A DNA stretch of 63,995 bases, filler included, from Chrysochromulina tobinii (Eukaryota), in the NCBI GenBank assembly GCA_001275005.1. It is 7 parts of 7 records of this genome, joined end to end, with 100 filler letters (N's around TTAATTAATTAA, not from the genome) between each part and the next. Parts side by side here need not be neighbours in the genome. Positions count along the whole stretch, not along the records: positions 5,941 to 22,185 come from JWZX01000807.1; positions 22,286 to 29,354 come from JWZX01000808.1; positions 29,455 to 39,466 come from JWZX01000809.1; 4 more parts are not named here. The stretch is one strand, 5' to 3'. Under the pieces are notes generated by a model. That model ran no database searches and was not told the DNA's origin. It was given only the letters and a program-made list of their open reading frames with translations. The first letter of the stretch is position 1; every line of letters starts with the position of its first letter. Position numbers and translations under genes: made by a program. This document shows, in pieces, positions 1 through 63,995 of the stretch.

Positions 1-310
1 CGAGAGAGCGGGCGGATAAGTGAGTTAGACAGTTGCTTTTGTCATTTGTGGCTAGTGTGTCATCGTAGTAGTCGGTACATACATGTACATGTATCATGTA
101 CGTTGCGTCGCAGTCAATAGTGTGTGAGTGGCATCAATTTCAGGGCCTAAATGTAGTGATTTACAGTCAATATCGCCAACATTTTCGCGCCTGCGGCGGG
201 CAGAAATCCCGCGCGCATTGCGCGCGGGGCAACTTGATTACCCCCCCTCTATAGAGCACCCCTGTCACCTCCCAAGACGCAAGAGGCCGTCGACTACCAT
301 GGTACCCGGG

Positions 311-444
311 GAAACACCATAGGGTAATTACCTGAGTGTTGAAACCCTCCCCCAAGGTCAAAATCTCGCGCCCCACTATGTAGAAACACCATAGGGTAAT
401 TACCTGAGTGTTGAAACCCTCCCCCAAGGTCAAAATCTCGCGCC
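311..444. repeat. 62-nt direct repeat, period 72 (311-372 and 383-444)
   Basis: GAAACACCATAGGGTAATTACCTGAGTGTTGAAACCCTCCCCCAAGGTCAAAATCTCGCGCC occurs twice. Confidence 0.9.
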
Positions 445-451
445 GCCGGGC

Positions 452-666
452 GTGAAATCACAGACCCCTGAGCCCTGTGAAATCACACCCCCGGGCGTGA
501 AATCACACACCCCTGCAAAATCACACCCCCGGGCGTGAAATCACAGACGGGGTGTGAAATCACAGGTGCCGCCTGCGAAATCAGCAAATCACAGGGGGTG
601 TGAAATCGCAGGTAGGTGTGAATTCATAGGTTCCTGTGATTTCACACCGCCCCACCTGCGAAATCA
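452..666. repeat. Cluster of (GT)GAAATCACA motifs in direct and inverted orientation, resembling transposon subterminal repeats
   Basis: About 10 GAAATCAC-like copies, with an inverted TGTGATTTCAC near 635-645; no convincing ORF. Confidence 0.6.
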
Positions 667-1305
667 TGGGACCCCACAAGTACCCTATGCTCTGCCACCT
701 GCCACCCACCAATTGCCACCCACGCGCCCCGCGGCCGACTCAGAAGAGGCCGCCCCCTCCCGTCCGATGAGGGATGAGGCATGAGCGTGTAAAGCACACG
801 CCAGGGAGGCACCGGACCCACGGACCGCCGTCACCGCCCACTTACACTAAGCATCGAACAAATCCGATACTCCACATACCGTACCGCCACGGCCAAAGAA
901 GCAAGCTTCTCACGTGACTTGCGCGCAAAGCAGGCCCCAGGCACATGCGTGTGTGCCGACGAGGCAGCATGCAGACGCGCGGCGAGGCACGGAAGCGCGC
1001 TCGAACGGTTCCAGTGTCCTCGTTGCATGTATGATCGTAAGCGCTGGAGCACACCCGGTTCCAGTGCCGTACCCGCTGCCCGGATTCGTCATCGTGATCT
1101 CAAAGATCTTAGAGATGAATAACGTAGTCGCCGTCGCACGCCTTTTGCGACGGTTGTGTACATGTACGACTCGAAAGCGGTGCGTCGGGCGGCCGTGCCG
1201 CTATCCAAGCCCCTTGCGTTATCGGGCGGGTCTCGCAGAGTCTGTTGACACATGAGAAGCTTGCACGGCACTCAAGTCGCTCCGAACGTGTCCTCCTCGC
1301 CGTCG

Positions 1306-2076
1306 TCACTTCGCCTTCTTGCCCATGGTGCCGAGCGCTTTGAGCATGCCGAGAGTGATCTTCCTGAACCACATGACGGAGAGAGCCCAAAGGAAGACGT
1401 TGCCGGGCAGCAGCAGATATCGCAGCACCGGGTCGAGCTCATCGAGCTTGCCGAGCGCCGGGAGCGTCACGAAGAGGTCGCGGCTCAGCCGCCACGCGCA
1501 GACCACCAGTGAGATCATGCGCGTCGTCACAAAGCCTATCCATAGGATGATCCCGTTTGGGACGTAAAACGGGTGGTCCTTCAGGTTAGCCGCGTTCATG
1601 ACAAACAGCACCGAGAGCGGCACGTTGGTGAACTCCGCGAGGCCAGCCCAGGCGACGAAGTAGCCTAGGTGCCCGCTGCGGAGCGACAACGAGACCACCA
1701 CAATCCCGAGCACGTGGTGTGCGAATTCCGCGAGCGTCTTGCCAAAGTACAAGTAGAGAGAGGTCTCGTACAGCACGAGCGCTAGGTTCAGGCTCAGGCC
1801 TGCATCTAGAGAATCGCTCGAAGCAAACGTGCGCTGCATCACTGCGGCATCGGCATCATCAAACATCGTAGTTTTCCAGTTGCTTGGCCCGAAGAGTGCT
1901 GCGACGTAGAGGCCAAACACAAATGTGAGGACGATGACGTTCACGGCGCTCTGCACTGCGAGCGAGCGTTCTTTTGCTGTCGGTGATGCAAGCCACGACC
2001 GACTGGTGCACAAGAGGTTGATCATGGCGTGCAGTACTCCGCACAGTGCAGTGCCACCGAGCACGAGGTTGAGCAT
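1306..2076 (-). CDS. TLC (TRAM/LAG1/CLN8) domain membrane protein
   Basis: Multiple TM helices with the TLC motifs FAHHVLG, LAEFTNVPL and NGIILWIGFVTTRM; start placed at MLNLVLGG. Confidence 0.8.
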   Translation of the reverse strand: MLNLVLGGTALCGVLHAMINLLCTSRSWLASPTAKERSLAVQSAVNVIVLTFVFGLYVAALFGPSNWKTTMFDDADAAVMQRTFASSDSLDAGLSLNLALVLYETSLYLYFGKTLAEFAHHVLGIVVVSLSLRSGHLGYFVAWAGLAEFTNVPLSVLFVMNAANLKDHPFYVPNGIILWIGFVTTRMISLVVCAWRLSRDLFVTLPALGKLDELDPVLRYLLLPGNVFLWALSVMWFRKITLGMLKALGTMGKKAK

Positions 2077-2510
2077 GGTTGGCGTCTTGGTCTCGATTAC
2101 TATTGTAGGAAAGAATGGTGGCTGGTCGCAGATCCGCGAGATCACACCCGCTCAAAATGGTCCAGACATGAAATAGTGTGGGTGTCCGTGCTTATATGTA
2201 TTGGCCGTTATACTTGTGGGCCGCGCGTAGGGGGGGTCCAACGAACCGCCCTCTGCCAAGGGGGAGTTCTAGCCGCCCCCTGTAGCCGCCCGATGGTCGC
2301 CCGCCTCGTTAGCTGGTACGGTCCGACTGAGACAAAAGAAAACTGCAAGGCTTCACAGGTTTTGGTGAATCGATTGCGGCCCACTCGGCCGTGGCCGGGC
2401 CCTTGCCCGTAACCTTGCCCGCTGGACGGGATTGGGGGAATTTTCAAGACAAGAAAAGGGAATAATATTTTCAATACAATAAATACAAGACATCATATAA
2501 TCCTATATGT

Positions 2511-2580
2511 CTTAGTGGATATCTCGACCCGTACCCCGTATTGTTCCACGGTGTGCCTGTGTCTCAATTCTCACTCACTC
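2511..2580. repeat. ~70-nt repeat ending in a (CTCA)n tract; reverse complement of 57686-57763; possible LTR-end fragment
   Basis: AGTGGATATCTCGACCCGTACCCCGTATTGTTCCACGGTGTG...TCTCAAT-CTCACTCACTC matches the 57.7 kb copy on the opposite strand. Confidence 0.75.
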
Positions 2581-2599
2581 TGAGGTTACTGACTACTAC

Positions 2600-2990
2600 C
2601 GTTAAATATGACACCGGGGGGGAGCCGGGACACACACGGGACAGACACACGAACCGCACAAACCGAACCCCCTCAAAACCAACCCACCCACCAACTCGCG
2701 CGCGCCAGACCACACCCAAACCGCGCCAGTCCACACCCAAACCCCGGGACGCACGCGTCGCCACAAACCGCACCACACACCCCATCAAGCGCGGTGGTGG
2801 TGACGGAGATGGCGACGGCGCCCAGACGAGGGAGCGGGAGCGGCGAGGGCGCAAGCCTGACGGCATCGGTGGCGGCACTCCTCCGCGTGCCGGGCGGCGC
2901 GGACGAGGTACACCAAGAGGTACACGCGGCTTCGGCGTTCGCGAGCGGCTGATGGCGCTCACGGTTCATGCCCGGCAAGTCTTTTTACCG
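2600..2990 (+). mobile_element. MITE-like element of the CGGTAAAAAGACACCGGGGGGAGCCGGGACACACAC family
   Basis: The left end CGTTAAATATGACACCGG and right end GTCTTTTTACCG form imperfect terminal inverted repeats; the same left end occurs at ~44055 (+) and ~55617 (-). Confidence 0.6.
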
Positions 2991-3001
2991 ATAATCCTGA
3001 G

Positions 3002-4693
3002 ATGACCGTCGCAATTCGCTTCGACCAATCGTTGACTTCTGTGAAGCAAGCAAGCGATTCTGTGAAACGTCCAAAACTTCTCCTCAAGTTTGCGGACGGA
3101 ACAGCCTTCCGTGCCAGGCCCGACATGCGCGCCCAATCTCCTCTCCGAGAGCTTGGTAGCCCGAGCTCTTTCTCGTCCGGGTACTCGCGCTCAGCGACGA
3201 TGTCTGGTCCGGGACCGGGCACCTCCGCCTCGTACACACGCCCGCCCCTCATCACGCCGGGCACGACGCCGTCGGTCATCGCAAACCACCTCGCCGCCGT
3301 CGCCGCGGGCCCCTGGAGGACGGCGACGTTCCAGTCCCCGCATCCGTCGCAGCCGAACTTATCGCCGCCGCGCCAGCCCGTCTCGCCACCGAACACGCAG
3401 CTCAACCGCTCGCCCACCGCGGAGGCGCTCCAGCAGCGTGCGGCCGTTGTGACGCCGGACATAGTGATCATGCGTGAGCTCGAAACGAGCAGTTCGTCGG
3501 AGCGCGGCAGCCCTCTGCGGCTGGACGACGCGATCATCGCGACGACCCGCGCGCGCGACGAGTCCGAGCGCGTCCTTGCCGAGGTGATCGCGGGAATTGA
3601 ACGCTCCTTCCAGCCGCACGACGACAAGCGGCTTGTGTGCCGTGCGTACGTGGCGCAGCTCGCGCGGACGATAGGGCGGCTGCGCGACGCGACGGCGCGG
3701 CTCGAGCGCGAGTCCGCCGACTGCTTGCGCCACAGCGCCACCGACCGGGCCGAGCTCCAATCGAAGCTGTACCACCAGAAGGTGCAAGCGCAGGGGCACG
3801 CGAAGCTGCTGAAGAGCGAGCTGGAGCGGGTGGAGGCGGAGCGTCAGGCGCATGCGGACCAACTGAACCTCGAGTTTGAGCGGCTGCGGCGCGGCTATGA
3901 GGACGAGTCAGCCCGATTCGGATCCGATGTCTCACGCCTCCAGCACTCCCTCGACGCCTCCCGTGCTGAGACAGCGTCGATCTGGCAAAAGTCCCAGCAG
4001 CAGCAGTCGACACTCACCAAGGAGGTGGAGGCGCTGCGGAATGCGAATGCGCAGCTGATTGAGGAGCTCGAGAGCTGCCGCGACGCGTCCGGCGCCGACG
4101 CGGCCACGCTGCGCACAAAACTCATCCAGCTGGAAGCGGACAAGCGCGCGACCTCCCAGCGACTCGTTCAGGACAATGTGTTCATCACGCAGCTGGCGAG
4201 CGACACGCAGGCGAATCTCGAGGCGCAGCTAACGCGGCTGAGTGCGGAGAAGGAGGCGACCATCGCGCAGATGCGCGCGCAGCTCTTCCAGCTCCAGGCG
4301 CAGCGCGACGGTGAGGTTGGCGCCCTTGAGGCCGCTCTCAAGCACCTAGGTAGGGAGAAGGAGAGCTCCGAGCACCGGTTGCGGAATATGATGCAGAGGA
4401 AGCGCAGCGAATGGGAGGAGGAGGCGTCCGCGCTGCGGGGCAAGGTGCATCGGCTGATGGCTGTCCAGAAGGCCGCCATGGACGCACCCGGGCACCGCAA
4501 AGCGCATGAGATATTATACTGGAACCACGTCAAGGGGGATGGCTCCGACGCCTCCCTGACTTGGCGTGCTGCTGACGAAACCCTGGGCTCACATGGCTAC
4601 TCGTCTCCGGTACGCACGGCGGCAGGCTCCGACTCACCACCGCGCGGTGCCTGGTCGCCACCGCGCACTCGCGGGCCAGAGAGCCCCCTCTAA
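3002..4693 (+). CDS. Coiled-coil protein with Ser/Pro-rich N-terminus, function unknown
   Basis: 563-aa ATG-started ORF with a long heptad-rich E/Q/L/R region. Confidence 0.75.
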   Translation: MTVAIRFDQSLTSVKQASDSVKRPKLLLKFADGTAFRARPDMRAQSPLRELGSPSSFSSGYSRSATMSGPGPGTSASYTRPPLITPGTTPSVIANHLAAVAAGPWRTATFQSPHPSQPNLSPPRQPVSPPNTQLNRSPTAEALQQRAAVVTPDIVIMRELETSSSSERGSPLRLDDAIIATTRARDESERVLAEVIAGIERSFQPHDDKRLVCRAYVAQLARTIGRLRDATARLERESADCLRHSATDRAELQSKLYHQKVQAQGHAKLLKSELERVEAERQAHADQLNLEFERLRRGYEDESARFGSDVSRLQHSLDASRAETASIWQKSQQQQSTLTKEVEALRNANAQLIEELESCRDASGADAATLRTKLIQLEADKRATSQRLVQDNVFITQLASDTQANLEAQLTRLSAEKEATIAQMRAQLFQLQAQRDGEVGALEAALKHLGREKESSEHRLRNMMQRKRSEWEEEASALRGKVHRLMAVQKAAMDAPGHRKAHEILYWNHVKGDGSDASLTWRAADETLGSHGYSSPVRTAAGSDSPPRGAWSPPRTRGPESPL

Positions 4694-5840
4694 ACAACCT
4701 CTGAGACGGTAGCCGTCGGTACCGACGCCGAGGGTGGCTGCTCGGCAGCAAGCGGAGAGCACGCAGGTTGCGCGGCGGCATGCAGGCTGCAGTATAGTGA
4801 CGAGAGGGCCGGACGGAGTCTGTATCTGGGGCGCGACGAGCGACGTGAGTCGGTCGAGTGTCTCGTCGGTCGTGAATCGTGTGGCCGTGCCGTGACGGGA
4901 GGTGTGCACGCTGGGGCGAGCCGCCCCCCGGAGGCGGAGCCCGCGCCGCGGCCAGCGCGTCACCCGGTGGCCGGCGTCAGGCGCTCAGCGCTCAGGGCGC
5001 CGGACCCCGACCGCACCGGACCCGAGCGCGGCGGCGGCGTGAATTGCGTGTGGTTTGCGTGTGGCCCCGGGTGCTCGAGCTGGGGAGAGCACACCGAGAG
5101 CTCGCGTTACGCTGTACGCTCGGCAGCTCGCGCCCGGCGCCGCGCCGCCGCCGCCCTCGAGAGGGGGTCCGGTGGCGGTGCCTCAGGTGACAGGTCGAGT
5201 GCATCGGGGCGGTCGAAGGGCGGTCGGGCGCGTCGTGTGCGGCGTAACGTCGGGCGCGCGTAACTCCGCATATCCCGCCGTCTTCTCTGTGCATCACAAG
5301 TTAGGGATGATGATTTATAATCGGCATGCCCGAGAGCTGGCCACTAAGGGCCGAGCTCTGAGTCCCAGTAGTGTGGTGCCGGAGAGGCGGTGACGGGCGG
5401 TAAAGGCGGTTGGGCGGCGTCGTGCGGTCACTGGTTAGATATCCCAATGGGTGGGTGGCCGTGGGTTAAAGAGGTAAAGAGGTAGCAGCTGAGTATCCGC
5501 GCCGGGACCGGCGCATCATTAAGGCTGCTGGGTTCTGTGGTTTAGGGTCTGTGACGTGATGAGGTTCTTGGTTAGAAAGGAATGAGGATCATTAGGTCGA
5601 GCTGGACGTCGCTGAACGGGAGGCCGCGGTCGTCTGCGGCTTCGGTGAAGCGCACGGTGGCGGCGTTGGCGCGGTGCAGCGCGATGATGTGCGCCGTCCA
5701 GCCTTGTCCCCCGTGCTCTGTGCAAGGATAAGATGGCCAGCATGCTGCGGGCACGCGTACGCGGCGTCCGACGCCGTTGCTGGTCGTGATCGGGGTGGTA
5801 TCAGGCGGCGCCGGCGGTAGAGCCGTGGTGTCACCAGCGT

Positions 5841-5940
5841 NNNNNNNNNNNNNNNNNNNNNNNNNNNNNNNNNNNNNNNNNNNNTTAATTAATTAANNNN
5901 NNNNNNNNNNNNNNNNNNNNNNNNNNNNNNNNNNNNNNNN
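5841..5940. other. Artificial contig spacer (N44-TTAATTAATTAA-N44)
   Basis: Identical 100-nt six-frame-stop linker occurs six times in the window. Confidence 0.98.
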
Positions 5941-7595
5941 GGGGCTGGTGCGGGGGGGGCGGCGGCCGGGGGGAGGTACCGAATCAGAGGGGCGCCCATA
6001 TCGCGGCTCTTGGTGCGCTTGAGGGCGGGCAGGACCGCACCCTCGTTGGCGCCATGTTGGGCGCCTTGCTCTCTCCACAACGCAAGCCCTGCGCTCTCCA
6101 CAACGCCCGACACAACGCGCGCCTCTGCGGTGGGCACCGAGCCGAAGGGCGCCGTGTCGGGCGCAAAGGAGCCGCCTGCCGCGCCGTGTCGGGCGGCCGT
6201 GGCGGCGTCTTCACGCGCCTGGTGCTTGCGCAGCTGCTGGCGCTGCCGCTTGCGTTGCTCCTTGGCGCGCAGCCGCTGCTGCTTGCGCTGCTGCTTCTCG
6301 AGCGCCGTCTCGAGCAGAGCGGCCTGTCCATCCTTGGCGGCGCGCTCGATACGGCGCTCCTCGGCGCTCCTCGGCGCTTCGTCGCCGGAGGGTTCGTCAA
6401 TTGAGCCGGTTTCGTCAATTGAGCCGGAGGGTGCGTCAATTGAGCCGGAGGGTTCGTCAATGGAGCCGGAGGGTTCGTCAATGGTCTCGTCGGCGCCTCG
6501 GTGCTCGATCTCGTCCATGAGCTCGCCCTGCGCCTCCGCCTGCCCCCCTTGCCTCGCCTGCCCCCCTTGCCTCGCCTGCCCCCCTTGCCTCGCCTGCTCG
6601 AGGCTCTGGTACTCCTCAAGCACGCGCCTCGCATTCCTCAGCAGCAGCGAGCCGGGCCCCTTGTCCGAAAGCGGGCTCGTCGGGTTCGTCACGCCCTTTT
6701 TGGTCGTGGCGGCCGAGGCGGTCTGCACTAGGGGGAGGGGCGTCGTCGTGGGCGGCCCGTACGCGGCGCCGTGCAGCCGGAACCGCACGCTGACCACATC
6801 CTCGGCTGACGTGAGCAGGGGCGCCCCGACCTGCGACTCTGACGAAGTCCATTTACTTGCGGAGGCTGCTGACCAGTCGTCGTTGAGACCCAAGCGTACG
6901 GGCACCTGGACCGTGCGGAACGATCGGCGCGCTGCGTCCGCTGACGCACCACCGCTCGCGCTGCCGCTCGCGCTGCCGGTCGACGCCTGACGCGACAACG
7001 CGCGCGACGCCCCCGCCGGCGTCTTCCCCTCCCTCTCGTACGAGCCGCCCACGACGACGCCTCCGGTGTGCGCTGCCGCCGCGTCGGTTGCCGACATGCT
7101 CGCCTTCTTGGGCGGCAAGAGGGAGGAGGGGCAGCGTCCCCTGCCGGCGGGGGCGGCGTTGGCGCCGGTGAGCTCGTCTGCAGGGATGGCACCAGGCATC
7201 GCCTGGGTGGACCACTTTTTGGCCGGCTCGTTCGCCCAGCCATCGTCGAGGCCGAGCCGCACGGGGCCCGTGATCTTGCGCCCCGTGGTGCGGCGCGCCT
7301 CGTTGGCGTCGGCGTTGCTCGAGGTGTCGGCGTTGCTCGCGTTGTCGACGCTGCTCGCGGCGGGGGCCGTCGCCTCCGCCTCGCGCGTCACAGTCTCCTC
7401 TGGCGACGCCTCCTGACAGAGCTTGCTTTCGTCTCCATTCGACTCTGCCTCCTTCTCCGTCCGGCTGCGCTTGCGCTCGAGAAAGGGGATGGCACAGGTC
7501 CCCGCGTGGTGCTCGGTGAGGATGCATCCGTTGATGCCGCACATGAAGTAGCCCCCCTCTGTGGCAGGGGGCGATCCCCTCGACAGGCTGGCCAT
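5941..7595 (-). CDS. Low-complexity hypothetical protein with an N-terminal CGxxGCxLxxHHxGxC putative Zn-binding motif; 3' end truncated
   Basis: Long ORF from MASLSRG; duplicated PVRLGLxDxW motif; DEPSGSI and QARQGG repeats; runs into the gap. Confidence 0.65.
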
Positions 7596-8411
7596 GCAGC
7601 AGGTGAAAATTAGTGTGAGACGCGTGCGTTCCAGAGCCAGAGTTGGGAGAGCTCGTCTGGAAATACACTTCCTTTTCCAAATCTGGGTTTTTTGGATGGA
7701 TCGGCAAGAGTTCAACAGAAACACACCGCTCCTAAGAAACTACCCAACCCAACATTCAAGCACACTCCAAACCATGCCGACGACTGCTATGTGGGGGTTT
7801 GGGTGTGGCGGCCATGAGATTTTTGCTACATAAACTGGGGCGTGCTCAGGCGTCGTGCGTGCGTGGCTGCGTGCTTAGCGTGCGGCCCATCGGGCGCGCC
7901 CACGCTCACCCATTCGACCATTGCGAGTGGCACGCTCGCACTCACACGTTGCATGGTGGCGGGTGGTGGGGCACGTGGGCGAGGTCTCGGCGGGTCTCGC
8001 TCTCGGCGTGTACAAGCCGGGGTAAAGCCGGGGTACATTCAACAACAGTTACGGCAGCTCGGCAGGGTGCGAGCGAGGCTGCGACTTGTGGGCTGCGAAC
8101 GATCAAGTGCCCCCCTCAAAAGTCAAAACCCCCAGCCCCCAGCCCCCCGCACCCCCAGGAGCCAGGTGCGGACGCTCCCCGCCCACTTGCGCCCCCCGTG
8201 ACCGGTGACCCCCAGGAGCCCCCAACCCCCCCAGACCCGAGTTTACATGTACTAGCGATAACATGCGATAGCTTTAGCCCTACCTACGCCCCAAAACTCG
8301 AGTGGAAACCGCCGCGCCTCGAAGTGTCCGAAACGGCGAATTTGAACTCCACTGGAGGACTTCGAGTACGGCGAACGCGTGCAGCGAACGCGCACATTTC
8401 GGAATCAGCAG

Positions 8412-9806
8412 ATGAGCCGGCCAGCGATGAGCATGGCACATGTCATCTCGCCGAGCGCACGGAAGGCACGTGCGGGATCATCGACTCTCGTCGACCTGCA
8501 GCACAAGCAGGCCGAGCTGGTGTACTCGACCCTCGCCCCCATCTTCCTTCGCACGCGGACTGGGCAGGAGCCTCGCGTGACAGCCGAGGATGAGGCCCTG
8601 CTCAAGGCACAGCTTCTGGCGGGCAAGGCCGACGACGGCAGCATCAATGCGCGTATGGTCGCCGCCGAAAAGGGCGCGCAGATGGGCGGCACGATGTCGC
8701 CTAGGAGCGTGCTGGAGCCCCATCGTGAGATGACGGTCTTCAAACAGGCAGTCACCAGCAAGCTCGCCGATCCGGACTTCATCAAGAAGGTCGCGAACGA
8801 CCTATCTCAGTCCATGCTCTCAGCCTCACACCACACACATGAGCGCGCGCACAAGCGGCAAGGCCTACAGGATGGGGGCCGCGAGGAGACCTGCAGCTTC
8901 CCACAGCATGGGGGCCCACGGCCGCCACACATGATGACGAAACCCAAGTTGCGCCCCGGACTCGCCACCCTTTTGGGATCCGATGCTCCAGAATCCTCTG
9001 CAGACTCTGTGACCTTGAACGTCTCGTCCTACAAGTACGGCGCGTACACGACCATCAGCGAGCGCACTCCGAGTGCATCTTCCTCGACAACGACGGAGGC
9101 GTCGTGTTTGGCGGCCGCGACGGAGGCGGCCGTGCTGGAGCGCCTCGAGCAGCAGCGCCGCTCGACGCCGCTCGACTTGCACGCGCTCCTTGCCCACCCG
9201 GATCCTCTCTCGGTGCTCGGGGAGCGTCTCTATCAACTCATCGAGTGCCACGACGTGGCGCTGCCTGGCAAGATCACGGGCATGCTGCTCGACGGGCTGT
9301 CCTTGGACGAGCTGCACTCGTTGCTCGTGAGCGTGCCTCCCGGCGACGCAGCCGCCGCGATTGCTTCATGGATCGGCACCGCACAGCAGGTCTTGCATGA
9401 GGCCGCCGAGGGCATCGCCGCCTTTCCGTGCGAGACGATGCCAAACTCGCCGTTGAAAGGCACTGCTGCTGTCGAGGTCGAGGTGGGAGGCATTGCCGAG
9501 AACAGCGTCGTGTTGGTTGCTGCGGCGGCCGTCCACGCCGCCGCCACCGCCACCGCCGCCGCCTCGGGGGGCGCCACCGCCGCATGCGCACCCGCTGCTG
9601 ACGAAACCCTAACCGCCGCATGCGCACCCGCTGCTGACGAGTGGCGTGTCGTCGCGAGATTGCCACGCGGGCGTGCATCCAAGGGCACCGCCGCCGCCGA
9701 CCCCGCCCCCGACGCCGCCGTCGCCGCCGCTGCAACGCAGGATAGCAAGGGACATCCAGCAGCGAGGTCGCCGCGCAAGCGCAACGGCAGGAAGCAGCAG
9801 GAGTGA
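8412..9806 (+). CDS. Protein with an MLLE/PABC-like domain
   Basis: LGERLYQLIE...PGKITGMLLD...L matches the PABP C-terminal MLLE signature; no RRMs seen. Confidence 0.7.
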   Translation: MSRPAMSMAHVISPSARKARAGSSTLVDLQHKQAELVYSTLAPIFLRTRTGQEPRVTAEDEALLKAQLLAGKADDGSINARMVAAEKGAQMGGTMSPRSVLEPHREMTVFKQAVTSKLADPDFIKKVANDLSQSMLSASHHTHERAHKRQGLQDGGREETCSFPQHGGPRPPHMMTKPKLRPGLATLLGSDAPESSADSVTLNVSSYKYGAYTTISERTPSASSSTTTEASCLAAATEAAVLERLEQQRRSTPLDLHALLAHPDPLSVLGERLYQLIECHDVALPGKITGMLLDGLSLDELHSLLVSVPPGDAAAAIASWIGTAQQVLHEAAEGIAAFPCETMPNSPLKGTAAVEVEVGGIAENSVVLVAAAAVHAAATATAAASGGATAACAPAADETLTAACAPAADEWRVVARLPRGRASKGTAAADPAPDAAVAAAATQDSKGHPAARSPRKRNGRKQQE

Positions 9807-10354
9807 GCCGTTACCCGCCACGGTTTCGTCAGGCGGCGGAGAGCCGTTCCCGCCTGCCCACCTGCCACGATCGCAGCCAGTCGCCCCGCACGAGGCGGAT
9901 CGAGGCCATTACCTAATTTGGGCCATGCGACGCTGAGCATCAAGTGATCTTTCTATTTCAGGTGCCGTGTGCTACAACTAGGAACTTACTAGGAACCACG
10001 TGGCGGAACAGCACGGCACCAGGCATGCGTGCCTCGGCATGTGATCTCGCATGTGATCTCGCATCGCGCCCAAAGGCACAGAGCGCGGTGCCAAGCAGCG
10101 CGTGAGCGTGCTTCCATCCTCATTATGATTTATGTGATATGTCTCGGCACACGGACCATCCGGTGTGAATATATTGTCTACCATGCAGAGATACGCTAAA
10201 TCGACTAAGTACACATGCACGCCATTAGCGCTGTGTAGTGGACGTGCTCACAAACGAGACCTGGTATGCTTGACCGACGACTCTACAGTCTACACTCAGC
10301 TCCTCCTGTGGGTCCGGCAGACCTCACAACCCTCTGCCGTGTGTCCCTCGCTCA

Positions 10355-10855
10355 TCACAGCTCATCTTTGCCACGTCGCCATCCGTGCGCGAAGTCCGCC
10401 ACGTCGCGCATAAACTCCTTGACAAGATTCGCCTGGAATCTTCCGCGGATGTAGGGGTGTTTCTTCATGTCAGCGGTTTCTTCTATGCCGAGGATCTCAT
10501 CGACTCGGTCCTGCACAATGTTCAGCGGCCCGTCGATCATGTACTCGCGCTTGTCGAGGAGAATTGGCCCAACGCGTTTGACAAATTCGCGGAGCTTGGA
10601 GATCTGGTCGGGTCCGCCAACGTCGGGCACGTCATCAGCCCACTTCGCAAAGTCCTTCTTCGCCTCCTCGACTGTGAGGTCGCGGCCGAGCTTCTGCTTG
10701 AGCTTCCTGTAAAAGGTGAGAGCCTTGGCAGTGACATCGTTCCCGAGCTTACCGTCAGGGGTTTTCACCTTGGCTTCGTCCCATCCGGGCTCACTTGCGC
10801 CGTGCGCGGTTGACGCGAAGACTAGAAAGAAAGCCGACGCAGCCAACGTGCGCAT
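10355..10855 (-). CDS. Small ER-lumenal protein (signal peptide plus C-terminal KDEL), 166 aa
   Basis: Signal peptide MRTLAASAFFLVFASTAHG; ends GKDEL-stop. Confidence 0.85.
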   Translation of the reverse strand: MRTLAASAFFLVFASTAHGASEPGWDEAKVKTPDGKLGNDVTAKALTFYRKLKQKLGRDLTVEEAKKDFAKWADDVPDVGGPDQISKLREFVKRVGPILLDKREYMIDGPLNIVQDRVDEILGIEETADMKKHPYIRGRFQANLVKEFMRDVADFAHGWRRGKDEL

Positions 10856-11184
10856 TTCCGGAAAAGGGACGATACAGCAAGAGACTAGCCGTGAACATGT
10901 TATGAACATGTGTGAACAGTCCTCCGCGAGTAAATATGACGACAACCGGGAGTCCGGGACTGAGGGTGACGTGAGGGACCCGAAACGGCACACGCCCCGC
11001 ACGCGGTGTCCATGGGTGTCCATGTCTACCCACAGCCATCGTACCGCGTTAGCTTATTAATCTCGGACCTGTTCGAAGCTTCTCGACCGAGGACAACCGC
11101 CGGGAGCGGAGCGCTCTGTTCTCCTCGAGCGGAGTCACGGAAGAGGCTCAGATTGCTTCAGATTGCTGCCGGGTCTCAAGATTA

Positions 11185-14100
11185 TTACTCCGAGTCTCGG
11201 AAGAGTCCCGGAAGGCTCAGATTGCTGCCGAGATTGTTTGACGAGGCTGCCCTTCCTAGGAGCGCACGCCGCTGCAGCGCGCCGGTACGACGCGCGATCT
11301 CCCTCACGACCTGGTTGCGCTGATCGACGGTCAGTACCCCCTCCTGCATGGCCCAGTCGATGGCCTCGAGCGCGACGCCGTCAGAGCGTACCGATGAGCG
11401 GGAGAGCATGACCGCCTGGTTGTGATGGCTGATGGTGATCGTCATCGGCTTCTTGAGCCCAAATAAGGGTTCGAGCTCAAACGGCTCACCATCGACCTGC
11501 ATGGAGCATGCGATGAGGGAGGCCATCAGCATGCAATCAGGGAGGCCATCAGCATGCAACGAGGGAGGGTCATCAGCATGTGAGGGAGGCCATCAGCATG
11601 CAATGAGGGAGGCCATCAGCATGCAATGAGGGAGGCTGCGCATGCAACGAGGGAGGCCATCAGCATGCACGAGGGAGGGCCATCAGCATGCAACGAGGGA
11701 GGCCATCAGCATGCATGAGGGAGGCCATCGACCTGCATTGGCAAGCGCGTCGTGCCCTCCTGCGTGATGGTCACTGACGAGGCTTGGCAGAGACGGTGCG
11801 CCGATCCCTTGACAAGCTGTGTGCATGCAGACACATGCAGGCGCAGTCAGGCACACTCAGAGGCAAGCATAGGCAAACAGAGGCAATCAAGAGGCAATCA
11901 AGAGGCAATCAGACATCCTCGCAGAGAATCAGAGGCCATCATAGGCAATCGGAGGCCATCAGAGGCCATCAGAGGCCATCAGAGGCATCAGAGGCCATCA
12001 GAGGCCCAAACATCTTTCATGATAAGGCAATCAAAGGCAATCACCTGCGCGAGCCCAAGCTGCAGCACGCCCTTGATGGCGACCACCTCCAGCAGCCGAT
12101 CGTCCATCGAGGCGCTGACGAACCCTGACGAAACCAGCAGCCGATCGTCCGTCAAATGCCACGACGCGTCGCTGAAGCTCTTCGTGCGAGATCGCATCCC
12201 CCCCGCAGCTCCGCCGGAGCTCCCGCCCGCGAGATCGTTGCGAGATCGCATCCCGCCCGCAGCTCCGCCGGAGCTCCCGCCCACGAGATCGTTGCCGCAA
12301 GCGCTGCCGGTGCTTCCGCTCCGCACGTGCCTCGATGTCGATGCGCCGCCGCCGCCGCCGCCGCTGCCGCCGCTGCTGCCGTTACCCCTGCTGCTGCCGC
12401 TGCTGCTGCTGCTGCACCCAAACGGGTAGACGCCGGAGGCACTCGAAGGGCGCGGCGGCCCGAAGCCAGAGCTCACGGAGCGGCCGCGCACATCCCGTCC
12501 AAAAGCGTCATCAGCATCCGCCGCCGCCGCCGCCGCCGCTGCCGAGACTGCCGCCTCGGCGTACTCGTCGGACTGGTCGGGAGAGTCCATAGAGAGTCTT
12601 CGGTCCGTAAAGTCCATGGAGCTCGGGCGAGACATGGCGCGCGCCGACAAGTTATCCCCCGACCCCCCCATGCGGACACGCGCACCGATGGTGCTGTCTC
12701 GCCCTGCCGAGCACTCCCCTCCATCGCCCCCCTCGGGGGCCAGCTGGTGCGCAGAGGCGGTGCGGGAGGGCATCCGGGACGAGGCCTGAGAGGCACGGCC
12801 GCTCGTGGAGGCTGGGGCGGCGGACGGCGACGGGTGGACTTCCTCGTCGTCATCCCACTCACCTGTGAACGAGGGGGAAGGGGCGCCGTGGTGAGCACTC
12901 GCATGCAAGGCACGGAGGTCTCGTCGTCATCCCACTCACCTCCCCACAGGTCTGTTCCACCTGCATAGGACGCTATGTTGAGCACGATGATGCCCTCTGT
13001 GCCCTCGGGCAGCTCGTACCTGCCCAGAGGTGATCCAAGGCAATCAAGTGTTCCCATTCAATCCGAACCAATGCCATGCAATCCAATGCAATCCAATGCA
13101 ATCCAATGCTCGTACCGCTTCCCATCAGCGATCACCGTCAACTTCTTGCACACATGCTTGAAATCGCGACCATGTAGCAGCTGGCGCGCGCCGTAGCGCA
13201 GGTACATGAGCTTGTTCTTGAGGACGTTTGTGAATTGGTGCGGCTCCGACTGCCAATCAGTGGCAATCAGTGGCAATCAGTGGCAATCAGTGGCAATCAG
13301 TAGCAATCAGTAGCAATCAGTAGCAATCAGGCGCGGCTCCGACTGCCAACGATTGAGCCGTTCGAGACCTCGGTCAATGGTACTCAATGGCACTCAGCCA
13401 GGGCGCTCACTCAGTGGCACTCAGTAGCAATCAGCGGCACTCAGTGGCACTTACCTGCCGACGATTATGCCATTCAAGCGCCACGTTGGCATCCACACCT
13501 GTGGGGGGGGCGCCGTGGTGAGCACTTGCATGCTTGAGGAGCGCCACGTTGGCATCCACACCTACGCCAAGGTAAATCTGCATCGTAACCGTGACTGAAT
13601 CAGTAGCAATCAGTAGCAATCAACGGTTACCTACGCCAAGGTAATTCTGCATGATGATCTTACGAGCGGGTCGACGAGTATCACTCCCGCGCTCGGGACG
13701 ACGCTCGGGAGCCGTGATCAAGCTCTTGGCCACGTGGCTCTTGGCGACGCTCTTGGCGACGCTCTTGGCGAGGCTCTTGGCGACGCTCGGGCGGGGCGGA
13801 GGGACCGTTGCGTCCTCAAAGGCCACCTGATGAGGAACGTCATCCAGAGGCACTCAGAGGCACTCAGAGGCACTCAAGGGCGTGGTACAGTCTTCGAAGG
13901 CCACGTGGTTTAAGGCGAGCCGTTCCCTTTCGTGAGGGTCATCAGTGGTCATCGGAGGGTCATCATTAGTCATCGGAGGTTCATCAGTAGTCCTTAGAGG
14001 TCCTCAGAGGTCCTCAGAGGTCCTCAGAGGTCCTCAGACGTCCTCAGAGGTCCTCAGAGGTCCTCAGAGGTCATCAGCACACCTCCCAACGATCGAGCAG

Positions 14101-14931
14101 TGCCACTTGAGCAGAGTCAACCTCCTCGAGGAGATTGACGAAACTGCGTCCCATACGAGTGCCACCGCCCCATCCGAGCGCACGCGCAAGGTCATTCCCC
14201 GTGCCCAGCGGCAAGATGGCCACGGGCGGCGTGTACTCGAGATGTGCATTGTCCAGGAGGGAGAGCACCCAGCCTACGGTGCCATCGCCCCCACACACTA
14301 AGACGCGGAAGCGGCCGACAGTGCGGAAGGACTGGAGGGCCTGCTCGGCGTGCCCCAGCGACAAGTCCACCACCTGGTGCGCCGAGAGCAGCGCCTTGAG
14401 CTGCACGAGCGTTGCCTCGCCTTGCCGACCACCGCTGCCTCGGTTGATGAAGACGAGCAGCGGCGTGCGATCTCGCGCAACCTCCGCCGAGGGGCGATAG
14501 GTCCATGAGTTCTGCCAGAGCTGCGGCTGCAACGTCGGCGTGCGCAGCTCCGCTATGCTGTGGCGCACGCGCTGCGCGAGCGACGCGGCGCTTCGCAGCC
14601 GGAGCTTCTCCGAAGCGGCTTCGGCGCCCTTGGCTGGGGGGCTCGTGGGTGGCGTCGCCTCGCCAAAGTCGAGCAGCTGCTCGGGAAGGATGAGCCGCCA
14701 GAGGCGGGCGCGCGCCTCTTCCAGCTGCCGTGGATCAAGGTCGGGCGGCGTCGCTTGCGCGTGCATGATCGAGATGAGGTAAATCAGCGCGAGCGTGGCC
14801 GTGAGGAGTGCGATTGTCATGAGTGGCGGTGGGTCCGAGATCACCACCGGCTCGGGCTGTCGCGGCCAGGCAGCCAGGTCGGCGTGTGCAAATGGAGGGC
14901 CCACCATGCCGCCGTCCGCGAGTTCGTCCAT
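11185..14931 (-). CDS. DGK: Diacylglycerol kinase, 8 exons, ~838 aa (14931-14083, 13826-13631, 13498-13455, 13249-13116, 13019-12940, 12862-12045, 11816-11733, 11496-11185)
   Basis: Motifs PLLVFINRGSGG, GGDGTVGWVL, LPLGTGNDLAR, MQNYLGVGVDA, LNIASYAGG, DDRLLEVV and PMQVDGEP; all GT-AG introns, and phases join into one frame. Confidence 0.92.
12863..12910 (-). repeat. Shared intron 3' module TGCATGC..GCTCACCACGGCGCC-Y-rich-CACAG (representative copy, DGK)
   Basis: Other copies end at acceptors 13499, 18472, 19633, 19713, 20564, 20637, 22057 (ends AAG), 31507 and 31970. Confidence 0.9.
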
Positions 14932-15156
14932 GATGCGTGTGCAAAGCCGCCCACGCGCCGCACCAGGGACCCCCCTGGAACGCGGGACGGAGAGGAAGTT
15001 GACGGGAACACGGAAGGGCGACTTTACATGAACAGAGAGAATCATCACTCTCGAATCACGTTGCAGATGGGGATGTCTGTCTAAGAGACGGTTTCTCCTC
15101 CCGAAACCGTCCTTCCCTGCAACTGCCTTGCAACCCCAACGTCTTCGTGTAACGCC

Positions 15157-16596
15157 ATGCTAACGAGGCCAGCCTTCCTCGCGCCGCTCAACGTACCAGC
15201 CATCGCCGACGCGTGCGAGACAGTGGCATTGCCAACTCACGGGTCGCGTCGGTCACGCTCTCGGCGCCAGCGCTCCAACAAGGACAACCGAGGAAGAAGC
15301 CCGTCTTCCAAGAGCGTCAAGAGTCCGTGCGCATCTCCGCAGCAGCTCATGAGCCCCGGAAGCCCCACGCCCAAAAGCCCGTCTGCCAAGAGCGTCAAGA
15401 GTCCTTGCACTGGCGCATTTCCGCAGCAGATCATGAGCTCCGGAAGTCCCACGCCCAAGTTCACCGCTAGCAACATTGGCGTACGTCTGGTGGGTGCCGA
15501 GGCGGCCTCCCTCCACACGCATGCTGCTGCCCTCGAGCGCAAGGCGGCGCGTCTCCAGCAGCGGTCCGACCAGATGGCATCGCCAGCTCGCCCGACGGTG
15601 CACGAGCTCGTCAACGAATGGCAGCGTCTGAAGCAGCGGTCGGACGAAATGATGGTCATGCATGAGCACTTGGGCACTTGGATCTCGTCGATCTCGTCGG
15701 TCCAGTCACTTCGGACCAGGGGGGATTACTCTCTCCAGCCGCATGCCGATGCACGTGAGCTGCCCCCTACGGCAGTTGAGGAAGAGCCCGAGAGTGCCGA
15801 GGCAGAGGATGCCGACGATGAGGAGTCCGCCGTGCAGATGCATCTCACGCTGACCATCCCAAACGAATGCTCAGCGCAGGATGCCGACGATGCAGGGGCA
15901 GGGCCGCGCCGCCAGTGGCAGCCGCCCAGCTGCCCGCACGCTGCCCCCAAATCCGCTCGCCGCGGTAGCCCTGCGAAGGCCGGTGAGGATGAGCGCCGTG
16001 CCGAGCGTCGTGCAGAGCGTCGTGACGAGCATCGTGACGAACCCCGAAACGAAGCCAAGGATGAGCGCCGTGACGAGCGCTATGGCGCCCACTCGCAGCT
16101 CCTTGCGCTCCAACGTCAACTGATCCGCCGTGTCGATGCCCTGGAGGGGCGCTTTTGCACCGCCCCCTGGACGCCACCCCTCGCAGCCGCCTCACCGGCA
16201 CCGGCTGCCCTAGCAGATGCCTCACCGACCGGCGCGATGGGGATGCTCACCCCCTCGTACGGCGATGGTGCCAGCTTTGGCGTCAGCGTCGAGAGCTCGC
16301 TCGATCTGACTCCGGGTGCCCGGGACGGCGCCCATGATCGCGCCCAGGACGGCGTCGAGAGCTCGCTCGATCTGACTCCGGTGGCGCACGGGACGGCGCC
16401 CGGGACGGCGCCCAGGACGGCGCCGCGCACGGTTGCTGGGCGGCAGGAGCGAATCCGACGCGCATGCAAGCTCGAGGGGATCTCGTGCGCGAAGTGGATC
16501 TCGAGAGCGATCACGCTCAGATTCGATCTCGAGGCAGCGCTGCTAAACGCGCCCATCATGGCGCCTGCTTGCACGCTCGAGCGCGGCGTGCTGTAA
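15157..16596 (+). CDS. Hypothetical low-complexity/coiled-coil protein with internal duplications
   Basis: 479-aa ORF; SPSxKSVKSPC twice and VESSLDLTP twice. Confidence 0.6.
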   Translation: MLTRPAFLAPLNVPAIADACETVALPTHGSRRSRSRRQRSNKDNRGRSPSSKSVKSPCASPQQLMSPGSPTPKSPSAKSVKSPCTGAFPQQIMSSGSPTPKFTASNIGVRLVGAEAASLHTHAAALERKAARLQQRSDQMASPARPTVHELVNEWQRLKQRSDEMMVMHEHLGTWISSISSVQSLRTRGDYSLQPHADARELPPTAVEEEPESAEAEDADDEESAVQMHLTLTIPNECSAQDADDAGAGPRRQWQPPSCPHAAPKSARRGSPAKAGEDERRAERRAERRDEHRDEPRNEAKDERRDERYGAHSQLLALQRQLIRRVDALEGRFCTAPWTPPLAAASPAPAALADASPTGAMGMLTPSYGDGASFGVSVESSLDLTPGARDGAHDRAQDGVESSLDLTPVAHGTAPGTAPRTAPRTVAGRQERIRRACKLEGISCAKWISRAITLRFDLEAALLNAPIMAPACTLERGVL

Positions 16597-17159
16597 TCAC
16601 GCTGTGTGGCGCGTGTGACCTGAGAATGACCTGAGATATTGACTCACGGTGTGCGACGCCGACACGGAGTTTGGAGTTTCTGTCGCCATCGGAAACGGGT
16701 ACATCTAGATCTACGATCTAGTCGGCTGTGGTGGAAACGCCGACCTATACGTCCATGCTATACGAATACGTCCTACCGACAACCGAGGCGCCCGCGGGCG
16801 CGGCCGGCGAGCGGCGTCCGGTCTCTAGTACCGTCTACTGTTAACGTCTACTGTACACCGATCACCGTGTACCTGTACGTCGCCGACGACGTACGGGACG
16901 ACCAGGACCACGAGCGCCTTGCGCGCAGCTCGCACCTCTACTTTTGTAAACGATTTAAGGCGGAGGGATCATCAGCGCACAGCGGTACGTTCACAGTGTC
17001 TATGACTCGCGCGTCTTCGTAACGTCTTCGCTTGACTATATGTGAGTATGATTCTCGGTGAACATCTTCGAGCATGCTTTGTACTGGTGCAGCGGGGCGC
17101 GCGTGCACACGACATCAGCTGTAAACTCGTGCGGCACGCCGGAACATATTATGATCGGA

Positions 17160-20100
17160 TTACATTGAATTCAGGAGGACGATGACCACAACTACCACGA
17201 GAACTACGCAGCACACGCCGCAGCACATGGCATACTTCTTGAAGAAGAAGAATGGGTTGAACAGATTGAAGTCGATGCCCAGCCCGTCGAAGAACGAGGG
17301 GCGCACCGGGTTCGGAAGGAACGGGTGTTGGTTTGGCGGGTCACGTCCCTGGCCCACAGGGCGCTGGATCGCCTCGTATCTCGGGATGAGCTCGATCGTG
17401 AGGCGCACCGTGCCCTGATTGCCCATGTAATTCGGGTGCGTCGTCTGCACGAGCACGTTCTCCCTCTTCACACCGCCGCCGCGCCGCAGCGCCAGTTCAC
17501 AGATGGTCTTGAGCGTCAGTTGCGCCTCGCCGATGGCGTCGTTGGACGAGAGGATGTCGGCGTCCCAGAGCTGTATGAAGAGCCTCGGCGACTTTTCGGG
17601 CAGTGCCATCGGCCAAACCATCCGCCAAAAGAACTCCGCATCTGATGAGGGAGGTCATCAAGAGGCCATCAAGAGGTGATCCAGAGGCAATCAAGAGGCG
17701 ATCAAGAGGCGATCAAGAGGCGATCAAGAGGCAATCAAGAGGCGATCCAGAGGCAATCAAGAGGCGATCAAGGCAGCACGAACCGCCAGGCGATCGGTGG
17801 TGCACGTCCGTCCTGAGCATCGAATAGGGCTGGTGGCCGTGCGGTGTGATGGCTACGAAGACGTCCGACGTGCCACCGCCGCCGAAGAAGGACTCGTCCC
17901 GCGCTTGGACGTCGATCGCATCCCACACGATGACACGCAGCTCGAACATGTCGGTGGTCGGTGGCTCGATCGGGACCATCGGCTGGGCGATCGCGTACCT
18001 GATGAGAGAGGCACTCAAAGCTGATGAGTGAGGCACACAGAGCTGATGAGGGAGGCAATCAGAGCTCATCGGCTGGGCGATCGCCTACTTCTTCTCCAGG
18101 ATCTCAATCTTGCACACGATGAAGCCCTGGAAGAGGGGCAGAGGGGCATGCGCAGGGGGGGTGAGTGGCAATCAAGAGCAATCCATCGACGGAGTGGCAA
18201 TCAATAGTAATCAATAGCAATCCAGAGCAATCAAGAGCAATCCATCGACTGAGTGGCATGGACCGGGGGGCTCAGCGGCCACCAAGAGCAACCACGTGGC
18301 ACTCCATCTCACCTGCGCGTTCGTATTGCCAGGGTTGGTGAGCGGCCGCATCTCCTTCGGCAGCGCGTCGTTCTGCTGCTTGGTCTTCCACGTCTCAGAA
18401 AAGTAGCGGTCCTCGAGGTCGATGACCGTCTTGCCCAGCAGCGATTCGCTCAGCAGCTGGTAGTCCCATACCTGTGGGGGCGGGCGCCGTGGTGAGCGCG
18501 TGCATGCTGGGGGCTGGGATCGAATCCCTCCTCGGAATCACACACCTCGAGATGTAGCCGAGATTGGGTCATCAGAGGTCATCAGAGGTCATCAGCACAC
18601 CTCGAGATGTAGCCGAGATTGGCCGGGCAGGATCGCCGACAGCTCGAAGGATTGGTAGAAATCGGGCTCGAGCGAGGGCGGCAGCGCAATGTCGCGCGTG
18701 GTGCGCTCCTGACCCTCGACGTTGTAGACCTTTAGGAAGGGCTCGGGCTCTTTTCCACCCGCCCTCGGGGCGAGTGACGTGGCGCCATACACATGCACGC
18801 GCACGCGGCACGGCTTCTCGGCGAAGAGCTTACGCAGGTTGGCCGGAGGGTCCTCTTTGAGAAAGAGCTTGAGCTCCTCATCCCCCTCATACCTGATGAG
18901 GGAAGCCATCAGAGCTGATGAGGGAGGCCATCAGAGCTGATGAGGGAGGCCATCAGAGCTGATGAGGGAGGCCATCAGAGGTCATCAGAGGCAATCAGAG
19001 CTTGAGCTCCTCATCCCCCTCATACCTGATGAGGGAGGCCATCAGAGCTGATGAGGGAGGCCATCAGAGGCAATCAGAGCTTGAGCTCCTCATCCCCCTC
19101 ATACCTGATGAGGGAGGCCATCAGAGGTCATCCGAGGCCATCCGAGGCCATCCGAGGCAATCAGAGGCCATCCGAGGTCATCCGAGGTCATCCGAGGTCA
19201 TCAGCAGTCATCCGAGGTCATCCGAGGTCATCCGAGGTCATCCGAGGTTATCCGAGGTCGTCCGAGGTCATCAGCAGCGCTCGTACTTGATGACGCGCAG
19301 CTTCATCTTGAGCAGCCCCTGGGAGCGCGCAGGCCTCCCGAATTTGATCGGGAATAAGTCGCGCGCAGTCTGCAGCCCCTTGGCGAGAAGGTTCTGCTTA
19401 TACGAGGACGTGGTCGACTCGGGTGCTTTCATCGAGAGAGGGAACAATTGGAAGGGCAGATCATCTTCGAGAAGCTTCTCCATAGGATAGGGCAAGATCT
19501 CCTCCTCTGCCGCACGCGCTTCTTCGTCCTCCTCCTCTTCGCCCCCACCCTCGTCCGGTCCATCGCCTGGCGCCGGCGCGGCGGCCGCGCCCTCCTGCAG
19601 CTCCGGCATCTCGATCGTGCGTGGCCCCAAACCTGTGGGGAGAGGGAGCGCCGTGGTGAGCATCCATTGCATGCGTGCAGCTCCGGCATCTCGATCGTGC
19701 GTGGCCCCAAACCTGTGGGGAGAGGGAGCGCCGTGGTGAGCATCAGTTGCATGCGTACCTGGCACCGGCGCGACATTCTTTCCCGCCGAGACACTGAGCG
19801 CCTTTGAGCCGTTGGTGGCGCGCGCGACCGACGAGAGGAAGAGCTCATCAAGCTTCTCCTGCGTGGACAGAGGCGGAATGCGAGCACTCAGTGGCTGAAT
19901 GCGAGCACTTAGTGGCCATCAGAGGCCATCAGCGGCCCTCAGCGGCCCTCAGAGGCCATCAGAGGCCATCAGAGGCCATCAGAGGCCATCAGAGGCCATC
20001 AGAGGCCATCAGAGGCCATCAGAGGCCATCAGAGGCCATCAGAGGTCATCAAAGGCGCTCCCTACCTCGTTAGGCGACTTGACGATTTGGAAATGGCCAC

Positions 20101-22166
20101 CCTGCACCTTCTCCTTTTTGATCTTCTCGTCCCGCTCCTTCTCCTTCTTCTGCGCCTCCTCCTCCGCCTCCTTCATCTTGCGAGCCTTGGCCTCTTTGAT
20201 CTTCGCCTGCTCTTCGGGCATGTGCTCGAGCAGGTTGATGGCCGTGATGCCCATCACCGGATCCCAGTCATCGCCCACAAACGGGATGATCTTGCCTGAT
20301 GGCAAGGGCAATCAATGGCAATCAATGGCGATCACGAGCTTGCCTGCTTCGCGCACGCGTACGCCCATCCACCCTGATGGCAATGGCCATCAATGGCAAT
20401 CAATGGCCATCAATGGCCATCAATGGCCATCAATGGCCATCAATGGCGAGCGCAAGCTTGCCTGCTTCGCGCACGCGTACGCCCATCCACGGTGTGTAGA
20501 GCTGCGGCTGCGTCGGCAGTAAGACCTTAAAGTATCGGGTCTCGAGGATGTTGATGTCCGTACCTGTGGGGAGAGGGCGCCGTGGTGAGCACTTGCATGC
20601 AAGGCCTCCGGGTCTCGAGGATGTTGATGTCCGTACCTGTGGGGAGAGGGCGCCGTGGTGAGCACTTGCATGCAAGGCCTCCGGGTCTCGAGGATGTTGA
20701 TGTCCGTACCCGTCCGAAGTTGCGTCCCCGTGATGGACGAGCCGTGGTCGGGGATGCGCCATTCACGCTCCTCGGCTTGCTCATCGCCGTACTCAAACTC
20801 AACGTATCTGATGAGGGGGGCAATCAATGATGTCATCAGCGGCCATCAGTGGCCATCAGTGGCCATCCGAGGCCATCAGAAGCCCATAGAACGTACGGCG
20901 AAGTGAGGAAGCAATCAGAAGCAATCAGAAGCAATCAGAAGCCATCCGATGCCATCAGAAGCCAATAGAACGTACGGCGAAGTGAGGAAGCAATCAGAAG
21001 CAATCAGAAGCCATCCGAAGCCCATAGAACGTACGGTGAAGTGAGGAAGACGGGAGCCCCGAGGACCTCTCGCGGTGCAATCACGGGGTAATCACGGGGT
21101 AATCACGGGGTAATCTCGTACGGCGAAGTGAGGAAGACGGGAGCCCCGAGGACCTCTCGCGGTGGCACGTCGCGACAGCCAACCAGCTGCACCTCGATCA
21201 CGTACGGCCGCATCTCGGGCCGCAGATAGCCCAGTGCACTCACGCCCTCCGTCAGATGGTACTTCGAGAGCTTCGCCGCCTGAGAGCCGCATGCACACAG
21301 TGGCACTCAGTGGGCACTCAGAGGGCACTCAGAGGGCACTCAGCGGGCACTCAGCGGGCACTCAGCGGGCACTCAGAGAGCACTCAGAGAGCACTCAGAG
21401 GGCACTCAGAGGGCACTCAGTGGCACTCAGTGGGGCAATTAGAGACGCAATCAGCGCTCCTCACCTGGGAGGAGAGGTCGACGATGGCAGCACTCTTCGT
21501 GCCATCCGGTGCGTCAAGGCTCTTGGGTGGCTGGTAAGCCCGCAGCTCGAAGGAGCAGAGAAGGAACCCGACGGGGGTCGGGTCATCATCCCCGCCAGCA
21601 TCGAAGTCGAGCTCGGCAAACTTGGGATCGTACAACGGCATCCATGTGGGCTCTCCCGCGCTCCTGATGAGGGGGGGGCAATCAGATCTCATCAGAGGTC
21701 ATCATCAGATGCAATCAACGGCATCCATGCGGGCTCTCCCGCGCTCCTGCTGTAGAAGACCGACACGTACTTAGTGTACGGCCATCAGACGCAATCAGGC
21801 GCAATCAGGCGCAATCAGGCGCAATCAGACGCAATCAGACGCAATCAGACGCAATCCGTCGCCATCAGCAGCGCAAGTACTTGTTGTAGAAGACCGACAC
21901 GTTTTTGGTGTACGGGCCGCTCGGGGCTAATGTACGCCCCATGACAGTGTCACTTGGAGCGAGGTCCTGAAGCGCAGAGAGGCCAAAAGCGGCGCCCGCG
22001 TCGTAGACGCAGACCGAGACCTTTGAGGCGAACGTGAGCTCGCCCGGGAGATGCACCTTGAGGGAGGGGAGGGGGGGTGGCGCCGTGATGAGCACATGCA
22101 TGCTGGGAGATACACCTTGAGGGCGAGCTCCCCGGGAGATACACCTTGAGGGCGAGCTGCTGGTAC
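17160..22166 (-). CDS. Ferlin-family multi-C2-domain tail-anchored protein, 3' part, at least 14 exons, 5' end truncated
   Basis: Motifs LGKTVIDLEDRYFS, FELRVIVWD, TDVHHRS..FFWRMVWP, IQLWDADILSSNDAIGE, GQGRDPPN..LPNPVRP and a C-terminal TM helix. Introns 17642-17783, 17999-18088, 18127-18312, 18472-18600, 18893-19286, 19633-19758, 19859-20065, 20296-20461 (GC-AG), 20564-20709, 20808-21121, 21280-21464, 21664-21880 and 22057-22144 give a consistent frame. Confidence 0.88.
20564..20709 (-). repeat. Intron made of two identical 73-nt units (28-nt downstream-exon copy plus 45-nt 3' module)
   Basis: Exact tandem repeat; removing it restores ...LRTG|TDINILETRYF... Confidence 0.9.
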
Positions 22167-22185
22167 CTGAGGGAGGGGAGGGGAG

Positions 22186-22285
22186 NNNNNNNNNNNNNNN
22201 NNNNNNNNNNNNNNNNNNNNNNNNNNNNNTTAATTAATTAANNNNNNNNNNNNNNNNNNNNNNNNNNNNNNNNNNNNNNNNNNNN
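22186..22285. other. Artificial contig spacer
   Basis: N44-TTAATTAATTAA-N44. Confidence 0.98.
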
Positions 22286-25200
22286 TGGTTCGAGCGGCCG
22301 CGCCCCCGCCGGCCGCGCCCCCGCCGGCCGCGCCCCCGCCGGCCGCGCCGCCGCCGCCGTCCGTGCCCATGCCGCCGCCGTCCGTGCCCATGCCGCGGGC
22401 CTCGTGCCCATGCCTACCTATGGCACCACCGTCCGACTCTGCCTTCAGCGGAACTGCCTTCGGTTTCATGGCTGGGGGCAATGGCGGTGGCGGCAGCGCC
22501 CCTGTGTCACCGTCGACCGCTGTCGGCGACTCTGCCTTCGGCTTCATCGCCGCCGCTGAGCCGTCACCGCCGCTGGTTTCGGCCTTCGGCTTTTTTGATG
22601 GCGGTGGCGGCAGCGCCCAGGTATCGCCGTTGGGCGGTGGCGGTTCTGCGTTCGGCTTCATAGATGCTCAGCGTGCGGCGGCTATCGCTGCGAGCCTCGA
22701 CATCTCCAGCCCTGTAAACCAAACCTTACCACCACCTTTGCAATTCTTACCACCCGCGCAATCGCCACCTATGGGGCCGTCACTGTGTGTGTGCTGAGTG
22801 ATCATCATACGTGTGCGTGTGTGTGTGCGCAGCAGCAGCAGTACGGTCAATACGGCGGCGGCGGCGGGCAGTACGGCCAGCCGCAGCAGCCGCAGTTCGC
22901 CGCCGAGCAGTACGGTCCATACGGCGGCGGCGGCGGGCAGTACGGCCAGCCGCAGCAGCCGCAGTTCGCCGCCGAGCAGTACGGTCAATACGGCGGCGGC
23001 GGCGGGCAGTACGGCCAGCCGCAGCAGCCGCAGTTCGCCCAGCCGGAGAGCAGTACGGTCAACACGGCGGCGGCGGCGGGCAGTACGGCCAGCCGCAGCA
23101 GCCGCAGGTTCGCCCAGCCGGCAACCCACGAGGTGCGCCCGATTCGCGTGCAATCAGAGGTCATCAGATGTATTCAGAGACCCTCAGCAGGCCTCACCGG
23201 CCTCAGTGGCACTCAGAGGCTATCAGAGGTCATCAAAATCAATCAGAGACCATCATTGGCGATCAGTGGCCATCAGTAGCCATCAATTGCAATCAGTGGC
23301 AATCAAGAAGGCACCGGGTTCCAAGATTGCCCCGATGGCCACGACGCGTGCTGAGCGTGCGCCGTGTGCGTGTGCGTGTGCGCGTGTTCGCAGCACTTGC
23401 AGGCGACGCCTGGGCAGTCAGCGGCGGCTGCGGCCAAGGCGGCGGCGGACAAGGCGGCGGCGGCGGCAAAGGCGCAGCAAGAGGCAGACGACGCTCAGCT
23501 TGTTGCAGCTCTCGCTGCGAGCCTCGCCATCTCCGGCCCTGTCCCACCACCTCCCCCGCCATCTCTAGCCGGACCGAGGCTGGTCATGTTGCCACTTTCT
23601 TGCCAAACGGCGGAGCGCCTCGTAGTCAACACGGATCCTCTCATGCCCCAGAGGACCCCTTCGGAGCGTATAGCAGCAGACCTCGGCATTCCAGTTGAGG
23701 ACGTACGGGCAAGCCTCGTCGCGGAGCAGGTACGGGAGGACCGCCTCGCAGTTGAGGACGTACGAGCGAGCCTCGTCGCAGTCGAGCACGGCGGGAGTGG
23801 CCCTGAGTGCGGAATGGCCTCTTCCGCCAGCGTGAGGCCGAGCTCGGAAATGTACGACGACATGGACCTCGAGGACCTGAAAGAGCTCGCTGGAAAACGT
23901 GGCATCAAAGTGGTAGGCAAAGGCTGGGCCACATGCTGCCCGCCGAACGGGAACAAAGCGGACATCATAAAGGCACTTGAAGCAGAGCCGCCTGCGCCAC
24001 CCGCGCCTCCGCCGCCGCGACCTAAGCCCCCGCCGCCGCGACCTAAGCCCCCGTCGCTCTGGGAGCCTCCGCCGCCTCCGCCACCCGCATCACCGCCGCC
24101 GAAGAAGAGGGCGTCCGTCGTGCACCTGAGCGAGCACCAGGCGCTCCCGAAACTCGTGGCGCTCGACAAGCCGCTCGTCGACGCGCTCCGCTCGAGCGCC
24201 GTCAAGCTCGTCGACGCCGACCGCATCCGCGACGGCACCATTGCAAAGATCATGCGCCGGCAGGACCTCGAACAGTTCGAGCGCGAGCGCGGAGTGCGGC
24301 TCTTCTTGTCGCCCGAGCGCTCGATCGAGGTGCACGGCAGCTACGAGCGCGAGATCGCCTCGCTGACGTACGGATGGGACACCCCCGACGGCGACGACCC
24401 GACGGGCGAGTACCTGGCCGCGGTCCGCCGGTACCTGCTGAGCGCCTTGGGCGAACACGTGAAAGGCGTCTTCTGGGACTGCCCCTGCCTGCCGCAGGAG
24501 CCGCGCAGCGCGAGCGAAGAGGCGGTGTTCGGCGAGGCGCTCGGCGTGATGGCGCTCACGTACGCGTCGGTGCTCTCGACGACGGTGATCCGGCACACCC
24601 GAGTCCCCGCCCGCCCCGCGTGTCTCGACGGGGTGGTCGTGGTTTACGGCGGCGCGGTGACCGAGCAAGACGTGCGCAGCGGGCTCGCCAGCCACGGCGC
24701 GCTCGCAAGCGTGTGGCGCGACGAGAAGGTCAACCGGTGGCGCGCGCGGTTCCAGAGCCACGCCGAGGCCGAGCGCGCGGCGGCCAGAGGGCAGGCGATT
24801 GTCAACGGCGCGACGCGCCTGCAGACGCTCCACGTCCCGCGCCCGTATGGCGCGCGCGGATGGTGCTGTGAGGAGACCGGCGTGGCCACCGAAGGGGTCG
24901 CTCAGAGTGCCTACTTTCCGAAGCTGAAGGCGATCCTCGACCGGCTGCCGCCCAAGTTGGTCGACATTGACGGCGCGGCGCCCGAGGCGGCGCGCGAGCA
25001 GTACGGTGGGAGCGAGGGCAGGGCACCTCGCATCGAGCGCGTGCGCTCGAGCATCCGGTCGGCGGCCTTTTCGAGCGAGGCCGACCGTGCGAAGGTCGTG
25101 AAGCTGTTCGATGACTACATCACCAAGATTGCCATCGCGATGGCGGGCTCGGGCGAGGGGCAGGCCGGCGAGTACGTCGGCGAGAGGAATGCGGCCGGGG

Positions 25201-25796
25201 AGATGGAGGGGCGCGGCAAGTACGTGTATGCCGACGGCGCTGTCTACGAGGGCGAGTGGAAGGCTGACAAGAAGGAGGGGCGCGGCATCTTCCGGTCTTC
25301 CAGCGGCGCCGTCTACGAGGGCTAGTACAAAGCTGGCGAGAAGGAGGGGCGCGGCATCTTCCGTTGGGCCAACGGCAACGTCTACGAGGGCGAGTACAAG
25401 GCTGGCAAGAGGGAGGGGCGCGGCATCTTCCGGTGGGCCAACGGCAACGTCTACGAGGGCGAGTACAAGGCTGACGAGAGGGAGGGGCGCGGCATTGAGC
25501 GTGCTGCCAACGGCGACGTCTACGAGGGCGAGTTCAAGGCTGGCAAGCGGGAGGGGCAAGGGACGTACCTTTGTGCCGACGGCCGCATCGAGGTGGGGTT
25601 CTACAAGGCAGGCACAAGTGTGGGTGAGCGCGAGAGCGTACTGTGGACGGCCGATGGTTGGACTGCAATCCAGGTGCAGGACGGCAAATGGGTGAAGACG
25701 ATGTCGCTCGAGGAGGCAGAGCGCCGTGTCGAGCGCCTCGGGCTGCCGATGCCCGTCCGCCGGGAGGGCAAGTGGACGGTCGGCCAGCCGGTCTGA
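22286..25796 (+). pseudogene. Multi-exon gene for a UIM / SAP-like / HET-like (with RRM-like insert) / MORN-repeat protein, with an in-frame TAG at 25323-25325; 5' exon structure uncertain
   Basis: LTYGW..DDPTG..L, VFWDCPCLPQ and PYGARGWCCEE (HET-like); about 6 YEGEYKAGxxEGRG MORN repeats; the frame continues past the TAG to 25796. Confidence 0.6.
22839..23107 (+). repeat. 69-nt coding tandem repeat (QYGQYGGGGGQYGQPQQPQFAAE), about 4 copies
   Basis: Units near 22839, 22908 and 22977, plus an out-of-phase unit at 23051. Confidence 0.85.
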
Positions 25797-25981
25797 CCGC
25801 ACCATCGCGGTTCGGGCTCCTTATGTGTGTGCAACTCTCTTCACTGCACATGTGACATGACCACGTGAATGCCACTCGAAGCAGGAGTGTCTCGTGTCTC
25901 GGTCGCGGTGGGGACTTACCTGATTTTTTATTCCACACGAACCCTGTTTGACGAATTTTGGAGTGTGAACGGCTCGTGTCG

Positions 25982-27841
25982 ATGGTTCCCGGCTCCAGCG
26001 CCGCCGCCGCCGCCGATTGGCTAAAGCGTGCGAAGCCGGGCTACTGCAACATCACGCTCGGCCATTTGGAGGCTTCCTGCGCATTCGGCAGCCGTGGCGC
26101 CCTAGGTCTCAGCCGGGAAGCTTCCCGCACGGGTTGGAGCGCGGCGGCGGGCGAGTGCTTGGCCAAGTGCATGCGTTGCCCTCGCTGCGAGTTCATGAGC
26201 CTGAGCGTGCAGTACAACGACTGCTCGTGGTACTCAACGTGCGATCTGTCTCGACTCAACGATGCCACTGCTCAGGAGCCGGCGTTCCAGTCGGCCGCCG
26301 TCGTGCGCCGTAGCGGGCCTCGCGCGGTCCAGTCAAAGACTGGCAGGCTGCAGGCGGTGGCGCGCTCGCTCGAGGGCCTGCACTGCTTGTCGCCGTCGGG
26401 GTTGCCGATCGAGGAGCCTCATCCGCCCGCGGACCTCGCGGACCTCGAGCGTGCGATGCTCGACACGACGCGCGTGCTCAAGTTGCCGCACCACCTTCTC
26501 CGTCTCACGACGATCAACCCCGACAACGTGGGCGAAACGCTGGGCACGCTGCTCTCCGCCTTGGCCGTGCAGGCGGACGCACCGCACACGAGCTGGCAGC
26601 TCAGCTGGACGCCGTTACAGAAGCGCCCCACGCCGAAGCACGCGCTGTCGCTGCTGCGGCACATGAGCCGTTACGTGTGGCGAGCGGGCGCCCCATTCGG
26701 TTTGAGTGAGGTTAGTGGCGGGACCGTCGTCGGCTGCTACGGCGGCGTGCGCGTGGTGCAGACGTACGACTTTGCGCCGCGCGTGCGGGCCTCGTGGCGG
26801 GCGGTCGCGCAGCTCCGGGCCCTGCTGCGCCCCGCCGGCGCCGTGGTGGGCGCGTCTTCTGCGCCGCTCTCGCTGCCTGCCCACCACGGCGCGCACCACG
26901 GCGCGCACCACGGCGCGCAGCACGGCGCGCAGCACGGCGCCCAGCACGGCGCCCATCAGAGGGCATGGCAGTGGGAGCCGCCGAGGGGCCGAACGACCGC
27001 TCGCCGGATGCGTAGTCCCAATTTAGGCAAGGCCGAGCGCCCGCCGCCTCCAAAAAAGGCAAGGCCGATCGCCATCCTCTTCCAACGTCCCCGCGGACGG
27101 TCCGACAACGGGCGCGCGATCCTCAACGAGGCCGAGACGCTCTCAGCCTTAGACGCGGCGGGCTTCGAGCCTTCCCTCCTCTCGCCCTCGCAACTCTCCT
27201 TGTCTGCGCTGGCACGACGGCTTGGGTCGGCGTCGTTGCTGGTCGGAGTGCATGGCGCCGCACTGGCCCATTGTATGTGGCTGCCACGCGGCCGCTCGGC
27301 GCTCGTCGAAATCTTCCTTCCCGACCACGCGTACGGCTTGTATCCTCTCTTCGCGCGGGCTGCTGGGGTGCTTCACTTGCCGCTGCTGCTGCGTTGGCCG
27401 AGCGTTGATCGGCGGCCTGCGGCCTCGCTCAGCGCCTTCAAGGCAAGTGCGTGGGCGCGCTGGCCCGGCTACCGCAACGACTCCGTGCTTGAGCAGCTGA
27501 AGTCATGCTCGGCGTACCCGCTCAGGACGGCGCTCTACCGGTCGAATCTCTTTGAGCGCGGCCACTGCGTCGACATTGCCAAGTCGGCAGACTACACGGT
27601 CCCGTCTCATGAGCTGCGCCACGTGGCGGGGGTGGCCCTCTCGCACGTGCTGCATGCATCCTCGGCGCGCATTGGCGGCGACGGCGGCGCCGAGGACGGT
27701 GCAGAGGGCAGCGAGGGCGGCAGCGAGGGCGGCAGCGCCGGGGGCGGCGAGGGCGGCAGGCGTCGGCGGCAGCGAGGGCGGCAGCGTCGGCGGCGGCGCG
27801 CCGACGGCACTGAGCCTTCGGCCAGCGCCACTGCCCTGTGA
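25982..27841 (+). CDS. Glycosyltransferase family 61 (DUF563)-like protein with an N-terminal Cys-rich PAN/apple-like module
   Basis: RAILNEAE..L, LLVGVHGAALAHCMWLP..SALVEIF; C..CPRCEFMSLS...NDCSWYSTC. True start and end uncertain. Confidence 0.75.
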   Translation: MVPGSSAAAAADWLKRAKPGYCNITLGHLEASCAFGSRGALGLSREASRTGWSAAAGECLAKCMRCPRCEFMSLSVQYNDCSWYSTCDLSRLNDATAQEPAFQSAAVVRRSGPRAVQSKTGRLQAVARSLEGLHCLSPSGLPIEEPHPPADLADLERAMLDTTRVLKLPHHLLRLTTINPDNVGETLGTLLSALAVQADAPHTSWQLSWTPLQKRPTPKHALSLLRHMSRYVWRAGAPFGLSEVSGGTVVGCYGGVRVVQTYDFAPRVRASWRAVAQLRALLRPAGAVVGASSAPLSLPAHHGAHHGAHHGAQHGAQHGAQHGAHQRAWQWEPPRGRTTARRMRSPNLGKAERPPPPKKARPIAILFQRPRGRSDNGRAILNEAETLSALDAAGFEPSLLSPSQLSLSALARRLGSASLLVGVHGAALAHCMWLPRGRSALVEIFLPDHAYGLYPLFARAAGVLHLPLLLRWPSVDRRPAASLSAFKASAWARWPGYRNDSVLEQLKSCSAYPLRTALYRSNLFERGHCVDIAKSADYTVPSHELRHVAGVALSHVLHASSARIGGDGGAEDGAEGSEGGSEGGSAGGGEGGRRRRQRGRQRRRRRADGTEPSASATAL

Positions 27842-29354
27842 GGATGGCGTCGTCTTGGGCGTGGAGAAGCTTTATCTGCTCGATCCTCAGCAAGGCGCTG
27901 TACCGAGCGCTCCGCAGCCAGGCGCCGTCCCGAGCACGCGCCACACGCTGTCGCGCTACCTGCGCGGCATGGGCTTCTGCCCGCGGCTGCTCGCGTCGTC
28001 GCAAGCACTGGATGCGTCCGTCGAGAATGCGTCGCTCCTGATTCGAGTGGCCGACCGGTCGAGCGCCGTTCTGAGCGCCGATAGCGCCGAGATGAGCGCC
28101 GTCAGGCGTCTTCGCCTTCGCCGCCGAGGAGCGGTGCTCATCGACCTCGTGGCCGCGTCGGTGACGCACTCGGTGCACGCGGCGCAGGCAATGTCTGCCG
28201 CATCGACGACGGCCTCTTCTGCTGGGGCGCCAGGGTCCACGGTCCCAGTGGAAGGAATCCTACCGATCCCCGGATTCTGCCTCAAGCACGGCACCGGCTG
28301 TCAGCTGACGCTGCAGACGCTTGAGGTGCTCCTCCGCTTTGCGCTCGTCGCGCTGCACCCGCTGAGCGACACCGGCAGCTTCACGCAGGGGCCGCTGTGG
28401 AAGCGGCGGCCCGGCGCGACGATGCCGAGGGGCGGAGCAGCAGGCGCGGGATGCAGGTGTTAGGATCTCATCAACCCCAAACATCGTATAGCATAACGTA
28501 CAAGTATGTCAAACGCCATTTCGGTAAAATTGGGTATACAAGTGAAAATTACCGTCCAGCTGTGAAAGGGGTCAATGCGTGCGCCTTATCGACATCGTAT
28601 TATTCGTTTATCGATCTTCATCAGAAAGTACTACTCCCGTACGCGCACCACGACCACACATATCGCACATGTTTTGCACGTGTGTTTTGAGTTCGACTTG
28701 TTGAGAATGAGATCTGCACATCTATACGTTCTACTAGGGTGGGGTTGGTGTTGCTGGTGGCAAGTTCCACCGACTCGACCTATCGTTGTCGTGATAATGG
28801 AAGTGGAAGGCGGGCTCGGCGGCCGGTGGCACGTCCACGACCGATGAGGAAACGCCATGTTGCGACGCCCTTTGCTCGGTGTTGGTGTCGTGGATGAGCT
28901 CCTCAAGCGAGGGCGCCCCCTCTGCTGGAACCTGGAAGGGCCGGTATTGAAGGTGTAGAGTCTGAGTGCGAAGTCGGGACGAGTTCCTCGGCCTTTTCAT
29001 GGAGCTCGATGGGTTGTCGGTCGGCCAGTCGTCGGCCGTGAGGATAGCCTGTTATGGCAACTATCGCGGCGAGGAAGCGTAAATGGCCCATCCAGTGCAT
29101 GACGACAACTCCGCGTGTAGATCCCGCCGTCGCGTACCACACGAGGTCTCGTTTCAGTTTCATTCGCCAAGTCAAGTCGAGTCAACTCACATTTGATTGC
29201 ATGCGAGGCCGTGGAAAATGAGGTTTTGCGTGCATTAGAGCCGCAAGGCACTGTACCGAGGAGGGGGGGGGGGGGGGGGAAATTTCCTAACCGAGCCTCA
29301 AAGTTGGTCTCGCGTAAAGGTCGCACTCGGAGGGACACACCGATACAGATACCA

Positions 29355-29454
29355 NNNNNNNNNNNNNNNNNNNNNNNNNNNNNNNNNNNNNNNNNNNNTT
29401 AATTAATTAANNNNNNNNNNNNNNNNNNNNNNNNNNNNNNNNNNNNNNNNNNNN
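29355..29454. other. Artificial contig spacer
   Basis: N44-TTAATTAATTAA-N44. Confidence 0.98.
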
Positions 29455-29788
29455 ACTAACGCGTACTAACGATGGTAATCAAGTTGCCCCGCTGACGCGA
29501 GAGCACCCCCGTCGCCGTTACACCCCCGTCGACTACCCTTGCACTTTACCGCTCAGGCGGCCTATTCACCTTTCGAACGCGGCCTTTTATAAGCCCCGCA
29601 CGAACGCTGTTCTGGGCAGCCTGATTGCTTGCTATATGCAACTATCTACATATGTACATGTAAATGAAGGGTGCAGCGCAAACGCGGGATTCATCGGAAT
29701 TCCCGGTTGTGTTTCGTCCACGGGTAGGCTCGGCGGCACGTGGCGCGATCTAGGATGCGTGCATCTGTGAGCCAACAATTAAGCCTCA

Positions 29789-30814
29789 ATGGATTCTTTC
29801 GTCGTCACCGCCATGAGCTGTTCTCCGTCGTCGCCTCCGAGGATCATCGGGCGAGGCACGGCGCACGCAGCGATGATCTTTACCGAGCTACTACGGCAGG
29901 AACAGTATGAGATGCAGCTGGCAGCTTTAGCGAGCAGCTCGAGTTGCTCGCAAGCCACGCATAGGCGCACAAGCAGCAACTCAGAACCATTCATAGGCGC
30001 AAGCACTCGTTCACCGCGGGCGCATACTCATTCGCCGCGGACGCGTACTTCACCGCAACTCGAGAACAATCGTAGATTTTGGCGCGTCTCAAGAGTCAGG
30101 CAGAATGGCAGTGGTGCAAGGACGCCAATTCTACTTTCCGACAGCGAGGGGAGTGACGCATCTTCGCCGTCGGAGAGTCCAGGGGCCCCGGGAGGTCGAG
30201 GCCTCTCGCTCGAAGAGCTCATGGCCGCACGGTCGGAACTGACTCGGCAAATGGAACACAGGAAGGCGGCAATCGAAGCGTCAATGAAAGAGATGCAGCA
30301 GTTGCAAGACCGAATCTCGATGCTCGAGACCGTAGCTATTGCGGCACCTCAGGACATCGGCAGCAAGAGCGTCGTCGCCTGGAGATCGGCACCAACAGCG
30401 GATCGGCTCTTATGCTCGTCGCCACGCCGCGCGCGCCCTGTGGCCACAGCGACGACGGCCACAGCGACGACGGCCACAGCGACGATGGCCACAGCGACGA
30501 TGGTCACGTCGACGAGGGTCACGGCGACGATGCGTGTGCGCAGCCCGGATGAAGGCGATGGCAGCCCGGATGTAGACGATGACGTGGCACGCATGCCCGC
30601 AGGTGCACTTCCACGATGCAGGTCGCGCGAGAAAGAGCTGGCCCGCGCGAGCTCGCGCACGGTCTCGAAGGTTCTGACGGGCCTGACGGATCTTGCCGTG
30701 ACGCTTGCCCAAGCGCGACCCAAGGCCGGATCACATGTAGAGCATGATGTAGATGGTCACACACCATCCAGTGTCATTGACACAACCACCGTGTTCGTAA
30801 CTATTCCGGCGTAG
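29789..30814 (+). CDS. Hypothetical protein with a short coiled coil and a TAT repeat
   Basis: 341-aa ATG-started ORF. Confidence 0.5.
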   Translation: MDSFVVTAMSCSPSSPPRIIGRGTAHAAMIFTELLRQEQYEMQLAALASSSSCSQATHRRTSSNSEPFIGASTRSPRAHTHSPRTRTSPQLENNRRFWRVSRVRQNGSGARTPILLSDSEGSDASSPSESPGAPGGRGLSLEELMAARSELTRQMEHRKAAIEASMKEMQQLQDRISMLETVAIAAPQDIGSKSVVAWRSAPTADRLLCSSPRRARPVATATTATATTATATMATATMVTSTRVTATMRVRSPDEGDGSPDVDDDVARMPAGALPRCRSREKELARASSRTVSKVLTGLTDLAVTLAQARPKAGSHVEHDVDGHTPSSVIDTTTVFVTIPA

Positions 30815-31100
30815 TAGTGTATCTCATAGATACGCGAATTTATTGTGTTACACTAGTGACGTCTTTGTGCACTTTCGACTTTGGCCGAACCGCGCGCGTC
30901 GCGGAAGCCGGAACGCCTCCCGCTGAGCGATATTTTTACACCGATTTCAGCCCGCTCTAGCGCTGTTCCTGTGCGAGTACCGAGCACTTCAGGGCGCTCT
31001 TCGTCTAACGTCTTCCAACATACGATACAGCTGAATGGCTCCACTTACTGCAGTGGGCAATGACGACTCCGCTTGACGGTTCACGAGACTTGGTTGCGAG

Positions 31101-34100
31101 TTACGCTGAGTTACGCCGTAGGTGCACTGCGTCAATGTGCGCCATGAGCCGCTCCTCCATGGCCCGTTGCGAGGCATCATGGGCGAAACGTTCATCATGG
31201 AGCAGTCGCTTCACCCGCCGTTCGGTGTCCAGCGCCCGGCCCAACCAGCCCTCGTCCACGTCGTTTTCACGCTCCTCCTCATCAGGGTGGCCGCGCATGC
31301 GGATGGCCGCCTGCAGCCTTCCCCACAAGCTCTTCGGATGCTCGTCAGGTGGCGCGTGCTCCTCCACGAGCCGTTGGTAACTCGCGCCGTCGTGGGCACG
31401 GTCGGCGTGCGATCGGAGAAGTCCGGAGATTGCCTCGAGCTCCGCCGCGAGATCGAGGCGAGCGCGCCGAAAGAGAACATGGGATCGGACGATGGCGTAG
31501 TCGTACCTGTGGGGAAGCGGGGCGCCGTGGTGAGCGCATGCATGCACGTTACGCCTGGCGGAGCCGGCTGTGGGCGTAGTCGTACGAGTCTGAAACGACC
31601 GCGATCAGGATGTTGAGGAGCATGATCATCACGATGAAGGTGTACGCTAGGAAGAGGCCGACTAGGAAGGGTGTCTGGAACCACTCGCGCTCAAAGTCGC
31701 CAATCATCAGCCGGTAGACCGAGATGAGCGTCTCCGACACGGACACGAAGGCCACATCGACGTCGTCCTCGCCCACCACCACGTCCTCGACGCCTTCGTC
31801 GGCACGAACCAAGGGGCGCGCCGAGCCTCCGTCGGCCTCGAACGGCTGGCCCAGACGTCCTCTGTACGCGAGGATGTAGAACATGTTGCCGAAGGCGAGC
31901 ATCACGAGGAGCATGATGACCAAAAACGAGCGGATATCTAGAGCGATCTGCACGAGGCACAGGACGTACCTGTGAAGAAGCAGGGCGCCGTGGTGAGCGC
32001 ATGCATGCATGGTCGGATATCTAGTGCGATCTGCACGAGGCACAGGACGTACGTGGCAAACTTCTGGTTGATCACTTTGACGAATTTCAGCAGCTCGAGG
32101 TAAAGCAACCCCTGGGTCACCGCGGCCAGTGGCGCCAGGTACTCGTGCTCGATCCGTACAGGCTGCGTGGCCATCTTGGCCGTGAGCGCGAGGGCGCCTA
32201 CCAGGAGCAACCCGAGCAGATTTTGGAAGTCGGAGAGCCAAGCGAGGGCTGAGAGGGATTTGGACGGCGGCTCAGGCGCATCCGGCAGGTCCGCAGGCGT
32301 CAGGACGCCCTGTATCTGTGCGGCGTGCTCGCCGAGATGGTGCATCGAGAATGCCTGCAACAGCTCGCGCAGCAGCCGCACGCCACTGAGAGCCCCTACT
32401 GTGGCGACGAGCGCGCTGTCGAGCGGGCCGAGCGGGCCGTCATATCGCAATACACGCGGCCAGAGGGGTGTGGTGATCGCGAGCAGCGCGAGGATCCCCA
32501 CACCGTCCAGGAGCAGGACGGCCATCGAGAGTGGCCGGGTGAGCTTGGCGTCGAGCACCGCCACGAAGAGATCGGCTCGGACGAGGCGCTCGGTGTCGGA
32601 GGCACTGAGCGCGAGTGTTGCTGGGACGAGTCCATCGAGTGCGATCGCCTTCGCCTCGAGCGCATGCCGTTGCACGCGCGTCATCGGCGCTTCGGACACC
32701 TGCTCAATGAAGAAGATGGCTGCCTGCTGCGAGCGCTGCCCGCCCGCGCCAGCGCCCGATAACCGCCTGACCAGCCACGTGTTGTCGACGTAGTCGAGTG
32801 CCATGTGCTGTACCAGAATCTGTTGGACCGCCGGCAGCGAAACGAGCTCAGCACGCTTGGCGACACTAGGCATGTCGAGCACGGCTGCGACGATGGTAGA
32901 TAGCGGCGGCTTGAACTTATGCGCCGACGGTGCTGACGACACTTCTTCCTGAGCTGCGCCGGCGTCGACGGCCTCTTCCGGCGATGCTGTCGTGAGCGTG
33001 GGTACCACCACGCCAGAGCCCACGCCGGCGCCCATGCCGGCGCCCACGTCAGCACCGCCGCCGGTGGCGGCGCGGGATGGTGTATCGGTCAGCACCACGG
33101 CGAGTCCGGCGGCGCGAAGGTGGCTGCTTGCGCTCCTGCCGCCAGCCTCTCCACCTCCACCGCCTGCTGCGCTGCTCCCAGCGGCGACGCCGCCGAAGGA
33201 TGCGAGAAAGTCGAGCACGGGTACTCCGCGACGGAAGCGTCCAAAGAGTACCCTCTCGATCGCTTGCTTTCGCTCGCGCAGCCTCGCCAAGTTCGCGCCG
33301 CCGCCGCCACTGCCGTCGCCGTTGCTGCCGCCGTCTCTCTTGCCGCCACGTTTGCTCGCTCTCGCATTCCTCCTCTCCGCAATCCTCTCTCGGATCCTTT
33401 CGGATGCGCTGCTCGCCGTAGGCTTGGCACCCACCCGAGTCCACACGGTAGGCCGGTAGAATGGCGCCGCGTCGAGCACGCCCCCCACAACGCCCCCGAC
33501 TCCCCCAACGACGCCCCCCACGACAGAGCCAACGCCCCCCACAACGGCACCCAAAGCATTGACCCCCCCCAGCCCCGTGCGTTGAGTGGTCAGCAGTGGA
33601 CGGTTGCTGTTCATCGAGTTGTACAACGTCTCCTCCTCCCAGCAGTCGCGCTCCTTGCAGTACTGGAATTGCGCGCCGTGGCCGCACCAGCCGGGCACCA
33701 CGCACCACGTCGGCGTCTTCACGATCACAGGAGGACCCTCTGGCCTCGCTCTCTCGTCCAGGCGGTGGCGGTGGTTGACGAGCTGGAGCTCGCCATTCAC
33801 AAAGTCCGCAATCCAGTCCTCCGACAATAGGCCCCGCACACCTCCTGGTGTGCTGAAGCGCCCGTCACTAGCTATCGGCTCCTCCTCTACGCTACTCGGC
33901 TCGCGGACAACGATGGCGTCGAAGTCGGGGGCGTTCTCGTCCGGGTGGCCTATCCGCAGCGTGTTCTCACGCGCCTTGCTGAAGGTGAGAGTGACGCGAT
34001 GGATGCCGATGATGATGGACTTTTGGGCCTTGGGGTTGCCCGTACGTGGGAAGCTGATGAGCTCCTCAGGCCCCTCGTTCAGCGAAACGTACGCGTCGCG

Positions 34101-36518
34101 GCTATTGTCGCCATTCGCATAGTGGAACTCAACCACGTACTCGCCCGGGGAGGGTACATGGATGCGCGTGAACGTGAGTGAACGGCCATGGCCCACCCGG
34201 CAGACGAGCGTCCCATCGAGCGCATGAACGTACCCACTACGCACCTCGACACCGCTCAAGAAATTGACGGGTGCGGCGGCGTCGAGCCTGCTCGCCTTCT
34301 TGCGCGCGCGCTGCGACATCATCGCTGGTACCACCTCCTCATGGAGGATGCGCTGCAGCTCCGCACTCGTCTGGGTCTCGAACTCGGCGAGGCTCGGGTC
34401 GAGGTCGAGTGGCTCATCGACACGGATCGCCTCGCCCAAGGCCTCGAAATAGGCTATCGCAGGGCCTGGCTGTGCTGAGCTCACGACGCGGAGCAACCAC
34501 TCAATGAGCGGGGCGCTCGATTCGGTGAGCAGCTTGGAGCGCGTACCCGGCAGCCGCAGCAGCGCCAGCCACTCGGCGAGCTCCAGCTGAGAAGCCTCGA
34601 GCCGCTGGACGAGCTCCGAGAGGAGCAAGGGTATGGGAAGGAGCAAAGGAGCAAGCCATTGGGCGCGGGTGCTGGCATCGACGGGCCGAGGTAGCCGCGT
34701 CGCGTGCTTTGCGACGGCGCTGAAGGCGAAGCTCGCCCGACGGCTCCAGTACGCGCTTGGATCGCGGCCGTCGGTGCCCGGCGGCTCGATGAGCAGAAGG
34801 CTATCCCCTGTCGCGCGGCACGGGAGGCCCCAGACGCGCCCGTCGGGGGCACTTACGGCTCCCTTGAACTTCAGGAGCTCGGCGCTGCCCCCGAGCGCCG
34901 GTCCGACAGTCTGGATCTTGTGGGTGGGCGGGTCCAAGGTCATCACTTTGGTCGCTCCGCTAGGGAGCGCGTACATCTTGCCATCTTCGGCACGCACCGT
35001 CGAGCCCCACTTGGTGCCTTGAGCGTTCAACCCAGAGCCGAACTCAAGCACGTTCGCCTCCACCCACGATCCCGAGGTCATCGACGTCGTGCGCGCGCCC
35101 ACATCATACGCCAGACGCGGCAGGTTGTCCACCTCGGCAGGGTGCACGCGCAGCCAGCGCACCGCACCCGCCGGTGCGGCATACAGGAGCCCATCCGCGC
35201 CCATCTCGACGCCTACAAAGTCGGCGCCATTCCGGGCTCGGGTACTCGACCACGTCGGGACTTCGGGTCCGACGAGCTCAACGGCCTGCGTCGTGGGCGA
35301 GATCTTGAGTAGCCGGCGCGCCGCGTAGCACACGGCCCAGATGCACCCGTCGGGCCCGTTGGCTGCGCCCTCCCATTTCCCGAGGCCCTTGAGGGTCGGC
35401 CCGATGAGAGTGGTCTCTTGCGTGAGTGGGTCGATCATCAAGACGCGATCGTGATCGAAGGGGACGCAGTAGATGCACCCGTCGCTGCCGAGGCATGCGC
35501 CGAGCCACTTGCACGAGTCCGTGAGCCCAAAGCTCTCACCAATAAAGCGGCAGCGCTCGCCGGCTCGCACATTCGCCTTCGTGTCCACCCGCAACACCCG
35601 ATGCAAGCGCCCCGGAGGACAGTACAAGCAGCCGTCGGGGGCGAGCACGACCGCGCTCCCAAACTTCTGATGCTCGACTGCGTTCGAGCCATCGAAGGTA
35701 TGCACAATCTCGGCGCGCACGCACGGCCGTTCGCTCATGGCCTCCAGCTCGGCACCGCGCTCCACCTGCATCGGGTCGAATCGGAAGATGCATGAGGCAT
35801 CCTCCGGGATGGCGTACACCCAGCCGTCATGGCCCACCTGTGCTGCGGCAAACTTGCCTGAGAGCGCGCGCCCGCCGCGTAAGACCGCCGATCCTGGCGC
35901 GCCGTCGAGGTACAGGTCAACGAGCCTCACCCGTGCCGACAGCTCGGCCGCGGGCGTGGCAGAAGGTGCGCCGGCAGAAGGTGCGCCGACCGAGGCGGCG
36001 GCGGCTGCAGCGGCGGCGGCTGATGCGGCGGCGGCTGATGCGGCGGTGGCGGTGGCGGCGGTGGCGGCTGAAGCAGTGGCCGTTGCAGTGGCCCTTGCAG
36101 TGGCCCTTGCGGAGACCCTGCGATCCGTGCCCACGGAGGCGGAGATCGCGTAGGCGTTCGTCGTGACCAGAGCACCGCGGGGCGAGATGGGCGGCAGCAT
36201 CTGCTGATAGTGAGCAACCCCACACGATGCGAGGGCGTTGACCCAGCGGTCGTAATCCTCCGAGGTTTCGGCGGCCAGAATGTAGAAGGCCATTTCGCCG
36301 ATGAGACGGAACGCGTGCTCCTTCTCCTGCCAGAGTGGCCCTGGCTGATGAATGCTGGCGCCTTGAACGTTGATCGGTGGATGGCGAGGCCGGTCCACAT
36401 CGGCATTGTCGAAGTAGGAAAGCCGACAGTCTGACGTGAGGACAAACCAGCGTCGCATCCAGCGCACATCTCCGAGTTTCCAGAGAGGGCCCGCGATGAC
36501 CGTGGTCACCGTCGCCAT
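31101..36518 (-). CDS. ~1751-aa protein with a PH domain, beta-propeller-like repeats, a CBM6/35-like domain and a TRP-like channel (exons 36518-32053, 31969-31586, 31506-31101)
   Basis: PH: GPLWKLG..WMRRWFVL...WVNAL. Repeats of DGxxYxxP. CBM-like: YVVEFHYANG..NTLRIG..APDFDAI. S5-pore-S6: FLVIMLLVMLAFGNMFYIL..VYRLMIGDF..LLNILIAVVSDSYD. Confidence 0.8.
31970..32052 (-). repeat. Intron made of a 39-nt copy of the downstream exon start plus the shared 3' module
   Basis: 32014-32052 matches 31931-31969 with 1 mismatch; followed by ...GCGCTCACCACGGCGCC...CACAG. Confidence 0.9.
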
Positions 36519-36687
36519 CTACATGTAGAGCGAGGACTGCATGCGAGGGAAAACTTCCGTGCCAGGTGTGAAGAGTGCGTGTCGTGAACACGAAATTAGA
36601 ACTGGAAGTGAGATTGGGGAGGCCTAGAGATTGGTTTTTGGCTTCCATGTTTAGTCGGCCGCGTCGGCGACGACGACGAGCAAAACA

Positions 36688-37842
36688 ATGTACAAGGCGA
36701 GCAAGAAGCGGCGAAGGCAGCAATTGGAGGGCGGCGCGCCTGCGGCTCCCTCTTCGTCTTCCACTAGTCCTCTGGAACAACCACCAGCTACTCAGGGAAA
36801 TGTGATGGCCACACGCGGGCTGTCGAAGACGCAAAAGCGCAAGCTGCAGAAGAAGCGCGCAGCCAAGAGACTTGCCGAGGAGCTACAGACTGGAGCCGCG
36901 GAGCAGCGCAGGCACAGTCGCGCGCAGGAAATCAAGGCAGCGCGGACACGGACGGCGAGCACGGCAACGGCCTTGGCAGTGGCACACGAAGACTCGCACG
37001 TCATAGTCGTCAACAAGGCAGCCGGCATGTTGTGCCATCCGAGCCCCGGCTATTGGGAACGCGGCACTGTCGTGCACGCGCTGCCCTCACGTGAGCGCCG
37101 GCCTGGCTTCTCGGCGATCGCTCCGGAGATGCTCGAAGCGCGCCAGGAGCCCACGGGCGAGGCGGACAGCTTCATCCCTCGCGCCATTGTTCACCGGTTG
37201 GATAAAGGGACCACGGGCGTGCTCCTGATCGCCAAGACGCCCGAGGCGGAGGCGCACCTCGCCGAGGCGTTCCGAAGGCGCACGATCTCCAAGCGGTACG
37301 TGGCGCTGGTGCAAGGGCAGGTGCGACTGAGCGCCACCAAGAGCGTCGCCGCGCTGAGCGAGAGCTCCATTAGGTTCGTCAATGAGAGCGCAATTGAGGT
37401 CAGTGCGCCCATCGACAAGGACCCCGAGCAGCCTGGAAGGATGAGGGTGCATGCATTGGGCAAGGCGGCTCGCAGCAGGGTGCATTTGCATGCGTGGAGC
37501 CCCGAGGCGCTGGTGAGCCTCGTCTCTGTCGAGCTCTTCACCGGCCGAACGCATCAAATCCGTGTGCACTGTGCACACGTGGACGCTCCGCTCGTGAACG
37601 ACGACGTGTACGGGCGACCCGAGGACGTCAGTGCTGCACGGGAACGCTACGGGCCGCTCATGAAGGCGCGCCCGATGCTTCACTCGTGGCGCGTCAAGGT
37701 GGCGCACCCCGACCCGGCCAAGAAGGACGCTCTCGAGGTGAGCGCGGCATTGCCAGAGGACATGGCCCGCATCATCCGGATGCTGTGGTCAGATCTCGGA
37801 ACCGACCCCGCGGCGTGGCCTCTTGCGGCCATTCAACCTTAG
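36688..37842 (+). CDS. RluA-family RNA pseudouridine synthase
   Basis: VNKAAGMLCHP, HRLDKGTTGVLL, KRYVALV and GRTHQIRVH; start may be the second ATG near 36804. Confidence 0.92.
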   Translation: MYKASKKRRRQQLEGGAPAAPSSSSTSPLEQPPATQGNVMATRGLSKTQKRKLQKKRAAKRLAEELQTGAAEQRRHSRAQEIKAARTRTASTATALAVAHEDSHVIVVNKAAGMLCHPSPGYWERGTVVHALPSRERRPGFSAIAPEMLEARQEPTGEADSFIPRAIVHRLDKGTTGVLLIAKTPEAEAHLAEAFRRRTISKRYVALVQGQVRLSATKSVAALSESSIRFVNESAIEVSAPIDKDPEQPGRMRVHALGKAARSRVHLHAWSPEALVSLVSVELFTGRTHQIRVHCAHVDAPLVNDDVYGRPEDVSAARERYGPLMKARPMLHSWRVKVAHPDPAKKDALEVSAALPEDMARIIRMLWSDLGTDPAAWPLAAIQP

Positions 37843-37943
37843 TACAGAGCTGTGAGAGCTTGATGTTTGCATGCAACTTTCATTTTTTGGGACGTTTCGT
37901 GTTTGCTTTTTTGGCGACTGTCGTCGTGCTCGCTCGTCATCGC

Positions 37944-39173
37944 ATGTCGGGTACGCTCTCGAAACTCGAAAGTTGGATCTCGTCGGAGACTGCCAAGAAG
38001 GGCAACAAGGTCAAGCTGCAGCAGCCGCCACCCTCGGAATCCCCTGCCGGCGGCTCACAGCCGTCCTCGAACGGCGCCGCAAAGCCGAAGCCCTCTACTC
38101 AATCCGTCGCGCCGCCGGGACTCGGCTACGTGCTGCACTCTCGTGACGCTTTGCTCGACGCGATCGCAAGCAAGAGCCTTGACGCTCTTTCTGACAAGCT
38201 CTTGAAATGGACTGGTCAGTCGACGTTCATCGACTTCGAATGTTTCCACACCCTAGCCTATGAGCTGCTTGGGGAGAAAGCATCGGCGGAAGCTGTGGAC
38301 TCCATGTTTCAGCAGTGCCAGGAGATGTCTGAAGGAGACGATGGGCGGCTGCTTCTTGCCGAGCTCCACCGCCGCGCACGCCATGAGACGCAAGAAACGA
38401 GGTTGCAACACCTGACGCTGCGTGCCGGCAATGCCTTTGGCAACCGACAGCTGCAAAAGTTCGAGACCAACTACCGGGTGATGACAGACCGGCACGTGCG
38501 CACGCACGCGCGCATCGTCGTGGGCGAGCGCGCCGACGAGGAAGTGCAGCTTCGACGATACATCACCGCCCACCGCAACCTCGAGCGCAGCCGGATGAGG
38601 GATCGCACTGCTCGGACGGTAGACACTTATGAGAGGCTGCGGCTGCCGCGTCAGGGTGATCCGCGTGTGCAGCCGCCCCTGCGCTCGTCGATTTCGATGG
38701 GTTCGCTTGCAAGCCAGCCACGCCGAACCTCTGTGGGATACACCAATCCGGACGCGCCAGGCACCCTACGCCTTCAGGCTTCGTACCGAACGGCGGCCAT
38801 GCACGCGGGTGCGGCCGTGCTGCCCCCTCTCGAGAAGCGCAGGGACGAGATGAACTTGCTGACCCCTCTTTCGAGGCGAAGGGACGAGTCAAACATGCTA
38901 CCCAGCAAGCAACTCAATGGTGGCGACTCGCCTGCTGCCTCGTGGCCGCAGATGGAGAGCTCGGTGGGCTTTACCGAGGTAGGTCCTCTCCGCCGGTCGA
39001 CGTCGCACGTGCAGGCGGAGCCGCTGACAGTCAACTCGCGGGAGGCAGCCAAGCCGTGGCCTGCGATCGATTTGGTTTCGGAACAATATTTGGCCTCCTC
39101 GCGGCAAGTGTATGATTCCAGGGGGCCTACGGATGCGGGGCTGGCCGGTAGAGCCCTTTTCATTCGGCGGTAG
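37944..39173 (+). CDS. Hypothetical protein with a degenerate EF-hand-like segment
   Basis: Long ORF from MSGTLSK; IDFECF..L / VDSMF..DDGRLLLAEL. Confidence 0.6.
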   Translation: MSGTLSKLESWISSETAKKGNKVKLQQPPPSESPAGGSQPSSNGAAKPKPSTQSVAPPGLGYVLHSRDALLDAIASKSLDALSDKLLKWTGQSTFIDFECFHTLAYELLGEKASAEAVDSMFQQCQEMSEGDDGRLLLAELHRRARHETQETRLQHLTLRAGNAFGNRQLQKFETNYRVMTDRHVRTHARIVVGERADEEVQLRRYITAHRNLERSRMRDRTARTVDTYERLRLPRQGDPRVQPPLRSSISMGSLASQPRRTSVGYTNPDAPGTLRLQASYRTAAMHAGAAVLPPLEKRRDEMNLLTPLSRRRDESNMLPSKQLNGGDSPAASWPQMESSVGFTEVGPLRRSTSHVQAEPLTVNSREAAKPWPAIDLVSEQYLASSRQVYDSRGPTDAGLAGRALFIRR

Positions 39174-39378
39174 GGATCCACGCTGAATTGTGACAAGGGC
39201 CAGCCCCTTGATTGTGAAGTCATTTTTCAGCGGTTATCCCTACAGCCAAAGAAGGGTGTACATGTCTTTCTGTAAAAGGGCTAAATGGACATTGTCAGGA
39301 CAAAGTATCCGGATACGGTCAGGAGGTCGATTCTTTGCCTGTAGATGCCGAGCGTGCACTGACAGCTGCGTTTCGCCT

Positions 39379-39466
39379 AGTCAAGTCAAGTCTATACATA
39401 AACAACAGACAACCAGACGGAAGCCTATCGAATGTGCTCCGGAAGCCAGCAGGGGAGGACGGGAGT
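39379..39466 (-). repeat. Retroelement-like 3' end with a (CTTGA)n tail, cut by the gap; similar to 57511-57603
   Basis: Shared core CATAAACrACAGACAACC..ACGGAAGCCTATCGAATGTGCTC next to TCAAG repeats. Confidence 0.7.
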
Positions 39467-39566
39467 NNNNNNNNNNNNNNNNNNNNNNNNNNNNNNNNNN
39501 NNNNNNNNNNTTAATTAATTAANNNNNNNNNNNNNNNNNNNNNNNNNNNNNNNNNNNNNNNNNNNN
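39467..39566. other. Artificial contig spacer
   Basis: N44-TTAATTAATTAA-N44. Confidence 0.98.
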
Positions 39567-39718
39567 CTCCATGCTACTCGGGCACGGTGTGTTAGGGCAT
39601 GAGCCGCTCTCCGTGTGTGAGGTCGCGTGAACGGTTTCTTGGGTGGAAAGGCCGTGTCCAGCGGTTCACAGATCAGAATTTCAGACCCCCTGGTTCACAC
39701 ACGCGAGGTGGCTTCATA

Positions 39719-40747
39719 ATGCCCCTCGGGGTTGCGATCGGCATCGTCATCGCAAGCGCCGGGCGCTTACGGCTCGAGGATCGACTAGTGCAGAAGGCGG
39801 GAGTGTTGCACGCCGCAGTCAATCCCACTGCATCTCTGCAAGTCGCCGGCGTAGCCAGGGTGGACAAAGTTCTCAGCAGCGACGCATGCGCAGTGCTGAA
39901 GCAGCACATCCTCACTCTCCGCGATCAAGCGGTTGCCCCCACCGCGCAGCGTTGGGCGGTGTGGATGGGCGCGGCAGACAGCCGGTACATCCCTGGCTCT
40001 CGCGTGCGCTTCTCATCCGCACTCGAGGAGCGGCTCACGCCGCAGCGATCGGACGTTCTTCTGCCACTCGAGTCTGGCCTCGTAGCCGATGCGCTACGCA
40101 CCGCGTGCGCCCGCCTGAAACCTGTCCTCGCCGAGGCTGTCGCCGCTTTGCCACTCACTGCAGTCGACAAGGCGGCCTCACAAAATGGCATCGCCAGCAC
40201 ATCGAGCCAGCAGCTCACGGAGATCGAACTTGTCGAGTGCGGCGCAATCATCGCTCGCCCGGGCTCCGCGCACCAGGCCGTGCACGCCGACTTTCGGCGG
40301 GATAACGTCATGGTGATGGGCACTTCGCCCCCCGTGTTACCCGGCGGCGCCGAACGCAGCAGCGCTGCCGAGCGTCCCAACATGCCGCCACGCGTCGTGA
40401 CGTTTGTTTATCTGCAGGACACTCCAACGGCCGACCACGGCCCCACCTGCTTCCTTCCGGGCACGGCGAATGCAGCTGCCCATGCGCAGATGTTCAGTGA
40501 GAGCGGCGGCATGCGGCCGGGCAGCCTTGACGGATGCGTGTCCGAGCTGGCCACCGTCCGTGCGGGCGATGCAGTCGTGTACGATGCGTCAGTATTGCAC
40601 TTTGGGACGGCCAACACGGTTGCCGGCAACGAGCGAGTGGTCTTGTACTTTGGGCTCTCACGGGGAGGGCACGCGGCGGAATGCGCTGGCCCCACTCCGG
40701 AAGGATGGGAGCCGGTGGAACCCGTCCGGTTCTGGGACTACTGTTGA
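39719..40747 (+). CDS. PhyH-family 2OG-Fe(II) dioxygenase
   Basis: QAVHAD (HxD), HGPTCFLPGT, AGDAVVYDASVLHFGTAN...R. Confidence 0.82.
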   Translation: MPLGVAIGIVIASAGRLRLEDRLVQKAGVLHAAVNPTASLQVAGVARVDKVLSSDACAVLKQHILTLRDQAVAPTAQRWAVWMGAADSRYIPGSRVRFSSALEERLTPQRSDVLLPLESGLVADALRTACARLKPVLAEAVAALPLTAVDKAASQNGIASTSSQQLTEIELVECGAIIARPGSAHQAVHADFRRDNVMVMGTSPPVLPGGAERSSAAERPNMPPRVVTFVYLQDTPTADHGPTCFLPGTANAAAHAQMFSESGGMRPGSLDGCVSELATVRAGDAVVYDASVLHFGTANTVAGNERVVLYFGLSRGGHAAECAGPTPEGWEPVEPVRFWDYC

Positions 40748-41407
40748 GCGTTCGAGCCTGGACAGAAAACCGTCAGAGAATTAAGCAGAGAATCGGGGTG
40801 CTCGGCTTGCATCGAGCCGGTTTTAGAAGGGCTGGGCGTTGGCCGGGCGTCCGGATACACCGGAGCGCCTTTGTGATAGTATACGATCGAAGACGACGAC
40901 GTATCGTTCCGTCCGGCTCCGCGGTGGCGCGTCAGCCGCAAGTCCGACCAGAGATCGTCGTTCTCCGGCGTCACCGCGATCCCGGTCCGGTAACCGACCC
41001 GGCACGAATCCGCGGAATCTGTAATCTCAAATGGCACATCTCGACACAGACCGTTGACGTACCACATCCGGCTCGGCGCTCGCCTCTTTTCTATGGCCCG
41101 GCCGCGAAAAGCCGCGAAGGAGCGCGATCGTGCGGCACGCGTGCCTTTGGACGGCTATTGCCATTGGCTGTGGCTATGAACGGAGTCAGCGGACCCGAGT
41201 TGGCCAAGAAACACATCTCGAAACATCGGGCAAATATTGATCCGGGTGCAATACACACCATCCTTGTAAAAAGCTCAAGAGAGAGCGGATGACTGCGGAT
41301 GAGAGACGCAGGAGAAGCAACGCAGGAGTCTAGGTCCAAGCAGCAGCGACAGGCGGTGGTCTCGATCCATCGGCCGGACGTACCTAACTATGAAGAGCTT
41401 CTTGTGC

Positions 41408-42202
41408 CTATGGTGATGAAGAGCTTCTTGTGCCGGTTGGTGGCGGCGACGGTGGCGGCGGCGGCGGCGGCAACGGTGGCGGCGACTGTGGCTGCGAGGG
41501 CGCTGGCAAATGAGCAATCTCGCCACCACCAGGTGAAGCGAACAGCAGCGCGCACATGCCCACCAAGATGGAGAGCACCGTGAACACCACCACGCCTTCG
41601 GCGTGCACGAGCTGACCCACTGGCACGCGAGCCTGCAATGTTGGCGCGATGACACGCGCGCGCCGCCATCGGCACCGCCGCTCTGCTCGCCTCCACCAGA
41701 GACGGCTGGTGCAGCACAGGAAGAGTTGTGGCGGCGGCAGAATCACGGCACGGTGCGTGGCATTGGTGGACGGCGCGTCGTACCTCAGGTGCAGTGGCAC
41801 CACGCTGAGAAGGCCATCTGATGAAGTGCCAAGTGGCCCGTGCACGAGCGCCCGAATGGTTCGGCTATCAGAGGTAAGCAACTCCGGAGAAATTACGTTG
41901 AAAACAATGACTCTGTCCGCGCCGCCGAGCTTGCCAAATTGCCCGAGTCGCTCTAGCTGATGCGGGTCAAAGAAGGCTCCCGGCGGCAGCTGCTCCAATG
42001 TCGCCCAATGAGAGCAGCCAGAGGCAGAAGTGCGCAACCCTTGCGACGACGTCTGGAGCTCAAGATGAAAGCCGGAGCCACGTAGCACCCGAGTGAGCTC
42101 GTGGCTCGACCACCAGACCGAAGGAATGCTGTCGCGGCCGGCGCGCGCCAGTAAAGAGGCCAAATCCTCCATTCCCTGCGATTCCGCGGCCATTTCTGGC
42201 AA
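41408..42202 (-). CDS. PIGX: PIG-X/PBN1-like GPI mannosyltransferase I subunit
   Basis: LEQLPPGAFFDPHQL, VPLHLRY, PPPQLFLCC, VPVG..H...V followed by a TM helix; ends may be affected by splicing. Confidence 0.72.
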   Translation of the reverse strand: MPEMAAESQGMEDLASLLARAGRDSIPSVWWSSHELTRVLRGSGFHLELQTSSQGLRTSASGCSHWATLEQLPPGAFFDPHQLERLGQFGKLGGADRVIVFNVISPELLTSDSRTIRALVHGPLGTSSDGLLSVVPLHLRYDAPSTNATHRAVILPPPQLFLCCTSRLWWRRAERRCRWRRARVIAPTLQARVPVGQLVHAEGVVVFTVLSILVGMCALLFASPGGGEIAHLPAPSQPQSPPPLPPPPPPPSPPPTGTRSSSSP

Positions 42203-42501
42203 GTTTGTGCCTGCATACAGAACTGAGTCCTCGCTGCCTCGCTGCCTCGTGTGGCACCGTGGGGCGGCGCTGCTCCCCGATACTCATACTGGAATCACAC
42301 CATCATGCACAGTGCAAAAGGGTAAGAAAATATCACACCTCGGCGCCGGGTCGGGTATGACGTTGACCGTTGTACCGTACGGACCACCCCTTACAGTGTC
42401 CAGAAATGCCTTTACACTCCGGTGAGCTCAGACGCAGTCGACTAACAGTGGCAGCCTTTGCGAGGGGCTTCGAAAGCCGTACGTCCATGCCACATGTTTC
42501 G

Positions 42502-43815
42502 TCACGAGTAGAAGCTGCTGGCGCCCTCGTACTCACGCGTTTCGGAGACTTGGCCGAGGTGGATGTCGGTGATGGCTTTCTCCATAGGGTTGGCTCGATG
42601 CTGCACAAAGTGCTCCTGAAGCTGCGACATGGTGACCTTCGCGCCGCCCTTTTGGCGCACGTTGGCCGCAAACAACTCGGCGTCGCTGTCGGTCGCGGCC
42701 TTGTAGAACCGCTTGAACGACTGCTTGAGCTGCTCATCGACGGCGTAGGTAAGCTCGACCTGTACGTCGCATCTGCCCGCACGCACGAGCGCCGGGTCGA
42801 GCCGGTTCTTATAGTTGGTGGTGAGGAAGATGACGGTGCCCCGCGGGTCAGCCACGCCGTCCAGCGCGTTGAGCAGGCCCGAGAATGTCACGTTGTGCGA
42901 GCCCTCGGAGCGCTCCCGGTGGTGCCCAAACAAGGCATCGACGTCCTCGAAGGCGACGACGGCCTTCTGTGGCACCGAGCACATCGCCATCCGTAAGTCG
43001 GCGTCCTCGAGCTCCCGATTGGCGAGCGACGTCATGCACACGGAGCAGTCAAAGTGCGAGGCTACCGCACGAATGAGCGACGACTTGCCACACCCGGGCG
43101 GGCCGTAGAGCAAGAACGTGCGCTTGTACGGAATCCCGTGCTCGAGGTACCACGCGCGCGACTCCGCGTCGAGGAATTTGCGCACGTCCGAGAGCACCTG
43201 GTCCTTGGCGATGTGCGGCAGGATGACCGACTCAATCGGGCGCTTGAGCAGCAGTCGCTCTCGCTGCCAACCATACTTGCTGTAGGAATACAACGCGATC
43301 TTCCCCGGCCGTGACGCCTCGTATTCGATGAGCGCGGCGCTGCACAGTTTGCGCATGGCCTCCGTGATTTCGGCTGAACGCTCCGGGTGCGACAGGGCGA
43401 GTGTCGTGTAGACGCCAAACTTGGCGCTCGGCGCACCGAAGCCTTGGCGAGTCAACATGAATTCGCGACCGCCATAAGAAATGGTCATCGAACCATAGCC
43501 AAGCAGAAGCTTGGCACTCGGTTCAGTAACCGACTCCTCGGGAGTCTCCTCATCCGAGTCCTCGCCATCCCGTCGGCTTGCGACGAGGGACGTTGGTATG
43601 GCATGGGCCACGGCGAATTCATTCAAAGCAGTCTGCAGCTGCCCGGGCAGGATTTCAATTTGCGTGCCGCTGGACAAGGACGCGGCGCCGCCGAAAGCGT
43701 TCAGGATGCGCTTCTGGGATGTTGCATCAACGACTTTGTCTGCGTTTTCAAACTGCTCTGCGAGGTCTGCGAGCTTGTCTGCGAGGTCCGGCTCGTCGCG
43801 CGCGCGCTTGGCCAT
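42502..43815 (-). CDS. BCS1-like AAA ATPase
   Basis: WYLEHGIPYKRTFLLYGPPGCGKSS, FEDVDALF, VTFSGLLNALDGV, TTNY..RLDPALVRAGRCD. Confidence 0.9.
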   Translation of the reverse strand: MAKRARDEPDLADKLADLAEQFENADKVVDATSQKRILNAFGGAASLSSGTQIEILPGQLQTALNEFAVAHAIPTSLVASRRDGEDSDEETPEESVTEPSAKLLLGYGSMTISYGGREFMLTRQGFGAPSAKFGVYTTLALSHPERSAEITEAMRKLCSAALIEYEASRPGKIALYSYSKYGWQRERLLLKRPIESVILPHIAKDQVLSDVRKFLDAESRAWYLEHGIPYKRTFLLYGPPGCGKSSLIRAVASHFDCSVCMTSLANRELEDADLRMAMCSVPQKAVVAFEDVDALFGHHRERSEGSHNVTFSGLLNALDGVADPRGTVIFLTTNYKNRLDPALVRAGRCDVQVELTYAVDEQLKQSFKRFYKAATDSDAELFAANVRQKGGAKVTMSQLQEHFVQHRANPMEKAITDIHLGQVSETREYEGASSFYS

Positions 43816-44054
43816 GGGTGCGTGACCGTATCGTCGCTCGGTCTCCTCGCCCGGTTCTAGGGCGCGGCGAGCGCGGCGACGCGCCTTGCGAGGATCGACA
43901 CGTAGAGTCTCGACGAAACATGTGTGAAATCCTCCAAAAGTTTTCATTCCTAGTAAAAGGACCACGAGATGTGAAGACTTCCTTCATAGTTACATGTATT
44001 CCAGAGAAACGCCCGATTACAAGCCTTGATTACAAGTGTTCCGTTCTTGCCTAC

Positions 44055-44195
44055 CGGTAAAAAGACACCGGGGGGAGCCGGGACACACACGACACGGGAC
44101 ACACGGACAGCCGAACCTCACAACCATCCCAACCCACCAACGCACCCGCGCGACCGCGAAACCCCGGACCATCCGAATTTTGCGTGCCGGTACGG
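44055..44195 (+). mobile_element. Partial copy of the CGGTAAAAAGACACCGGGGGGAGCCGGG MITE-like family
   Basis: Similar to the left part of 2600-2990. Confidence 0.6.
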
Positions 44196-44243
44196 TATAG
44201 GATTGCGCGATTCCCCCCCAGCACGTTTGCGGCTCCGAACCAC

Positions 44244-45233
44244 ATGGCGAACCGCACAGAGTACCTCGTAGAAGCATGCCTCTTCTCGGAAAACACCATC
44301 TTCATTCCCGAATCCTGTGCAGCGTGCTGCGGCTGTTACTCAGATAGCCTCTACTGCTGCTTTGTAAGCCGTAGCAAGAGGTGCATCTTCAAGGGCCATG
44401 ATGCATACCCCAGCCTTGTCGGGCACCGTGACGACGTCATCTGCATGAGCCAGGGCTCGTCCTACTTCGTGAAGCCGCTCTGCCTCACGGGCGAGAAGCC
44501 TGTGTGCATCGACGTTTCGTCAGGGTGTTGTTTCTCCAACCGCTACTCCTTCCCGCAGAAGAAAGAGGTGGTCTCCAAGATGAGGTACGCAGAATGCGGC
44601 TGCCAGATCTGCGAGGGCGGGGAGTGCGCACCGAAGTGCTGCACCACCGACGTGAAGCCCATCCAGTCGACGGCCTTCGGCGGCGTCGGCGTGCCCATGC
44701 ACAAGGTCAAGATCAACGAAGAGTACATCCTCTGCGCTGCCTGTTGCTGCATGACGACGATGTTCATTCCGGAGACGGACGCGGACGCGCATGGCGTCGA
44801 GGATCTTACCCGTTGCCTCTGCTGTGAGGAGGACATCAAGATTTCTATGGCTCCCGAGGCTCCGACGGACTACGCAGTCTATATTAACAACGTCTATCAA
44901 TTCGCTTGCATCTCGCCGACGACGTGTTGCAAGGGCACGAGACGAGTTTCCTGCATGATGAACAAGTACGCGTTCCCGTGCGATGACGAGGTGCCGTTTT
45001 CGATCGCGTGCTGCGGCCTCGTGCTCGTCGGTGAGAGCGCCAAGTTCAAGTCGCCCGCGCCCTTCCGCCCGAGCTCGGCCTCTCTCGTGGGAGGGGTGGA
45101 GTCGTCGTCGTCGAAGGGGGAGTACCTGCCATCTAATCTGGGGTCGAGCTTCATGTCGCAGCAGCACGGTGTCCCCGTCGCCGTCGCCGTCCCCATCAAT
45201 GGCGCGCCGGAGTCGACTGAGATGGAGCGCTAA
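44244..45233 (+). CDS. Cys-rich protein of unknown function, copy 1 (329 aa)
   Basis: Intronless ORF; near-identical paralog at 47731. Confidence 0.85.
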   Translation: MANRTEYLVEACLFSENTIFIPESCAACCGCYSDSLYCCFVSRSKRCIFKGHDAYPSLVGHRDDVICMSQGSSYFVKPLCLTGEKPVCIDVSSGCCFSNRYSFPQKKEVVSKMRYAECGCQICEGGECAPKCCTTDVKPIQSTAFGGVGVPMHKVKINEEYILCAACCCMTTMFIPETDADAHGVEDLTRCLCCEEDIKISMAPEAPTDYAVYINNVYQFACISPTTCCKGTRRVSCMMNKYAFPCDDEVPFSIACCGLVLVGESAKFKSPAPFRPSSASLVGGVESSSSKGEYLPSNLGSSFMSQQHGVPVAVAVPINGAPESTEMER

Positions 45234-46038
45234 ACCGCTCAACCAGCGAAAGCAGCGGGCGTGCCAGCGGCCCAACAGGTCAACGGGTCGACAGGAGATA
45301 TGTGTGACTCAGACGACAGAGCTCCTTGCGGGGCGGGCGCTGGGCGGGTCGAGCTGGCGGCTCCAAGGAGCTTGCATGGGAGGCCGGTGCGGTACTGTGT
45401 GGAGCGTGTGTTTGTGTAGTGAGGCGTGCGCGGGGCGGTGCGGCGCACGCGACGGCGCTGTCGTCGGCCGAGCCGCGAGCGCGAGGCGCATATTCCAATT
45501 TCCATGATATGCGGGCGAGCCGATGCCGCATCGGGGCCGCTCAACGGGGGCCCCGGCGGTGGCAGCGCGGGGGCGGCTTCGGTGGTCTCGTGTCGAGTCC
45601 TGGTGGAACGGATTTCTATTAAATGGTCAAAGACCGATTTCGTCTATCTGGTACATTCGTCGCATGTCGTGTGCCGCAGGCGCACGGCAGCCTGAGCGGC
45701 CGTTGGGACGCCATGTCGTCCCAGCGCGCCGTCGCGAGCGCGTGGAGCGCTGACGAGCCCGAGTCCGGAGGCTCCGCGTCGGCGTGCGCGTCGGCGTGTC
45801 GCGGCACGGGGCAGAGGACACTGGTGCCGACGACGCGGCGGATGCCCGACGGCGCGGGACGTGCGGCCCAATGAAGGTCTTGGGGGACGGGGCGACGTCT
45901 TGGGCGTTACCGTTGCTTCGGAGGCACCCCGGGGAATCCCCCGAGGTTACTCCTCACGAGCGCACAACGCCCAAGACGGCACCCCGGGGAATTCCCCGAG
46001 GTTACTCCTCGCGAGCGCACTCGACATGCGCATTTTGG

Positions 46039-46866
46039 TCAGTCCACTCTGCCCGCGTCGTCGCCATCGCCATCACCGGCGCCGCCGCCCTCGTCGCCAC
46101 CGCAGTGCTGCCCGGTGCGGCGAGGCTCTGCGCGGCGCCATGGCGAGCAGCCAGTAATGGGGTGCAATTGATTGTAAAAGCAGCTCTCGCCAGTGGTGCA
46201 GTGGACGCCCCAGCGGCAGGCAGGTGGCAGGTCGTGGCCTTCGTGGCCGTACGTACATGCGTCGAATTCGGTGCAGCGATTGTCGGTGCAATGGCCCACC
46301 CACCACCGCCCAGGGCGGGCCCGCTGGCAGCGCGCAATTTCCAGGTTGCGACGCTGCCGCCGCAGCTCAGCCTGCTCCTCCTCCTGCTCTCGCCTGCGCT
46401 GGATTGCAAGGCGCTGGCGCTCCGCCTCCGCTTGTGCGTGCTGCTCAAACGCTCTCAGTGCCTCGAGCGCCCCAGCGGCTTCCGGCATGGCACGCAGGTG
46501 CTCGAGCATCTCCTTGCAGACGCTTTCTTGGGTGTTATAGCAGGACGGCAGAAACTGCGGCTGGGTCTTGAGCACTTCGAGCGCCAAGATAGCAAAGGAG
46601 GCGCTCTCCGCCCGATCGACTTCTTCACCGGAGCCGAATGCTTGCGTGCTTTTGTACCGTGCGGGGGGATACTTTTCCCAGCCGAGGCCGTGCAGGAAGT
46701 CGAACGCCGCGGACGCGAAAGTCTGTGGGTACTGGCTCGTCCTGCTCCTCCTACTACTACCTTTTTTGCTTCCGCGCGCGCGCACGCGCGCCCCTCCGAC
46801 CTCGCTGCGGCCGGCTCCAGGCGCGTCGGAGGACGGCACTGCTCCCAACCATCTCTCCATTCGCCA
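46039..46866 (-). CDS. Possible small protein with a coiled coil and tandem CCCH-like zinc fingers; start uncertain
   Basis: CTDNRCTEFDACTYGH and CRWGVHCTTGESCFYNQLH near the C-terminus of ORF 46039-47304. Confidence 0.45.
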   Translation of the reverse strand, partial: WRMERWLGAVPSSDAPGAGRSEVGGARVRARGSKKGSSRRSRTSQYPQTFASAAFDFLHGLGWEKYPPARYKSTQAFGSGEEVDRAESASFAILALEVLKTQPQFLPSCYNTQESVCKEMLEHLRAMPEAAGALEALRAFEQHAQAEAERQRLAIQRRREQEEEQAELRRQRRNLEIARCQRARPGRWWVGHCTDNRCTEFDACTYGHEGHDLPPACRWGVHCTTGESCFYNQLHPITGCSPWRRAEPRRTGQHCGGDEGGGAGDGDGDDAGRVD

Positions 46867-47730
46867 TCGACCTGCGCGCCCCTTTCGCCGCGCGCCTTGA
46901 CGCGCGCGCGCTACGGAGGAGATGCGCTCGGACTCCCAAGTCGGGCCAGCTCGTGCCCGCGCAGCACGGATCGATGGCGCTGAGCGTGCGCGCGTGCTGT
47001 GCAGGTGCGGCGGCGAAAGCGCCGACGCAGCGCGCCGCGCGGCGCAACCGGCGCCGAATGTGGTGCCTCGGCCTGCGGCTTGACACCCACGGAGGCGGCG
47101 GCGGCGGCGGCGATGGAAGCTACCCGTGCTCGACACCGTCGTAATGCGACGGTGTCGAGTGCGTCTTTGCGTTCCCCACGGGGGCGCGCGCCATCGGGCG
47201 CGTCGGTACACGCAGGTTCGATGCCGCCGGCGTCTCCAACGCCGCCCCGACGGGCACGGTAGCAAGGAAGCGCATTGCAAGGCGATGTGGGATTGGGACG
47301 GCATCCAGAACCGGGGGAGGCGACGATGGCGCCATTGTCTCTACGCGCCGCGCCCCGCCATCTAGTTTCCACGCGCCGCGACCCGCCATCGTCGCCTCCC
47401 CGCCTGGTGCGTGTGCGTAACCCACAGAGGCGGCCTCGCACCGATGCCGGCCCGGCTGCGGCGTGCGCCGCAGGCCTGCGCCCGCCGCCGACCCGCCCGA
47501 CTACGTGGGAGGCGTCCGTATCCGGATAGGTGGCGTCCGCGGTTTCCGCTGACCGGGTCCGGGTGCAAGTTTTTGTATAGAGAGACGAAAAGAAAAGCGG
47601 GTCCCCAGCCCTCGCCCCCTAGGCCCATAATCGGAAACTCCGATTTCGGAACAATTAGGAGCATATATAAAATCCGGCACTCAGTCGGACTGCACGGACT
47701 CTGCACTATTTCTCTGCACGATTGCGGCAC

Positions 47731-48720
47731 ATGGCGAACCGCACAGAATATCTCTTTTCCGCATGCCTCTTCTCGGAAAACACCATCTTCATTCCCGAAT
47801 CCTGTGCAGCGTGCTGCGGCTGTTACTCAGATAGCCTCTACTGCTGCTTTGTAAGCCGTAGCAAGAGGTGCATCTGCAACGGCCATGATGCATACGACAA
47901 ACTTGTCGGGCAGCGTGACGACGTCATCTGCATGAGCCAGGGCTCGTCCTACTTCGTGAAGCCGCTCTGCCTCACGGGCGAGAAGCCTGTGTGCATCGAC
48001 GTTTGCTCAGGGTGTTGCTGCTCCACCCGCTACTCCTTCCCGCAGAAGAAAGAGGTGGTCTCCAAGATGAGGTGCGCACATTATGGCGTCCAGTGCTGCG
48101 AGGGCGGGGAGTGCGCACCGAAGTGCTGCACCACCGACGTGAAGCCCATCCAGTCGACGGCCTTCGGCGGCGTCGGCGTGCCCATGCACAAGGTCAAGAT
48201 CAACGAAGAGTACATCCTCTGCGCTGCCTGTTGCTGCATGGCGACGATGTTCATTCCGGAGACGGACGCGGACGCGCGTGGCTGCGAGGTGCTTGACCGT
48301 CGCCTCTGCTGTGAGATGGACATGAAGTTTGACATGGCTCCCGAGACTCCGACGGACTACGCAGTCTATATCGATAACATCTATCAATACGCCTGCATCT
48401 CACCGACGACGTGTTTCAAGGGCATGGCCCGAGTTTCCTGTATGATGATCAAGTACGCGTTCCCGTGCGATGACGAGGTGCCGTTTTCGATCGCATGCTG
48501 CGGCCTCGTGCTCGTCGGTGAGAGCGCCAAGTTCAAGTCGCCCGCGCCCTTCCGCCCGAGCTCGGCCGCTCTCGTTGGAGGGGTGGAGTCGTCGTCGTCG
48601 AAGGGGGAGTACCTGCCATCTAATCTGGGGTCGAGCTCCATGTCGCAGCAGCACGGTGTCCCCGTCGCCGTCGCCGTCCCCATCAATGGCGCGCCGGAGT
48701 CGACTGAGATGGAGCGCTAA
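47731..48720 (+). CDS. Cys-rich protein of unknown function, copy 2 (329 aa)
   Basis: Colinear paralog of 44244-45233. Confidence 0.85.
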   Translation: MANRTEYLFSACLFSENTIFIPESCAACCGCYSDSLYCCFVSRSKRCICNGHDAYDKLVGQRDDVICMSQGSSYFVKPLCLTGEKPVCIDVCSGCCCSTRYSFPQKKEVVSKMRCAHYGVQCCEGGECAPKCCTTDVKPIQSTAFGGVGVPMHKVKINEEYILCAACCCMATMFIPETDADARGCEVLDRRLCCEMDMKFDMAPETPTDYAVYIDNIYQYACISPTTCFKGMARVSCMMIKYAFPCDDEVPFSIACCGLVLVGESAKFKSPAPFRPSSAALVGGVESSSSKGEYLPSNLGSSSMSQQHGVPVAVAVPINGAPESTEMER

Positions 48721-48726
48721 ACCGCT

Positions 48727-48826
48727 NNNNNNNNNNNNNNNNNNNNNNNNNNNNNNNNNNNNNNNNNNNNTTAATTAATTAANNNNNNNNNNNNNNNNNN
48801 NNNNNNNNNNNNNNNNNNNNNNNNNN
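48727..48826. other. Artificial contig spacer
   Basis: N44-TTAATTAATTAA-N44. Confidence 0.98.
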
Positions 48827-50125
48827 CGTTGGAGAAGCTGCCCAATCCACTGCACTTGCATTGGGCCCGTGAAGCACATGCCCTCTGTGTCGTATCTTGC
48901 GCAGTCCATGGGCACGTTGATGACCCGTCTGAGCGTCGAGCCCGATGCTGTGGATGAGCTCGAGCCGACCAGCGGACCAACTGCAGCGGCCGTCTGCTGG
49001 GCCGCCAGCTGTGTGCCCGAGGGTGGGCCGGCCAGGGGAAGAGCTGCAGCGTCCATCTGCTGGGCCGCTAGCTGTGTGCCCGAGGGTGGCATCAGGGTCA
49101 GTGGTTATGGCATGGGCTGAAAGTATCTGAGCGCCAGGTTCTTCAAGTCAATGAGCTGGTCGAGCTGCACGGCAGCAGTCTTCGCCCTCTTCATCTCCTT
49201 TGCGCGCCCCTGTAGCTGTTGCAAGGTAGGCACACCTGCGAGGAGGAACGCACATAGGATACATACGAGATACACGTGGGATACATGCGGGATACATGCG
49301 GGATACATAAGGGATACATGTATCTGCAGCGGTTCGAGGATACATGTAGGATACATGCGGGATACATGAGGAATACATATAATGAGATACATGTATCTCA
49401 AATGTATCCGTAGAGGTATGTATCTCAGATGCAAGATACATGCGGGATACATGCGGAATACATGTATCCTCAGAGGTATCTGATATGAAGGCGACATGCG
49501 GGATACATGCAGGATTCATGCGAGATACATGTATCCTCAATGGCAATCAAGATACAATCGAGATACATTCTGGATCCATGCAAAATACATGCGGGATACA
49601 TGCGGGATACATGCGGGAAACGTGTCTCGGGGGTTTGGGGGAATGTATGGATGCCATCATGGAGAGCAGCGCACCTATCAGGCCACCCATGTCATGCTTG
49701 TGCAGAAGTGGGTCTGCTCCAGCACCCTCCAGCTCCTCTATCTTCTGCTTTGTCATGGCCACCCTTATCCCTGCTGGTTTACCGCCCTGGTCGAGCGCGA
49801 AGCGCACCAACTTCTCCTGCTGCACTGTAAGGGTTGAGTTGGCCCTCTTTTTCTCCTTTGGAATTACTCCATGGGACCCTCTGCCCTGGATCATGTAAAA
49901 ATCATTGACTTGGACCACCCTCAGCTCACGCTGGCAGTCTTCATGCCCATTGCACTGAAAGTTGGATCTGGTGCGGCCATTACCTGGGTGAGTCACATGC
50001 CATTTCCACATCCCTCCTTCTAGGGTCTTGAGCAGTGTTTGGCCTTCCTTCATACTCCCCAGGTCTCGTGCGTTTACTGGAAGCCACACTTTGGAGGAGT
50101 TGGAGCGCGGCGTGGGTCGCATCAT
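48827..50125 (-). pseudogene. Transposase-like N-terminal region; intron 49236-49674; in-frame TAA at 49105-49107
   Basis: Splicing gives LIG|VPTLQQLQ; the same frame resumes after the TAA and runs to the gap. Confidence 0.45.
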
Positions 50126-50244
50126 AATGTCTGAGGAGCGGAGCGCCGAGCGATTCGCGATTCTGCGCGCGCTGAGATACAGAACTTTTTGTTCCAGGAT
50201 CCGTCGGCGCTTTGACAAGTTCGGCGCGAGATACACGCGACTCC

Positions 50245-51012
50245 ATGGTCTCCACTCCCTCCGTGGTTGCCCAGGAGCTCGCCGAAGTCAGGGACCTGAA
50301 GGCGCTCGCTGAGGAGTGTGGCTGGGACGACAACAGCAAGGAGTACAAGGACAGGATGGCAAGCATCAACAAGAAGTACAAGGCCCTGATGAAGATGGGC
50401 AGCATGACCGTCAGCATGCAGGGGGGGTCGTCTTCTGCGAAGCAGACCAAGCAGAACTTCATCTGGGTAGATTCGGCGACGAGGGACGCCGGCGACCTGG
50501 AAGAGGCGGTGAAGCTGCTCCCCGAGGTCTTCGGCGAGGGCAAATACGGCACTTCTGGCGTCTTCTCCCGTGGCGGCAAGCAAAAATTCAAGGAGGAGGA
50601 GTGCGTGTGGAAGCGCGTGTCCAAGGATGGCAAGCACTACCGCATCATCCAGCACTCCACCGGCTACTTCTACCAGAAGGGCTTCCTGCCCTCCGACACC
50701 GCGGAGGGCGAAGATGACGAAGAGGATGCTGAAGAGGAGGAGCAGGATCGCATCGAGGAGCAGGGCGGCGAAGAAGATGAGCCTCCAGAAAAACCAACCA
50801 AGCCAGCCAAGAAGGGAGCAAGGCACCTGCTGTGGCTGCTGTTGCACCTGCCAAGGCACCTGCCAAGGGGCGTAAGGAGGCGCCCGAGGCGGCGTCCCCG
50901 CGCGCATCCAAGGCCAAGCGCCAGCGCAAGTAGGGCTCGAGATACGTATCCTGATGTATCCCAAATGTATCCGACATATATCGTGAGTGTATCTTGTGTG
51001 TCTCGTATCTGA
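50245..51012 (+). CDS. Hypothetical transposon-associated protein with an acidic/basic tail
   Basis: ORF divergent from the transposase-like ORF; 3' end may be frameshifted. Confidence 0.5.
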   Translation: MVSTPSVVAQELAEVRDLKALAEECGWDDNSKEYKDRMASINKKYKALMKMGSMTVSMQGGSSSAKQTKQNFIWVDSATRDAGDLEEAVKLLPEVFGEGKYGTSGVFSRGGKQKFKEEECVWKRVSKDGKHYRIIQHSTGYFYQKGFLPSDTAEGEDDEEDAEEEEQDRIEEQGGEEDEPPEKPTKPAKKGARHLLWLLLHLPRHLPRGVRRRPRRRPRAHPRPSASASRARDTYPDVSQMYPTYIVSVSCVSRI

Positions 51013-51411
51013 GGGTTAGGATACATTGTATCTTAAATGTATCCTGAATGTATCCTGAACGTATCGTAAAGAAGGATACATATCCCTGGTTAAGATACAT
51101 TTCCAATGATGCCAAAGTCACAGATACAATTGTATCCTGATGTATCTCGATGTATCCTGATGTACATGTACGGGACACATCAAGATACGATCAGGATACA
51201 TGCAGGATACATCAGAATACATCGGGATACGTATCCGATAGGAAACCACCCCCAAAAAGGATAGGAAACCCCACGTGACCCGGCAGCGCCCAGAGTTCAC
51301 ATGACTCGTATCCGCCAAAACACAGGACACTGAGCTGCGTGTTGAGTTTGCTATCAGGCTGGGCTACTCAAATCAATCTTCATACAATCCGAGTTCGCTT
51401 AAGGGTTGAGG

Positions 51412-53031
51412 ATGCAAAAAAGGCAACAAGCGGCTCTGCCGACAGCCTGGCGCGACGGCGAGTTGTACACACCGCACAATGTCGGGTACGACGGTGAAAG
51501 CGGCGAGTTGTCCTACAGCGAAGATGACGACAAGCACAGGTGCCGCCATGTGCAGAGCCAGCGGAACCAATCGGCGGTACAAATCTTGCGGTACGTATGG
51601 CGCTGCGCCCACTGCACGTGCTACCTGCTACTAATGCTAATTACGGTGGGCACGTTCGAAACCTACGGTGCGAAAGCACTCATAAAGTGCCGAGTGGACC
51701 CGAACTGTGCCAACGCACTTGAGACTGGCAGCACAGCTTTTGCACGAGCGCGATCTGATGTGCCTGTCGACGATCTACGCCAGAAGGGCATGGGCCACTT
51801 CCATCAATTCATCGAGCCCGCACGCAACGCAAGCGGTGTGGGAGCTTCCGACGCTGCCACATCTGACTCGGCCCACACCCAGCATAACAACGAGTGGCCC
51901 ACACCCACACCCAGCACTCAGGGCAGCCGCGCAGTGACTCGCCACTCGGATGTATTGACCGGCACGGTGGACTCTTCCTCATCGTCACTTGAGCGAAGAG
52001 CGTCGCCGGAACAAGGCACTTCAGGCACCAGTGAGCACCGGTGGAGGCCGCTGGATCCAGATTCTCTTGTGGCCTCACCGCCGCTCACACCGCTGCTCCG
52101 CTTCCGACCGCCTTCGAATGGCGACGTCTTCCTGTCTCAGCTCGCTCGGCCACCGCCACCTCTGCCACTGCCTGCATCTTCGAGCCACTCTCCAGCCGAT
52201 TCGAGTCTCGGAGCCATGCATCTGGCTGCGCCGTCGACCGTACCAGTGTCGTCAATACCCTCAGTGTCGTCAGCGTCATCAAAGATGGCCGAGCGTCCCC
52301 AATGCGTCTCCTATGGCTCCAAATGTGGAGGCAAGGGCTGGGTGGGCCCCACACTGTGCTGTGCCACCGCAGGAGGCTCCCTGCCCCGATGCTACCAGAA
52401 GAACGCGTTCCACTGGGGCTGCCGCATTGCGTGCCCGGGGCTCACTGATTGGGCCTGCGCGGCGGAGCCCATGACGGCTCCAGTACCAGCGAGCCGAGGA
52501 TCGAGCCCTGCGCCTCCCTTTCCCCCCTATCTTTTCGCCTTTCTCACGCCTGCCCTGAAGGCACGCGTCGAGGAGATTCATTGGAGCGCCACACGACACG
52601 TCTCGCGTGACGCGCCGCGAGTCACGCCACGGCAAATACTGTCAACTGCACCGCGTGCTGCTCCCCCAGAGAACTCGGTTGAGGCATGGGTAGAAACCTC
52701 GGTGTCAGCTGACACCCCTTTGCCTGGGGCGCCCGCTGCTGCTTTTGTTCACTCCACTTCCACCTTCCTGTCAGCATGGCCAGCAATCCTCTCCTCCTCG
52801 CCGCCGCCGCCTTTGCTGACCTTGGGAGCAGTCGCGCCGCCGCCCCCGCCCTCGAAGAGTCCTGCCGCCGGTAATCCGGCGACGTGTTCCAGTAGTCCCC
52901 CCAATGACGTACCCCACGCGCAGTGTCAGTCGTTCTGCATACCCCTTGCGGCCAAGAGCCACTGCAGGTGGTGCAAGTGCCGCCGTTGCAGCTACTGCCG
53001 GTCGTTGGACGCTGGACGCTCCGATTCATAG
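51412..53031 (+). CDS. Type II membrane protein with a CBM1-like domain, Pro/Ser linkers and a C-terminal Cys-rich module
   Basis: N-terminal TM helix; CVSYGSKCGGKGWVGPTLCC...CYQKNAFHWGC; CQSFC...HCRWCKCRRCSYC. Confidence 0.75.
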   Translation: MQKRQQAALPTAWRDGELYTPHNVGYDGESGELSYSEDDDKHRCRHVQSQRNQSAVQILRYVWRCAHCTCYLLLMLITVGTFETYGAKALIKCRVDPNCANALETGSTAFARARSDVPVDDLRQKGMGHFHQFIEPARNASGVGASDAATSDSAHTQHNNEWPTPTPSTQGSRAVTRHSDVLTGTVDSSSSSLERRASPEQGTSGTSEHRWRPLDPDSLVASPPLTPLLRFRPPSNGDVFLSQLARPPPPLPLPASSSHSPADSSLGAMHLAAPSTVPVSSIPSVSSASSKMAERPQCVSYGSKCGGKGWVGPTLCCATAGGSLPRCYQKNAFHWGCRIACPGLTDWACAAEPMTAPVPASRGSSPAPPFPPYLFAFLTPALKARVEEIHWSATRHVSRDAPRVTPRQILSTAPRAAPPENSVEAWVETSVSADTPLPGAPAAAFVHSTSTFLSAWPAILSSSPPPPLLTLGAVAPPPPPSKSPAAGNPATCSSSPPNDVPHAQCQSFCIPLAAKSHCRWCKCRRCSYCRSLDAGRSDS

Positions 53032-53367
53032 GCGAATCGACCCGCGTTCCCACACTGCCTTAGTGCCTTTCTATCTCACCAGCAACTCCTGCAGACTGCC
53101 TCAAAAAGGACCAGGGCGTGCCTTCCTGTCACTTGCCCTTTTGAGTCGACCTTGGACCCAAACACGCCTACTGTAGGGGAGGGCGGGGACGTGGAGTTGC
53201 ACACGATAGCGCCATTTACCCGGAAGTTCACACTTCTCTATTTCACACTTCAACTCCGCCATCGCCTCCGCCGCCATCCCCACCGCCATCGCCTCCGCCG
53301 TGCCGCCTCCGCCATCGCCTCCGCCGCCATCCCCGCCGCCGTCTCCACCGCCTTCACCGCCTCCGCC

Positions 53368-54102
53368 ATGTCGGTCCACTATCTCGTTCTCACGCTCAAC
53401 ACAACGACGCGCCGACATTGGGTGCACGATCTCCGTCGCACGCTGCCCAACCTTGAGGTGTACCTCGCCGTCAATGGCTTCGATGAGCGTGCGACATTAC
53501 GAGCGCTTGCACAGTGCAGCCTTAAATACCACATCAACAGCTACTGCGGCTTCTCACGCTTTGGCACGTATGGTAGCCTCGCGTGCTTCTTGACCAAAGT
53601 GCTCGCTCTCACGAGCCAGGTTGCTCGAGAGCTGCCCTTTATGGCCATGCTCGAAGACGACATGCGGCTCAAGCCAGAGTTTCCTGCTTTTGTTGAGCAG
53701 GCCGTTCAAAAGCACTTCGTAACTAGCGCGTCTCCGCCGGAGATTCTGGTTTTGGGCGATTGGGGTGAGGGCTACGTGACCTCGCTTGAGAGCGCGAGGC
53801 GCGTGCTTGCCTCGCTACGACATCAAGGTGTGCCACTCAATGTCGACATCATGCTGAATGCGGGACACGCAGGACGCGCACTCAAAGTCCACGGGACACC
53901 ATGGGTGCACCGCATTTCGCCAAATTTCGGCGACATTCAGTCGACTCCGCACGTGCGCCGCGAGGTACTCATCCGCAACGGGCTCACGGCTCCACGGTCG
54001 TGCACATCAGGCGCTCTTGGGCGCCAGCGAGCCGACGGCAACGCCTGCATGAAGGACTCGCAGGCGGCTCGCACTAAGTATTGCCGCGGCGTCAAAACGT
54101 GA
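53368..54102 (+). CDS. Glycosyltransferase family 25-like protein
   Basis: YLVLTL...RR, AVNG, GSLACFLT, MLEDD, EGYVTSLESARRVL, PLNVD. Confidence 0.65.
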   Translation: MSVHYLVLTLNTTTRRHWVHDLRRTLPNLEVYLAVNGFDERATLRALAQCSLKYHINSYCGFSRFGTYGSLACFLTKVLALTSQVARELPFMAMLEDDMRLKPEFPAFVEQAVQKHFVTSASPPEILVLGDWGEGYVTSLESARRVLASLRHQGVPLNVDIMLNAGHAGRALKVHGTPWVHRISPNFGDIQSTPHVRREVLIRNGLTAPRSCTSGALGRQRADGNACMKDSQAARTKYCRGVKT

Positions 54103-54222
54103 ACCTTTCAATCAATACGGATTTAAGGGTGGTTTTTTAGTTCCAGAGATGGCAGTGCCTGCCCAACGGCAAAGTGACCGCGGATCGGCCGGGCCACATC
54201 GCATGTCAGAAACTGTGCTAGC

Positions 54223-55314
54223 TCAACGCCGGCGTGCAACGACAAGGGCGACCACCACGACCAGCGCTGCCACAGCACCAGTGGCAATCCGAGTACTGCG
54301 CGGCCACTCGTGTGGGCGCCACCTCAGCCCCGCCGGGCCCGTGCCGGGCTTGCGCAGCGCGCCGACCACCCACACCCGATGCATGCGTAATTGGTTCGCG
54401 CGGTTGACGACGAGGCGACGGTCGTAGCCTGCAGACTCGATCTCTAGCCCGGCACCGGCGGCGAGGGCGGTGAGGGCTTCTGTGGTGAAGAAGACGGCAG
54501 TGGTGCCGTCGCCTCGTGCGTACCACTCGCAGCCATGCCCCTCGCCCAGGCGTGCGCCCGGGTTGGACGCGAACTTGAGCTGCTTGAGGTCGAGCCTACC
54601 GTAGTCGCGAAAGAGCAATTGGCCTCCCGGTCGCAGGCACGCGGCAAGGTGCGAGAAGGCGCGAGGCAGCGCCTCGGGAGGCAACGCCGAGAGAGTGAAG
54701 ATGGCCAAGACCGTATCGACACCGCCCTTCGGCACCGGCGCGTCCGCGGGCAGTGGCGTGCCAATGTCCCAGATGAAAGCCTGGCCGCGGCCCGTGAGTT
54801 CTTCTCGAGCGAGGCGCTCGTTGGCCTTTCCGACGGCGAAGGCCGAATGATCGCAACCGAGCGCGCGAACACGTGAGCCGAGCGTCAGCAGTGGCAGCAG
54901 CGTGTTGCCGACGCCACACCCGGTTTCGAGGATAGTCAGTTCGTGCCCCGCTCCACACCGATCAGCAGAGCGCAGCAGCGTGGGGTACTCGTTCAGCAAC
55001 CACCGTCGATCGTGATAGTTGCGCAGGTTTTCCATGTAATGCTCGTCCCAGCGTGCTGCCGCCTCGCGCCTGCATACGTCAGCGCGCGCGGCGTCGGCCA
55101 CGGGCTGCGCACGCACGATTTTTTCTGCAGCTTGCTGTTCCTCAGCAGTGCGGCCGACATTATCCCACGCGTTTTGCTGCAGCACTAGCGCATCATCCGC
55201 ACCGGCTGGCAGCACACGACTCCGCTCGCGGCGCGCGGTGGGCGCAGGCGCGGTTTTTTCGCTCGCCCAGCGCTCGTTGGCGCGGGCCTTGCGTCGGGTC
55301 GCCCCCTCGGCCAT
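54223..55314 (-). CDS. METTL2/METTL6 (Trm140)-like tRNA m3C methyltransferase with a C-terminal hydrophobic tail
   Basis: DRRWLLNEY, ILETGCGVGNT, IFTLSAL, LFRDYGRLDL, YARGDGT..FFT, DRRLVVNR..MHRVWV. Confidence 0.88.
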   Translation of the reverse strand: MAEGATRRKARANERWASEKTAPAPTARRERSRVLPAGADDALVLQQNAWDNVGRTAEEQQAAEKIVRAQPVADAARADVCRREAAARWDEHYMENLRNYHDRRWLLNEYPTLLRSADRCGAGHELTILETGCGVGNTLLPLLTLGSRVRALGCDHSAFAVGKANERLAREELTGRGQAFIWDIGTPLPADAPVPKGGVDTVLAIFTLSALPPEALPRAFSHLAACLRPGGQLLFRDYGRLDLKQLKFASNPGARLGEGHGCEWYARGDGTTAVFFTTEALTALAAGAGLEIESAGYDRRLVVNRANQLRMHRVWVVGALRKPGTGPAGLRWRPHEWPRSTRIATGAVAALVVVVALVVARRR

Positions 55315-55454
55315 CGCCACCCGCGAATTGACCGTTCACGGTCACAAGGCAAAGAGCCAATGTGCGCGGTGTTTTTCTAACTTGTATCTAACAAAAACCC
55401 GCGGGGAGCGGTCGGCTTTGGGGCTGCGGCTGTTGAGTCGGCCGCTGATTCGGT

Positions 55455-55617
55455 CGTCGCTCTGACGTGCGGGGGTGTTGGTGTCGGTTTGGATGGTTGT
55501 GTCGTTGAGAGGTTCGTCTGTGTGATCCGTGTGCCCATGAGCAAAAAGCTTGCTTGTGTGCCCGTGTGCGCCGCGTGTCCCGTGTGTGTCCCGGCTCACC
55601 CCGGTGTCTTTTTACCG
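55455..55617 (-). mobile_element. Partial copy of the CGGTAAAAAGACACCGGG MITE-like family
   Basis: Reverse complement reads CGGTAAAAAGACACCGGGGTGAGCCGGGACACACACGGGACAC. Confidence 0.6.
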
Positions 55618-56258
55618 TATACATGTAGTACAGTACCGTGTTTGCAAATGAAAAATTGTGAGATCTCGTGTCTTCAGTCTTGTGGGCGCCGCCCTGCGCA
55701 TGCGGCGCGAACGCGCGATCGCCTTCCGTGTGCTCGCGCCCACGCCCACCAATTGTGAATTGACGCTCACTCGCTCCTCTTGACCCCCCCTTTCTTCGTC
55801 GTCACGAAGGAGTGGCTCCAAGCCAAGCTGATGTCTCCGATACCCGATAGTACAAAATTGCGATAGTAGAATATCATAATTTACGCGATCCTCGGACGCG
55901 GATCGTGAGAGACCACGGCCAGCGTGGCAGCGAGTCTAGTTCAGTGCGCTAACGCGCTAAGACCCAGCTGGCCCACCAGGCGACCAGCGCTTGAGCATTC
56001 TTGTGCGTAAACGTAAAGCATACTTGGGTCTGTGACACGTTGTATGTGGGGCGTATCGGAGACACGATCGAAGACTTGATGGAGCGAGAGTTATTCAAGC
56101 TTCGCAACATTGTACATGTTCCTCTCCGCCCCCGTTCGCGCGTGTTCGGTACACGATACACTTCAGGTACACTTCGCGAAGCAACGCGCCACGCACGCGT
56201 TACGCGACCTTCTCTGACGTGTAATGTGTATCACAAAGCACAGATCTCAGATGTGGCC

Positions 56259-57218
56259 TCATGGTAAAACTCCTGCTTTCTCGCTCATCCTATTGCGTAG
56301 GAACTCCGCTGCCAACTGTTGGACCGTCGACGCGGCTTCATCCTTGGCGGCCTCCTTGACGGCCATATTGCGTAGGAACGCCGCTGCCAACTGTTGGACC
56401 GTCGACGCGGCTTCATCCTTGGCGGCCTCCTTGACGGCCATATCCTCAGCGCTCGCATATCCCATGGCGATGGCTGTTGCCTCTCGTTCCTCGGCAGCCG
56501 GGTCCTTGCCTGCCTTCGAGTGCTCGAGGCACTTGGACAAGGCGCCGGAGCTGCATGCAACGGCGGCGGACGGTAATCGGGTGACGCCTGCGACCATGGA
56601 TGCCGTGCAAGCCTCTCCCTGCTGTCGCACAGTCTGCAAGCAGGTTGCTTGAGCTCCTGCTACGACGGCTGCGGTGGATGCGATGGCTGCATTCGAGGCC
56701 TGAGCGACTGAGTCCAAGAACGGTGCGAGGGCGACTGCGGCAGATGCAAAGGCCGCACCCATGGCGCCCTTCATTGTCGTCCACTGCTTTTCAAGCTCGG
56801 CTTTCATGGCCGCGCGGGCTGCCTCCTCCTCCTTCTCGCGCTTTTTCCGCAGATACTCCGCCGCCGCCAATTGGACCGCCCCCGCGGCAGCGTCCTTGGC
56901 GGCAGCCTGTGCATCCATTTCCGCAGCGCTCGCAAATCCATTGGCTTTAGCTGTCTCCTCTCGCTCCTTGGCCTTCACCTCCGCCTGGATCTGCTGAATG
57001 AGCGGCAGCATGTCGATGCCTCGCCTGTCAGCATAACTGCAAACGTCCAGCTTGCTGGCAAAGTTCATGCGCCTCACATACTCGCTGTCGATGCTGTGGT
57101 CCTGGATGAGCACAAACTCTTTGATGCGCGCGTACGAAATGTCGCGGAGCTCCTCATCGTACTTGCTGCGCGATGAGCGGTTCGTCCCGATAAACGGGAA
57201 GCGGCGAGGGCGTGGCAT
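56259..57218 (-). CDS. Hypothetical Ala-rich helical protein with repeated MAVKEAAKDEAASTVQQLAA units
   Basis: ~320-aa ORF with a 78-nt internal tandem duplication. Confidence 0.55.
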   Translation of the reverse strand: MPRPRRFPFIGTNRSSRSKYDEELRDISYARIKEFVLIQDHSIDSEYVRRMNFASKLDVCSYADRRGIDMLPLIQQIQAEVKAKEREETAKANGFASAAEMDAQAAAKDAAAGAVQLAAAEYLRKKREKEEEAARAAMKAELEKQWTTMKGAMGAAFASAAVALAPFLDSVAQASNAAIASTAAVVAGAQATCLQTVRQQGEACTASMVAGVTRLPSAAVACSSGALSKCLEHSKAGKDPAAEEREATAIAMGYASAEDMAVKEAAKDEAASTVQQLAAAFLRNMAVKEAAKDEAASTVQQLAAEFLRNRMSEKAGVLP

Positions 57219-57510
57219 CCAAGAGGGGTATCGAGGGCCCACGTTTTTTGGCAGCGCGAAGTGCGCTGAATCCGGAAGTTTTGACGAAGCTCAGAAAACT
57301 TGGTCGTGAAGGTTGCAAAAGCAGCCTGGTGAGCGCCAGGGGTGAGCGCGACCCCAAAATGTAAGGATGGGGTGGGGTGGGGTGGATGGTGGGAACGAGG
57401 AATGTGGTGGAGGGTAGGAGGGATCACAACAAGGGATCACAACTCACGATGTGGCGGCCGCCCGGGCCGCGAGATCGTCTCGAAAGGCCTTTCTACTTGC
57501 GTTTTCTTGC

Positions 57511-58466
57511 TCAAGTTCAAGTTCAAGTTACTTCATAAACGACAGACAACCTAACGGAAGCCTATCGAATGTGCTCTCGAGGCTAGCAGTGGGGGTGAGA
57601 GTCGACGGAGATGGTGAGACACAACGGAAGGAGCACGAACAGAAAGAAGACCAGGAGGAGACACGCCACAAGGTGCTAGTCTGCGAGTGAGTGAGTGAGT
57701 GAGTTATTGAGACACAGACACACCGTGGAACAATACGGGGTACGGGTCGAGATATCTACTGAGGCTCATAAGGTATCCCATAGCAGCACACGCAGTTCCC
57801 TCACCGGACACTCGTGGCCATGTTTTGAATCTAACGATTCGTGTCGGGTGTCGATATGCTCTCTCCATGCCCCACACCACTGCCCGGCGAAACTGCCAAC
57901 CCCCCCGTGGGAGGAACAGACGCTGTATCGGTCATGCAGTGGGTGAGTCCCTTGCGGGTATGCAGCTATGCACGGATGTGTACCCACATGGCATACGACT
58001 GGTCGACGGGACGTGAGAGAGCCGCTGGTTTGGCCCGTTAGGGCTTCCCCCTCCCACTGTCCGTCCCGTCGACCCCCTGTCGTTCGGTTGCGTTTCGTTG
58101 GCCCGCCGGCCGCGAGGTCGGGGTCGCCGCCCCGGCTCCGAAGAGCCAGGCGAACGAGTAGGAGCCTTGCGGCGACCCCCTCACGTGCTTGACTGCCCGT
58201 TAAGGCCATGTCCATCAGAGATACAGGATTTGGTGGTCACCTTGCCGATCAGATAGAGCATCACGATCTCGTACTTCCGGGCTCGGGGGTTGCCCTTTGC
58301 ACCGGGAAGTTGGTCCCGCAGCAGTCACTCGCGGGGTAGGGCTGACCCACGCGAGGAGCCGTAAACCTGTCGAGGACCGTCCTCCGGCGCGTATTATCGC
58401 GGGTAGACTTGTGCCCATCAGCCGAGCTCTCTCTCTCTCTCTTGATGTACTGCGAGATGCGAAAAA
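57511..58466. mobile_element. Nested retroelement-like remnants: (TTCAAG)n-tailed repeat, (GAGT)n tract and LTR-end-like repeat
   Basis: Matches 39379-39466 and the reverse complement of 2511-2580; no clear protein motif. Confidence 0.45.
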
Positions 58467-58566
58467 NNNNNNNNNNNNNNNNNNNNNNNNNNNNNNNNNN
58501 NNNNNNNNNNTTAATTAATTAANNNNNNNNNNNNNNNNNNNNNNNNNNNNNNNNNNNNNNNNNNNN
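58467..58566. other. Artificial contig spacer
   Basis: N44-TTAATTAATTAA-N44. Confidence 0.98.
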
Positions 58567-60830
58567 GCCGCGCATGCTGACGCATGGTAGTGTAAGCGAT
58601 GGGTAGCGCGTTGTCATAGAACGCGATCATCGTGGCGTCGGACGGCGGTGCGTTTCCCGTGCGCTGAATGGCGGCGCTCTCGGACATCATCATATCGAAC
58701 TGACGACGGAGGTCTGCCTCCGAGATATCACTGCGGGCGTCGATCGTGCGAGACTGCAACCTCGCTAGGTGAGCGGCATGGTCGCCGCCGTCGCCTGCGT
58801 TGGCGTCGAATGCCTTACGCAAGTACTCAATTGCAGCGACGCCGTCATTGAGGTGCGTGTTGTAGAGGGACGTGACCAACCATGCCGGCATGGCCTGAAC
58901 GAGGAGGCCGTAGAGCTGGGTGTTGTCGTTCGCCCACTTCTCACATGCGTCGTTCGCCTCCTTGATCTCCGCCGCGTTAAGGACGACCTGGGCGGTGTTC
59001 ATCCAGGCTAGACGGGCGGCGTTGGCGGCGTCAATCTCAGCCTGGTTAGTGGTGCTACCATCGGTCGCGAGGATGGGCGCAGGAGGAGCGGGAGGCTCCG
59101 GCGCCACCCGTCCCATCGTGGGCGGTGGCGCGGCGGGAGGCTTAGGCCTGGTGCCAGCGACGAGGGACGCGGCGGAGACGAGCTTATAGGCGACGTAGGC
59201 CGAGAAGAGCATGAACCATGCCGTGAAATCGATGCGCTCGCCACTGAAGCTCGGCACGCGCTTACTCTCGTCACCGGCGGAGCTCACGAGGGGGAACATG
59301 GCCAAGATCCATAAGGGTCTCATACGCGGCATCATCACCGCCATTGGGGAGCGAAAACGCAGGTAGGTAGCGACGAGTAGGGAGTCGAGGGCGCGCCGGG
59401 CTATGCCCGAGCGTCCAGACTGAAAGCAGGCGTGGGCAACCAGGCAGTCGCGAGTGCGAAGGAGCCTAACCGTGATGGCTAGCCCGACGTTGAGTGTGAA
59501 GCCCTCGGTGCGCTTGATCGCCCGCGAGCCAAGACGACAGGCGCGGGCGGTAATGATCGTCAGCACGATGAGGGCGACGCGCGCGTACACGGAAGCGACC
59601 TGGCGACGGTGAGGCACCGAAGGATCACCAGCATCGCCGAATACCATCATCACGTAGCGATGGGTTTGCATTAGTTTGTCGAGCCGAGCGGGAGCCGTGA
59701 GATCACGCAGCGCCCGCCGAATGTCGTGGCGATTATCACGGGTGGGGCGGCGCTTCTTACCAACCCACCCGCGATGCAGGGCGCCCGCGAGCTCGGCGAT
59801 GGCTGGGTCACGAAGGGCAGTCCAGTGATCGAAAGCGCTGGCCAGGCACGCCAGGGTGGTGGCCAAGCGACGGGTGGTGGCGATCGCAATGGTACCAGCG
59901 AGAGTGATGCATTCGATCAGAAACCAGGTCAGAGGCGTCGTGACCGAGTCAACAATGGCCAGGGTGATGAAACCAACGATCTGAGTGACCAAGGATGTGA
60001 ACAGTACCATGTCAACAATCAACGCAGCGAGCGTGGTGGCAACATAGTAGGCAACCATGAGGAGGACGAGTAAACCGGCAAGTGACAAGGCGGGTAACCA
60101 GGCGAGCGACAAGCGGGCCAGCCCGATTAGAGTGGTGATGACATAGTTAGCAGCCACAAGTGGGGCTAGGAGGAGTAAGGCCAACGGGAGGAAGGTGGTG
60201 ACGACGGCCATGCGCCAGATGGCCCATGCGCCCGAAGCACCCTGCATACCCAGGGCGTGGTTGTGATCAACCCATCGTCCTCGACCAGTACGGGCGCTGC
60301 CACGCTCACGCCCATCGTGCAAACAAGACTGGAGCACGAGGTTGAAGAGGTGGGTGGCAGCACTCAGGGCACCAAGCGAAATGAGGAGCACCAACCGGGC
60401 CCATGCACGGGGCTGGATCATGAACCAGGCCAGAAGCATAAACATGACGCCCACATCATATACGCGGTGTGGGTGCATAGCCAGTCGCCTAGTTAGTTAA
60501 CGTTTTTCAACTCTTTAAACTGTTCCAGCCGAGCCCAGGAAAAGCGCTGTTATGTGTTGAGCGCAGGCCTTGTCTCTCAATTAGCCTTCTGCGAGCAGCA
60601 GAGGATCGTTGGGGATTTTCCCCCATGGCGTGTGTGGCATCTAAAGAGAGAGGACGGACGAAACCTGTGATGATTACTTACGAGACCATTCAGCTGTACG
60701 GTACGCGTTCGGTAATGTTCGAAACAGCCTACTGTAAATCAAGTCTGAAGCCTACCGGTACACAGCACTGCTCCCCCCGAGTGAGTGAGTGTGAGTCTCT
60801 CACTCACTGAGACTCTCACTCTCACTCGCC
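58567..60830 (-). mobile_element. 5' part of a Copia-like LTR retrotransposon; gag-like ORF 60478 to the gap with a long hydrophobic N-terminal extension
   Basis: VPSFSGERIDFTAW...LYGLLVQAM...DGVAAIEYLRKAF...NALPIAY resembles Copia gag; upstream region is bounded by GAGT/CTCA repeats. Confidence 0.6.
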
Positions 60831-61302
60831 CCCTCCGGTGTTTTCAGTTTTCTGAAATCACCGGGGGGAGCCGGGAAAAACGTTCAGCCGGTCTCGAGTC
60901 CATCTGTCATCATTCCATGTGTGGTTATAATACTGGGACTTATCTGAAAACCCGGTACTGTATACTGGTACTGCGTCTTGCCCAGATGGCAATTAAACGT
61001 GAGCGTGACAAGCGTGAACTGTTCTGTAGGTGCAGGCTGTGGAGTCTCCGCTGCTTCTGTGTAGTTCAGATGAAACGCAATTCAAGTTTCAACACGCGAC
61101 CACGTAGCACCGGTTGCGCGTCTGTCGTGTTAACGTTCACAGGGTTCACGGAACTTGGTTCGGATAGCAAATCGGGAGAGCCAATCGCACTCCTCCCCGT
61201 TTTCCCCACAGGGGAGTCGGCCCGGCGCCGGCGGGATATCTCACGCTCGGCGGGGGAGCCCCCATTCACAATGAGAAAAGAGGGGCTGAGCCAATCGGGA
61301 GA

Positions 61303-62793
61303 ATGTCGAGATCGAGCTGCGCACTACTCGTCGTCGGCGCGGCGGTGGTCGCCGGTGCTTTCACCGGCGGCGGCCTTTCCGTGGTCGTGCGCTCTCCGGT
61401 GGCAGCACTACGTCGTGCCGCCGTCAGCCCGACAATGGAATTCATTCCTGGCGAGACGTGCACCGGGGAGCGTGTGGCGGTTGTCGGCGCCACTGGATAC
61501 ATTGGCAAGGCTGTTGTTCGCGACCTGGTACGACGAGGCTATCCAACGAGTGCGGTGGTGCGCGATGCCGCCCGCGGTGCTGCTGAGCCCAAGTTCGAGG
61601 GTGCCACCATCGTCGAGGCCGACGTGTGCGACCCGAGCAGCCTGGCCAAGAGTGCTGCCTTCAGCAAGGGAGGCGTGGACGTCGTTGTCAGCTGCCTGGC
61701 GAGCCGCTCGGGATCGAAGAGCGACTCGTTCGCCATCGACTACCAGGCCACGCTCAACAGCCTCAACGCCGCGCGCGCGGCCGGCGCGCGCCACTTTGTG
61801 CTGCTCTCGGCCTACTGTGTCAAGTCGGCGGAGCGCAGAGATCCGTACGCGTTGCAGTTCCAATACGCAAAGATGAAGATGGAGGAGGCGCTGCGTGCGC
61901 AGAGCGACATGACGTACAGCATCGTGCGCCCGACCGCCTTCTTCAAGTCCGTCAGTGGGCAGGTGGAGGTCGTCAGCGGCGGTGCACCCTTTGTCTATTT
62001 TGACCTCGGAGGCTCACCGTACAAGTCATCACACGGCGACGGTAAGTGCGCCGCGTGTAACCCTATCTCGGAGCCCGACTTGGCGGCCGCGCTGGTGGAC
62101 ACGATCGCCGACCCGTCGAAGTGCAACGCGCTGTGGAATCTCGGAGGGCCCGACGTCGGCCTCTCGATGCGCGAGCAAGGCGAGCTTGTGGCGGACGTTC
62201 TTGGGAAGGAGGAGGCGAAGCTGCTTGGCGTACCGATCGGCATCTTCGATGTGATCATCAACGGGCTGCAGGCGAGTGCCCTCTGAGTGCCGCTCTGATG
62301 GCCAATGATTGCCTCTCGTGACCACTGATGGGCGACTGTGCTCATCCACGGGCTTCAGTTCTTAGCTGACACGTTCAAGTCCCCGAAGCTCGAGGATGCT
62401 GCCGAGTTCGGGCGCATCGGGCGCTACTACGCGATCGAAGACATGCTGACCACCGACCCGTCCGAAAAGTACGCAGCGCATGCTTCTGATCGCCTCAGAA
62501 TGCTGCCCCTCGGAGTGCCCTCTAATTGCCCTCTAATTGCCCTCTAATTGCCCTCTAATTGCCCTCTAATTGCCCTCTAATTGCCCTCTAATTGCCCTCC
62601 GAGTGCCCTCCGAGTACCCTCTGATTGCCAATGAGTGCCGCTGAGTGCCTTCCTCATCAGGTACGGTCGCACCACGCTGCGCGAGCACTATGCACGGATC
62701 GCAGTTGAAGGTCAGGAGTATGATCCGTACACGAGCATGTTTGGTAGCAAGAAGGCCAAGGAGGACTTCGCCAAGCAGGCCAAAGGCGTGTGA
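61303..62793 (+). CDS. DVR: Divinyl chlorophyllide a 8-vinyl reductase, plastid-targeted, 403 aa (exons 61303-62271, 62359-62468, 62661-62793)
   Basis: [65 protein letters not shown]; signal peptide with an AF motif; one GC-AG and one GT-AG intron. Confidence 0.92.
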
Positions 62794-63272
62794 GCGTGTG
62801 CATCGCTGCGGACGAGAGCATGGTGTAATGAACTGCACCCGTGCACCCTGACCCAGAAGCCAGATGGATGGGGTTAGTCTTGACCGATGTGCTTGGGTTT
62901 GGCGGCGACCTGGCGCGCGTCGGTCACACGCGTCTCGGAGCGGGGGCCCAGCACGGGACTCTGGATATGATGACCGATGCGTGGTGCAGTTCTGGTACGT
63001 TTGGTGTACTGTCAGGGAGAGCGGATTTAGGAATCCAAAGGGGATAGTGACGGTGCACGCGGTATGACGCGGCTTGAGGCAGGCGATCGAGGCTGCGGCG
63101 ACGGACACCCTCGGCATACCCTCGGTACTCCTATCACCTATGATGCGAATGATCTCGGTATAAACTCCCTATCTTGGTGGCTCCCCGCAGCTCCACCCCA
63201 GGCACGACCTTCTCAACTGTGAATATTGTACTGTAGGTGCCTTCTCGGAAAACCGCAAGCTCCGGCCTTTGC

Positions 63273-63612
63273 GTGTGAACGTTAACACGACAGACGCGAC
63301 AGCCGGTGCTACGGCACTGTTACTGCCCGCTCAGAACACACACACCTTACATGACCCCAAACGAGACGCGTAGCATGCGCGCGCTGGCGGCGTTGAGGAT
63401 GGTCTGGGCGTCGGCGGTTTGGATGGCGGTGGAGATGAGACGTGTGAACGTTACCGGGTAACGCACGACTGCCGGTGTTACGGCACTGTTACTGCCCGCT
63501 CAGAATAAACACACCTTACACGACCCCATATGAGACACGGAGCCGTATGCTCGCGCTGGCGGCGTTGAGGATGGTTTGGGCGTCTCGGCGGAGATTGGAT
63601 GGCGGTGGATAT
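63273..63612. repeat. Diverged ~170-nt tandem duplication; the first unit contains an inverted copy of 61103-61140
   Basis: CCGGTGyTACGGCACTGTTACTGCCCGCTCAGAA and GCGCTGGCGGCGTTGAGGATGGT each occur twice. Confidence 0.8.
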
Positions 63613-63995
63613 GTTGGCAACGTGGTGCGTGAGGAAGCTGCGGGGGACGCGCGGCCCTCGCCGTATCGTGTGTTGTCGGTGGCGCCGGGGCGTGTGAGCC
63701 GGCGGTCGACGTGTTCGCGCTCCGGCAAATAAACCCGTTCGTCCCCTGGTCAAAAGACAACGAGGGGAACCACGTACAGTACTCGTACTGGTGGGAATCC
63801 TACCCTAATCGCCCACAGGCGCAGCTCAGAAGTCTGCCAAAGTTTGTCAACATCAGTTCTGAATAAGACTCGTTACTTCCGAAACCCGAACTTCTGCGTT
63901 TTCGTTTTGGGGGAGGCGGCGTTTTGGGCGTGGTGGATCCCACAGGGTCGCCCTGGCGACGCCCTGGCGACGCACGCTGTCCGCGCACTGAGGCC

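What the first reader, a model, noticed from the sequence alone, without database searches (positions are those of the whole stretch)
11185..22185. Candidate intron-generating system: introns built from flanking-exon copies plus shared splice-signal modules
Seen: 20 complete introns in DGK and ferlin (plus 2 in the TRP-like gene and 2 in DVR) restore continuous frames when removed. Most start with a copy of the downstream exon start, which supplies GT, or contain a copy of the upstream exon end. Copy lengths vary (5, 8, 13, 14, 20, 22, 27, 28, 36, 39, ~66 nt). The rest of each intron is a shared acceptor module or a tandem decamer array. Established: Introners in Micromonas and Aureococcus are non-autonomous DNA transposons with short, family-fixed target duplications, and tandem duplication of AG|GT is a classical but rarely observed intron-gain route. 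Inference: a repeated, recent process duplicates local exon sequence and adds splice signals copied from elsewhere, for example by templated insertion during break repair or an RNA-templated step. I cannot check whether this lineage is already covered by Introner surveys.
Basis: partly seen in the sequence, partly recalled or inferred. Interest (0 to 1): 0.92.

Follow-up and report, generated by a model that had tools for sequence, protein, structure and literature searches.

The report
Algal introns copied from neighbouring introns
In a freshwater alga, many spliced introns consist of a 10-50-base copy of the exon they sit in plus a piece shared with other introns, and they likely arise when DNA copying briefly jumps to a nearby intron and back, a route to new introns that transposon-based surveys would miss.

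Summary
Confirmed and extended. Removing the 20 introns restores stop-free DGK and ferlin frames; 13 junctions are listed at exact length in two RNA runs; 15 of 20 introns hold a copy of a flanking exon end (controls 3 of 342). The organism is Chrysochromulina tobinii-like (inferred). In 133 further loci, 109 of 185 acceptors of one shared module are preceded by a GT-starting copy of their own downstream exon, 10-53 nt long (0.8 expected). Two of 19 comparable introns are present in one strain and absent in another, ferlin intron 1 among them. Near-identical modules cluster on the same strand within 5 kb, and one intron carries a piece of a neighbouring gene's exon copy, joined at a 5-nt microhomology. 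Best reading: introns seed introns by microhomology-primed template switching; selection keeps the frame-neutral products. DNA versus RNA template is unresolved. No fixed target duplication, terminal repeats or autonomous element was found. C. tobinii scored zero families in a published Introner survey whose filters exclude this anatomy. An earlier scan note reports flank-duplicated introns in another protist (different family, unchecked).

The parts
17160..22185 (-). Ferlin gene, 3' part (871 codons after splicing; 5' part beyond the N gap)
11185..14931 (-). Diacylglycerol kinase gene
   Evidence: DAGK_cat E 8.8e-26
22167..22185 (-). 3' end of a further, truncated ferlin intron (pyrimidine tract + AG)
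   Evidence: also in L055
22057..22144 (-). Ferlin intron F1: copies of both exon ends + module A; ABSENT in orthologue L055
   Evidence: not among the RNA rows shown
21664..21880 (-). F2: array + copy of upstream exon end + copy of downstream exon start + module B; acceptor unit in 3 copies in L055
21280..21464 (-). F3: decamer array, no exon copy
20808..21121 (-). F4: repeated upstream-exon copies (longest exact match 40 nt) with arrays, module B end; first 87-nt unit absent in L055
20564..20709 (-). F5: 2 x 73-nt unit (28-nt downstream-exon copy + module A); single unit in L055
20296..20461 (-). F6: GC donor, 5-nt downstream copy, 29-nt upstream-exon copy, arrays; spliced as one intron
19859..20065 (-). 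F7: decamer array, no exon copy
19633..19758 (-). F8: module A, 37-nt downstream-exon copy, module A
18893..19286 (-). F9: arrays, two 27-29-nt downstream-exon copies, repeated module B
18472..18600 (-). F10: array + 22-nt upstream-exon copy + module A
18127..18312 (-). F11: degenerate arrays, no exon copy
17999..18088 (-). F12: 22-nt downstream-exon copy (1 mismatch) + module B x3
17642..17783 (-). F13: array + module B, no exon copy
13827..14082 (-). DGK D1: arrays, diverged ~15-nt downstream copy, module B end
13499..13630 (-). D2: array between 8-nt inverted arms, 22-nt upstream copy, 22-nt downstream copy, module A
13250..13454 (-). D3: arrays; 17-nt duplication spanning the acceptor
13020..13115 (-). 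D4: 8-nt downstream copy + array
12863..12939 (-). D5: 20-nt downstream copy + module A (textbook case)
11817..12044 (-). D6: arrays, no exon copy
11497..11732 (-). D7: 14-nt duplication across AG|GT flanking a ~23-mer array
31970..32052 (-). TRP-like gene intron: 39-nt downstream copy + module A
31507..31585 (-). TRP-like gene intron: 13-nt downstream copy + filler + module A
62272..62358 (+). DVR intron 1: GC donor, array, ends in a 10-nt near-copy of the upstream exon end
62469..62660 (+). DVR intron 2: 5-nt downstream copy, arrays, module B
23133..23393 (+).
   Evidence: open frame after removal; no RNA laid

Best explanation
These are real spliceosomal introns of one repeat family, and they likely arise by microhomology-primed template switching, in which a DNA strand being extended through an exon would jump to another family intron, copy part of it and re-anneal 10-50 nt back in the exon. 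The product is exon copy + foreign intron piece + exon (shown). The template is preferentially a same-strand intron within about 5 kb, less often a distant one (shown as excess similarity; direction shown for two cases). Selection would keep only products that splice cleanly: a copy starting at GT plus an imported acceptor (commonest), or an imported donor plus an AG from a duplicated upstream exon end (inferred). The same process and plain tandem duplication then lengthen existing introns (shown between strains). I take genomic DNA at a nick, break or stalled fork as the likeliest template and a host repair or replication polymerase as the enzyme (inferred; no enzyme identified).
For: Anatomy: 109 of 185 module-A and 49 of 108 module-B acceptors have a downstream-exon copy (0.8 and 1.8 expected); length 10-53 nt, not fixed; in 67 of 106 the upstream exon does not end in AG, so the acceptor is imported. 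Empty sites: F1 absent in L055; an 81-nt intron with a perfect 33-nt duplication present in L118 and absent in two assemblies L017/L052. Local templating: near-identical 50-nt modules in 12 of 201 same-strand pairs within 5 kb, against 58 of 22,938 between contigs, 0 of 36 beyond 5 kb and 0 of 45 on opposite strands (7 of 41 vs 0.87 expected). Source to recipient: the L062 intron ending at 12571 runs from its own 22-nt exon copy, through a 5-nt microhomology, into the exon-copy part of the intron ending at 10042, which lies in the adjacent gene across a stop codon. Near-identical whole introns in unrelated genes L058/L071 share about 13 nt across the junction. Both ends vary: core-only and antisense copies with 9-36-nt duplications not starting with GT occur in frame in an exon, after a stop codon, and against the gene's sense (L038, L013, L064, L108), so GT start and AG end look selected, not mechanistic. 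Duplications span exon-intron borders (F4, F10, D3; L045), so the target was DNA or pre-mRNA, not mRNA.
Against: Strong sense bias (313 sense, 11 antisense among 324 classifiable of 584 elements) and all 33 elements in the window inside 4.3 kb of introns: neutral intergenic copies, which a DNA-level process should leave, are scarce. The L023 intron 1981-2046 is a whole intron with exact GT and AG ends moved 1.2 kb within one gene with no duplication beyond the shared CAG, which fits an RNA intermediate better. Microhomology with the family consensus at the left junction is >=2 nt in only 13 of 85 cases and was not tested against a null. Why a ~24-nt core stays so conserved and is favoured as template is unexplained. 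Only 2 traced source-recipient cases; about 0.65 Mb of non-redundant sequence examined, picked by the motif itself; gain versus loss of the 2 polymorphic introns is not polarised by an outgroup.
Confidence: 0.5

Rival explanations
1. RNA-templated version: a reverse transcriptase copying pre-mRNA, or repairing a break, switches onto an excised or nascent family intron RNA, starts at its 3' AG, and switches back downstream (the reverse-transcription template-switching idea of Roy and Irimia, known to me only as cited in PMC3609843 and PMC3443670).
For: Sense bias and confinement to genes; fixed 3' end with variable 5' truncation in intron-forming copies; same-gene copying and the exact whole-intron move in L023; first exons tend to be longer than last exons (813 vs 372 nt median, p=0.08).
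Against: Antisense and 3'-truncated copies with duplications; copying between adjacent genes; 3' bias not significant; no RT-like frame passed the motif screen in the loci held.
Confidence: 0.24
2. Non-autonomous non-LTR (SINE-like) element inserted by target-primed reverse transcription, with long variable target duplications and 5' truncation, mobilised by a LINE not in my sample.
For: Variable duplication, constant 3' end, 5'-truncation series and shared upstream fillers in unlinked loci (16 pairs vs 1 shuffled). Non-LTR introners are reported (about 5% of classified cases; PMC12130899 passage).
Against: No single master: many upstream variants, and fillers traced to a neighbour's exon copy; proximity effect; 3'-truncated copies; no poly(A) or repeat tail at the 3' end; no long element between duplications up to 10 kb apart among 263 acceptors; no Rfam match above gathering score.
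Confidence: 0.14
3. Classical Introner (short fixed duplication) followed by tandem duplication of acceptor + exon start and precise loss of the first intron.
For: Acceptor- and donor-spanning tandem duplications do occur and differ between strains (F2, F5, L033); F8 has the shape of the intermediate; marine Chrysochromulina MAGs carry Introners, one family with 4-bp duplications.
Against: Only 3 of 109 module-A copies extend across a duplicated acceptor; 106 start at the exon's first base. It would need a precise loss at most loci. Filled and empty alleles differ by one clean step. It explains neither traced fillers nor antisense copies.
Confidence: 0.08
4. Pure tandem duplication of AG|GT exon segments, with the shared modules being convergent splice signals that evolved afterwards.
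For: D7, F1 and DVR intron 1 have duplications across or ending at AG; the genome is rich in tandem duplications.
Against: 67 of 106 sites lack an upstream AG; the full module sits beside a perfect 33-nt duplication in a strain-specific intron; the core occurs antisense and after a stop codon, where it cannot be a splice signal.
Confidence: 0.03
5. Assembly artefact of short-read metagenomes.
For: Repeat-rich contigs; no long reads seen.
Against: RNA joints at exact lengths; the same structures in an assembly from another sample; copies diverge from their exons (mean identity 95.7%, 39 of 106 perfect).
Confidence: 0.01

Closest known systems
Introners that carry one splice site and take the other from the target duplication (Symbiodinium: carries 3' site; marine Chrysochromulina sp. 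family 5: carries 5' site; PMC9860276 Fig. 2 legend)
   Same: Repeat family creating frame-neutral introns; one splice site imported, the other from duplicated exon; both polarities occur here; same genus.
   Different: Duplication 10-53 nt and variable instead of 4 bp (3-9 bp for DNA-transposon types); no terminal inverted repeats on module A; no end-to-end similarity; about half the intron is locus-specific; local parent-child copying.
Daphnia pulex new introns attributed to staggered double-strand breaks (PMC4202315 passages)
   Same: Polymorphic new introns with direct repeats shared with an adjacent exon; later internal duplications lengthen them.
   Different: Daphnia repeats are 4-12 bp and the inserted DNA mostly has no known source; here repeats are longer and the insert is a recognisable piece of another intron, so the process feeds itself.
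Intron gain by tandem genomic duplication of AGGT (PMC3443670 passage)
   Same: Intron 5' part is a copy of the downstream exon and supplies GT.
   Different: Acceptor and branch region are imported in most cases; genome-wide family rather than single events.
Fungal introner-like elements, same-gene duplications and Hypoxylon sister introns (PMC3609843, PMC8469720 passages)
   Same: Sense-oriented, gene-confined intron multiplication; same-gene copies; no transposon hallmarks.
   Different: Hypoxylon sister introns insert seamlessly without duplication; ILEs are near-identical over their length and fold stably; module A does not fold better than shuffles (z -0.6 to +0.7).
Template switching in reverse transcription / spliceosomal retrohoming models (Roy and Irimia 2009; not read, cited in PMC3609843)
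   Same: Predict an intron's 3' end joined precisely to a new exon position.
   Different: Described there as proposed models; retrohoming would not by itself give long duplications (own reasoning).

Membership tests
Introner (broad sense: repeat family creating introns) | Many similar sequences in introns of unrelated genes | tested here: met
Introner (broad sense) | Spliced precisely | tested here: met
   13 of 20 joints listed in two RNA runs
Introner (broad sense) | Recent activity (empty sites in close relatives) | tested here: met
   2 of 19 comparable introns present/absent in 7 orthologous pairs; a 20th difference is a tandem unit count; direction not polarised
Introner (survey definition, PMC9860276) | Similarity between introns reaches both intron ends; low-complexity families filtered out | tested here: not met
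   5' 10-53 nt are locus-specific exon copies in 106 of 185; criteria read. A few whole-intron pairs would pass (L058/L071, L023)
TIR DNA-transposon Introner (MITE-like) | Short, family-fixed target duplication | tested here: not met
   Continuous range 10-53 nt (A) and from 11 nt (B)
TIR DNA-transposon Introner (MITE-like) | Terminal inverted repeats and fixed termini | tested here: not met
   5' ends variable; 3'-truncated copies; module B is only a 22-nt hairpin (z -2.2)
SINE / non-LTR Introner | Variable target duplication and 5' truncation | tested here: met
SINE / non-LTR Introner | Constant 3' end with poly(A) or simple-repeat tail | tested here: not met
   No tail; 79 of 292 cores lack a pyrimidine tract + AG by my cut-off, several with clear duplications
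SINE / non-LTR Introner | tRNA/5S/7SL-derived head or autonomous partner with matching 3' end | tested here: inconclusive
   No Rfam hit above gathering in 11185-22185; no long element or RT motif frame in ~0.8 Mb held; whole genome not available
Fungal ILE / reverse-splicing type | Seamless insertion without duplication | tested here: not met
   Duplication in the majority; L023 is the one clear exception
Fungal ILE / reverse-splicing type | Only collinear with transcription | tested here: not met
   313 sense to 11 antisense by a codon model; manual check confirms antisense copies in L038, L064, L108 and window 23133-23393, several others were chance motifs or misclassified
Tandem genomic duplication of AG|GT | Both splice sites come from the duplicated exon segment | tested here: not met
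   Upstream exon ends in AG in 39 of 106 only
Polymerase-theta / MMBIR-type templated insertion | Microhomology at switch points and templates near the break | tested here: inconclusive
   Proximity met; microhomology clear where the source is known, >=2 nt against consensus in 13 of 85 with no null
Polymerase-theta / MMBIR-type templated insertion | Dependence on the polymerase | not testable with these tools
   needs genetics

The most novel reading that the evidence does not exclude
A transposon-free, self-propagating intron-generating system: existing introns act as templates that are copied piecemeal into neighbouring and distant exons by host template switching, each event leaving a 10-50-nt exon duplication that supplies the missing splice site. 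It would be active today in Chrysochromulina tobinii populations, would account for a large share of the species' introns, and is invisible to Introner screens. Parent-child links can be read from the exon fragments that introns carry along.
Probability: 0.45. Interest if true: 0.95.

Novelty: new variant of a known kind. Interest (0 to 1): 0.86.

Why it matters
Where new spliceosomal introns come from is a long-standing question; recent surveys propose that ongoing gain is primarily due to transposons (PMC12130899 abstract). Here a cultured, sequenced alga scored as having no Introners shows ongoing, family-based gain with an anatomy that those screens exclude by design. Each intron records its insertion site, a rough age (divergence of the exon copy) and sometimes its parent, so the DNA-repair and RNA template-switching models become directly testable genome-wide and in culture. 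If exon copies decay, such introns would later look source-less, like most gained introns elsewhere.

Tried and rejected
No whole genome was held, so counts come from 133 motif-selected metagenome loci. Viral-contig scans: 5 hits, 4 of them chance matches in low-GC phage-like contigs and 1 a true module at the end of a phage-like contig, probably chimeric; the longer motif gave 0. 27 GTDB hits were all chance matches without the pyrimidine tract. Search for long elements bounded by duplications up to 10 kb apart and for RT motif frames: nothing convincing. Rfam: 9 sub-threshold matches, all far below gathering. Folding of module A: not above shuffles. 3' positional bias: p=0.08, 13 first and 20 last exons, inconclusive; intron phase 21/18/11. 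Intergenic depletion by a GC proxy: 8 of 135 cluster flanks vs 193 of 1422 background bins below 58% GC, weak; of 31 isolated clusters nearly all lie between long sense frames. The codon model's 'noncoding' class (159 of 584) is unreliable next to short exons. The systematic source-recipient search gave 36 hits among 36,483 pairs: 3 of the 4 cis hits are tandem units of one intron, most trans hits are chance overlap with the common upstream motif; only the L062 pair (and weakly L062/L020) is informative. Summed contig depth over modules is 100-fold or more above unique sequence in DNA run X1 but is not a copy number. A micro-exon inside F6 was considered and rejected: the RNA joint skips 166 nt. 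Literature: 10 searches (introner+Chrysochromulina; intron gain+tandem duplication+haptophyte; introner+non-LTR+target site duplication; Chrysochromulina+intron+genome; intron gain+double-strand break+direct repeats+new introns; template switching+reverse transcription+intron gain+spliceosomal retrohoming; intron+duplication of downstream exon+acceptor+algae; templated insertion+polymerase theta+intron gain; Emiliania huxleyi+introns+tandem repeats+splice sites; introner+variable length+target site duplications+microhomology+template switch) listed no description of this family; the library lacks most subscription papers.
Full report
OBSERVATION. The region holds two minus-strand genes, a ferlin (3' part) and a diacylglycerol kinase. 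I placed 13 and 7 introns by hand. Removing them gives stop-free frames; without removal every frame has 33-65 stops. RNA contigs of runs X12 and X13 both show joints of 132, 142, 90, 186, 129, 394, 126, 207, 166, 146, 314, 185 and 217 nt, the predicted lengths of DGK intron 2 and ferlin introns 13 to 2 (15 rows shown, 2 repeat noise, 9 hidden). In one search one RNA contig length fitted four introns to the base in three runs. All 13 ferlin junctions align without a break to P0001 and P0002 (71-72% identical), and 10-12 of 13 to the nine other long homologues. Fifteen of 20 introns hold an anchored copy of an exon end (score >=8) against 3 of 342 control pairs. The TRP-like and DVR introns also check out.

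ORGANISM. Named homologues include Prymnesium parvum (ferlin, 47%) and Diacronema lutheri (DVR, 71%). A protein read from locus L070 is identical to C. tobinii KOO25585.1; three more of the 10 queried proteins cluster with C. tobinii entries and one with C. parva. The window's DNA is in mixed-culture runs and carries the same modules, so I infer C. tobinii or a very close relative.

ANATOMY AT SCALE. I dropped 7 loci as chance or non-algal hits and kept acceptors with 150 nt upstream and 100 nt downstream; alleles of one site may count twice. Module A is a ~24-nt core (GCATGC, 5 variable bases ending in G, CTCACCACGGCGC), a variable pyrimidine tract and CAG. Of 185 unique acceptors, 109 have an upstream copy of their own downstream exon (score >=10; permuted mean 0.8). 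106 start exactly at the exon's first base, 91 of these with GT; copies are 10-53 nt, mean identity 95.7%, 39 perfect; 101 of the 106 introns are 63-99 nt; copy and filler lengths are anticorrelated (rho -0.63), as a minimum intron length would produce (gapped re-measurement). The upstream exon ends in AG in only 39 of 106, so the acceptor is imported. Module B (decamer array ending in CCTCATCAG) shows the same in 49 of 108 (1.8 expected; some are tandem units). A longer form joins donor, decamers and core; in L039 and L058 it carries the donor and takes AG from a 14-16-nt duplication of the upstream exon. The two modules are thus parts of one composite family. Unlinked introns share fillers (16 pairs vs 1 shuffled).

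RECENCY. In L055, an orthologue from another sample with 19 exon differences in 985 nt, ferlin intron 1 is absent and the exon is continuous; introns 2-7 are shared but differ in array length and in copy number of exon-plus-module units. L118 has an 81-nt module-A intron with a perfect 33-nt duplication that two assemblies (L017, L052) lack. Over 7 orthologous pairs, 17 family introns are shared and 2 are present/absent. I read these as gains because of the near-perfect duplications, but have no outgroup. P0008 and P0009 (52-53% identical) are 1026 and 1442 aa proteins from contigs of 30.5 and 10.2 kb and run through 12 of 13 junctions. P0017, from one of the same sources, reads into a DVR intron, so these look like unspliced calls and those relatives likely lack the introns (inference).

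WHERE THE COPIES COME FROM. Elements are sense-biased (313 to 11; background 417 to 418), neighbours within 800 nt share a strand in 394 of 408 cases, and they are clumped (139 of 235 2-kb bins empty, 62 expected; loci were motif-selected). In the window all 25 arrays and 8 cores lie within the 4.3 kb of introns of five genes. Near-identical modules are enriched on the same strand within 5 kb: 12 of 201 pairs against 58 of 22,938 between contigs; 0 of 36 beyond 5 kb; 0 of 45 on opposite strands. Two cases give direction. In L062 the intron ending at 12571 begins with its own 22-nt exon copy, then at a shared CTCTC continues with bases that belong to the exon copy of the intron ending at 10042, in the neighbouring gene 2.5 kb upstream. 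In L023 the intron at 1981-2046 begins with a copy of the exon that follows a different intron of the same FtsH-like gene and shares that intron's filler: a whole intron moved. L058 and L071 hold near-identical whole introns in unrelated genes whose junctions share about 13 nt. Copies that need not splice break the GT...AG rule: an antisense core with a 34-nt duplication kept in frame (L038), a tract-less core after a stop codon (L012/L013), antisense copies in L064 and L108, and an antisense array in the window's intron 23133-23393.

MECHANISM. Shown: exon copy + foreign intron piece; variable duplication; variable ends; local same-strand excess; strain differences; later growth by further insertions and tandem duplication. 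Inferred: a strand extending through an exon switches by microhomology to a family intron, copies part of it and re-anneals upstream; selection keeps frame-neutral outcomes. I favour a DNA template (0.5) because of antisense copies, 3'-truncated copies and copying across a gene border. An RNA template (0.24) explains the sense bias, the scarcity of intergenic copies and L023 better. A SINE-like element (0.14) is not excluded without the whole genome. No enzyme, long element or RT frame was found.

COMPARISON. What I read: passages and supplement rows of PMC9860276 (the supplement was cut when stored) and of PMC12130899 (files 13 and 14 not searched); passages only of PMC4580454, PMC4202315, PMC3443670, PMC3609843, PMC8469720. 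Marine Chrysochromulina MAGs carry Introners, one family with 4-bp duplications. C. tobinii is listed with 0 Introner families in PMC12130899, and appears once, in the genome list, in the searched part of the PMC9860276 supplement. The 2022 pipeline requires similarity at both intron ends and filters low-complexity families, which removes this anatomy. It works like an Introner that borrows one splice site from a target duplication and like Daphnia's repeat-flanked new introns, but fails the defining tests of MITE-type, ILE-type and pure-duplication introns, and meets only part of the SINE tests. Ten literature searches listed no description of it; the library is incomplete, and I could not compare sequences with the marine families. 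The gene names 'TRP-like', 'MORN-repeat-like', 'FtsH-like' and 'LRR' rest on my reading of the translations, not on a family search.

VERDICT. Real, active, and anatomically outside the described Introner types that I could check. Filed as a new variant of a known kind, with a 0.45 chance of being a transposon-free, self-propagating route of intron gain. Interest 0.86.

Noticed in passing
window 23133-23393 (+): Intron of a MORN-repeat-like gene with a decamer array in antisense orientation; removal leaves an open frame; an in-frame TAG lies near 25324 in the repeat region.
   Followed up: partly
L038 11110-11480 (+): Antisense module-A cores have become coding sequence: repeated units and a 63-nt in-frame insertion with a 34-nt duplication inside a coiled-coil frame.
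   Followed up: partly
L004 3001-3060: True module A at the very end of a phage-like IMG/VR contig; probably a chimeric join with algal DNA.
   Followed up: partly
window 44226-45234 and 47732-48721 (+): Two similar tandem paralogues of a cysteine-rich protein gene.
   Followed up: no
window 58567-60500 (-): Frame resembling a retrotransposon gag region, cut by the N gap; not tested against families.
   Followed up: no
window 430-670, 49255-49620 and 50940-51240: Other intergenic short-repeat tracts (9-10-nt units) unrelated to the intron modules; part of 50965-51283 recurs in L059 at 86%.
   Followed up: no
window 12180-12300, 15300-15460, 16270-16430: In-frame tandem duplications of 30-80 nt inside exons, suggesting a generally high rate of local duplication; strain pairs differ by such units too.
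   Followed up: partly
window 13585-13630 (-): DGK intron 2 starts with 8-nt perfect inverted arms enclosing a short array, a snap-back-like signature.
   Followed up: no
window, six places: The window is a concatenation of contigs joined by N runs with a spacer; many of its genes appear intronless while ferlin and DGK hold 20 introns.
   Followed up: partly

What the first reader, a model, noticed from the sequence alone, without database searches (positions are those of the whole stretch)
12863..32052. One ~40-nt acceptor module ends 10 intron units in three unrelated genes on two contigs
Seen: TGCATGC(n)GCTCACCACGGCGCC(Y-rich)CACAG ends exactly at AG positions 12863, 13499, 18472, 19633, 19713, 20564, 20637, 22057 (variant), 31507 and 31970, always on the sense strand. 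It contains a CTCAC branch-point-like motif and a pyrimidine tract. It has no terminal inverted repeats or polyA, and usually no donor of its own, because the donor comes from the duplicated exon GT. Inference: a mobile half-intron (acceptor cassette) that becomes a complete intron through its target duplication.
Basis: partly seen in the sequence, partly recalled or inferred. Interest (0 to 1): 0.88.

Follow-up and report, generated by a model that had tools for sequence, protein, structure and literature searches.

The report
Alga builds introns from copied halves
In the alga Chrysochromulina many small introns consist of a short duplicate of the gene's own coding sequence plus a 40-letter end piece shared with other introns, and they likely arise when DNA repair copies that end piece from an existing intron into a new place, which would multiply introns without any jumping gene.

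Summary
In detail: all ten modules end at the stated AGs, on the sense strand, in eight introns of three genes of a Chrysochromulina parva/tobinii-type haptophyte. RNA contigs splice two of these introns out exactly, using the GT of the duplicated exon start as donor. In 142 public loci plus the window, 108 of 146 acceptor modules follow a copy of the next exon's start (controls 0-5). The 22057 intron is absent from 26 of 27 homologous sequences, so it looks like a recent gain. The evidence goes against one master cassette. Tracts are nearly all unique, neighbours share rare variants, and 22057 appears copied from the intron 22 nt upstream. Two copies elsewhere match ordinary introns of unrelated genes, exon letters past the AG included, with short homologies at their joints. 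Best reading: microhomology-guided repair synthesis copies intron 3' halves from unspliced junctions and duplicates the target; each new intron becomes a new template. The enzyme and the template (DNA or pre-mRNA) are untested. An introner survey lists 0 families for C. tobinii; nine literature searches and two look-ups in this scan's notes found no description.

The parts
12863..12939 (-). 77-nt intron in the diacylglycerol kinase gene: 20-nt copy of the next exon's start (GT donor, 12939-12920), 13 nt of other sequence, module 12906-12863
   Evidence: sequence; frame open after excision; RNA contigs cover the downstream exon 12552-12842; the joint itself was not displayed
13499..13630 (-). 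DGK intron; module 13533-13499; contains an internal copy of the exon-exon junction and a 10-mer array; donor at 13630 is not the exon copy
   Evidence: no RNA joint displayed
18472..18600 (-). ferlin intron; module 18507-18472; duplicates the upstream exon end, not the downstream one
   Evidence: RNA contig length arithmetic fits exactly (198 nt)
19633..19758 (-). ferlin intron with two modules (19754-19713, 19674-19633) separated by a 37-nt copy of the next exon; distal AG used
   Evidence: RNA contig length arithmetic fits exactly (101 nt); 80-nt tandem
20564..20709 (-). ferlin intron made of two identical 73-nt units (exon copy + module 20673-20637, 20600-20564); one unit only in homologue L073
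22057..22144 (-). 88-nt polymorphic ferlin intron; module 22103-22057 carries the rare variant of the upstream neighbour's module; three inferred microhomology switches; AAG acceptor
   Evidence: absent in L073 and in 26 of 27 homologous ORFs; present in DNA run X7 at about half depth; splicing not seen
31507..31585 (-). 79-nt intron: 13-nt exon copy (GT donor) + 27 nt + module 31545-31507
   Evidence: spliced out in RNA contigs of X12, X13 and X14
31970..32052 (-). 83-nt intron: 39-nt exon copy (GT donor) + 5 nt + module 32008-31970
   Evidence: spliced out in RNA contigs of X13 and X14
11300..14930 (-). host gene 1: diacylglycerol kinase (3' end not mapped)
   Evidence: PF00781
17161..22166 (-). 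host gene 2: ferlin, 3' part, 13 introns in the window, 4 ending in the module
   Evidence: PF16165 and C2; spliced model
31104..36518 (-). host gene 3: PH-domain membrane protein; its only two introns both end in the module and share a rare spacer (2 of 146)
   Evidence: PF00169
18893..18914 (-). example of a second acceptor-half family ending CCTCATCAG (also ending at 13827, 17642, 20808, 21664 and, on plus, 62660)
   Evidence: same duplication anatomy in 17 of 38 sites against controls of 3-8

Best explanation
These are young spliceosomal introns whose 5' half is a duplicate of the next exon's first 10-47 bases and whose 3' half is a branch-point/acceptor piece shared among introns, likely copied from an existing intron by microhomology-guided repair synthesis. 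Shown: the two-part anatomy, exact splicing of two such introns, a presence/absence polymorphism, and near-identical blocks shared between introns of unrelated genes. Inferred steps: (1) a nick or break in an exon is repaired by a polymerase that extends the end, switches by 4-6 matching bases onto the unspliced 3' end of another intron (a neighbour or a distant gene; genomic DNA more likely than pre-mRNA), copies about 40-90 nt, and switches back upstream of where it left, duplicating the target. (2) When the return falls at a G|GT[AG] site that resembles both the source's AG|GT junction and a donor, the first copy supplies the donor, the insert supplies branch point and AG, and the mRNA is unchanged, so the event survives; other exonic outcomes would be purged. 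(3) Each new intron is a new template, so the module would spread as a copying network with no transposase, no element ends and no master copy. The core is probably held by recent common descent plus selection on the branch site.
For: Anatomy: 89 of 158 acceptor-like modules have an ungapped exon copy anchored at the AG (swapped controls 0-2), and 85 of these 89 introns are 55-99 nt. With gaps it is 108 of 146 unique sites (controls 0-5), 89 of them starting exactly at the AG. Donors are selected sites: -1 G 77%, +3 purine 93%, +5 G 65% in 74 donors, against 24%, 51% and 30% at 1218 exonic GTs. RNA: joints skipping 79 and 83 nt with GT..AG ends. Recent gain: 22057 is missing in L073 and in 26 of 27 homologous ORFs, including a more divergent cluster. 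Copying in cis: the 22057 variant occurs once in 217 modules but is also read in the ORFs through the upstream intron; neighbours share rare spacers in 10 of 89 pairs against 3.2 expected (p 0.003) and the 4 nt before the core in 14 of 89 against 4.9 (p 0.0014). Copying in trans: a myosin-gene junction (L098) matches L117 over 59 nt without mismatch, 13 nt of it past the AG; an ankyrin-like junction (L075) matches L132 over about 85 nt with three mismatches, lying antisense inside a kinesin intron. Both inserts are flanked by a target repeat and by short homologies. Many X copies contain module fragments entered at matching bases.
Against: Only three events are resolved to a source, and for the 22057 source the module is read from protein translations, not DNA. 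A blind repair process should leave many neutral copies, yet the window has none in about 11.5 kb of intergenic DNA, 67 of 70 flank modules are co-oriented, and only two are clearly antisense (L132, L137); a gene-directed bias is needed and is unexplained. The core is only 5.3% diverged from consensus, about the 4.7% between exon and its copy, which also fits copying from one pristine template. Mean module distance within contigs is not significantly lower (p 0.08), three of the shared-variant pairs come from one contig, and neighbours do not share the five bases after the AG more than chance (6 of 89, p 0.27). The one antisense copy in L137 ends exactly at the AG. No polymerase was identified. 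Absence of these introns in other haptophyte species was not tested.
Confidence: 0.62

Rival explanations
1. Same copying network, but driven by a reverse transcriptase that primes at a DNA nick on unspliced pre-mRNA just downstream of a 3' splice site and jumps back to the target.
For: Explains the strong gene and sense bias (147 of 158; 67 of 70), the preference for neighbours, a fixed 3' and ragged 5' end and variable 10-47-nt duplications. Exon carry-over fits pre-mRNA as well as DNA.
Against: An antisense copy from another gene exists (L132); the 22057 event needs three short local switches, more like DNA synthesis; no polyA and no partner retroelement seen. An excised lariat is excluded as template for the two copies that carry exon letters.
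Confidence: 0.2
2. A non-autonomous element with one master copy inserts with a long target duplication.
For: Core divergence (5.3%) matches exon-copy divergence (4.7%), with losses mainly at CpG. Two 5' extensions recur in 13 and 8 of 212 copies. 'Co-opt 5', carry 3'' introners are listed for Emiliania and Pavlovales.
Against: 67 of 80 junctions do not fit one 5' extension; tracts nearly all unique; copies with a perfect duplication are no closer to consensus than others (rho -0.06, n 56; weak test, since most cores were found by exact match); traceable sources are ordinary introns. The only viral-collection hit with module anatomy looks like a chimeric contig.
Confidence: 0.12
3. An extended splice consensus in old introns, with local duplications that only lengthen them.
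For: Branch-region C and A are nearly invariant; three of eight window introns have a donor other than the exon copy; tandem units and repeat arrays do expand existing introns.
Against: Upstream and downstream coding frames join at the exon copy's GT in 57 of 68; 130 of 158 exons begin with GT; 22057 is absent in homologues; only 4 of 13 ferlin introns carry it; identical blocks extend into exon sequence of unrelated genes.
Confidence: 0.05
4. Assembly artefact from short reads across repeats.
For: 22057 lies near a contig end; identical tandem units could be mis-expanded; L157 shows that chimeras occur.
Against: RNA contigs skip the inserts; DNA run X7 has an independent contig across 21828-22185 without differences; the anatomy recurs in many assemblies.
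Confidence: 0.01

Closest known systems
[quoted passage not shown]
   Same: Repeated sequence that makes precise new introns; acceptor carried, donor taken from the target.
   Different: There the element spans nearly the whole intron, with short duplications (4 bp in Symbiodinium; '10bp terminal direct repeats' in fam24) and, in Symbiodinium, terminal inverted repeats. Here about half the intron is a variable 10-47-nt target copy, there are no element ends, and sources are ordinary introns. The marine Chrysochromulina sp. introner in that paper is the mirror case (carries 5', co-opts 3', 4-bp duplication). C. tobinii is listed with 0 families.
Intron gain by tandem genomic duplication of AGGT (PMC3443670, passages)
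   Same: Duplicated exon sequence supplies a splice site and the coding sequence is unchanged.
   Different: In that model both sites come from the duplicate. Here only the donor does (AG precedes it in 41% of 74); branch point and AG come from an inserted piece of another intron.
[quoted passage not shown]
   Same: Insert flanked by direct repeats, attributed to repair of staggered breaks.
   Different: Repeats there are short and the one traced insert was mitochondrial; here inserts form a family copied from other introns, so the process can feed itself.
Templated insertions of SD-MMEJ / polymerase theta, and 10-1000-bp repair duplications in rice (PMC7407515, passages)
   Same: Microhomology at joints, tandem duplication, templates near the break or ectopic, several switches in one event.
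   Different: In the passages read these are not tied to serial intron creation; enzyme dependence is untested here.
Sister introns and stwintrons of Hypoxylaceae (PMC8469720, passages)
   Same: Recently proliferating introns, strain-specific gains, repair-based model discussed.
   Different: Whole introns with long inverted repeats, inserted seamlessly with no duplicated splice sites.

Membership tests
Introner (Gozashti et al. definition) | Introns similar to each other at both 5' and 3' ends | tested here: not met
   5' halves are copies of each host exon; the both-ends rule is in section 20 of the preprint
Introner (Gozashti et al. definition) | Insert is spliced out precisely | tested here: met
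   two joints in RNA contigs; two more by length
Introner (Gozashti et al. definition) | Recent gain at new positions | tested here: inconclusive
   one polymorphic site; no other-species orthologue DNA was available
DNA-transposon introner (MITE type) | Terminal inverted repeats | tested here: not met
   module ends are not complementary (sequence); no fold better than shuffles in 4 modules and 2 whole introns
DNA-transposon introner (MITE type) | Fixed short target-site duplication | tested here: not met
   10-47 nt, continuous distribution
Non-LTR retroposon / SINE | Variable target duplication with ragged 5' end | tested here: met
Non-LTR retroposon / SINE | One master sequence with a fixed 3' tail | tested here: not met
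   tracts unique; no common 5' extension; exon carry-over past the AG; no Rfam match
Non-LTR retroposon / SINE | Autonomous partner sharing the 3' end | not testable with these tools
   no genome held
Tandem-duplication intron gain | Donor from the duplicated exon | tested here: met
Tandem-duplication intron gain | Acceptor and branch point also from the duplicate | tested here: not met
   AG and branch motif lie in the inserted module
Intron transposition by reverse splicing of a lariat | Whole intron inserted, no target duplication, no exon sequence | tested here: not met
   half intron, long duplication, exon carry-over
Templated insertion (SD-MMEJ / polymerase theta type) | Insert traceable to a nearby or ectopic template, with microhomology at the joints | tested here: met
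   three resolved events: 22057, L098/L117, L075/L132; not shown for the bulk
Templated insertion (SD-MMEJ / polymerase theta type) | Dependence on the repair polymerase | not testable with these tools
   needs genetics

The most novel reading that the evidence does not exclude
A selfish replicator with no enzyme, ends or master: the acceptor half of ordinary introns is a sequence that gets itself preferentially copied by host repair into donor-like exon sites, turns the repair duplication into its missing 5' half, and has seeded thousands of new introns genome-wide in Chrysochromulina. A second family (CCTCATCAG) does the same. This would be a burst mechanism of intron gain independent of transposons and invisible to introner screens.
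Probability: 0.4. Interest if true: 0.93.

Novelty: new variant of a known kind. Interest (0 to 1): 0.82.

Why it matters
The 2025 introner survey states that transposon-derived introners are the only mechanism able to explain bursts of intron gain (PMC12130899, passage), and it scores C. tobinii as having none. Its forerunner's method needs similarity at both intron ends, which these half-copied introns fail. If the reading holds, repair-type copying alone can produce mass intron gain, and every event records its own history: the target copy dates it, and the flanks name the source intron. Segregating gains in a culturable alga with public genomes make the open question of how spliceosomal introns arise and spread directly testable. 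The G|GT[AG]CG target also gives a concrete origin for proto-splice sites. A rough count (10 per 64 kb over a 59-Mb genome) suggests thousands of copies, biased upward because the window was chosen for them.

Tried and rejected
Whole-genome count: no genome is held and the contigs behind the loci are not searchable, so copy number and intergenic share are estimates. Master element or small RNA: Rfam gave 0 hits in the window. In viral contigs 4 of 5 hits are chance matches and the fifth (L157) looks like a phage contig joined to algal DNA; a stricter pattern gave 0. The 9 hits in prokaryote genomes were taken as chance and not examined. Structure: modules fold no better than shuffles; the CCTCATCAG family forms a small hairpin, z -2.1. 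Single-consensus 5' microhomology: only 11 of 80. Loss of AG from the intronic exon copy: not seen (4 lost, 8 gained). Direction of mismatches near the junction: no bias. Age correlation between module and duplication: none. Shared bases after the AG among neighbours: none. Intergenic test by codon score: 40 of 191 modules had no flank above threshold, but by eye these lie mostly in intron-rich genes, so the test is uninformative. Other-population DNA run X18 gave only module-sized matches on gene 3, no orthologue. Rows dropped before counts: 12 of 229 modules lacked flank or a near AG; five loci judged chance matches were left out (L013, L079, L111, L115, L138) but are inside the counts; ten overlapping loci were dropped; tandem units and repeats of one site were collapsed (158 to 146; 89 to 80). 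Parts of the output were cut from view and not read.
Full report
Setting. The window is seven contigs joined by N linkers. A single-exon BCS1 gene on another contig of the window is 99.8% identical to a protein labelled Chrysochromulina parva and 63% to Emiliania huxleyi, so the organism belongs to the C. parva/tobinii group of haptophytes. No whole genome was held.

Observation. All ten modules exist and end at the stated positions, far above chance (17 matches against 0.62). They lie in eight introns of a diacylglycerol kinase, a ferlin and a PH-domain membrane-protein gene. RNA contigs skip 31507-31585 (three runs) and 31970-32052 (two of three runs) with GT..AG ends; in both, the GT is the first base pair of the duplicated exon start. 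For 18472 and 19633 the unlisted parts of two RNA contigs have exactly the lengths the gene model predicts (198 and 101 nt); the AG at 19713 is skipped in that contig. In three of the eight introns the donor is not the exon copy, so the module also extends or ends introns of other build.

Bulk anatomy. With the window these hold 229 modules; 217 had flank and a near AG, 158 were acceptor-like, 136 of 217 end in CACAG, and 130 of 158 are followed by GT. A copy of the next exon's start precedes the module in 89 of 158 without gaps (controls 0-2) and 108 of 146 unique sites with gaps (controls 0-5); 89 of the 108 begin exactly after the AG. Copies are 10-47 nt and differ from the exon at 69 of 1477 sites; 35 of 80 are perfect. 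Of 89 introns, 85 are 55-99 nt; the upper limit may partly reflect short-read assembly. Donor sites are strongly selected relative to exonic GTs. A codon model (34 of 36 correct on held-out ferlin pieces) of 158 sense, and coding frames join across the excision in 57 of 68. Among 70 modules not used as search seeds, 67 are co-oriented with the seed, the right core differs from consensus at 5.3% of sites, mostly at CpG, and the branch-region C, C and A are nearly invariant.

Recent gain. Locus L073 is a homologue of the ferlin region from another assembly. It lacks the 22057 intron, has one unit at 20564 and lacks a duplication near 21118. Of 27 listed homologous ORFs covering the site, 26 read straight through and one has the intron (four cluster members were not listed, and the records are not independent). 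A more divergent cluster also lacks it, so one gain is simpler than several losses. DNA run X7 holds the intron-bearing contig at depth 19 against 28-43 for seven other listed pieces, which fits a segregating allele.

Where the copies come from. The 22057 module has a variant found once in 217 modules, and the ORFs that run through the upstream intron spell the same variant and a similar tract. The insert can be built from the empty site by three switches at 4-6 matching bases; this reconstruction is inferred. The two introns of gene 3 share a spacer found in 2 of 146. Across loci, neighbours share rare spacers and upstream bases more than within-assembly permutations allow (p 0.003 and 0.0014), although mean distance is not significantly lower (p 0.08). 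Two distant pairs are more telling. L117 carries 59 nt identical to a myosin-gene intron end in L098, with 13 nt past the AG, of which 6 also belong to the target repeat. L132 carries about 85 nt of an ankyrin-like gene's junction (L075; identified by eye, no Pfam hit), about 25 nt of it past the AG, inserted antisense in a kinesin intron. These pairs come from different assemblies, and the true source may be a paralogue. L128 and L135 share a further internal block of unknown direction. So at least some templates are unspliced junctions of ordinary genes, not lariats or a master. Tract length also varies between strains at one orthologous intron, so slippage adds to tract diversity.

Mechanism. 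I favour microhomology-guided repair synthesis that duplicates the target and inserts a copied intron end, with survival of the events that make a precise intron (0.62). A reverse transcriptase acting on pre-mRNA explains the gene and sense bias better and is the main rival (0.2). A single-master element keeps 0.12, because core divergence equals duplication divergence. Unexplained under the favoured model: the scarcity of neutral copies and the conservation of core positions outside the branch site. A second acceptor family ending CCTCATCAG shows the same anatomy (17 of 38, controls 3-8), and 10-mer arrays of branch-like words run on the module's strand (266 against 7).

Literature. Nine searches found no description of these introns; the library lacks most subscription papers. 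Seen: 10.1101/2022.06.06.494994, passages and section 20; PMC9860276, supplement search, file cut; PMC12130899, passages, 12 of 14 supplement files searched, haptophyte rows of file 8; PMC4580454, passages; PMC11282704, first fifth; PMC3443670, PMC8469720 and PMC7407515, passages. The scan's own notes had nothing on this sequence and only unrelated word matches.

Verdict. A real and active intron-making process that combines known ingredients (target duplication, templated repair insertion, intron copying) in a form I did not find described: new variant of a known kind, interest 0.82, with a 0.4 chance that it is a transposon-free burst mechanism.

Noticed in passing
window 13827, 17642, 18893, 20808, 21664 (minus), 62660 (plus); 38 unique sites in window and loci: Second acceptor family ending CCTCATCAG; forms a small hairpin and shares its 5' stem with one extension of the module; same exon-duplication anatomy.
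   Followed up: partly
window 11505-21868, many introns: Arrays of 10-11-nt units built on CTGAT/CTGAG words, nearly always on the sense strand, with copy number differing between strains.
   Followed up: partly
window 23153-23305: One such 10-mer array lies antisense inside an apparent intron of a plus-strand gene.
   Followed up: no
window 26837-26953: Six 12-nt units resembling the module core on the sense strand, ending near CCATCAG, with an inverted copy just upstream; in frame, so it may be coding or a degenerate intron.
   Followed up: no
window 13499-13630, 21664-21880, 18472-18600: Introns that contain a copy of the upstream exon end or of the whole exon-exon junction, suggesting a mirror process in which the insert supplies the donor.
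   Followed up: partly
window 20461 and 22057-22056: A GC donor is needed to keep the ferlin frame; the polymorphic intron has an AAG acceptor and a Tyr-to-His change in the second codon after it.
   Followed up: partly
L038, L067 (offsets): Some modules are followed by 6 extra bases before the duplicated sequence, which would add or replace two codons: possible imprecise gains carrying source exon.
   Followed up: no
L137:455-500: An antisense module inside an intron, still ending exactly at its AG before a short target repeat.
   Followed up: partly
module core: The commonest spacer makes a GC-type donor-like word and a 10-nt palindrome at the module's 5' end; any role is untested.
   Followed up: no
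window 25323-25325: In-frame TAG inside a MORN-like repeat region (by eye) of the plus-strand gene.
   Followed up: no
window 58567-59300 (minus): Reading frame that looks by eye like a retrotransposon gag fragment; it holds no module; not searched.
   Followed up: no
L157 (IMG/VR record): Phage-like contig whose last ~350 bases look like algal intron-bearing DNA; probably a chimeric assembly.
   Followed up: yes

Follow-up and report, generated by a model that had tools for sequence, protein, structure and literature searches.

The host gene and the layout of intron D2

The window, i.e. the whole stretch of 63,995 nt of Chrysochromulina tobinii DNA analysed here, carries on its minus strand (11185..14931) a gene coding for a diacylglycerol kinase (DGK), identified by Pfam matches (DAGK_cat, E 6e-26; DAGK_acc, E 3e-4) and by frame continuity, with 838 stop-free codons after removal of seven introns. 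Its nearest named protein relatives are haptophyte proteins (73-74%). Three protein matches at 100% stop at intron 1 and give no isoform information, and a protein query containing the second exon, seeking isoform-bearing proteins, returned no match. One of the seven introns, D2, is built as follows, the evidence being given in brackets:

13631..13652, minus strand: end of the upstream exon (X), from which the unit 1 copy derives (sequence)
13499..13630, minus strand: D2, a 132-nt GT-AG intron, removed whole (RNA joints skipping 132 nt in contigs of runs X1 and X2; homologue spacing)
13625..13630, minus strand: used donor GTAACC, predicted to be paired in a stem (RNA joints; folding prediction)
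13584..13630, minus strand: filler 1, made of 10-mer repeats that include the branch-like word CTGAT, with an 8-nt inverted repeat at its borders (sequence, fold)
13562..13583, minus strand: copy of the upstream exon end (X'), with the internal TAG at its end; decaying (one fixed mismatch; substitutions in allele L013)
13540..13561, minus strand: exact copy of the downstream exon start (Y'), with the internal GT at its start; donor-like (sequence, donor score)
13499..13533, minus strand: shared acceptor cassette, i.e. GCATGC, a CTCAC branch-like word (A at 13519), a C run and CAG (10 aligned copies)
13455..13498, minus strand: downstream exon Y, 44 nt (RNA joints; transcript contig L005)

An earlier note on this DNA had described two units set back to back around an internal AG/GT in a 132-nt intron, and the description is exact in every part. 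Unit 1 (13630-13562, 69 nt) consists of GTAACC, 47 nt of filler in all (13630-13584) and 22 nt that repeat the end of the upstream exon with a single mismatch, while unit 2 (13561-13499, 63 nt) begins with 22 nt identical to the start of the downstream exon, followed by 6 nt and the 35-nt cassette up to CAG. The middle 44 nt of D2, between the two fillers, are thereby a rebuilt version of the intron's own spliced exon-exon junction, and with the AG or GT on the other side of the junction included, each duplication measures 24 nt. Under a composition model, both copies would fall in register by chance with a probability of about 3e-22. Translation agrees with the note that unit 2, being 63 nt long and stop-free, would add 21 codons if kept; retention of unit 1 brings in an in-frame TGA.

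Filler 1 contains an 8-nt inverted repeat (13630-13623 with 13592-13585) and is predicted to fold into a 13-pair stem (z -1.76; 9 of 200 shuffles equally good), in which the used donor of the window allele has a predicted unpaired probability of at most 0.1 over positions +1 to +6. The internal GT is likewise mostly paired in the predicted fold. The folds of the whole of D2 and of unit 2 are no better than those of shuffled sequences (z -0.24 and -0.55, respectively), and Rfam gave no match at 13300-13800. The outer donor and acceptor of D2 are intact in the DNA and no splice signal is interrupted, so that the intron does not qualify as a stwintron.

A metagenome scan returned 29 loci, 20 of which were not DGK matches and were dropped. 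Seven of the 29 belong to the same species and both units are present in all seven, three of these contigs (L006, L019, L029) being identical to the window over 3 kb and hence not independent. Such recurrence, together with the unspliced contigs of runs X15 and X19, rules out an assembly artefact. No allele with one unit or with none was found among the seven same-species contigs. In L013 (96.9% identical) a G to T change at 13562 turns the internal AG into AT and two further changes affect X', the true donor, the cassette, the acceptor and the adjoining exon ends being unchanged. The AG is lost in one of two divergent alleles, or one of seven contigs, this being a single contig of unstated depth, and is kept in L023, X19 and the rest. 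The L013 allele class is real, since its variants at 13728 and 13746 recur in the X15 or X19 runs; the base at 13562 itself is read in one contig. Y' and the cassette are unchanged in L007, L013 and L023 except for the length of the C run. In one contig of run X15 (depth 7), three extra bases at 13565, in X' just before the internal TAG, represent further decay.

Concerning relatives, the genomic relative L012, which has introns of its own, has none at the position of D2. This points to a lineage-specific gain of D2, as judged from one genomic relative in which a loss would also be possible. A second sequence, L018, contains no intron whatsoever and may be a transcript; it was not counted as an intron-free genome. 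L012 also holds an 82-nt DGK intron (1727-1808) with a 25-nt duplication spanning its donor, a like scar outside C. tobinii.

The motif of the accessory domain is present in 108 of the 120 proteins listed, and in 90 of these 108 the spacing between the NY and NK landmarks is 31 residues, as whole removal of D2 gives (an expectation counted by hand). Among the remaining 18, 15 lack the second landmark and three have 50, 59 or 60 residues; the spacing of 52 residues that an extra 21 would produce occurs in none of the 108.

Acceptor cassettes and junction copies across the window

Splice sites and flank copies were compared over 24 hand-curated introns of four genes, with continuous frames in all four models and a leave-one-out matrix; four of the 24 are backed by RNA joints, and the set excludes at least two probable introns around 22.7-23.4 kb. 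All family counts below are within the 63,995-nt window. We found an internal copy in register with the intron's own junction in 10 of the 24 introns, against 0 of 552 mismatched intron/flank pairs, and a copy at the intron end in 9 of the 24, against 1 of 552. Flank copies range from 8 to 43 nt. The internal joints read AG/GT in six introns, AG/GC in one, and AG/TC, AG/GA and CC/GT in three others. As these last three of the ten lack AG/GY and cannot be recursive, the copies are best seen as duplication scars, and the AG/GT in D2 simply repeats its host junction.

The AG/GA copy lies at 21664-21880, CC/GT occurs three times at 20808-21121 and AG/TC lies at 13250-13454, all on the minus strand; the longest copies are 31-43 nt.

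The 35-nt cassette occurs ten times in the window (0 in 100 shuffles), with 21 invariant columns, in eight introns of three genes. All ten copies are intronic, although introns make up 4.1 of 63.5 kb, and all are in sense orientation, end at AG and are followed by GT. Similarity is limited to about 35 nt: the 5' parts of the introns are locus-specific copies and fillers, with no whole-intron similarity, and the cassette ends do not match each other, i.e. there are no terminal inverted repeats. The downstream exon begins with GT at all 8 of the 8 cassette introns, and at 6 of the 16 remaining introns (p 0.006); this would follow if the acceptor comes with the cassette and the GT is taken from the host. 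The introns most relevant for comparison with D2 are:

13250..13454, minus strand: D3, the next intron, of the same build, with its internal copy at AG/TC, which cannot regenerate a donor (control); removed whole in X1, X2 and L005
12863..12939, minus strand: D5, a single-unit cassette intron, i.e. a 20-nt copy of the downstream exon and a cassette (RNA joints, sequence)
18472..18600, minus strand: F10, a two-unit intron in a ferlin-like gene, i.e. filler, exact 22-nt exon-end copy, GAG/GT, cassette (sequence)
20564..20709, minus strand: F5, two identical 73-nt cassette units abutting at CAG/GT, the window's best recursive candidate (sequence, scores)
19633..19758, minus strand: F8, cassette units of 46 nt and 80 nt abutting at CAG/GT (sequence, scores)
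18893..19286, minus strand: F9, a 394-nt intron with two internal full-strength CAG/GT sites (sequence, scores)
32052-31970: T1, single-unit form
31585-31507: T2, single-unit form

The internal sites of F5, F8 and F9 are full acceptor copies followed by GT, score 13.9-15.0 bits and carry the published recursive motif, and the parts that would be retained are not multiples of three. On sequence and scores, these three introns are better candidates for recursive splicing than D2.

A second element family with CTGATG/CATCAG terminal inverted repeats was considered and not established, both ends occurring in only 3 of the 24 introns. Viral contigs yielded one cassette match, at a contig end (L030) and likely in host DNA, and no evidence of a viral vector. 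The ferlin-like gene (17160-22166, minus strand; C2 and Ferlin_C domains) has at least 13 introns, mostly with flank copies or 10-11-nt repeat arrays. In a GC-donor intron at 20296-20461 (minus strand), an acceptor-like internal CATCAG and the GC donor lie on either side of a 30-nt in-frame exon-end copy, possibly a duplicated micro-exon. Many other open frames of the window look intron-free by eye, with intron gains clustered.

Removal in RNA and the strength of the internal site

The RNA evidence consists of assembled contigs, which drop rare forms. The whole 132 nt of D2 are skipped, with GT-AG ends, in contigs of both RNA runs that bear on it (X1, depth 8.7; X2, depth 6.0), where D1, D3 and D5 are likewise skipped with GT-AG ends. 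Joints skipping 69 nt or 63 nt are absent from the 15 joints listed from these contigs, 54 others lying beyond the listing. As one-step and two-step removal yield the same mRNA, whole skipping limits recursion without excluding it. A 62-nt X1 contig joins the 3' end of unit 2 to the downstream exon (depth 7.8, the spliced form having 8.7); at this length it does not reveal whether unit 1 is attached, and it fits whole retention as well as a +63 form. Whole retention does exist: L005, a metagenome transcript contig, corresponds to the window minus D1 and D3 with all 132 nt of D2 kept and neither half-spliced D2 junction present, and can therefore explain the 62-nt contig. Unit 1 has zero cover in the X1 and X2 contigs, which was not used as evidence by itself, and a narrow contig placement (X1, X3, X4, X5; 96% likeness) has no cover over 13544-13587, nor over the upstream exon, and is hence uninformative. 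Contig depth over the cassette reaches hundreds to thousands, against about 10 nearby, which suggests many copies and is not to be read as a copy number.

L005 retains D2, D4 and D5, all three with a copy of the start of their downstream exon. Unspliced D3 and D4 occur in X1 too, so that retention could be a general feature or the material could include DNA.

The internal site (TAG/GT at 13562/13561) has the letters YAG/GT and is a good donor behind a poor acceptor. The acceptors of the 24 curated introns are 23 CAG, one AAG and no TAG. For the internal TAG the score is -9.5 bits, whereas the 24 real acceptors range from -2.1 to 15.2 and the distal CAG reaches 7.9; among the six AGs within D2 it is the lowest, and it is equalled or exceeded by 86% of 91 exonic AGs. 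When the last three bases are left out, the internal site ranks between first and fourth lowest; with two of the three window lengths it then falls among the scores of real acceptors. Branch-like words do occur in unit 1, 39 and 49 nt before the TAG, with two other AGs in between, and the Y5+N0-4YAGGT motif given in the accessible text of PMC10156609 is absent there. By contrast with the acceptor, the internal GT scores 6.7 bits, above the 5.1 of the used donor (range of the 24 donors 0.7-11.0).

From these data we propose, with a probability of about 0.7, that D2, removed whole in the RNA contigs, contains in its internal AG/GT a fossil junction left by two successive insertions, each of which duplicated about 24 nt. 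The suggestion that repeated insertion at one site created the arrangement is supported by the two unlike fillers, the two 24-nt duplications and the like construction of neighbouring introns. The working zero-length exon that the earlier note had further proposed is not supported: only whole removal or whole retention is seen in the contigs, the internal acceptor is poor, and its AG is lost in L013.

True recursive splicing, in which unit 1 would be removed to the internal TAG and the regenerated AG/GT donor would then remove unit 2, is accordingly unlikely as the main route, though stepwise removal may occur as a minor one. The units are of intron size, CTGAT branch-like words precede a good regenerated donor, the 62-nt X1 contig could derive from such a process, and a precedent exists in a 336-nt intron of fission yeast, SPNCRNA.445 of S. 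pombe, described with a zero-length exon in the available part of 10.1101/226894. Against it stand the lack of a 69-nt skip among the joints listed, the weakness of the acceptor, its loss in L013 and the prevalence of conventional lariats in human introns below 1 kb (PMC10156609, accessible text). The same source describes human recursive sites over a range of intron sizes, and PMC5126111, in its accessible text, places recursive sites (ratchet points, zero-length exons, known from Drosophila and human) in long animal introns; the fission-yeast case makes the premise of the note, that such sites belong mainly to very long animal introns, too narrow. D2 resembles the recursive cases in having a YAG/GT within an intron that is wholly absent from mature RNA, but it lacks a 5-pyrimidine tract, its AG is not conserved among alleles, no intermediate is seen in the contigs, and its internal site is a copy of the exon junction.

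An origin by recombination or in one event, either an unequal crossover in the junction copy that fused different introns gained by two alleles at one AG/GT, or a single templated repair that made both copies, with single-step splicing, would yield an identical sequence, and the identical tandem units in F5, F8 and F9 show unequal exchange between direct repeats. We nevertheless regard it as quite improbable for D2, as the seven same-species contigs include no single-unit or empty allele and the copies in F10 differ greatly in decay, as serial events predict. Two-step removal from the 3' side seems slighter still. Here the internal GT and the cassette would be used first, with the upstream donor folded away, and unit 1 would then leave at a re-formed TAG/GT, in the manner of a nested or twin intron. 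The internal donor does outscore the used one, which is predicted to be paired, and unit 2 taken alone resembles the working intron D5; however, the internal GT is itself predicted mostly paired, no 63-nt skip occurs among the joints listed or in L005, and the pathway still requires the TAG acceptor that L013 lacks. The least credible alternative is an acceptor choice giving a functional kinase isoform with 21 extra residues, for although unit 2 is open and Y' and the cassette are preserved in three alleles, C-run length apart, no homologue shows the spacing, L013 has lost the AG, and the retained parts are multiples of three at only 3 of the 10 internal AG sites listed, as chance predicts.

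A proposed route of intron gain and its relation to known systems

Under the preferred reading of two successive insertions, a 41-nt piece carrying a branch point and an acceptor would first have been inserted after a GT in the exon, with a duplication of AG and 22 nt, making a 63-nt intron like D5. A repeat-rich filler would then have entered, and a duplication across that donor (22 nt and GT) would have shifted the working donor 69 nt upstream. Splicing of the resulting intron would take one step, in which a single spliceosome would bring GTAACC together with the branch point and the CAG of the cassette. The internal GT may compete as a minor donor, giving a product with a stop codon; the predicted donor stem would fit slow removal and retention. 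We lean slightly towards this order, cassette first and donor shift second, which agrees with the GT rule, with the weakness of the TAG and with F10. The opposite order, in which TAG would be an old acceptor later replaced by the cassette, is nearly as plausible and fits the greater decay of X' relative to Y'. Whichever came first, just one of the two halves of the internal AG/GT ever needed to function. Moreover, a duplication is harmless if one of its copies is intronic, so selection can explain the register.

More generally, short cassettes and flank duplications of 8-43 nt likely build introns in the window and stack on existing junctions. The variable duplication length and the fold-back filler suggest, presumably, templated break repair or a short retroposed piece over a cut-and-paste transposon. 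A tentative and rather doubtful extension would see here an undescribed intron factory of this haptophyte lineage, with long variable duplications, re-hit junctions and stacks of abutting 45-80-nt introns, removal being recursive where a full acceptor followed by GT forms the joint of the stack, as in F5, F8 and F9. If true, recursive sites would be born as a by-product of intron gain, in introns shorter than 400 nt.

Introner families are known in haptophytes (10.1101/2022.06.06.494994; PMC9860276; PMC12130899; 10.1101/2020.10.14.339549; PMC11282704). In the accessible parts of these sources each family has its own short, constant duplication length (2-8 nt), 10-nt direct repeats being noted for one family in E. 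huxleyi; for one freshwater haptophyte assembly the number of introner families is given as 0, and one haptophyte genome paper, in its available text, gives introns only as a mean count. Like the cassette, some introners, as there described, carry a 3' site and borrow the 5' site, and similar sequence in introns of unrelated genes is encountered here as well (8 introns, 3 genes). However, the duplications found here are 8-43 nt long and variable, only about 35 nt are common, the 5' part is locus-specific, and events stack on junctions. Unlike DNA-transposon introners, the introns here show no short fixed target duplication, and the cassette has no terminal inverted repeats, an 8-nt inverted repeat being present in filler 1.

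Two recognised routes of intron gain, tandem AGGT duplication and double-strand-break repair with flanking direct repeats (PMC3443670, accessible text), likewise involve duplicated exon sequence that supplies splice sites, and direct repeats that flank the intron; a cassette shared by many loci, and many sites without AG before GT, distinguish the present case. For fungal stwintrons in Lipomyces, a donor duplication of 4-7 nt has been proposed, with two-step excision demonstrated (PMC7138796, accessible text). D2 has in common with these a short complex intron, a duplicated donor and possible one- or two-step excision, but its duplications are 24 nt long and no two-step product is seen in the contigs. 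A literature search, mostly outside subscription journals, retrieved no account of long flank duplications combined with a shared cassette in haptophytes, and the cassette core word is absent from the accessible part of the published supplements, which may not list sequences. The pattern is a new variation on known routes of intron gain.

The origin of most new introns is still open, and the scars at D2 are readable: both flank copies, the shared cassette, the single-unit sibling D5, an intron-free relative and an allele without the internal AG. Screens that require whole-intron similarity would probably miss such introns. The weak internal AG of D2 and the full internal acceptors of F5, F8 and F9 form natural matched pairs that could test what makes an AG/GT recursive in very short introns. 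For D2 taken alone the result calls for caution, as an internal AG/GT that arose by duplication gives no evidence for recursion.

Several further repeats were noted in the window. Arrays of 10-11 nt built on CTGAT/CTAAT, a branch-point-like word, occur in many introns (e.g. 13254-13330, 19914-20056, 62516-62629), their unit number varying between alleles (10-40-nt gaps in L007, L013 and L023), and an array at 23153-23306 lies antisense within a probable plus-strand intron. In the coding sequence at about 12085-12150 (minus strand), a 17-nt direct repeat with 28 nt between its copies forms a 45-nt in-frame duplication-plus-filler that, by eye, is seemingly not an intron. Also by eye, 44240-45250 (plus) and 47700-48720 (minus) are diverged inverted copies of a cysteine-rich open frame separated by a 2.5-kb spacer. 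Finally, another 11-nt repeat family, with a GATACAT core, flanks an open frame at 49257-49618 and 51027-51231, and may represent element ends or introns.

Follow-up and report, generated by a model that had tools for sequence, protein, structure and literature searches.

Introns in one stretch of the Chrysochromulina tobinii genome (assembly GCA_001275005.1; the window, 63,995 nucleotides of joined parts, filler included) hold short tandem repeats that resemble branch points, which raises the question of how such arrays came to be there and what they do. The original prediction described the intron filler as sense-oriented arrays of 10-11-nt units with stops in all three frames, and read them as redundant branch points and as a fail-safe through nonsense-mediated decay (NMD).

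Gene models and RNA support

Removal of 22 hand-placed introns (Table 1) gave stop-free open reading frames of 839, 872 and 404 codons for the kinase, ferlin and divinyl reductase (DVR) genes, respectively. RNA contigs joined the exons across 12 of the 13 ferlin introns, and the skipped lengths equalled the predicted lengths exactly; for F1 the RNA support is one loose contig end reaching into the upstream exon. In the kinase gene RNA contig ends were located at 11488 and 14080. When contigs were first placed on the window the joints were swamped by repeat contigs and only contig ends were usable.

Several introns contain copies of their own flanking exons or of the spliced exon-exon junction. 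Since DNA contigs span the F2 junction copy and F11-F12 with no differences and strain L046 has the same copies, they are not assembly artefacts. An internal acceptor immediately before a donor (an AG/GT ratchet point, as in recursive splicing) is present in F5, F8, F9 and D2. Splicing was precise at the outermost sites, and in F9 RNA contig X12 used the outermost acceptor. Alternative acceptor use was considered for two skips in contig X14 (182 and 48 nt) and rejected, as both fall within duplicated exon copies; the 182-nt skip, seen in contigs only, lies wholly inside a 29-nt duplicated exon copy and its placement is ambiguous.

Table 1. Genes and introns of the window, with intron structure and the basis of each model.
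Feature	Position	Strand	Length (nt)	Structure	Basis
Diacylglycerol kinase gene	11184..14931	(-)		8 exons, 7 introns (D1-D7); kinase assignment over 11190-14931	
Ferlin-like C2 protein gene, 3' part	17160..22185	(-)		13 introns in view (F1-F13); contig end 22185	
Divinyl reductase (DVR) gene	61303-62794	(+)		introns V1, V2	
F1	22057..22144	(-)	88	downstream-exon-start copy, spliced-junction copy, cassette A; no array, no stop	
F2	21664..21880	(-)	217	array, ~63-nt exon-exon junction copy (~21717-21779), array, CCTCATCAG	RNA joint
F3	21280..21464	(-)	185	CTGAGTGCC-type 11-nt array	RNA joint
F4	20808..21121	(-)	314	arrays alternating with upstream-exon-end copies (<=40 nt exact)	RNA joint
F5	20564..20709	(-)	146	2x (28-nt downstream-exon copy + cassette A)	RNA joint
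F6, GC donor	20296..20461	(-)	166	array, 29-nt upstream-exon copy, array	RNA joint
F7	19859..20065	(-)	207	CTGATGGCCT array	RNA joint
F8	19633..19758	(-)	126 (3n)	cassette A, 37-nt downstream-exon copy, cassette A; stop-free in frame	RNA joint
F9	18893..19286	(-)	394	array, 7 CCTCATCAG acceptors, 2x 29-nt downstream-exon copy	RNA joint
F10	18472..18600	(-)	129	array, 22-nt upstream-exon copy, cassette A variant	RNA joint
F11	18127..18312	(-)	186	degenerate array	RNA joint
F12	17999..18088	(-)	90	downstream-exon copy (18 nt exact) + 3 cassette-B units	RNA joint
F13	17642..17783	(-)	142	TTGATCGCCTC 11-nt array + cassette B	RNA joint
D1	13827..14082	(-)	256	arrays, degenerate downstream-exon copy, CCTCATCAG	hand-placed
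D2	13499..13630	(-)	132	array, spliced-junction copy (~13540-13583), cassette A	hand-placed
D3	13250..13454	(-)	205	array, degenerate spliced-junction copy (~13330-13363), array	hand-placed, sequence inspection
D4	13020..13115	(-)	96	8-nt end repeat, TTGGATTGCA array	hand-placed
D5	12863..12939	(-)	77	20-nt downstream-exon copy + cassette A, no array	hand-placed
D6	11817..12044	(-)	228	array from donor onward	hand-placed
D7	11497..11732	(-)	236	23-nt hybrid units between 14-nt direct repeats across AG/GT	hand-placed
Inferred intron	23133..23393	(+)		degenerate antisense array 23150-23306	frame continuity only
Predicted cassette-A intron	31507..31585	(-)	79	13-nt downstream-exon copy at start	
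Predicted cassette-A intron	31970..32052	(-)	83	39-nt downstream-exon copy at start, one mismatch	
V1 (DVR), GC donor	62272..62358	(+)	87	array + degenerate upstream-exon copy	
V2 (DVR)	62469..62660	(+)	192	CTAATTGCCCT array + CCTCATCAG	

Arrays in introns

The intronic location and sense orientation of the arrays were confirmed: the 22 introns (3,899 nt) hold 143 sense and 3 antisense family units, as compared to 40 units in the other 59,307 nt with both strands counted. Likewise, 46 of 49 testable arrays in related metagenome loci are sense. These loci contain 286 arrays: 213 could be oriented and 73 could not, and among the 213 there are 164 that lack scorable coding flanks; all were retrieved via cassette A (see below), with a bias to intron-rich genes, and locus L001, a chimeric contig end, was left out of every count. 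Pattern scans returned 0, 1 (the chimeric L001) and 0 loci from viral contigs and 0 from genome contigs. Stops in all three frames were found in 181 of 195 oriented arrays. YTRAY was matched by 75% of 1,270 units, a figure that is partly circular because units were searched for with A plus a following T or G as the anchor.

The arrays are, however, neither universal nor always TGA-bearing, nor the sole filler of these introns. Four of the 22 introns (F1, F5, F8 and D5) contain neither an array nor an in-frame stop, 10-11-nt arrays at 49257-49618 and 51027-51230 are devoid of TGA and CURAY, and 11 of the 22 also carry an exact copy, at least 12 nt long, of their own flanking exon (null 0/262). 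Among ATCTC arrays, which lack TGA, 6 of 9 within 1.7 kb of a cassette A share the orientation of the nearest one. The inferred intron at 23133..23393 is a counter-example to the polarity. Of seven introns said to share one 3' end, six terminate in CCTCATCAG and the one at 17999 in TCTCATCAG.

Exon repeats enclose arrays and cassettes

Direct repeats, 12-60 nt long and derived from the exon of the gene itself, often enclose the arrays and two shared acceptor cassettes (X-insert-X). The insert can be an array of 10-11-nt units, cassette A (GCATGC..TGCTCACCACGGCGCC..CCCCACAG) or cassette B (array + CCTCATCAG). Own-exon copies accompany 79 of 116 distinct cassette-A acceptors (null 2/1500); they are 12-44 nt long, locus-specific and located at the intron 5' end, 72 of the 79 begin with GT, and the implied introns measure 57-96 nt in 75 cases. 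The same was seen at 28 of 75 terminal cassette-B acceptors (null 3/600), which replaced an earlier cassette-B tally (56/122) that was discarded since array units raised its null to 111/1500. Starting instead from donor-plus-array sequences, a 15-60-nt copy of upstream sequence followed in 40 of 102 (null 2/500). This was further supported by an unbiased direct-repeat search, where 145 of 367 pairs enclosed an array or cassette, as compared to 8.8% of background windows. Pure X-array-X units (n=39) have inserts of 34-105 nt of non-exon sequence; YAG/GY occurs within X in 6 of them (~2 expected) and a YAG ends X in 5 more.

The excess of junction microhomology was modest (means of 0.9 and 1.2 nt, as compared to 0.35), with none at most junctions. 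Local copying as a general rule was not supported: cassette pairs less than 3 kb apart are not closer to each other overall (p=0.43), and 18 of the 204 local pairs have units in common, vs. 4.9%.

Empty sites and strain differences

Two introns, F1 and the one at locus L092, have empty sites in related strains. F1 is missing from L046, where 965 of 984 exon letters are identical. The empty site reads V-Y, as do the intron-start copy and homolog P0121, and the window exon and RNA read V-H; F1 looks like the product of a multi-step local rearrangement rather than of one clean insertion. The L092 intron is 81 nt long, carries a perfect 33-nt repeat and is missing from both L013 and L044. Precise loss of an intron can leave an empty site as well.

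Compared with L009, L037 has gained X-B-X-B-X at a donor that was already there, and the last G of B is missing; insertion therefore need not create an acceptor. Array length, unit number and junction-spanning copy number differ between strains, as in F4 (314 nt in the window vs. 198 nt in L046) and F5 (two units vs. one unit of 73 nt).

A proposed origin of the arrays

Our results suggest that the arrays are probably the filler of young introns, born by exon duplication with an intron-type insert between the copies. In such an event 12-60 nt of exon would be duplicated and a 35-60-nt intron-type piece put between the copies. The first exon copy would provide the GT donor, the cassette or the second exon copy the AG, and the insert the minimum length (65-95 nt) and the branch point. 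Splicing would then act as a filter by which only spliceable sense events are kept, because an antisense array is rich in YAG. Further events at existing junctions, together with slippage, may pile up arrays, acceptors and junction copies in older introns. An exact exon copy of at least 12 nt is missing in 11 of the 22 window introns, and these may therefore be old introns to which arrays came later.

Regarding the chemistry, the candidate we think most likely is staggered-break repair with templated insertion, where the template might be an intron copy, in DNA or RNA form, out of the hundreds that already exist. An Rfam scan of the window gave no match, and within that scope no enzyme, template or intermediate was found. 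The pattern is likely the mark of a still-active intron-making process, in which an exon piece is duplicated and the gap filled with ready-made splice signals. A more far-reaching version, rather unlikely in our judgement, is that a dedicated template-using polymerase or reverse transcriptase, active today, fills staggered breaks in transcribed genes with branch-point arrays and acceptor cassettes and so makes any 15-60-nt exon duplication spliceable, which may explain the 10-11-nt intron repeats of haptophytes.

Alternative explanations

Cassettes A and B could instead be non-autonomous introner-like elements, moved by a retroelement or transposase with unusually long, variable target-site duplications, with the arrays as their tails or later expansions. 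Some features fit: the left end of cassette A is sharp (GC at 98-99%, conservation gone past ~3 nt), it terminates in TCCCCACAG in 80 of 116 cases, the L092 insertion has both a perfect repeat and an empty site, and introners with their own 3' site and a 5' site from duplication have been described. On the other hand, the same direct repeats surround truncated cassettes that lack AG as well as bare arrays with a wide range of unit types, cassette A has no inverted ends and no stable fold (z +1.1), the duplications in those descriptions are fixed at 3-8 nt, and no mobiliser was found in a search short of genome-wide. We regard a mobile element as possible but unlikely. Cassette B by itself forms a 7-pair hairpin (z -2.1). 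A tRNA-derived SINE was considered as well, on the basis of a putative resemblance. A longer, 5'-truncated master of cassette A was considered and rejected, as the left end is sharp.

Reiterative synthesis from a short template had also been raised, and since the arrays sit between direct repeats, like inserts, that idea gains weight. A telomerase-like enzyme would extend broken ends by 10-nt units made de novo, and the duplication would be completed afterwards, in line with the 39 pure X-array-X units, the predominance of period 10 (204 arrays, and 39 of period 11) and the related but variable units of single polarity. Yet at least 15 different top units occur, too many for one template, cassette A shows the same architecture with no repeats, the YAG load described below accounts for the polarity, and Rfam offered no candidate RNA in the window; we find this explanation improbable.

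Selection might maintain the arrays for two purposes, to provide redundant branch points and to let NMD act as a fail-safe when an intron is retained. The branch-point half of this idea is partly supported. In 52 of 75 array-plus-CCTCATCAG acceptors the last YTRAY adenosine, a predicted branch point, lies at -17, with secondary clusters near -27 and -37, and among the 39 pure X-array-X units there are 11 that have a usable YAG and owe their sole YTRAY to the array (at -19 to -47). Many arrays are nevertheless at the donor end, distant from the acceptor, and unit number is free to vary between strains. The fail-safe as a cause found no support. Three-frame stops are common in arrays, but in-frame stops occur in 18 of the 22 window introns vs. 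16.9 after base shuffling; for array introns alone the excess is modest (18/18 vs. ~14.7 expected, by derived arithmetic). Moreover, 44 of the 79 cassette-A sister introns are stop-free in every frame with no deficit of 3n lengths (28/26/25 by length mod 3), F8 is spliced although it is 3n and has no in-frame stop, and other non-3n periods would serve equally well, yet are rare (2, 3, 7 and 6 arrays of period 7, 8, 13 and 14). The polarity is more simply explained by YAG load, which at 4.1 per kb in sense and 68.7 in antisense arrays (17-fold) is enough to account for it, since the antisense strand is YAG-rich. We propose that the three-frame stops are a by-product of a TGA-containing unit at period 10, and we consider maintenance by selection very improbable.

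Finally, that no introns were born and that ordinary minisatellites and slippage duplications spread over splice sites in introns that were already old is scarcely credible. Slippage clearly made the extra acceptor-plus-exon copies by which F2, F5 and F9 differ from L046, and end copies are missing from roughly half of the introns in the window, but it can neither place a genome-wide cassette between locus-specific repeats nor explain empty sites whose sequence persists where the intron starts. Unless both are losses, F1 and the L092 intron contradict this explanation.

Relation to known systems

Read et al. in 2013 reportedly described strand-biased 10-11-bp tandem repeats in Emiliania huxleyi introns and reportedly did not relate them to the birth of introns. 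These repeats resemble our arrays in period, in their placement within introns and in strand bias, and their units reportedly differ. Duplication plus filler offers a testable origin for these haptophyte repeats.

In introners of Symbiodinium and Polarella the 3' splice site belongs to the element and the 5' site derives from a target-site duplication (bioRxiv 10.1101/2020.10.14.339549, 10.1101/2022.06.06.494994). As in these, many introns in unrelated genes share sequence here (116 cassette-A and 75 terminal cassette-B acceptors), one splice site comes from duplicated exon, the mRNA is unchanged and the insertions are young. In contrast, the duplication here is 12-60 nt and variable rather than fixed at 3-8 nt and makes up about a third to half of the intron, there are no inverted ends, the inserts are of several types including bare arrays, and similarity does not reach both splice boundaries, the 5' 12-44 nt being locus-specific in 79 of 116. 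In the published screen, introns have to be alike to within 10 intron bases of each end, and low-complexity families are discarded (same preprints), so that X-insert-X introns would be missed; its supplement row for C. tobinii gives 0 families. The Gozashti tables list a Chrysochromulina MAG family 5 with a 4-bp duplication that carries the 5' site, and Emiliania fam24 (5 copies) with '10bp terminal direct repeats', its own 3' site and a co-opted 5' site. Lineage and intron size (~70 nt) are similar to ours. Family 5 differs in its 4-bp duplication and in bringing the 5' site, and fam24 is compared by its table description, as its rows give no sequence. The cassette and array motifs were absent from the searched supplement parts of PMC12130899 and PMC9860276.

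Introns can also be gained when an exon segment that contains AGGT undergoes tandem genomic duplication (PMC3443670). Here, too, both splice sites can derive from two exon copies (D7, L004, L054), but the copy is too short alone and a shared insert, non-exon sequence of 34-105 nt in the pure units, adds length and a branch point. In Daphnia pulex introns arise via staggered double-strand-break repair (PMC4202315), with exon-end direct repeats, presence-absence polymorphism and repeated events enlarging young introns, all as seen here; the Daphnia repeats are 4-12 bp with inserts of untraced origin, whereas ours, with an exon-end repeat at the opposite intron end, are longer (12-60 nt) and enclose a small shared set of splice signals. 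Our literature search found no description of the X-insert-X architecture, and PMC4580454 and PMC12480563 are silent on it in the parts covered.

The origin of most new introns is untraced (PMC3443670). The footprint described here is frequent and young and varies among closely related strains, and precise splicing is evident from RNA; rates and mechanism thus become measurable in a culturable alga. A whole mode of intron gain may be uncounted, because the largest introner screen excludes such introns by design, and annotation of these genomes calls for caution, because gene callers are led astray where acceptors are duplicated or junctions copied.

Exon copies and inserts in the introns

The window consists of contigs separated by N spacers. 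In three genes 22 introns were positioned by homology (the top named protein matches were to the haptophytes Pleurochrysis, Prymnesium and Diacronema), and their removal left reading frames of 839, 872 and 404 codons, each free of stops up to its terminal one. RNA contigs from two runs bridged 12 ferlin introns, using the outermost sites and skipping 217, 185, 314, 146, 166, 207, 126, 394, 129, 186, 90 and 142 nt, the predicted intron lengths. Introns were clustered in the window, with none in most genes and 7, 13 or more, and 2 in three genes; a 5-kb gene had two introns only, at its 3' end, 460 nt apart.

Within the introns lie copies of the flanking exons, a feature that the original prediction overlooked. 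At least 12 exact nt of flanking exon occurred inside 11 of the 22 window introns (null 0/262), and three types of insert recurred: cassette A, cassette B and a bare array. A wider sample comprised 135 metagenome loci chosen by the cassette-A motif (~700 kb including overlaps), de-duplicated by flanks and skewed towards intron-rich genes. Cassette A is ~45 nt long with a sharp left end and a branch-like GCTCAC whose A lies in most cases at −26 to −30. Among 116 members, the window's own copies included, 80 ended in TCCCCACAG, 98 were followed by an exon beginning with GT, and 79 acceptors had a 12-44-nt copy of the following exon start upstream (null 2/1500), with an implied intron length of 57-96 nt in 75 of these 79. 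Cassette B consists of an array plus CCTCATCAG, and exon-start copies were found for 28 of 75 terminal cassette-B acceptors (null 3/600). One cassette B folds back (7 pairs, z −2.1) with its branch-like motif paired to the acceptor; the AG end may be a product of snap-back copying. For bare arrays, 40 of 102 donor-plus-array starts led into a 15-60-nt copy of the preceding sequence (null 2/500). An unbiased search for exact direct repeats (at least 18 nt, spacing 40-200 nt) gave 367 pairs, 145 of which enclose an array or cassette, as compared to 8.8% of random windows.

In F1 and F2 (ferlin-like) and D2 and D3 (diacylglycerol kinase) the spliced exon-exon junction is itself copied, which fits either two stacked events or copying of an intron-free template. 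For the skipped internal acceptors of F5, F8 and F9, recursive splicing and strict exon definition are candidate explanations.

Positions of genes and sequence features
Feature	Position	Strand	Remarks
Diacylglycerol kinase gene	on contig at 5941-22185	-	7 introns
Ferlin-like gene, 3' part	on contig at 5941-22185	-	same contig as diacylglycerol kinase
Divinyl reductase (DVR) gene			different contig from the pair above
F9, F8, F5	18893-19286, 19633-19758, 20564-20709		identical internal AG/GT acceptors, skipped in mature RNA
Cassette B, folding back	19105-19126
Inferred intron	23133-23393		degenerate antisense array holding 14 YAG
MORN-repeat ORF	3' of 23133-23393 intron		in-frame TAG near 25322; gene may be broken
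Repeated element	48827-51300; L011:3601-3955 (89% match)		separate GATAC/GTATC array family, 10-11 nt; its two ORFs without Pfam match
GATAC/GTATC array 1	~49237-49676		position of the likely minus-strand intron that holds the array
GATAC/GTATC array 2	51027-51230		both orientations; 3' of plus-strand ORF
Cysteine-rich gene, intron-less	44240-45235, 47730-48720		tandem close paralogues
Recurring element end ACCGGGGGG(G)AGCCGGGAC...	2560-2750, 44050-44180, 55480-55620, 60780-60890		5' of several genes; may be the end of a small transposon
Retroelement-like ORF fragments	58567-60540	-	contig start, 5' of DVR gene
Haptophyte sequence with cassette A	L001:4200-4554		end of contig filed as viral; contig probably chimeric

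Orientation and role of the arrays

The introns were expected to be filled with sense arrays of 10-11-nt units, and most held such arrays; four introns were array-free, one array, in an inferred intron, was antisense and some 10-11-nt arrays lacked TGA. The 3,899 intron nt of the window held 143 sense and 3 antisense family units, and the remaining 59,307 nt held 40. In the metagenome loci, arrays with three or more copies mostly had period 10 or 11 (n=204 and 39), with periods 7, 8, 13 and 14 at n=2, 3, 7 and 6. An orientation was assigned to 213 of the 286 arrays whose period was 10-11 or 20-23. With a codon model that was correct in all 61 scorable cases of 110 held-out tests, 46 of 49 testable metagenome arrays were sense, and strand agreed with the nearest cassette A for 144/151 arrays within 2 kb vs. 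19/46 more than 4 kb away. Emiliania intron repeats of 10-11 bp with strand bias were reportedly described by Read et al. in 2013. Overall, the original observation holds for the most part, and arrays of this kind are probably known already.

YAG load was 4.1 per kb in sense and 68.7 per kb in antisense arrays, and array polarity would thus be an outcome of selection; a transcription-linked template could also have set it. The last unit may plausibly act as a branch point, judging from motif positions (last YTRAY A at −17 in 52/75 acceptors). Stops in all three frames were indeed present in 181/195 arrays. The proposed NMD fail-safe appears unneeded, since in-frame stops (18/22 introns) were close to the 16.9 obtained by shuffling, 44 of 79 cassette-A introns were stop-free and 3n lengths showed no deficit; in its favour, all 18 array introns had an in-frame stop as compared to ~14.7 expected. 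The purpose originally proposed is mostly a by-product. CTGAGTGCC-type units with first base G, at 13454, 21464, 62272 and in one metagenome locus (L023), are consensus donors (GTGAGT, GTAAGT, GCGAGT), and arrays may therefore be a source of 5' splice sites besides branch points.

Probable intron gain and comparison with related strains

The metagenome locus L046, orthologous to the ferlin stretch (965/984 exon letters identical), has no F1. At F1 the derived copy is the one on the exon side, since the empty site encodes V-Y, like the copy at the F1 start and the homologous protein P0121, whereas the window exon beside F1 and its RNA read V-H. In L092 a putative 81-nt intron, read from DNA, combines cassette A with a perfect 33-nt repeat, and the corresponding position in L013 and L044 is a single-copy empty site; five orthologous pairs were aligned and yielded these two empty sites. 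Introns shared between relatives varied in how many units they held and in their stacked acceptor-plus-exon copies, with lengths in the window and L046 of 217 vs. 358 nt (F2), 314 vs. 198 (F4) and 146 vs. 73 (F5), and L037 carried two extra units of exon copy plus cassette B, without its last G, at a pre-existing donor.

Taken together, these introns combine a duplication with an insert, are removed precisely and are polymorphic. The donor would come from the first exon copy, the acceptor from the cassette or the second copy, and intron length and branch point from the insert; the array was the sole YTRAY source, at −19 to −47, in 11 of 39 pure units of array between exon copies with a usable YAG. 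Our tentative preference is for repair of staggered breaks in which existing introns served as template for the insert, because unrelated inserts and truncated cassettes share a single footprint, although the junctions show modest microhomology and donors are not generally local. Less likely, a mobile element leaving long target duplications would account for the sharp ends of cassette A, and de novo repeat synthesis for the bare arrays.

The underlying process would be a distinct form of intron gain, acting like an introner yet departing from introners in two defining features. Introners taking their donor from the duplication have repeats fixed at 3-8 nt (bioRxiv 10.1101/2020.10.14.339549, 10.1101/2022.06.06.494994), in contrast to 12-44 nt (cassette A) and 15-60 nt (arrays) here; intron gain by tandem duplication (PMC3443670) and by break repair with 4-12-bp repeats (PMC4202315) is known. 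A large introner screen required similarity at both ends and removed low-complexity families; its supplement lists zero families for C. tobinii and notes 10-bp terminal direct repeats for a five-copy Emiliania family, which may be related to the present inserts. Our literature search found no account of the exon-copy/insert architecture, which subscription papers or supplements may contain. In a gene shared by L009 and L037 a truncated cassette A lies near the stop codon, between direct repeats spanning it, and is sense-oriented though splicing is unneeded there.

What the first reader, a model, noticed from the sequence alone, without database searches (positions are those of the whole stretch)
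21664..21880. Intron containing a ~66-nt copy of its own spliced exon-exon junction
Seen: 21716-21781 matches the upstream exon end joined directly to the downstream exon start at about 90% identity (6 mismatches by hand count), flanked on both sides by decamer filler. One difference changes CAA|G to CAG|G, creating an internal AG exactly at the junction. Inference: either a fossil of the intron-less ancestral allele left by two successive insertions, or sequence copied from spliced mRNA/cDNA.
Basis: partly seen in the sequence, partly recalled or inferred. Interest (0 to 1): 0.85.

Follow-up and report, generated by a model that had tools for sequence, protein, structure and literature searches.

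The report
Fossil exon joint inside algal intron
An intron in a ferlin gene of the alga Chrysochromulina carries a 66-base copy of the very exon-exon joint that splicing makes, and neighbouring introns show the half-finished forms, so it is most likely the scar of two successive local DNA duplications that each added a new splice site rather than a copy of messenger RNA.

Summary
Confirmed. 21664-21880 (minus strand) is one GT-AG intron, spliced whole in 4 of 4 RNA runs. It holds at 21716-21781 a 60/66 copy of its own spliced junction, present in DNA contigs and in a second strain. It is not unique: 4 of 27 hand-curated introns carry their own junction, 20 of 27 carry a copy of at least one flank, and 0 of 702 cross-pairs carry another intron's junction. 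The half-forms exist nearby: introns that begin with the next exon's start, one that ends in the previous exon's end, and tandem [exon start + acceptor] units (1 here, 3 in the second strain). In two neighbouring introns the intronic copy keeps the ancestral codon; one of these introns is absent in the second strain. Best reading: two successive duplication-insertions, with the internal CAG a former acceptor. An mRNA template is not needed and not excluded; the one cross-intron copy found is unspliced sequence. Closest known: amphioxus 'mirages', duplication/repair intron gain, introners. The scan earlier noted the one-sided form in this genome (e1-2577349), not this two-sided one.

The parts
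21664..21880 (-). Focal intron (F8), 217 nt, GT..AG, in a ferlin gene
   Evidence: Joint skipping 217 nt in RNA contigs of 4 of 4 runs; open frame and ferlin match
21881..22056 (-). Upstream exon; its last 35 nt (21881-21915) are the source or twin of the first half of the copy
21782..21880 (-). 5' module: GT donor plus decamer filler; holds no AG; filler number differs in the second strain
21747..21781 (-). Copy of upstream exon end (30/35); changes create a CTAA branch-like word (21770-21774, 25 nt before the end) and a terminal CAG (21747-21749): inferred former 3' end of the intron
   Evidence: acceptor matrix score rises from 0.4 to 4.4, real acceptors 0.5-13.5
21716..21746 (-). Copy of downstream exon start (30/31); first part of the tandem unit that occurs three times in strain L006
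21664..21715 (-). 3' module: filler plus the acceptor now in use
   Evidence: score 13.0
21465..21663 (-). Downstream exon
22057..22144 (-). Neighbouring intron F7 with its own junction copy (22105-22129, 14+11 nt); absent in strain L006; its internal copies keep the Tyr codon of L006 and of the two closest orthologs, while the exon has His
22145..22166 (-). 22-nt microexon upstream of F7
   Evidence: RNA loose-end sequence in 4 of 4 runs
13499..13630 (-). Diacylglycerol kinase intron D2 with junction copy (13540-13583, 21/22 + 22/22); the downstream half begins with GT (inferred former donor)
   Evidence: boundaries from reading frame, no RNA joint seen
13250..13454 (-). Diacylglycerol kinase intron D3 with junction copy (13331-13363, 17/21 + 11/12); upstream half ends in CAG (inferred former acceptor)
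   Evidence: boundaries from reading frame, no RNA joint seen
17160..22166 (-). 3' part of the host ferlin gene (C2 domains, Ferlin_C, terminal membrane segment), 13 introns in the window

Best explanation
The junction copy is real intronic DNA that is spliced out whole, and it most likely arose in two local DNA events, each of which likely duplicated about 30-35 nt of exon next to the splice site and put a filler-plus-splice-signal module between the two copies. Step 1 (inferred): a GT donor plus decamer filler entered with a duplicate of the last 35 nt of the upstream exon, and that duplicate, ending in CAG behind a CTAA word, served as the intron's 3' end. Step 2 (inferred; its unit is shown to vary in number between strains): filler plus a stronger acceptor entered with a duplicate of the first 31 nt of the downstream exon, moving the acceptor on and burying the old one. 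Because each event has to restore the coding sequence exactly, the two duplicates meet in register and rebuild the intron-less joint inside the intron. The copying is likely microhomology-guided template switching during repair or replication, with modules taken from other introns, sometimes of the same gene. The copy most likely has no present function.
For: 20 of 27 curated introns carry a flank copy, 9 the upstream, 15 the downstream, 4 both, and all 4 have them joined in register; 0 of 702 cross pairs. Half-form 1: 9 of 27 introns begin with the next exon's start, which supplies their donor. Half-form 2: an 82-nt GC-AG intron at L004 5680-5761 ends in a 20/24 copy of the upstream exon end; a 100% identical protein record reads across exactly that joint, and 3 of 3 more distant orthologs run through without the intron and share Glu and Thr with the intronic copy. 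Strain L006 has three distinct [exon start + filler + acceptor] units where the window has one. L006 lacks intron F7, whose internal copies keep the Tyr codon shared with L006 and the two closest orthologs. Upstream-half copies in acceptor position are more diverged (13/80) than all other flank copies (10/492). Intron F4 holds a copy of the focal acceptor plus 14 nt of exon, i.e. an unspliced template in the same gene. No AG lies in the 5' module.
Against: No allele without the focal intron, or without the 3' unit, was seen (two strains only). In the focal copy the amino-acid changes are derived at 2 of 4 sites and unpolarisable at 2, so it keeps no visible ancestral state. The age difference between its halves is not significant alone (5/35 vs 1/31, p 0.20) or pooled with D3 (p 0.11). 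The 13/80 figure uses lengths set by hand; with the automatic cut-off the contrast is weaker (p 0.001, H1 left out). Step 1 needs an AG at birth while today's exon ends in CAA; it must have been ancestral (Arg occurs in 5 of 15 orthologs, not in the closest two) or made during copying. Introns are not more alike within than between genes on average (10.2 vs 9.9 nt longest shared word). The sample is 27 introns of 3 genes; most boundaries rest on frame and homology.
Confidence: 0.68

Rival explanations
1. One complex event: at intron birth a polymerase switched template several times (exon end, filler, back into the unbroken coding sequence, filler, back to the joint), making both duplicates at once; later unequal crossing-over refreshed only the downstream half.
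For: F7 looks like such a multi-switch product with short microhomologies at each switch and both halves young; the focal copy begins and ends at short words shared with the filler; refreshing of the downstream half is seen in L006.
Against: One-sided forms outnumber two-sided ones 16 to 4; the internal CAG and CTAA would be coincidence; the same pattern recurs in D3 and at L004 5680-5761.
Confidence: 0.13
2. A break inside an existing intron was patched from the gene's own spliced mRNA or cDNA.
For: The copy lacks the intron precisely; 4 of 6 differences are A to G on the transcript strand; the alga is probably haploid, so an intron-less homolog is rarely at hand (PMC4580454).
Against: 0 of 702 foreign junctions; no copy reaches a neighbouring junction (none is long enough to test it); the only cross-intron copy is unspliced; A to G is 5 of 23 changes over all copies, T to C 4; F7 shows a junction copy in an intron that a second strain lacks.
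Confidence: 0.1
3. The copy came by recombination from an intron-less allele or paralog during a rare diploid phase.
For: Intron presence/absence exists between strains (F7); meiosis genes are reported (PMC4580454).
Against: The copy's changes are not coding-like (Asn to Tyr in 0 of 15 orthologs, Asn to Ser in 0 of 15); no paralog appeared (weak search); the DNA contig runs unbroken over the exon-intron border.
Confidence: 0.05
4. The internal segment is functional: a 27-nt in-frame alternative exon between the internal CAG and a GT inside the downstream half, or a splicing decoy or structure.
For: Both signals exist and the skip would keep frame; one RNA run has an unspliced contig over 21634-21818.
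Against: Only the full 217-nt joint is seen in 4 of 4 runs; fold no better than shuffles (z -1.55); unit number differs between strains.
Confidence: 0.04

Closest known systems
[quoted passage not shown]
   Same: Units of exon start plus acceptor in tandem, copy number differing between haplotypes, normal splicing kept, both 5' and 3' boundaries affected.
   Different: A mirage repeats one boundary. Here the first unit is preceded by a copy of the other exon's end, which rebuilds the spliced joint, and the modules are new filler rather than a copy of the old intron end.
Intron gain by tandem genomic duplication (Rogers model; reviewed in PMC3443670, passages read; PMC3265369, listing only)
   Same: Duplicated exon sequence supplies a splice site and is left inside the intron; coding sequence unchanged.
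   Different: Needs AG|GT at the site and gives downstream-then-upstream order; the focal joint is AA|GA, the order is upstream-then-downstream, and one splice site comes from a shared module.
Intron gain at staggered double-strand breaks in Daphnia (PMC4202315, passages read)
   Same: Direct repeat of the exon end at the far end of the new intron; repeated internal duplications in young introns; presence/absence between strains.
   Different: Repeats there are 4-12 bp and inserts are unrelated AT-rich DNA; here duplicates reach 13-44 nt and inserts are recurring GC-rich splice-signal modules.
Introners of Symbiodinium, Polarella, Aureococcus and a marine Chrysochromulina MAG (bioRxiv 10.1101/2020.10.14.339549 part 1 of 4; 10.1101/2022.06.06.494994 passages)
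   Same: One splice site carried by a recurring element, the other taken from the target duplication.
   Different: Those have fixed 4-8 nt duplications and whole-length family similarity, often terminal inverted repeats; here duplications are long and variable, only 20-35 nt modules recur, and two events stack at one site.

Membership tests
Spliceosomal intron | GT-AG ends, removed from mRNA | tested here: met
   Joint in 4 of 4 RNA runs
Mirage (amphioxus type) | Tandem unit spanning an intron-exon boundary | tested here: met
   Three units in L006, one in the window
Mirage (amphioxus type) | Copy number varies between haplotypes; normal splicing kept | tested here: met
   1 vs 3 units; single joint in RNA of the window's strain
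Mirage (amphioxus type) | Exonic part is preceded by a copy of the genuine intron end | tested here: not met
   The first unit is preceded by a copy of the upstream exon end; so only the 3' part works like a mirage
Tandem genomic duplication (Rogers) | Both splice sites from a duplicated AG|GT | tested here: not met
   Joint is AA|GA; donor and used acceptor lie in filler modules
Tandem genomic duplication (Rogers) | Intron made of downstream-then-upstream exon copies | tested here: not met
   Order is upstream-then-downstream; F2 and D7 do show the Rogers order in short form
Introner | Many introns similar over their whole length at unrelated sites | tested here: inconclusive
   Among 27 introns only 20-35 nt words are shared and the focal intron is in none of the top 15 pairs; no genome to search
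Introner | Short fixed target duplication (4-8 nt in the papers read) | tested here: not met
   31 and 35 nt here; 8-43 nt across the set
Introner | Terminal inverted repeats or an autonomous partner element | tested here: inconclusive
   No inverted repeat at the focal intron's ends among the 25 listed; partner not searchable; D2's insert has an 8-bp one
Break-repair intron gain (Daphnia type) | 4-12 bp direct repeat of an exon end at the opposite intron end | tested here: not met
   Copies are internal and 31-35 nt
mRNA/cDNA-templated insertion | Copy lacks the intron precisely | tested here: met
   also predicted by the DNA-only model
mRNA/cDNA-templated insertion | Copies of other or neighbouring junctions occur | tested here: not met
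   0 of 702 pairs; small sample
mRNA/cDNA-templated insertion | Both halves equally diverged | tested here: inconclusive
   5/35 vs 1/31, p 0.20; pooled with D3 p 0.11
mRNA/cDNA-templated insertion | Intron older than the copy | not testable with these tools
   Both strains have intron and copy; no ortholog DNA could be fetched

The most novel reading that the evidence does not exclude
Chrysochromulina has its own running way of building and rebuilding introns: separate donor and acceptor cassettes, copied from other introns (possibly through the gene's own unspliced transcript), are inserted one at a time with long target duplications, so splice sites are replaced in turn and the old coding DNA is left inside as a dated record. 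Junction copies would then mark intron births genome-wide and give their order of events, in a culturable, probably haploid alga where gains still segregate.
Probability: 0.35. Interest if true: 0.8.

Novelty: new variant of a known kind. Interest (0 to 1): 0.55.

Why it matters
How new spliceosomal introns arise without a transposon is still open, and most gains have lost their traces. Here three quarters of the introns examined still carry copies of their flanking exons, the intermediate forms sit side by side, one intron is present in one strain and absent in another, and intronic copies keep ancestral codons. That makes the order of events testable by population sequencing and minigenes. 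It is also a caution: a junction copy inside an intron is not by itself evidence of RNA-templated repair. Practical side: these duplications break gene models and collapse assemblies (3 of 6 loci lost a microexon).

Tried and rejected
Assembly artefact: rejected. Alternative exon pair: not seen. RNA structure role: z -1.55. A-to-G editing signature: 4 of 6 in the focal copy but 5 of 23 over all copies; rejected. Clustering of the 5 mismatches: p 0.086, not significant. Local sourcing of modules as a general rule: no difference within vs between genes. Unguided donor/acceptor scan of the whole window was swamped by repeats, so introns were curated by hand; intron F6 was left out because it is cut or collapsed in all loci, and the intron at L004 5680-5761 was found afterwards and is not among the 27. 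Wider sampling failed: no genome held; module patterns gave 0 hits in viral contigs, 0 and then 5 single matches in prokaryote genomes, taken as chance and not examined; records behind the loci not held. The first read-laying run was dominated by filler repeats, so most introns have no RNA joint. A GA donor at the start of the downstream half was considered; all 27 introns give open frames with GT (26) or GC (1), but GA was not searched for. The Emiliania genome paper could not be read.

Full report
Setting. The window is a chain of contigs joined by N spacers; the finding lies in the piece 5941-22185. The host gene is a ferlin on the minus strand (Ferlin_C and C2). The downstream exon is 100% identical to a protein named Chrysochromulina tobinii. 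No whole genome was held, so wider tests rest on this window, six metagenome loci and protein records.

Observation. The intron is 21664-21880, GT..AG, 217 nt; contigs of 4 of 4 RNA runs skip exactly this stretch and show no other joint. One run also has an unspliced contig over 21634-21818. The segment 21716-21781 matches the spliced junction at 60 of 66 positions, 30/35 upstream and 30/31 downstream, without a gap. A DNA-run contig covers 21391-21812 with no difference; 5 of 6 loci hold the stretch exactly and L006, 19/985 divergent in exons, has the copy too.

It is not alone. I curated 27 introns of three genes (18 ferlin, 5 of them from L004; 7 diacylglycerol kinase; 2 of a third gene). 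Boundaries give open frames for the ferlin and kinase genes, the L004 part aligns without gaps to an ortholog over 567 residues, and RNA supports the focal joint and its two neighbours; the rest have no direct RNA joint. Scoring 8 or more, 9 introns hold a copy of the upstream exon end, 15 of the downstream exon start, 20 at least one, and 4 both, always joined in register (F7, F8 = focal, D2, D3). Of 702 foreign pairs none shows a junction copy.

Half-forms. Nine introns begin with a copy of the next exon's start, which supplies their donor, and end in a shared acceptor module. The mirror form is at L004 5680-5761, in a HAD-like gene: an 82-nt intron candidate that ends in a 20/24 copy of the upstream exon end. 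A protein record identical to this gene reads across exactly that joint, and three more distant orthologs run through with no intron and share Glu and Thr with the intronic copy where the exon has Asp and Ile (two close strains have Thr in the exon, so only the Glu site is informative). One of these orthologs then reads into decamer filler, which suggests genomic DNA (inference).

Strain comparison. In L006 the focal intron has three distinguishable units of exon start + filler + acceptor, against one here. L006 also lacks the next intron upstream, F7 (22057-22144). F7's internal copies carry the Tyr codon found in L006 and in the two closest of 15 orthologs, while the window's exon has His. 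The simplest reading is a recent gain that left the old contiguous DNA inside. A collapse of the L006 assembly is unlikely, since it keeps three 82-nt units apart, but cannot be excluded without reads; L001, L002 and L004 do collapse a longer repeat at this place.

The focal copy. Its downstream half starts with GA, so it was probably never a donor. Its upstream half differs from the exon in ways that add a CTAA word 25 nt before its end and a terminal CAG; the acceptor score rises from 0.4 to 4.4, within the range of the weaker real acceptors, and the 5' module has no AG. D3 and the L004 intron show the same: upstream-half copy ending in CAG, 16-19% diverged, with a new CT-A word. These three have 13 changes in 80 nt against 10 in 492 for all other copies (lengths partly set by hand). 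Against orthologs the focal copy's changes are derived at two sites and unresolved at two, so it has drifted or adapted since it became intronic; it shows no ancestral state itself.

Mechanism. Shown: splicing of the whole intron; the copy; recurrence; both half-forms; variable unit number; F7 absent in one strain. Inferred: two successive duplication-insertions, first donor + filler with the upstream duplicate as acceptor, then filler + strong acceptor with the downstream duplicate; selection for an intact frame puts both in register. For D2 and F7 the order would be reversed, the downstream copy being the first donor. The copying chemistry is not shown; short shared words at the switch points and a copy of the focal acceptor plus 14 exon bases inside intron F4, 46 nt identical to an L006 unit, point to template switching on unspliced sequence, DNA or pre-mRNA.

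mRNA template. It predicts foreign and double junctions and equal divergence of the halves. Found: 0 of 702; no copy long enough to reach a second junction; halves 5/35 and 1/31 (p 0.20). One-sided copies dominate 16 to 4. It is unnecessary, not disproved.

Comparison with print. Mirages in amphioxus (PMC3087553, passages) match the 3' unit. Tandem-duplication gain and break-repair gain (PMC3443670 and PMC4202315, passages; PMC3265369, listing only) match in leaving exon copies, not in length or order. Introners with target-derived splice sites (bioRxiv 10.1101/2020.10.14.339549, part 1 of 4; 10.1101/2022.06.06.494994, passages) have short fixed duplications. In the stored, cut supplement of PMC9860276 'tobin' occurs once, in the list of genomes scanned, while the introner table row shown is a marine Chrysochromulina MAG (only the first places were read). 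PMC12130899 does not name Chrysochromulina in its main text; its supplements were not read and may bear on this. The C. tobin genome paper mentions introns once and suggests haploidy (passages). That Emiliania introns are rich in 10-11 bp repeats is recalled, not read. Searches returned no description of two-sided junction copies or of these modules; subscription journals are largely not covered.

Verdict. Real and recurrent; best explained without mRNA; a new two-sided variant of known duplication-based intron building, in a genome where the process seems still active. Interest 0.55.

Noticed in passing
window 22057-22144 (minus); L006 41-90: Intron present in the window's strain and absent in strain L006; its acceptor module resembles that of the intron just upstream, suggesting a locally templated recent gain.
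   Followed up: partly
L004 8926-9078: Ferlin intron F4 contains a copy of the focal intron's acceptor plus the first 14 nt of the focal downstream exon, about 900 nt from its source.
   Followed up: partly
L004 5680-5761 (minus): HAD-like gene intron whose 3' end is a copy of the upstream exon end that keeps ancestral residues; more distant orthologs lack the intron.
   Followed up: yes
L001, L002, L004 near the match to window 22057: Three metagenome assemblies skip the 22-nt microexon 22145-22166 that RNA uses, apparently by collapsing two near-identical acceptor modules.
   Followed up: partly
window 17999-21663 (minus): The public protein model P0001 (430 aa) starts after the focal intron, lacks several exons and ends early; the real gene is a full-length ferlin.
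   Followed up: partly
window 13584-13630 (minus): The 5' insert of intron D2 is bounded by an 8-bp inverted repeat.
   Followed up: no
window 13827-14082 (minus): Intron D1 holds a 13/15 copy of the next exon's start with third-position changes, possibly an old, decayed junction copy.
   Followed up: no
window 18472-18600 (minus): Intron F16: a perfect 22-nt upstream copy is followed by 15 nt that match the next exon at 10 positions, possibly a junction copy with an old downstream half.
   Followed up: partly
window 18893-19286, 19633-19758, 20564-20709 (minus): Introns with internal AG|GT points formed by repeated acceptor + exon-start units; candidates for recursive splicing.
   Followed up: no
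window 31507-31585 and 31970-32052 (minus): Two introns in an otherwise long-exon membrane-protein gene, each an acceptor module behind a 13- or 39-nt copy of the next exon's start.
   Followed up: partly
window 22837-23120 and 25150-25560: Exonic tandem repeats of 69 nt (Gly/Gln-rich; and a second array that looks like MORN repeats, recalled).
   Followed up: no
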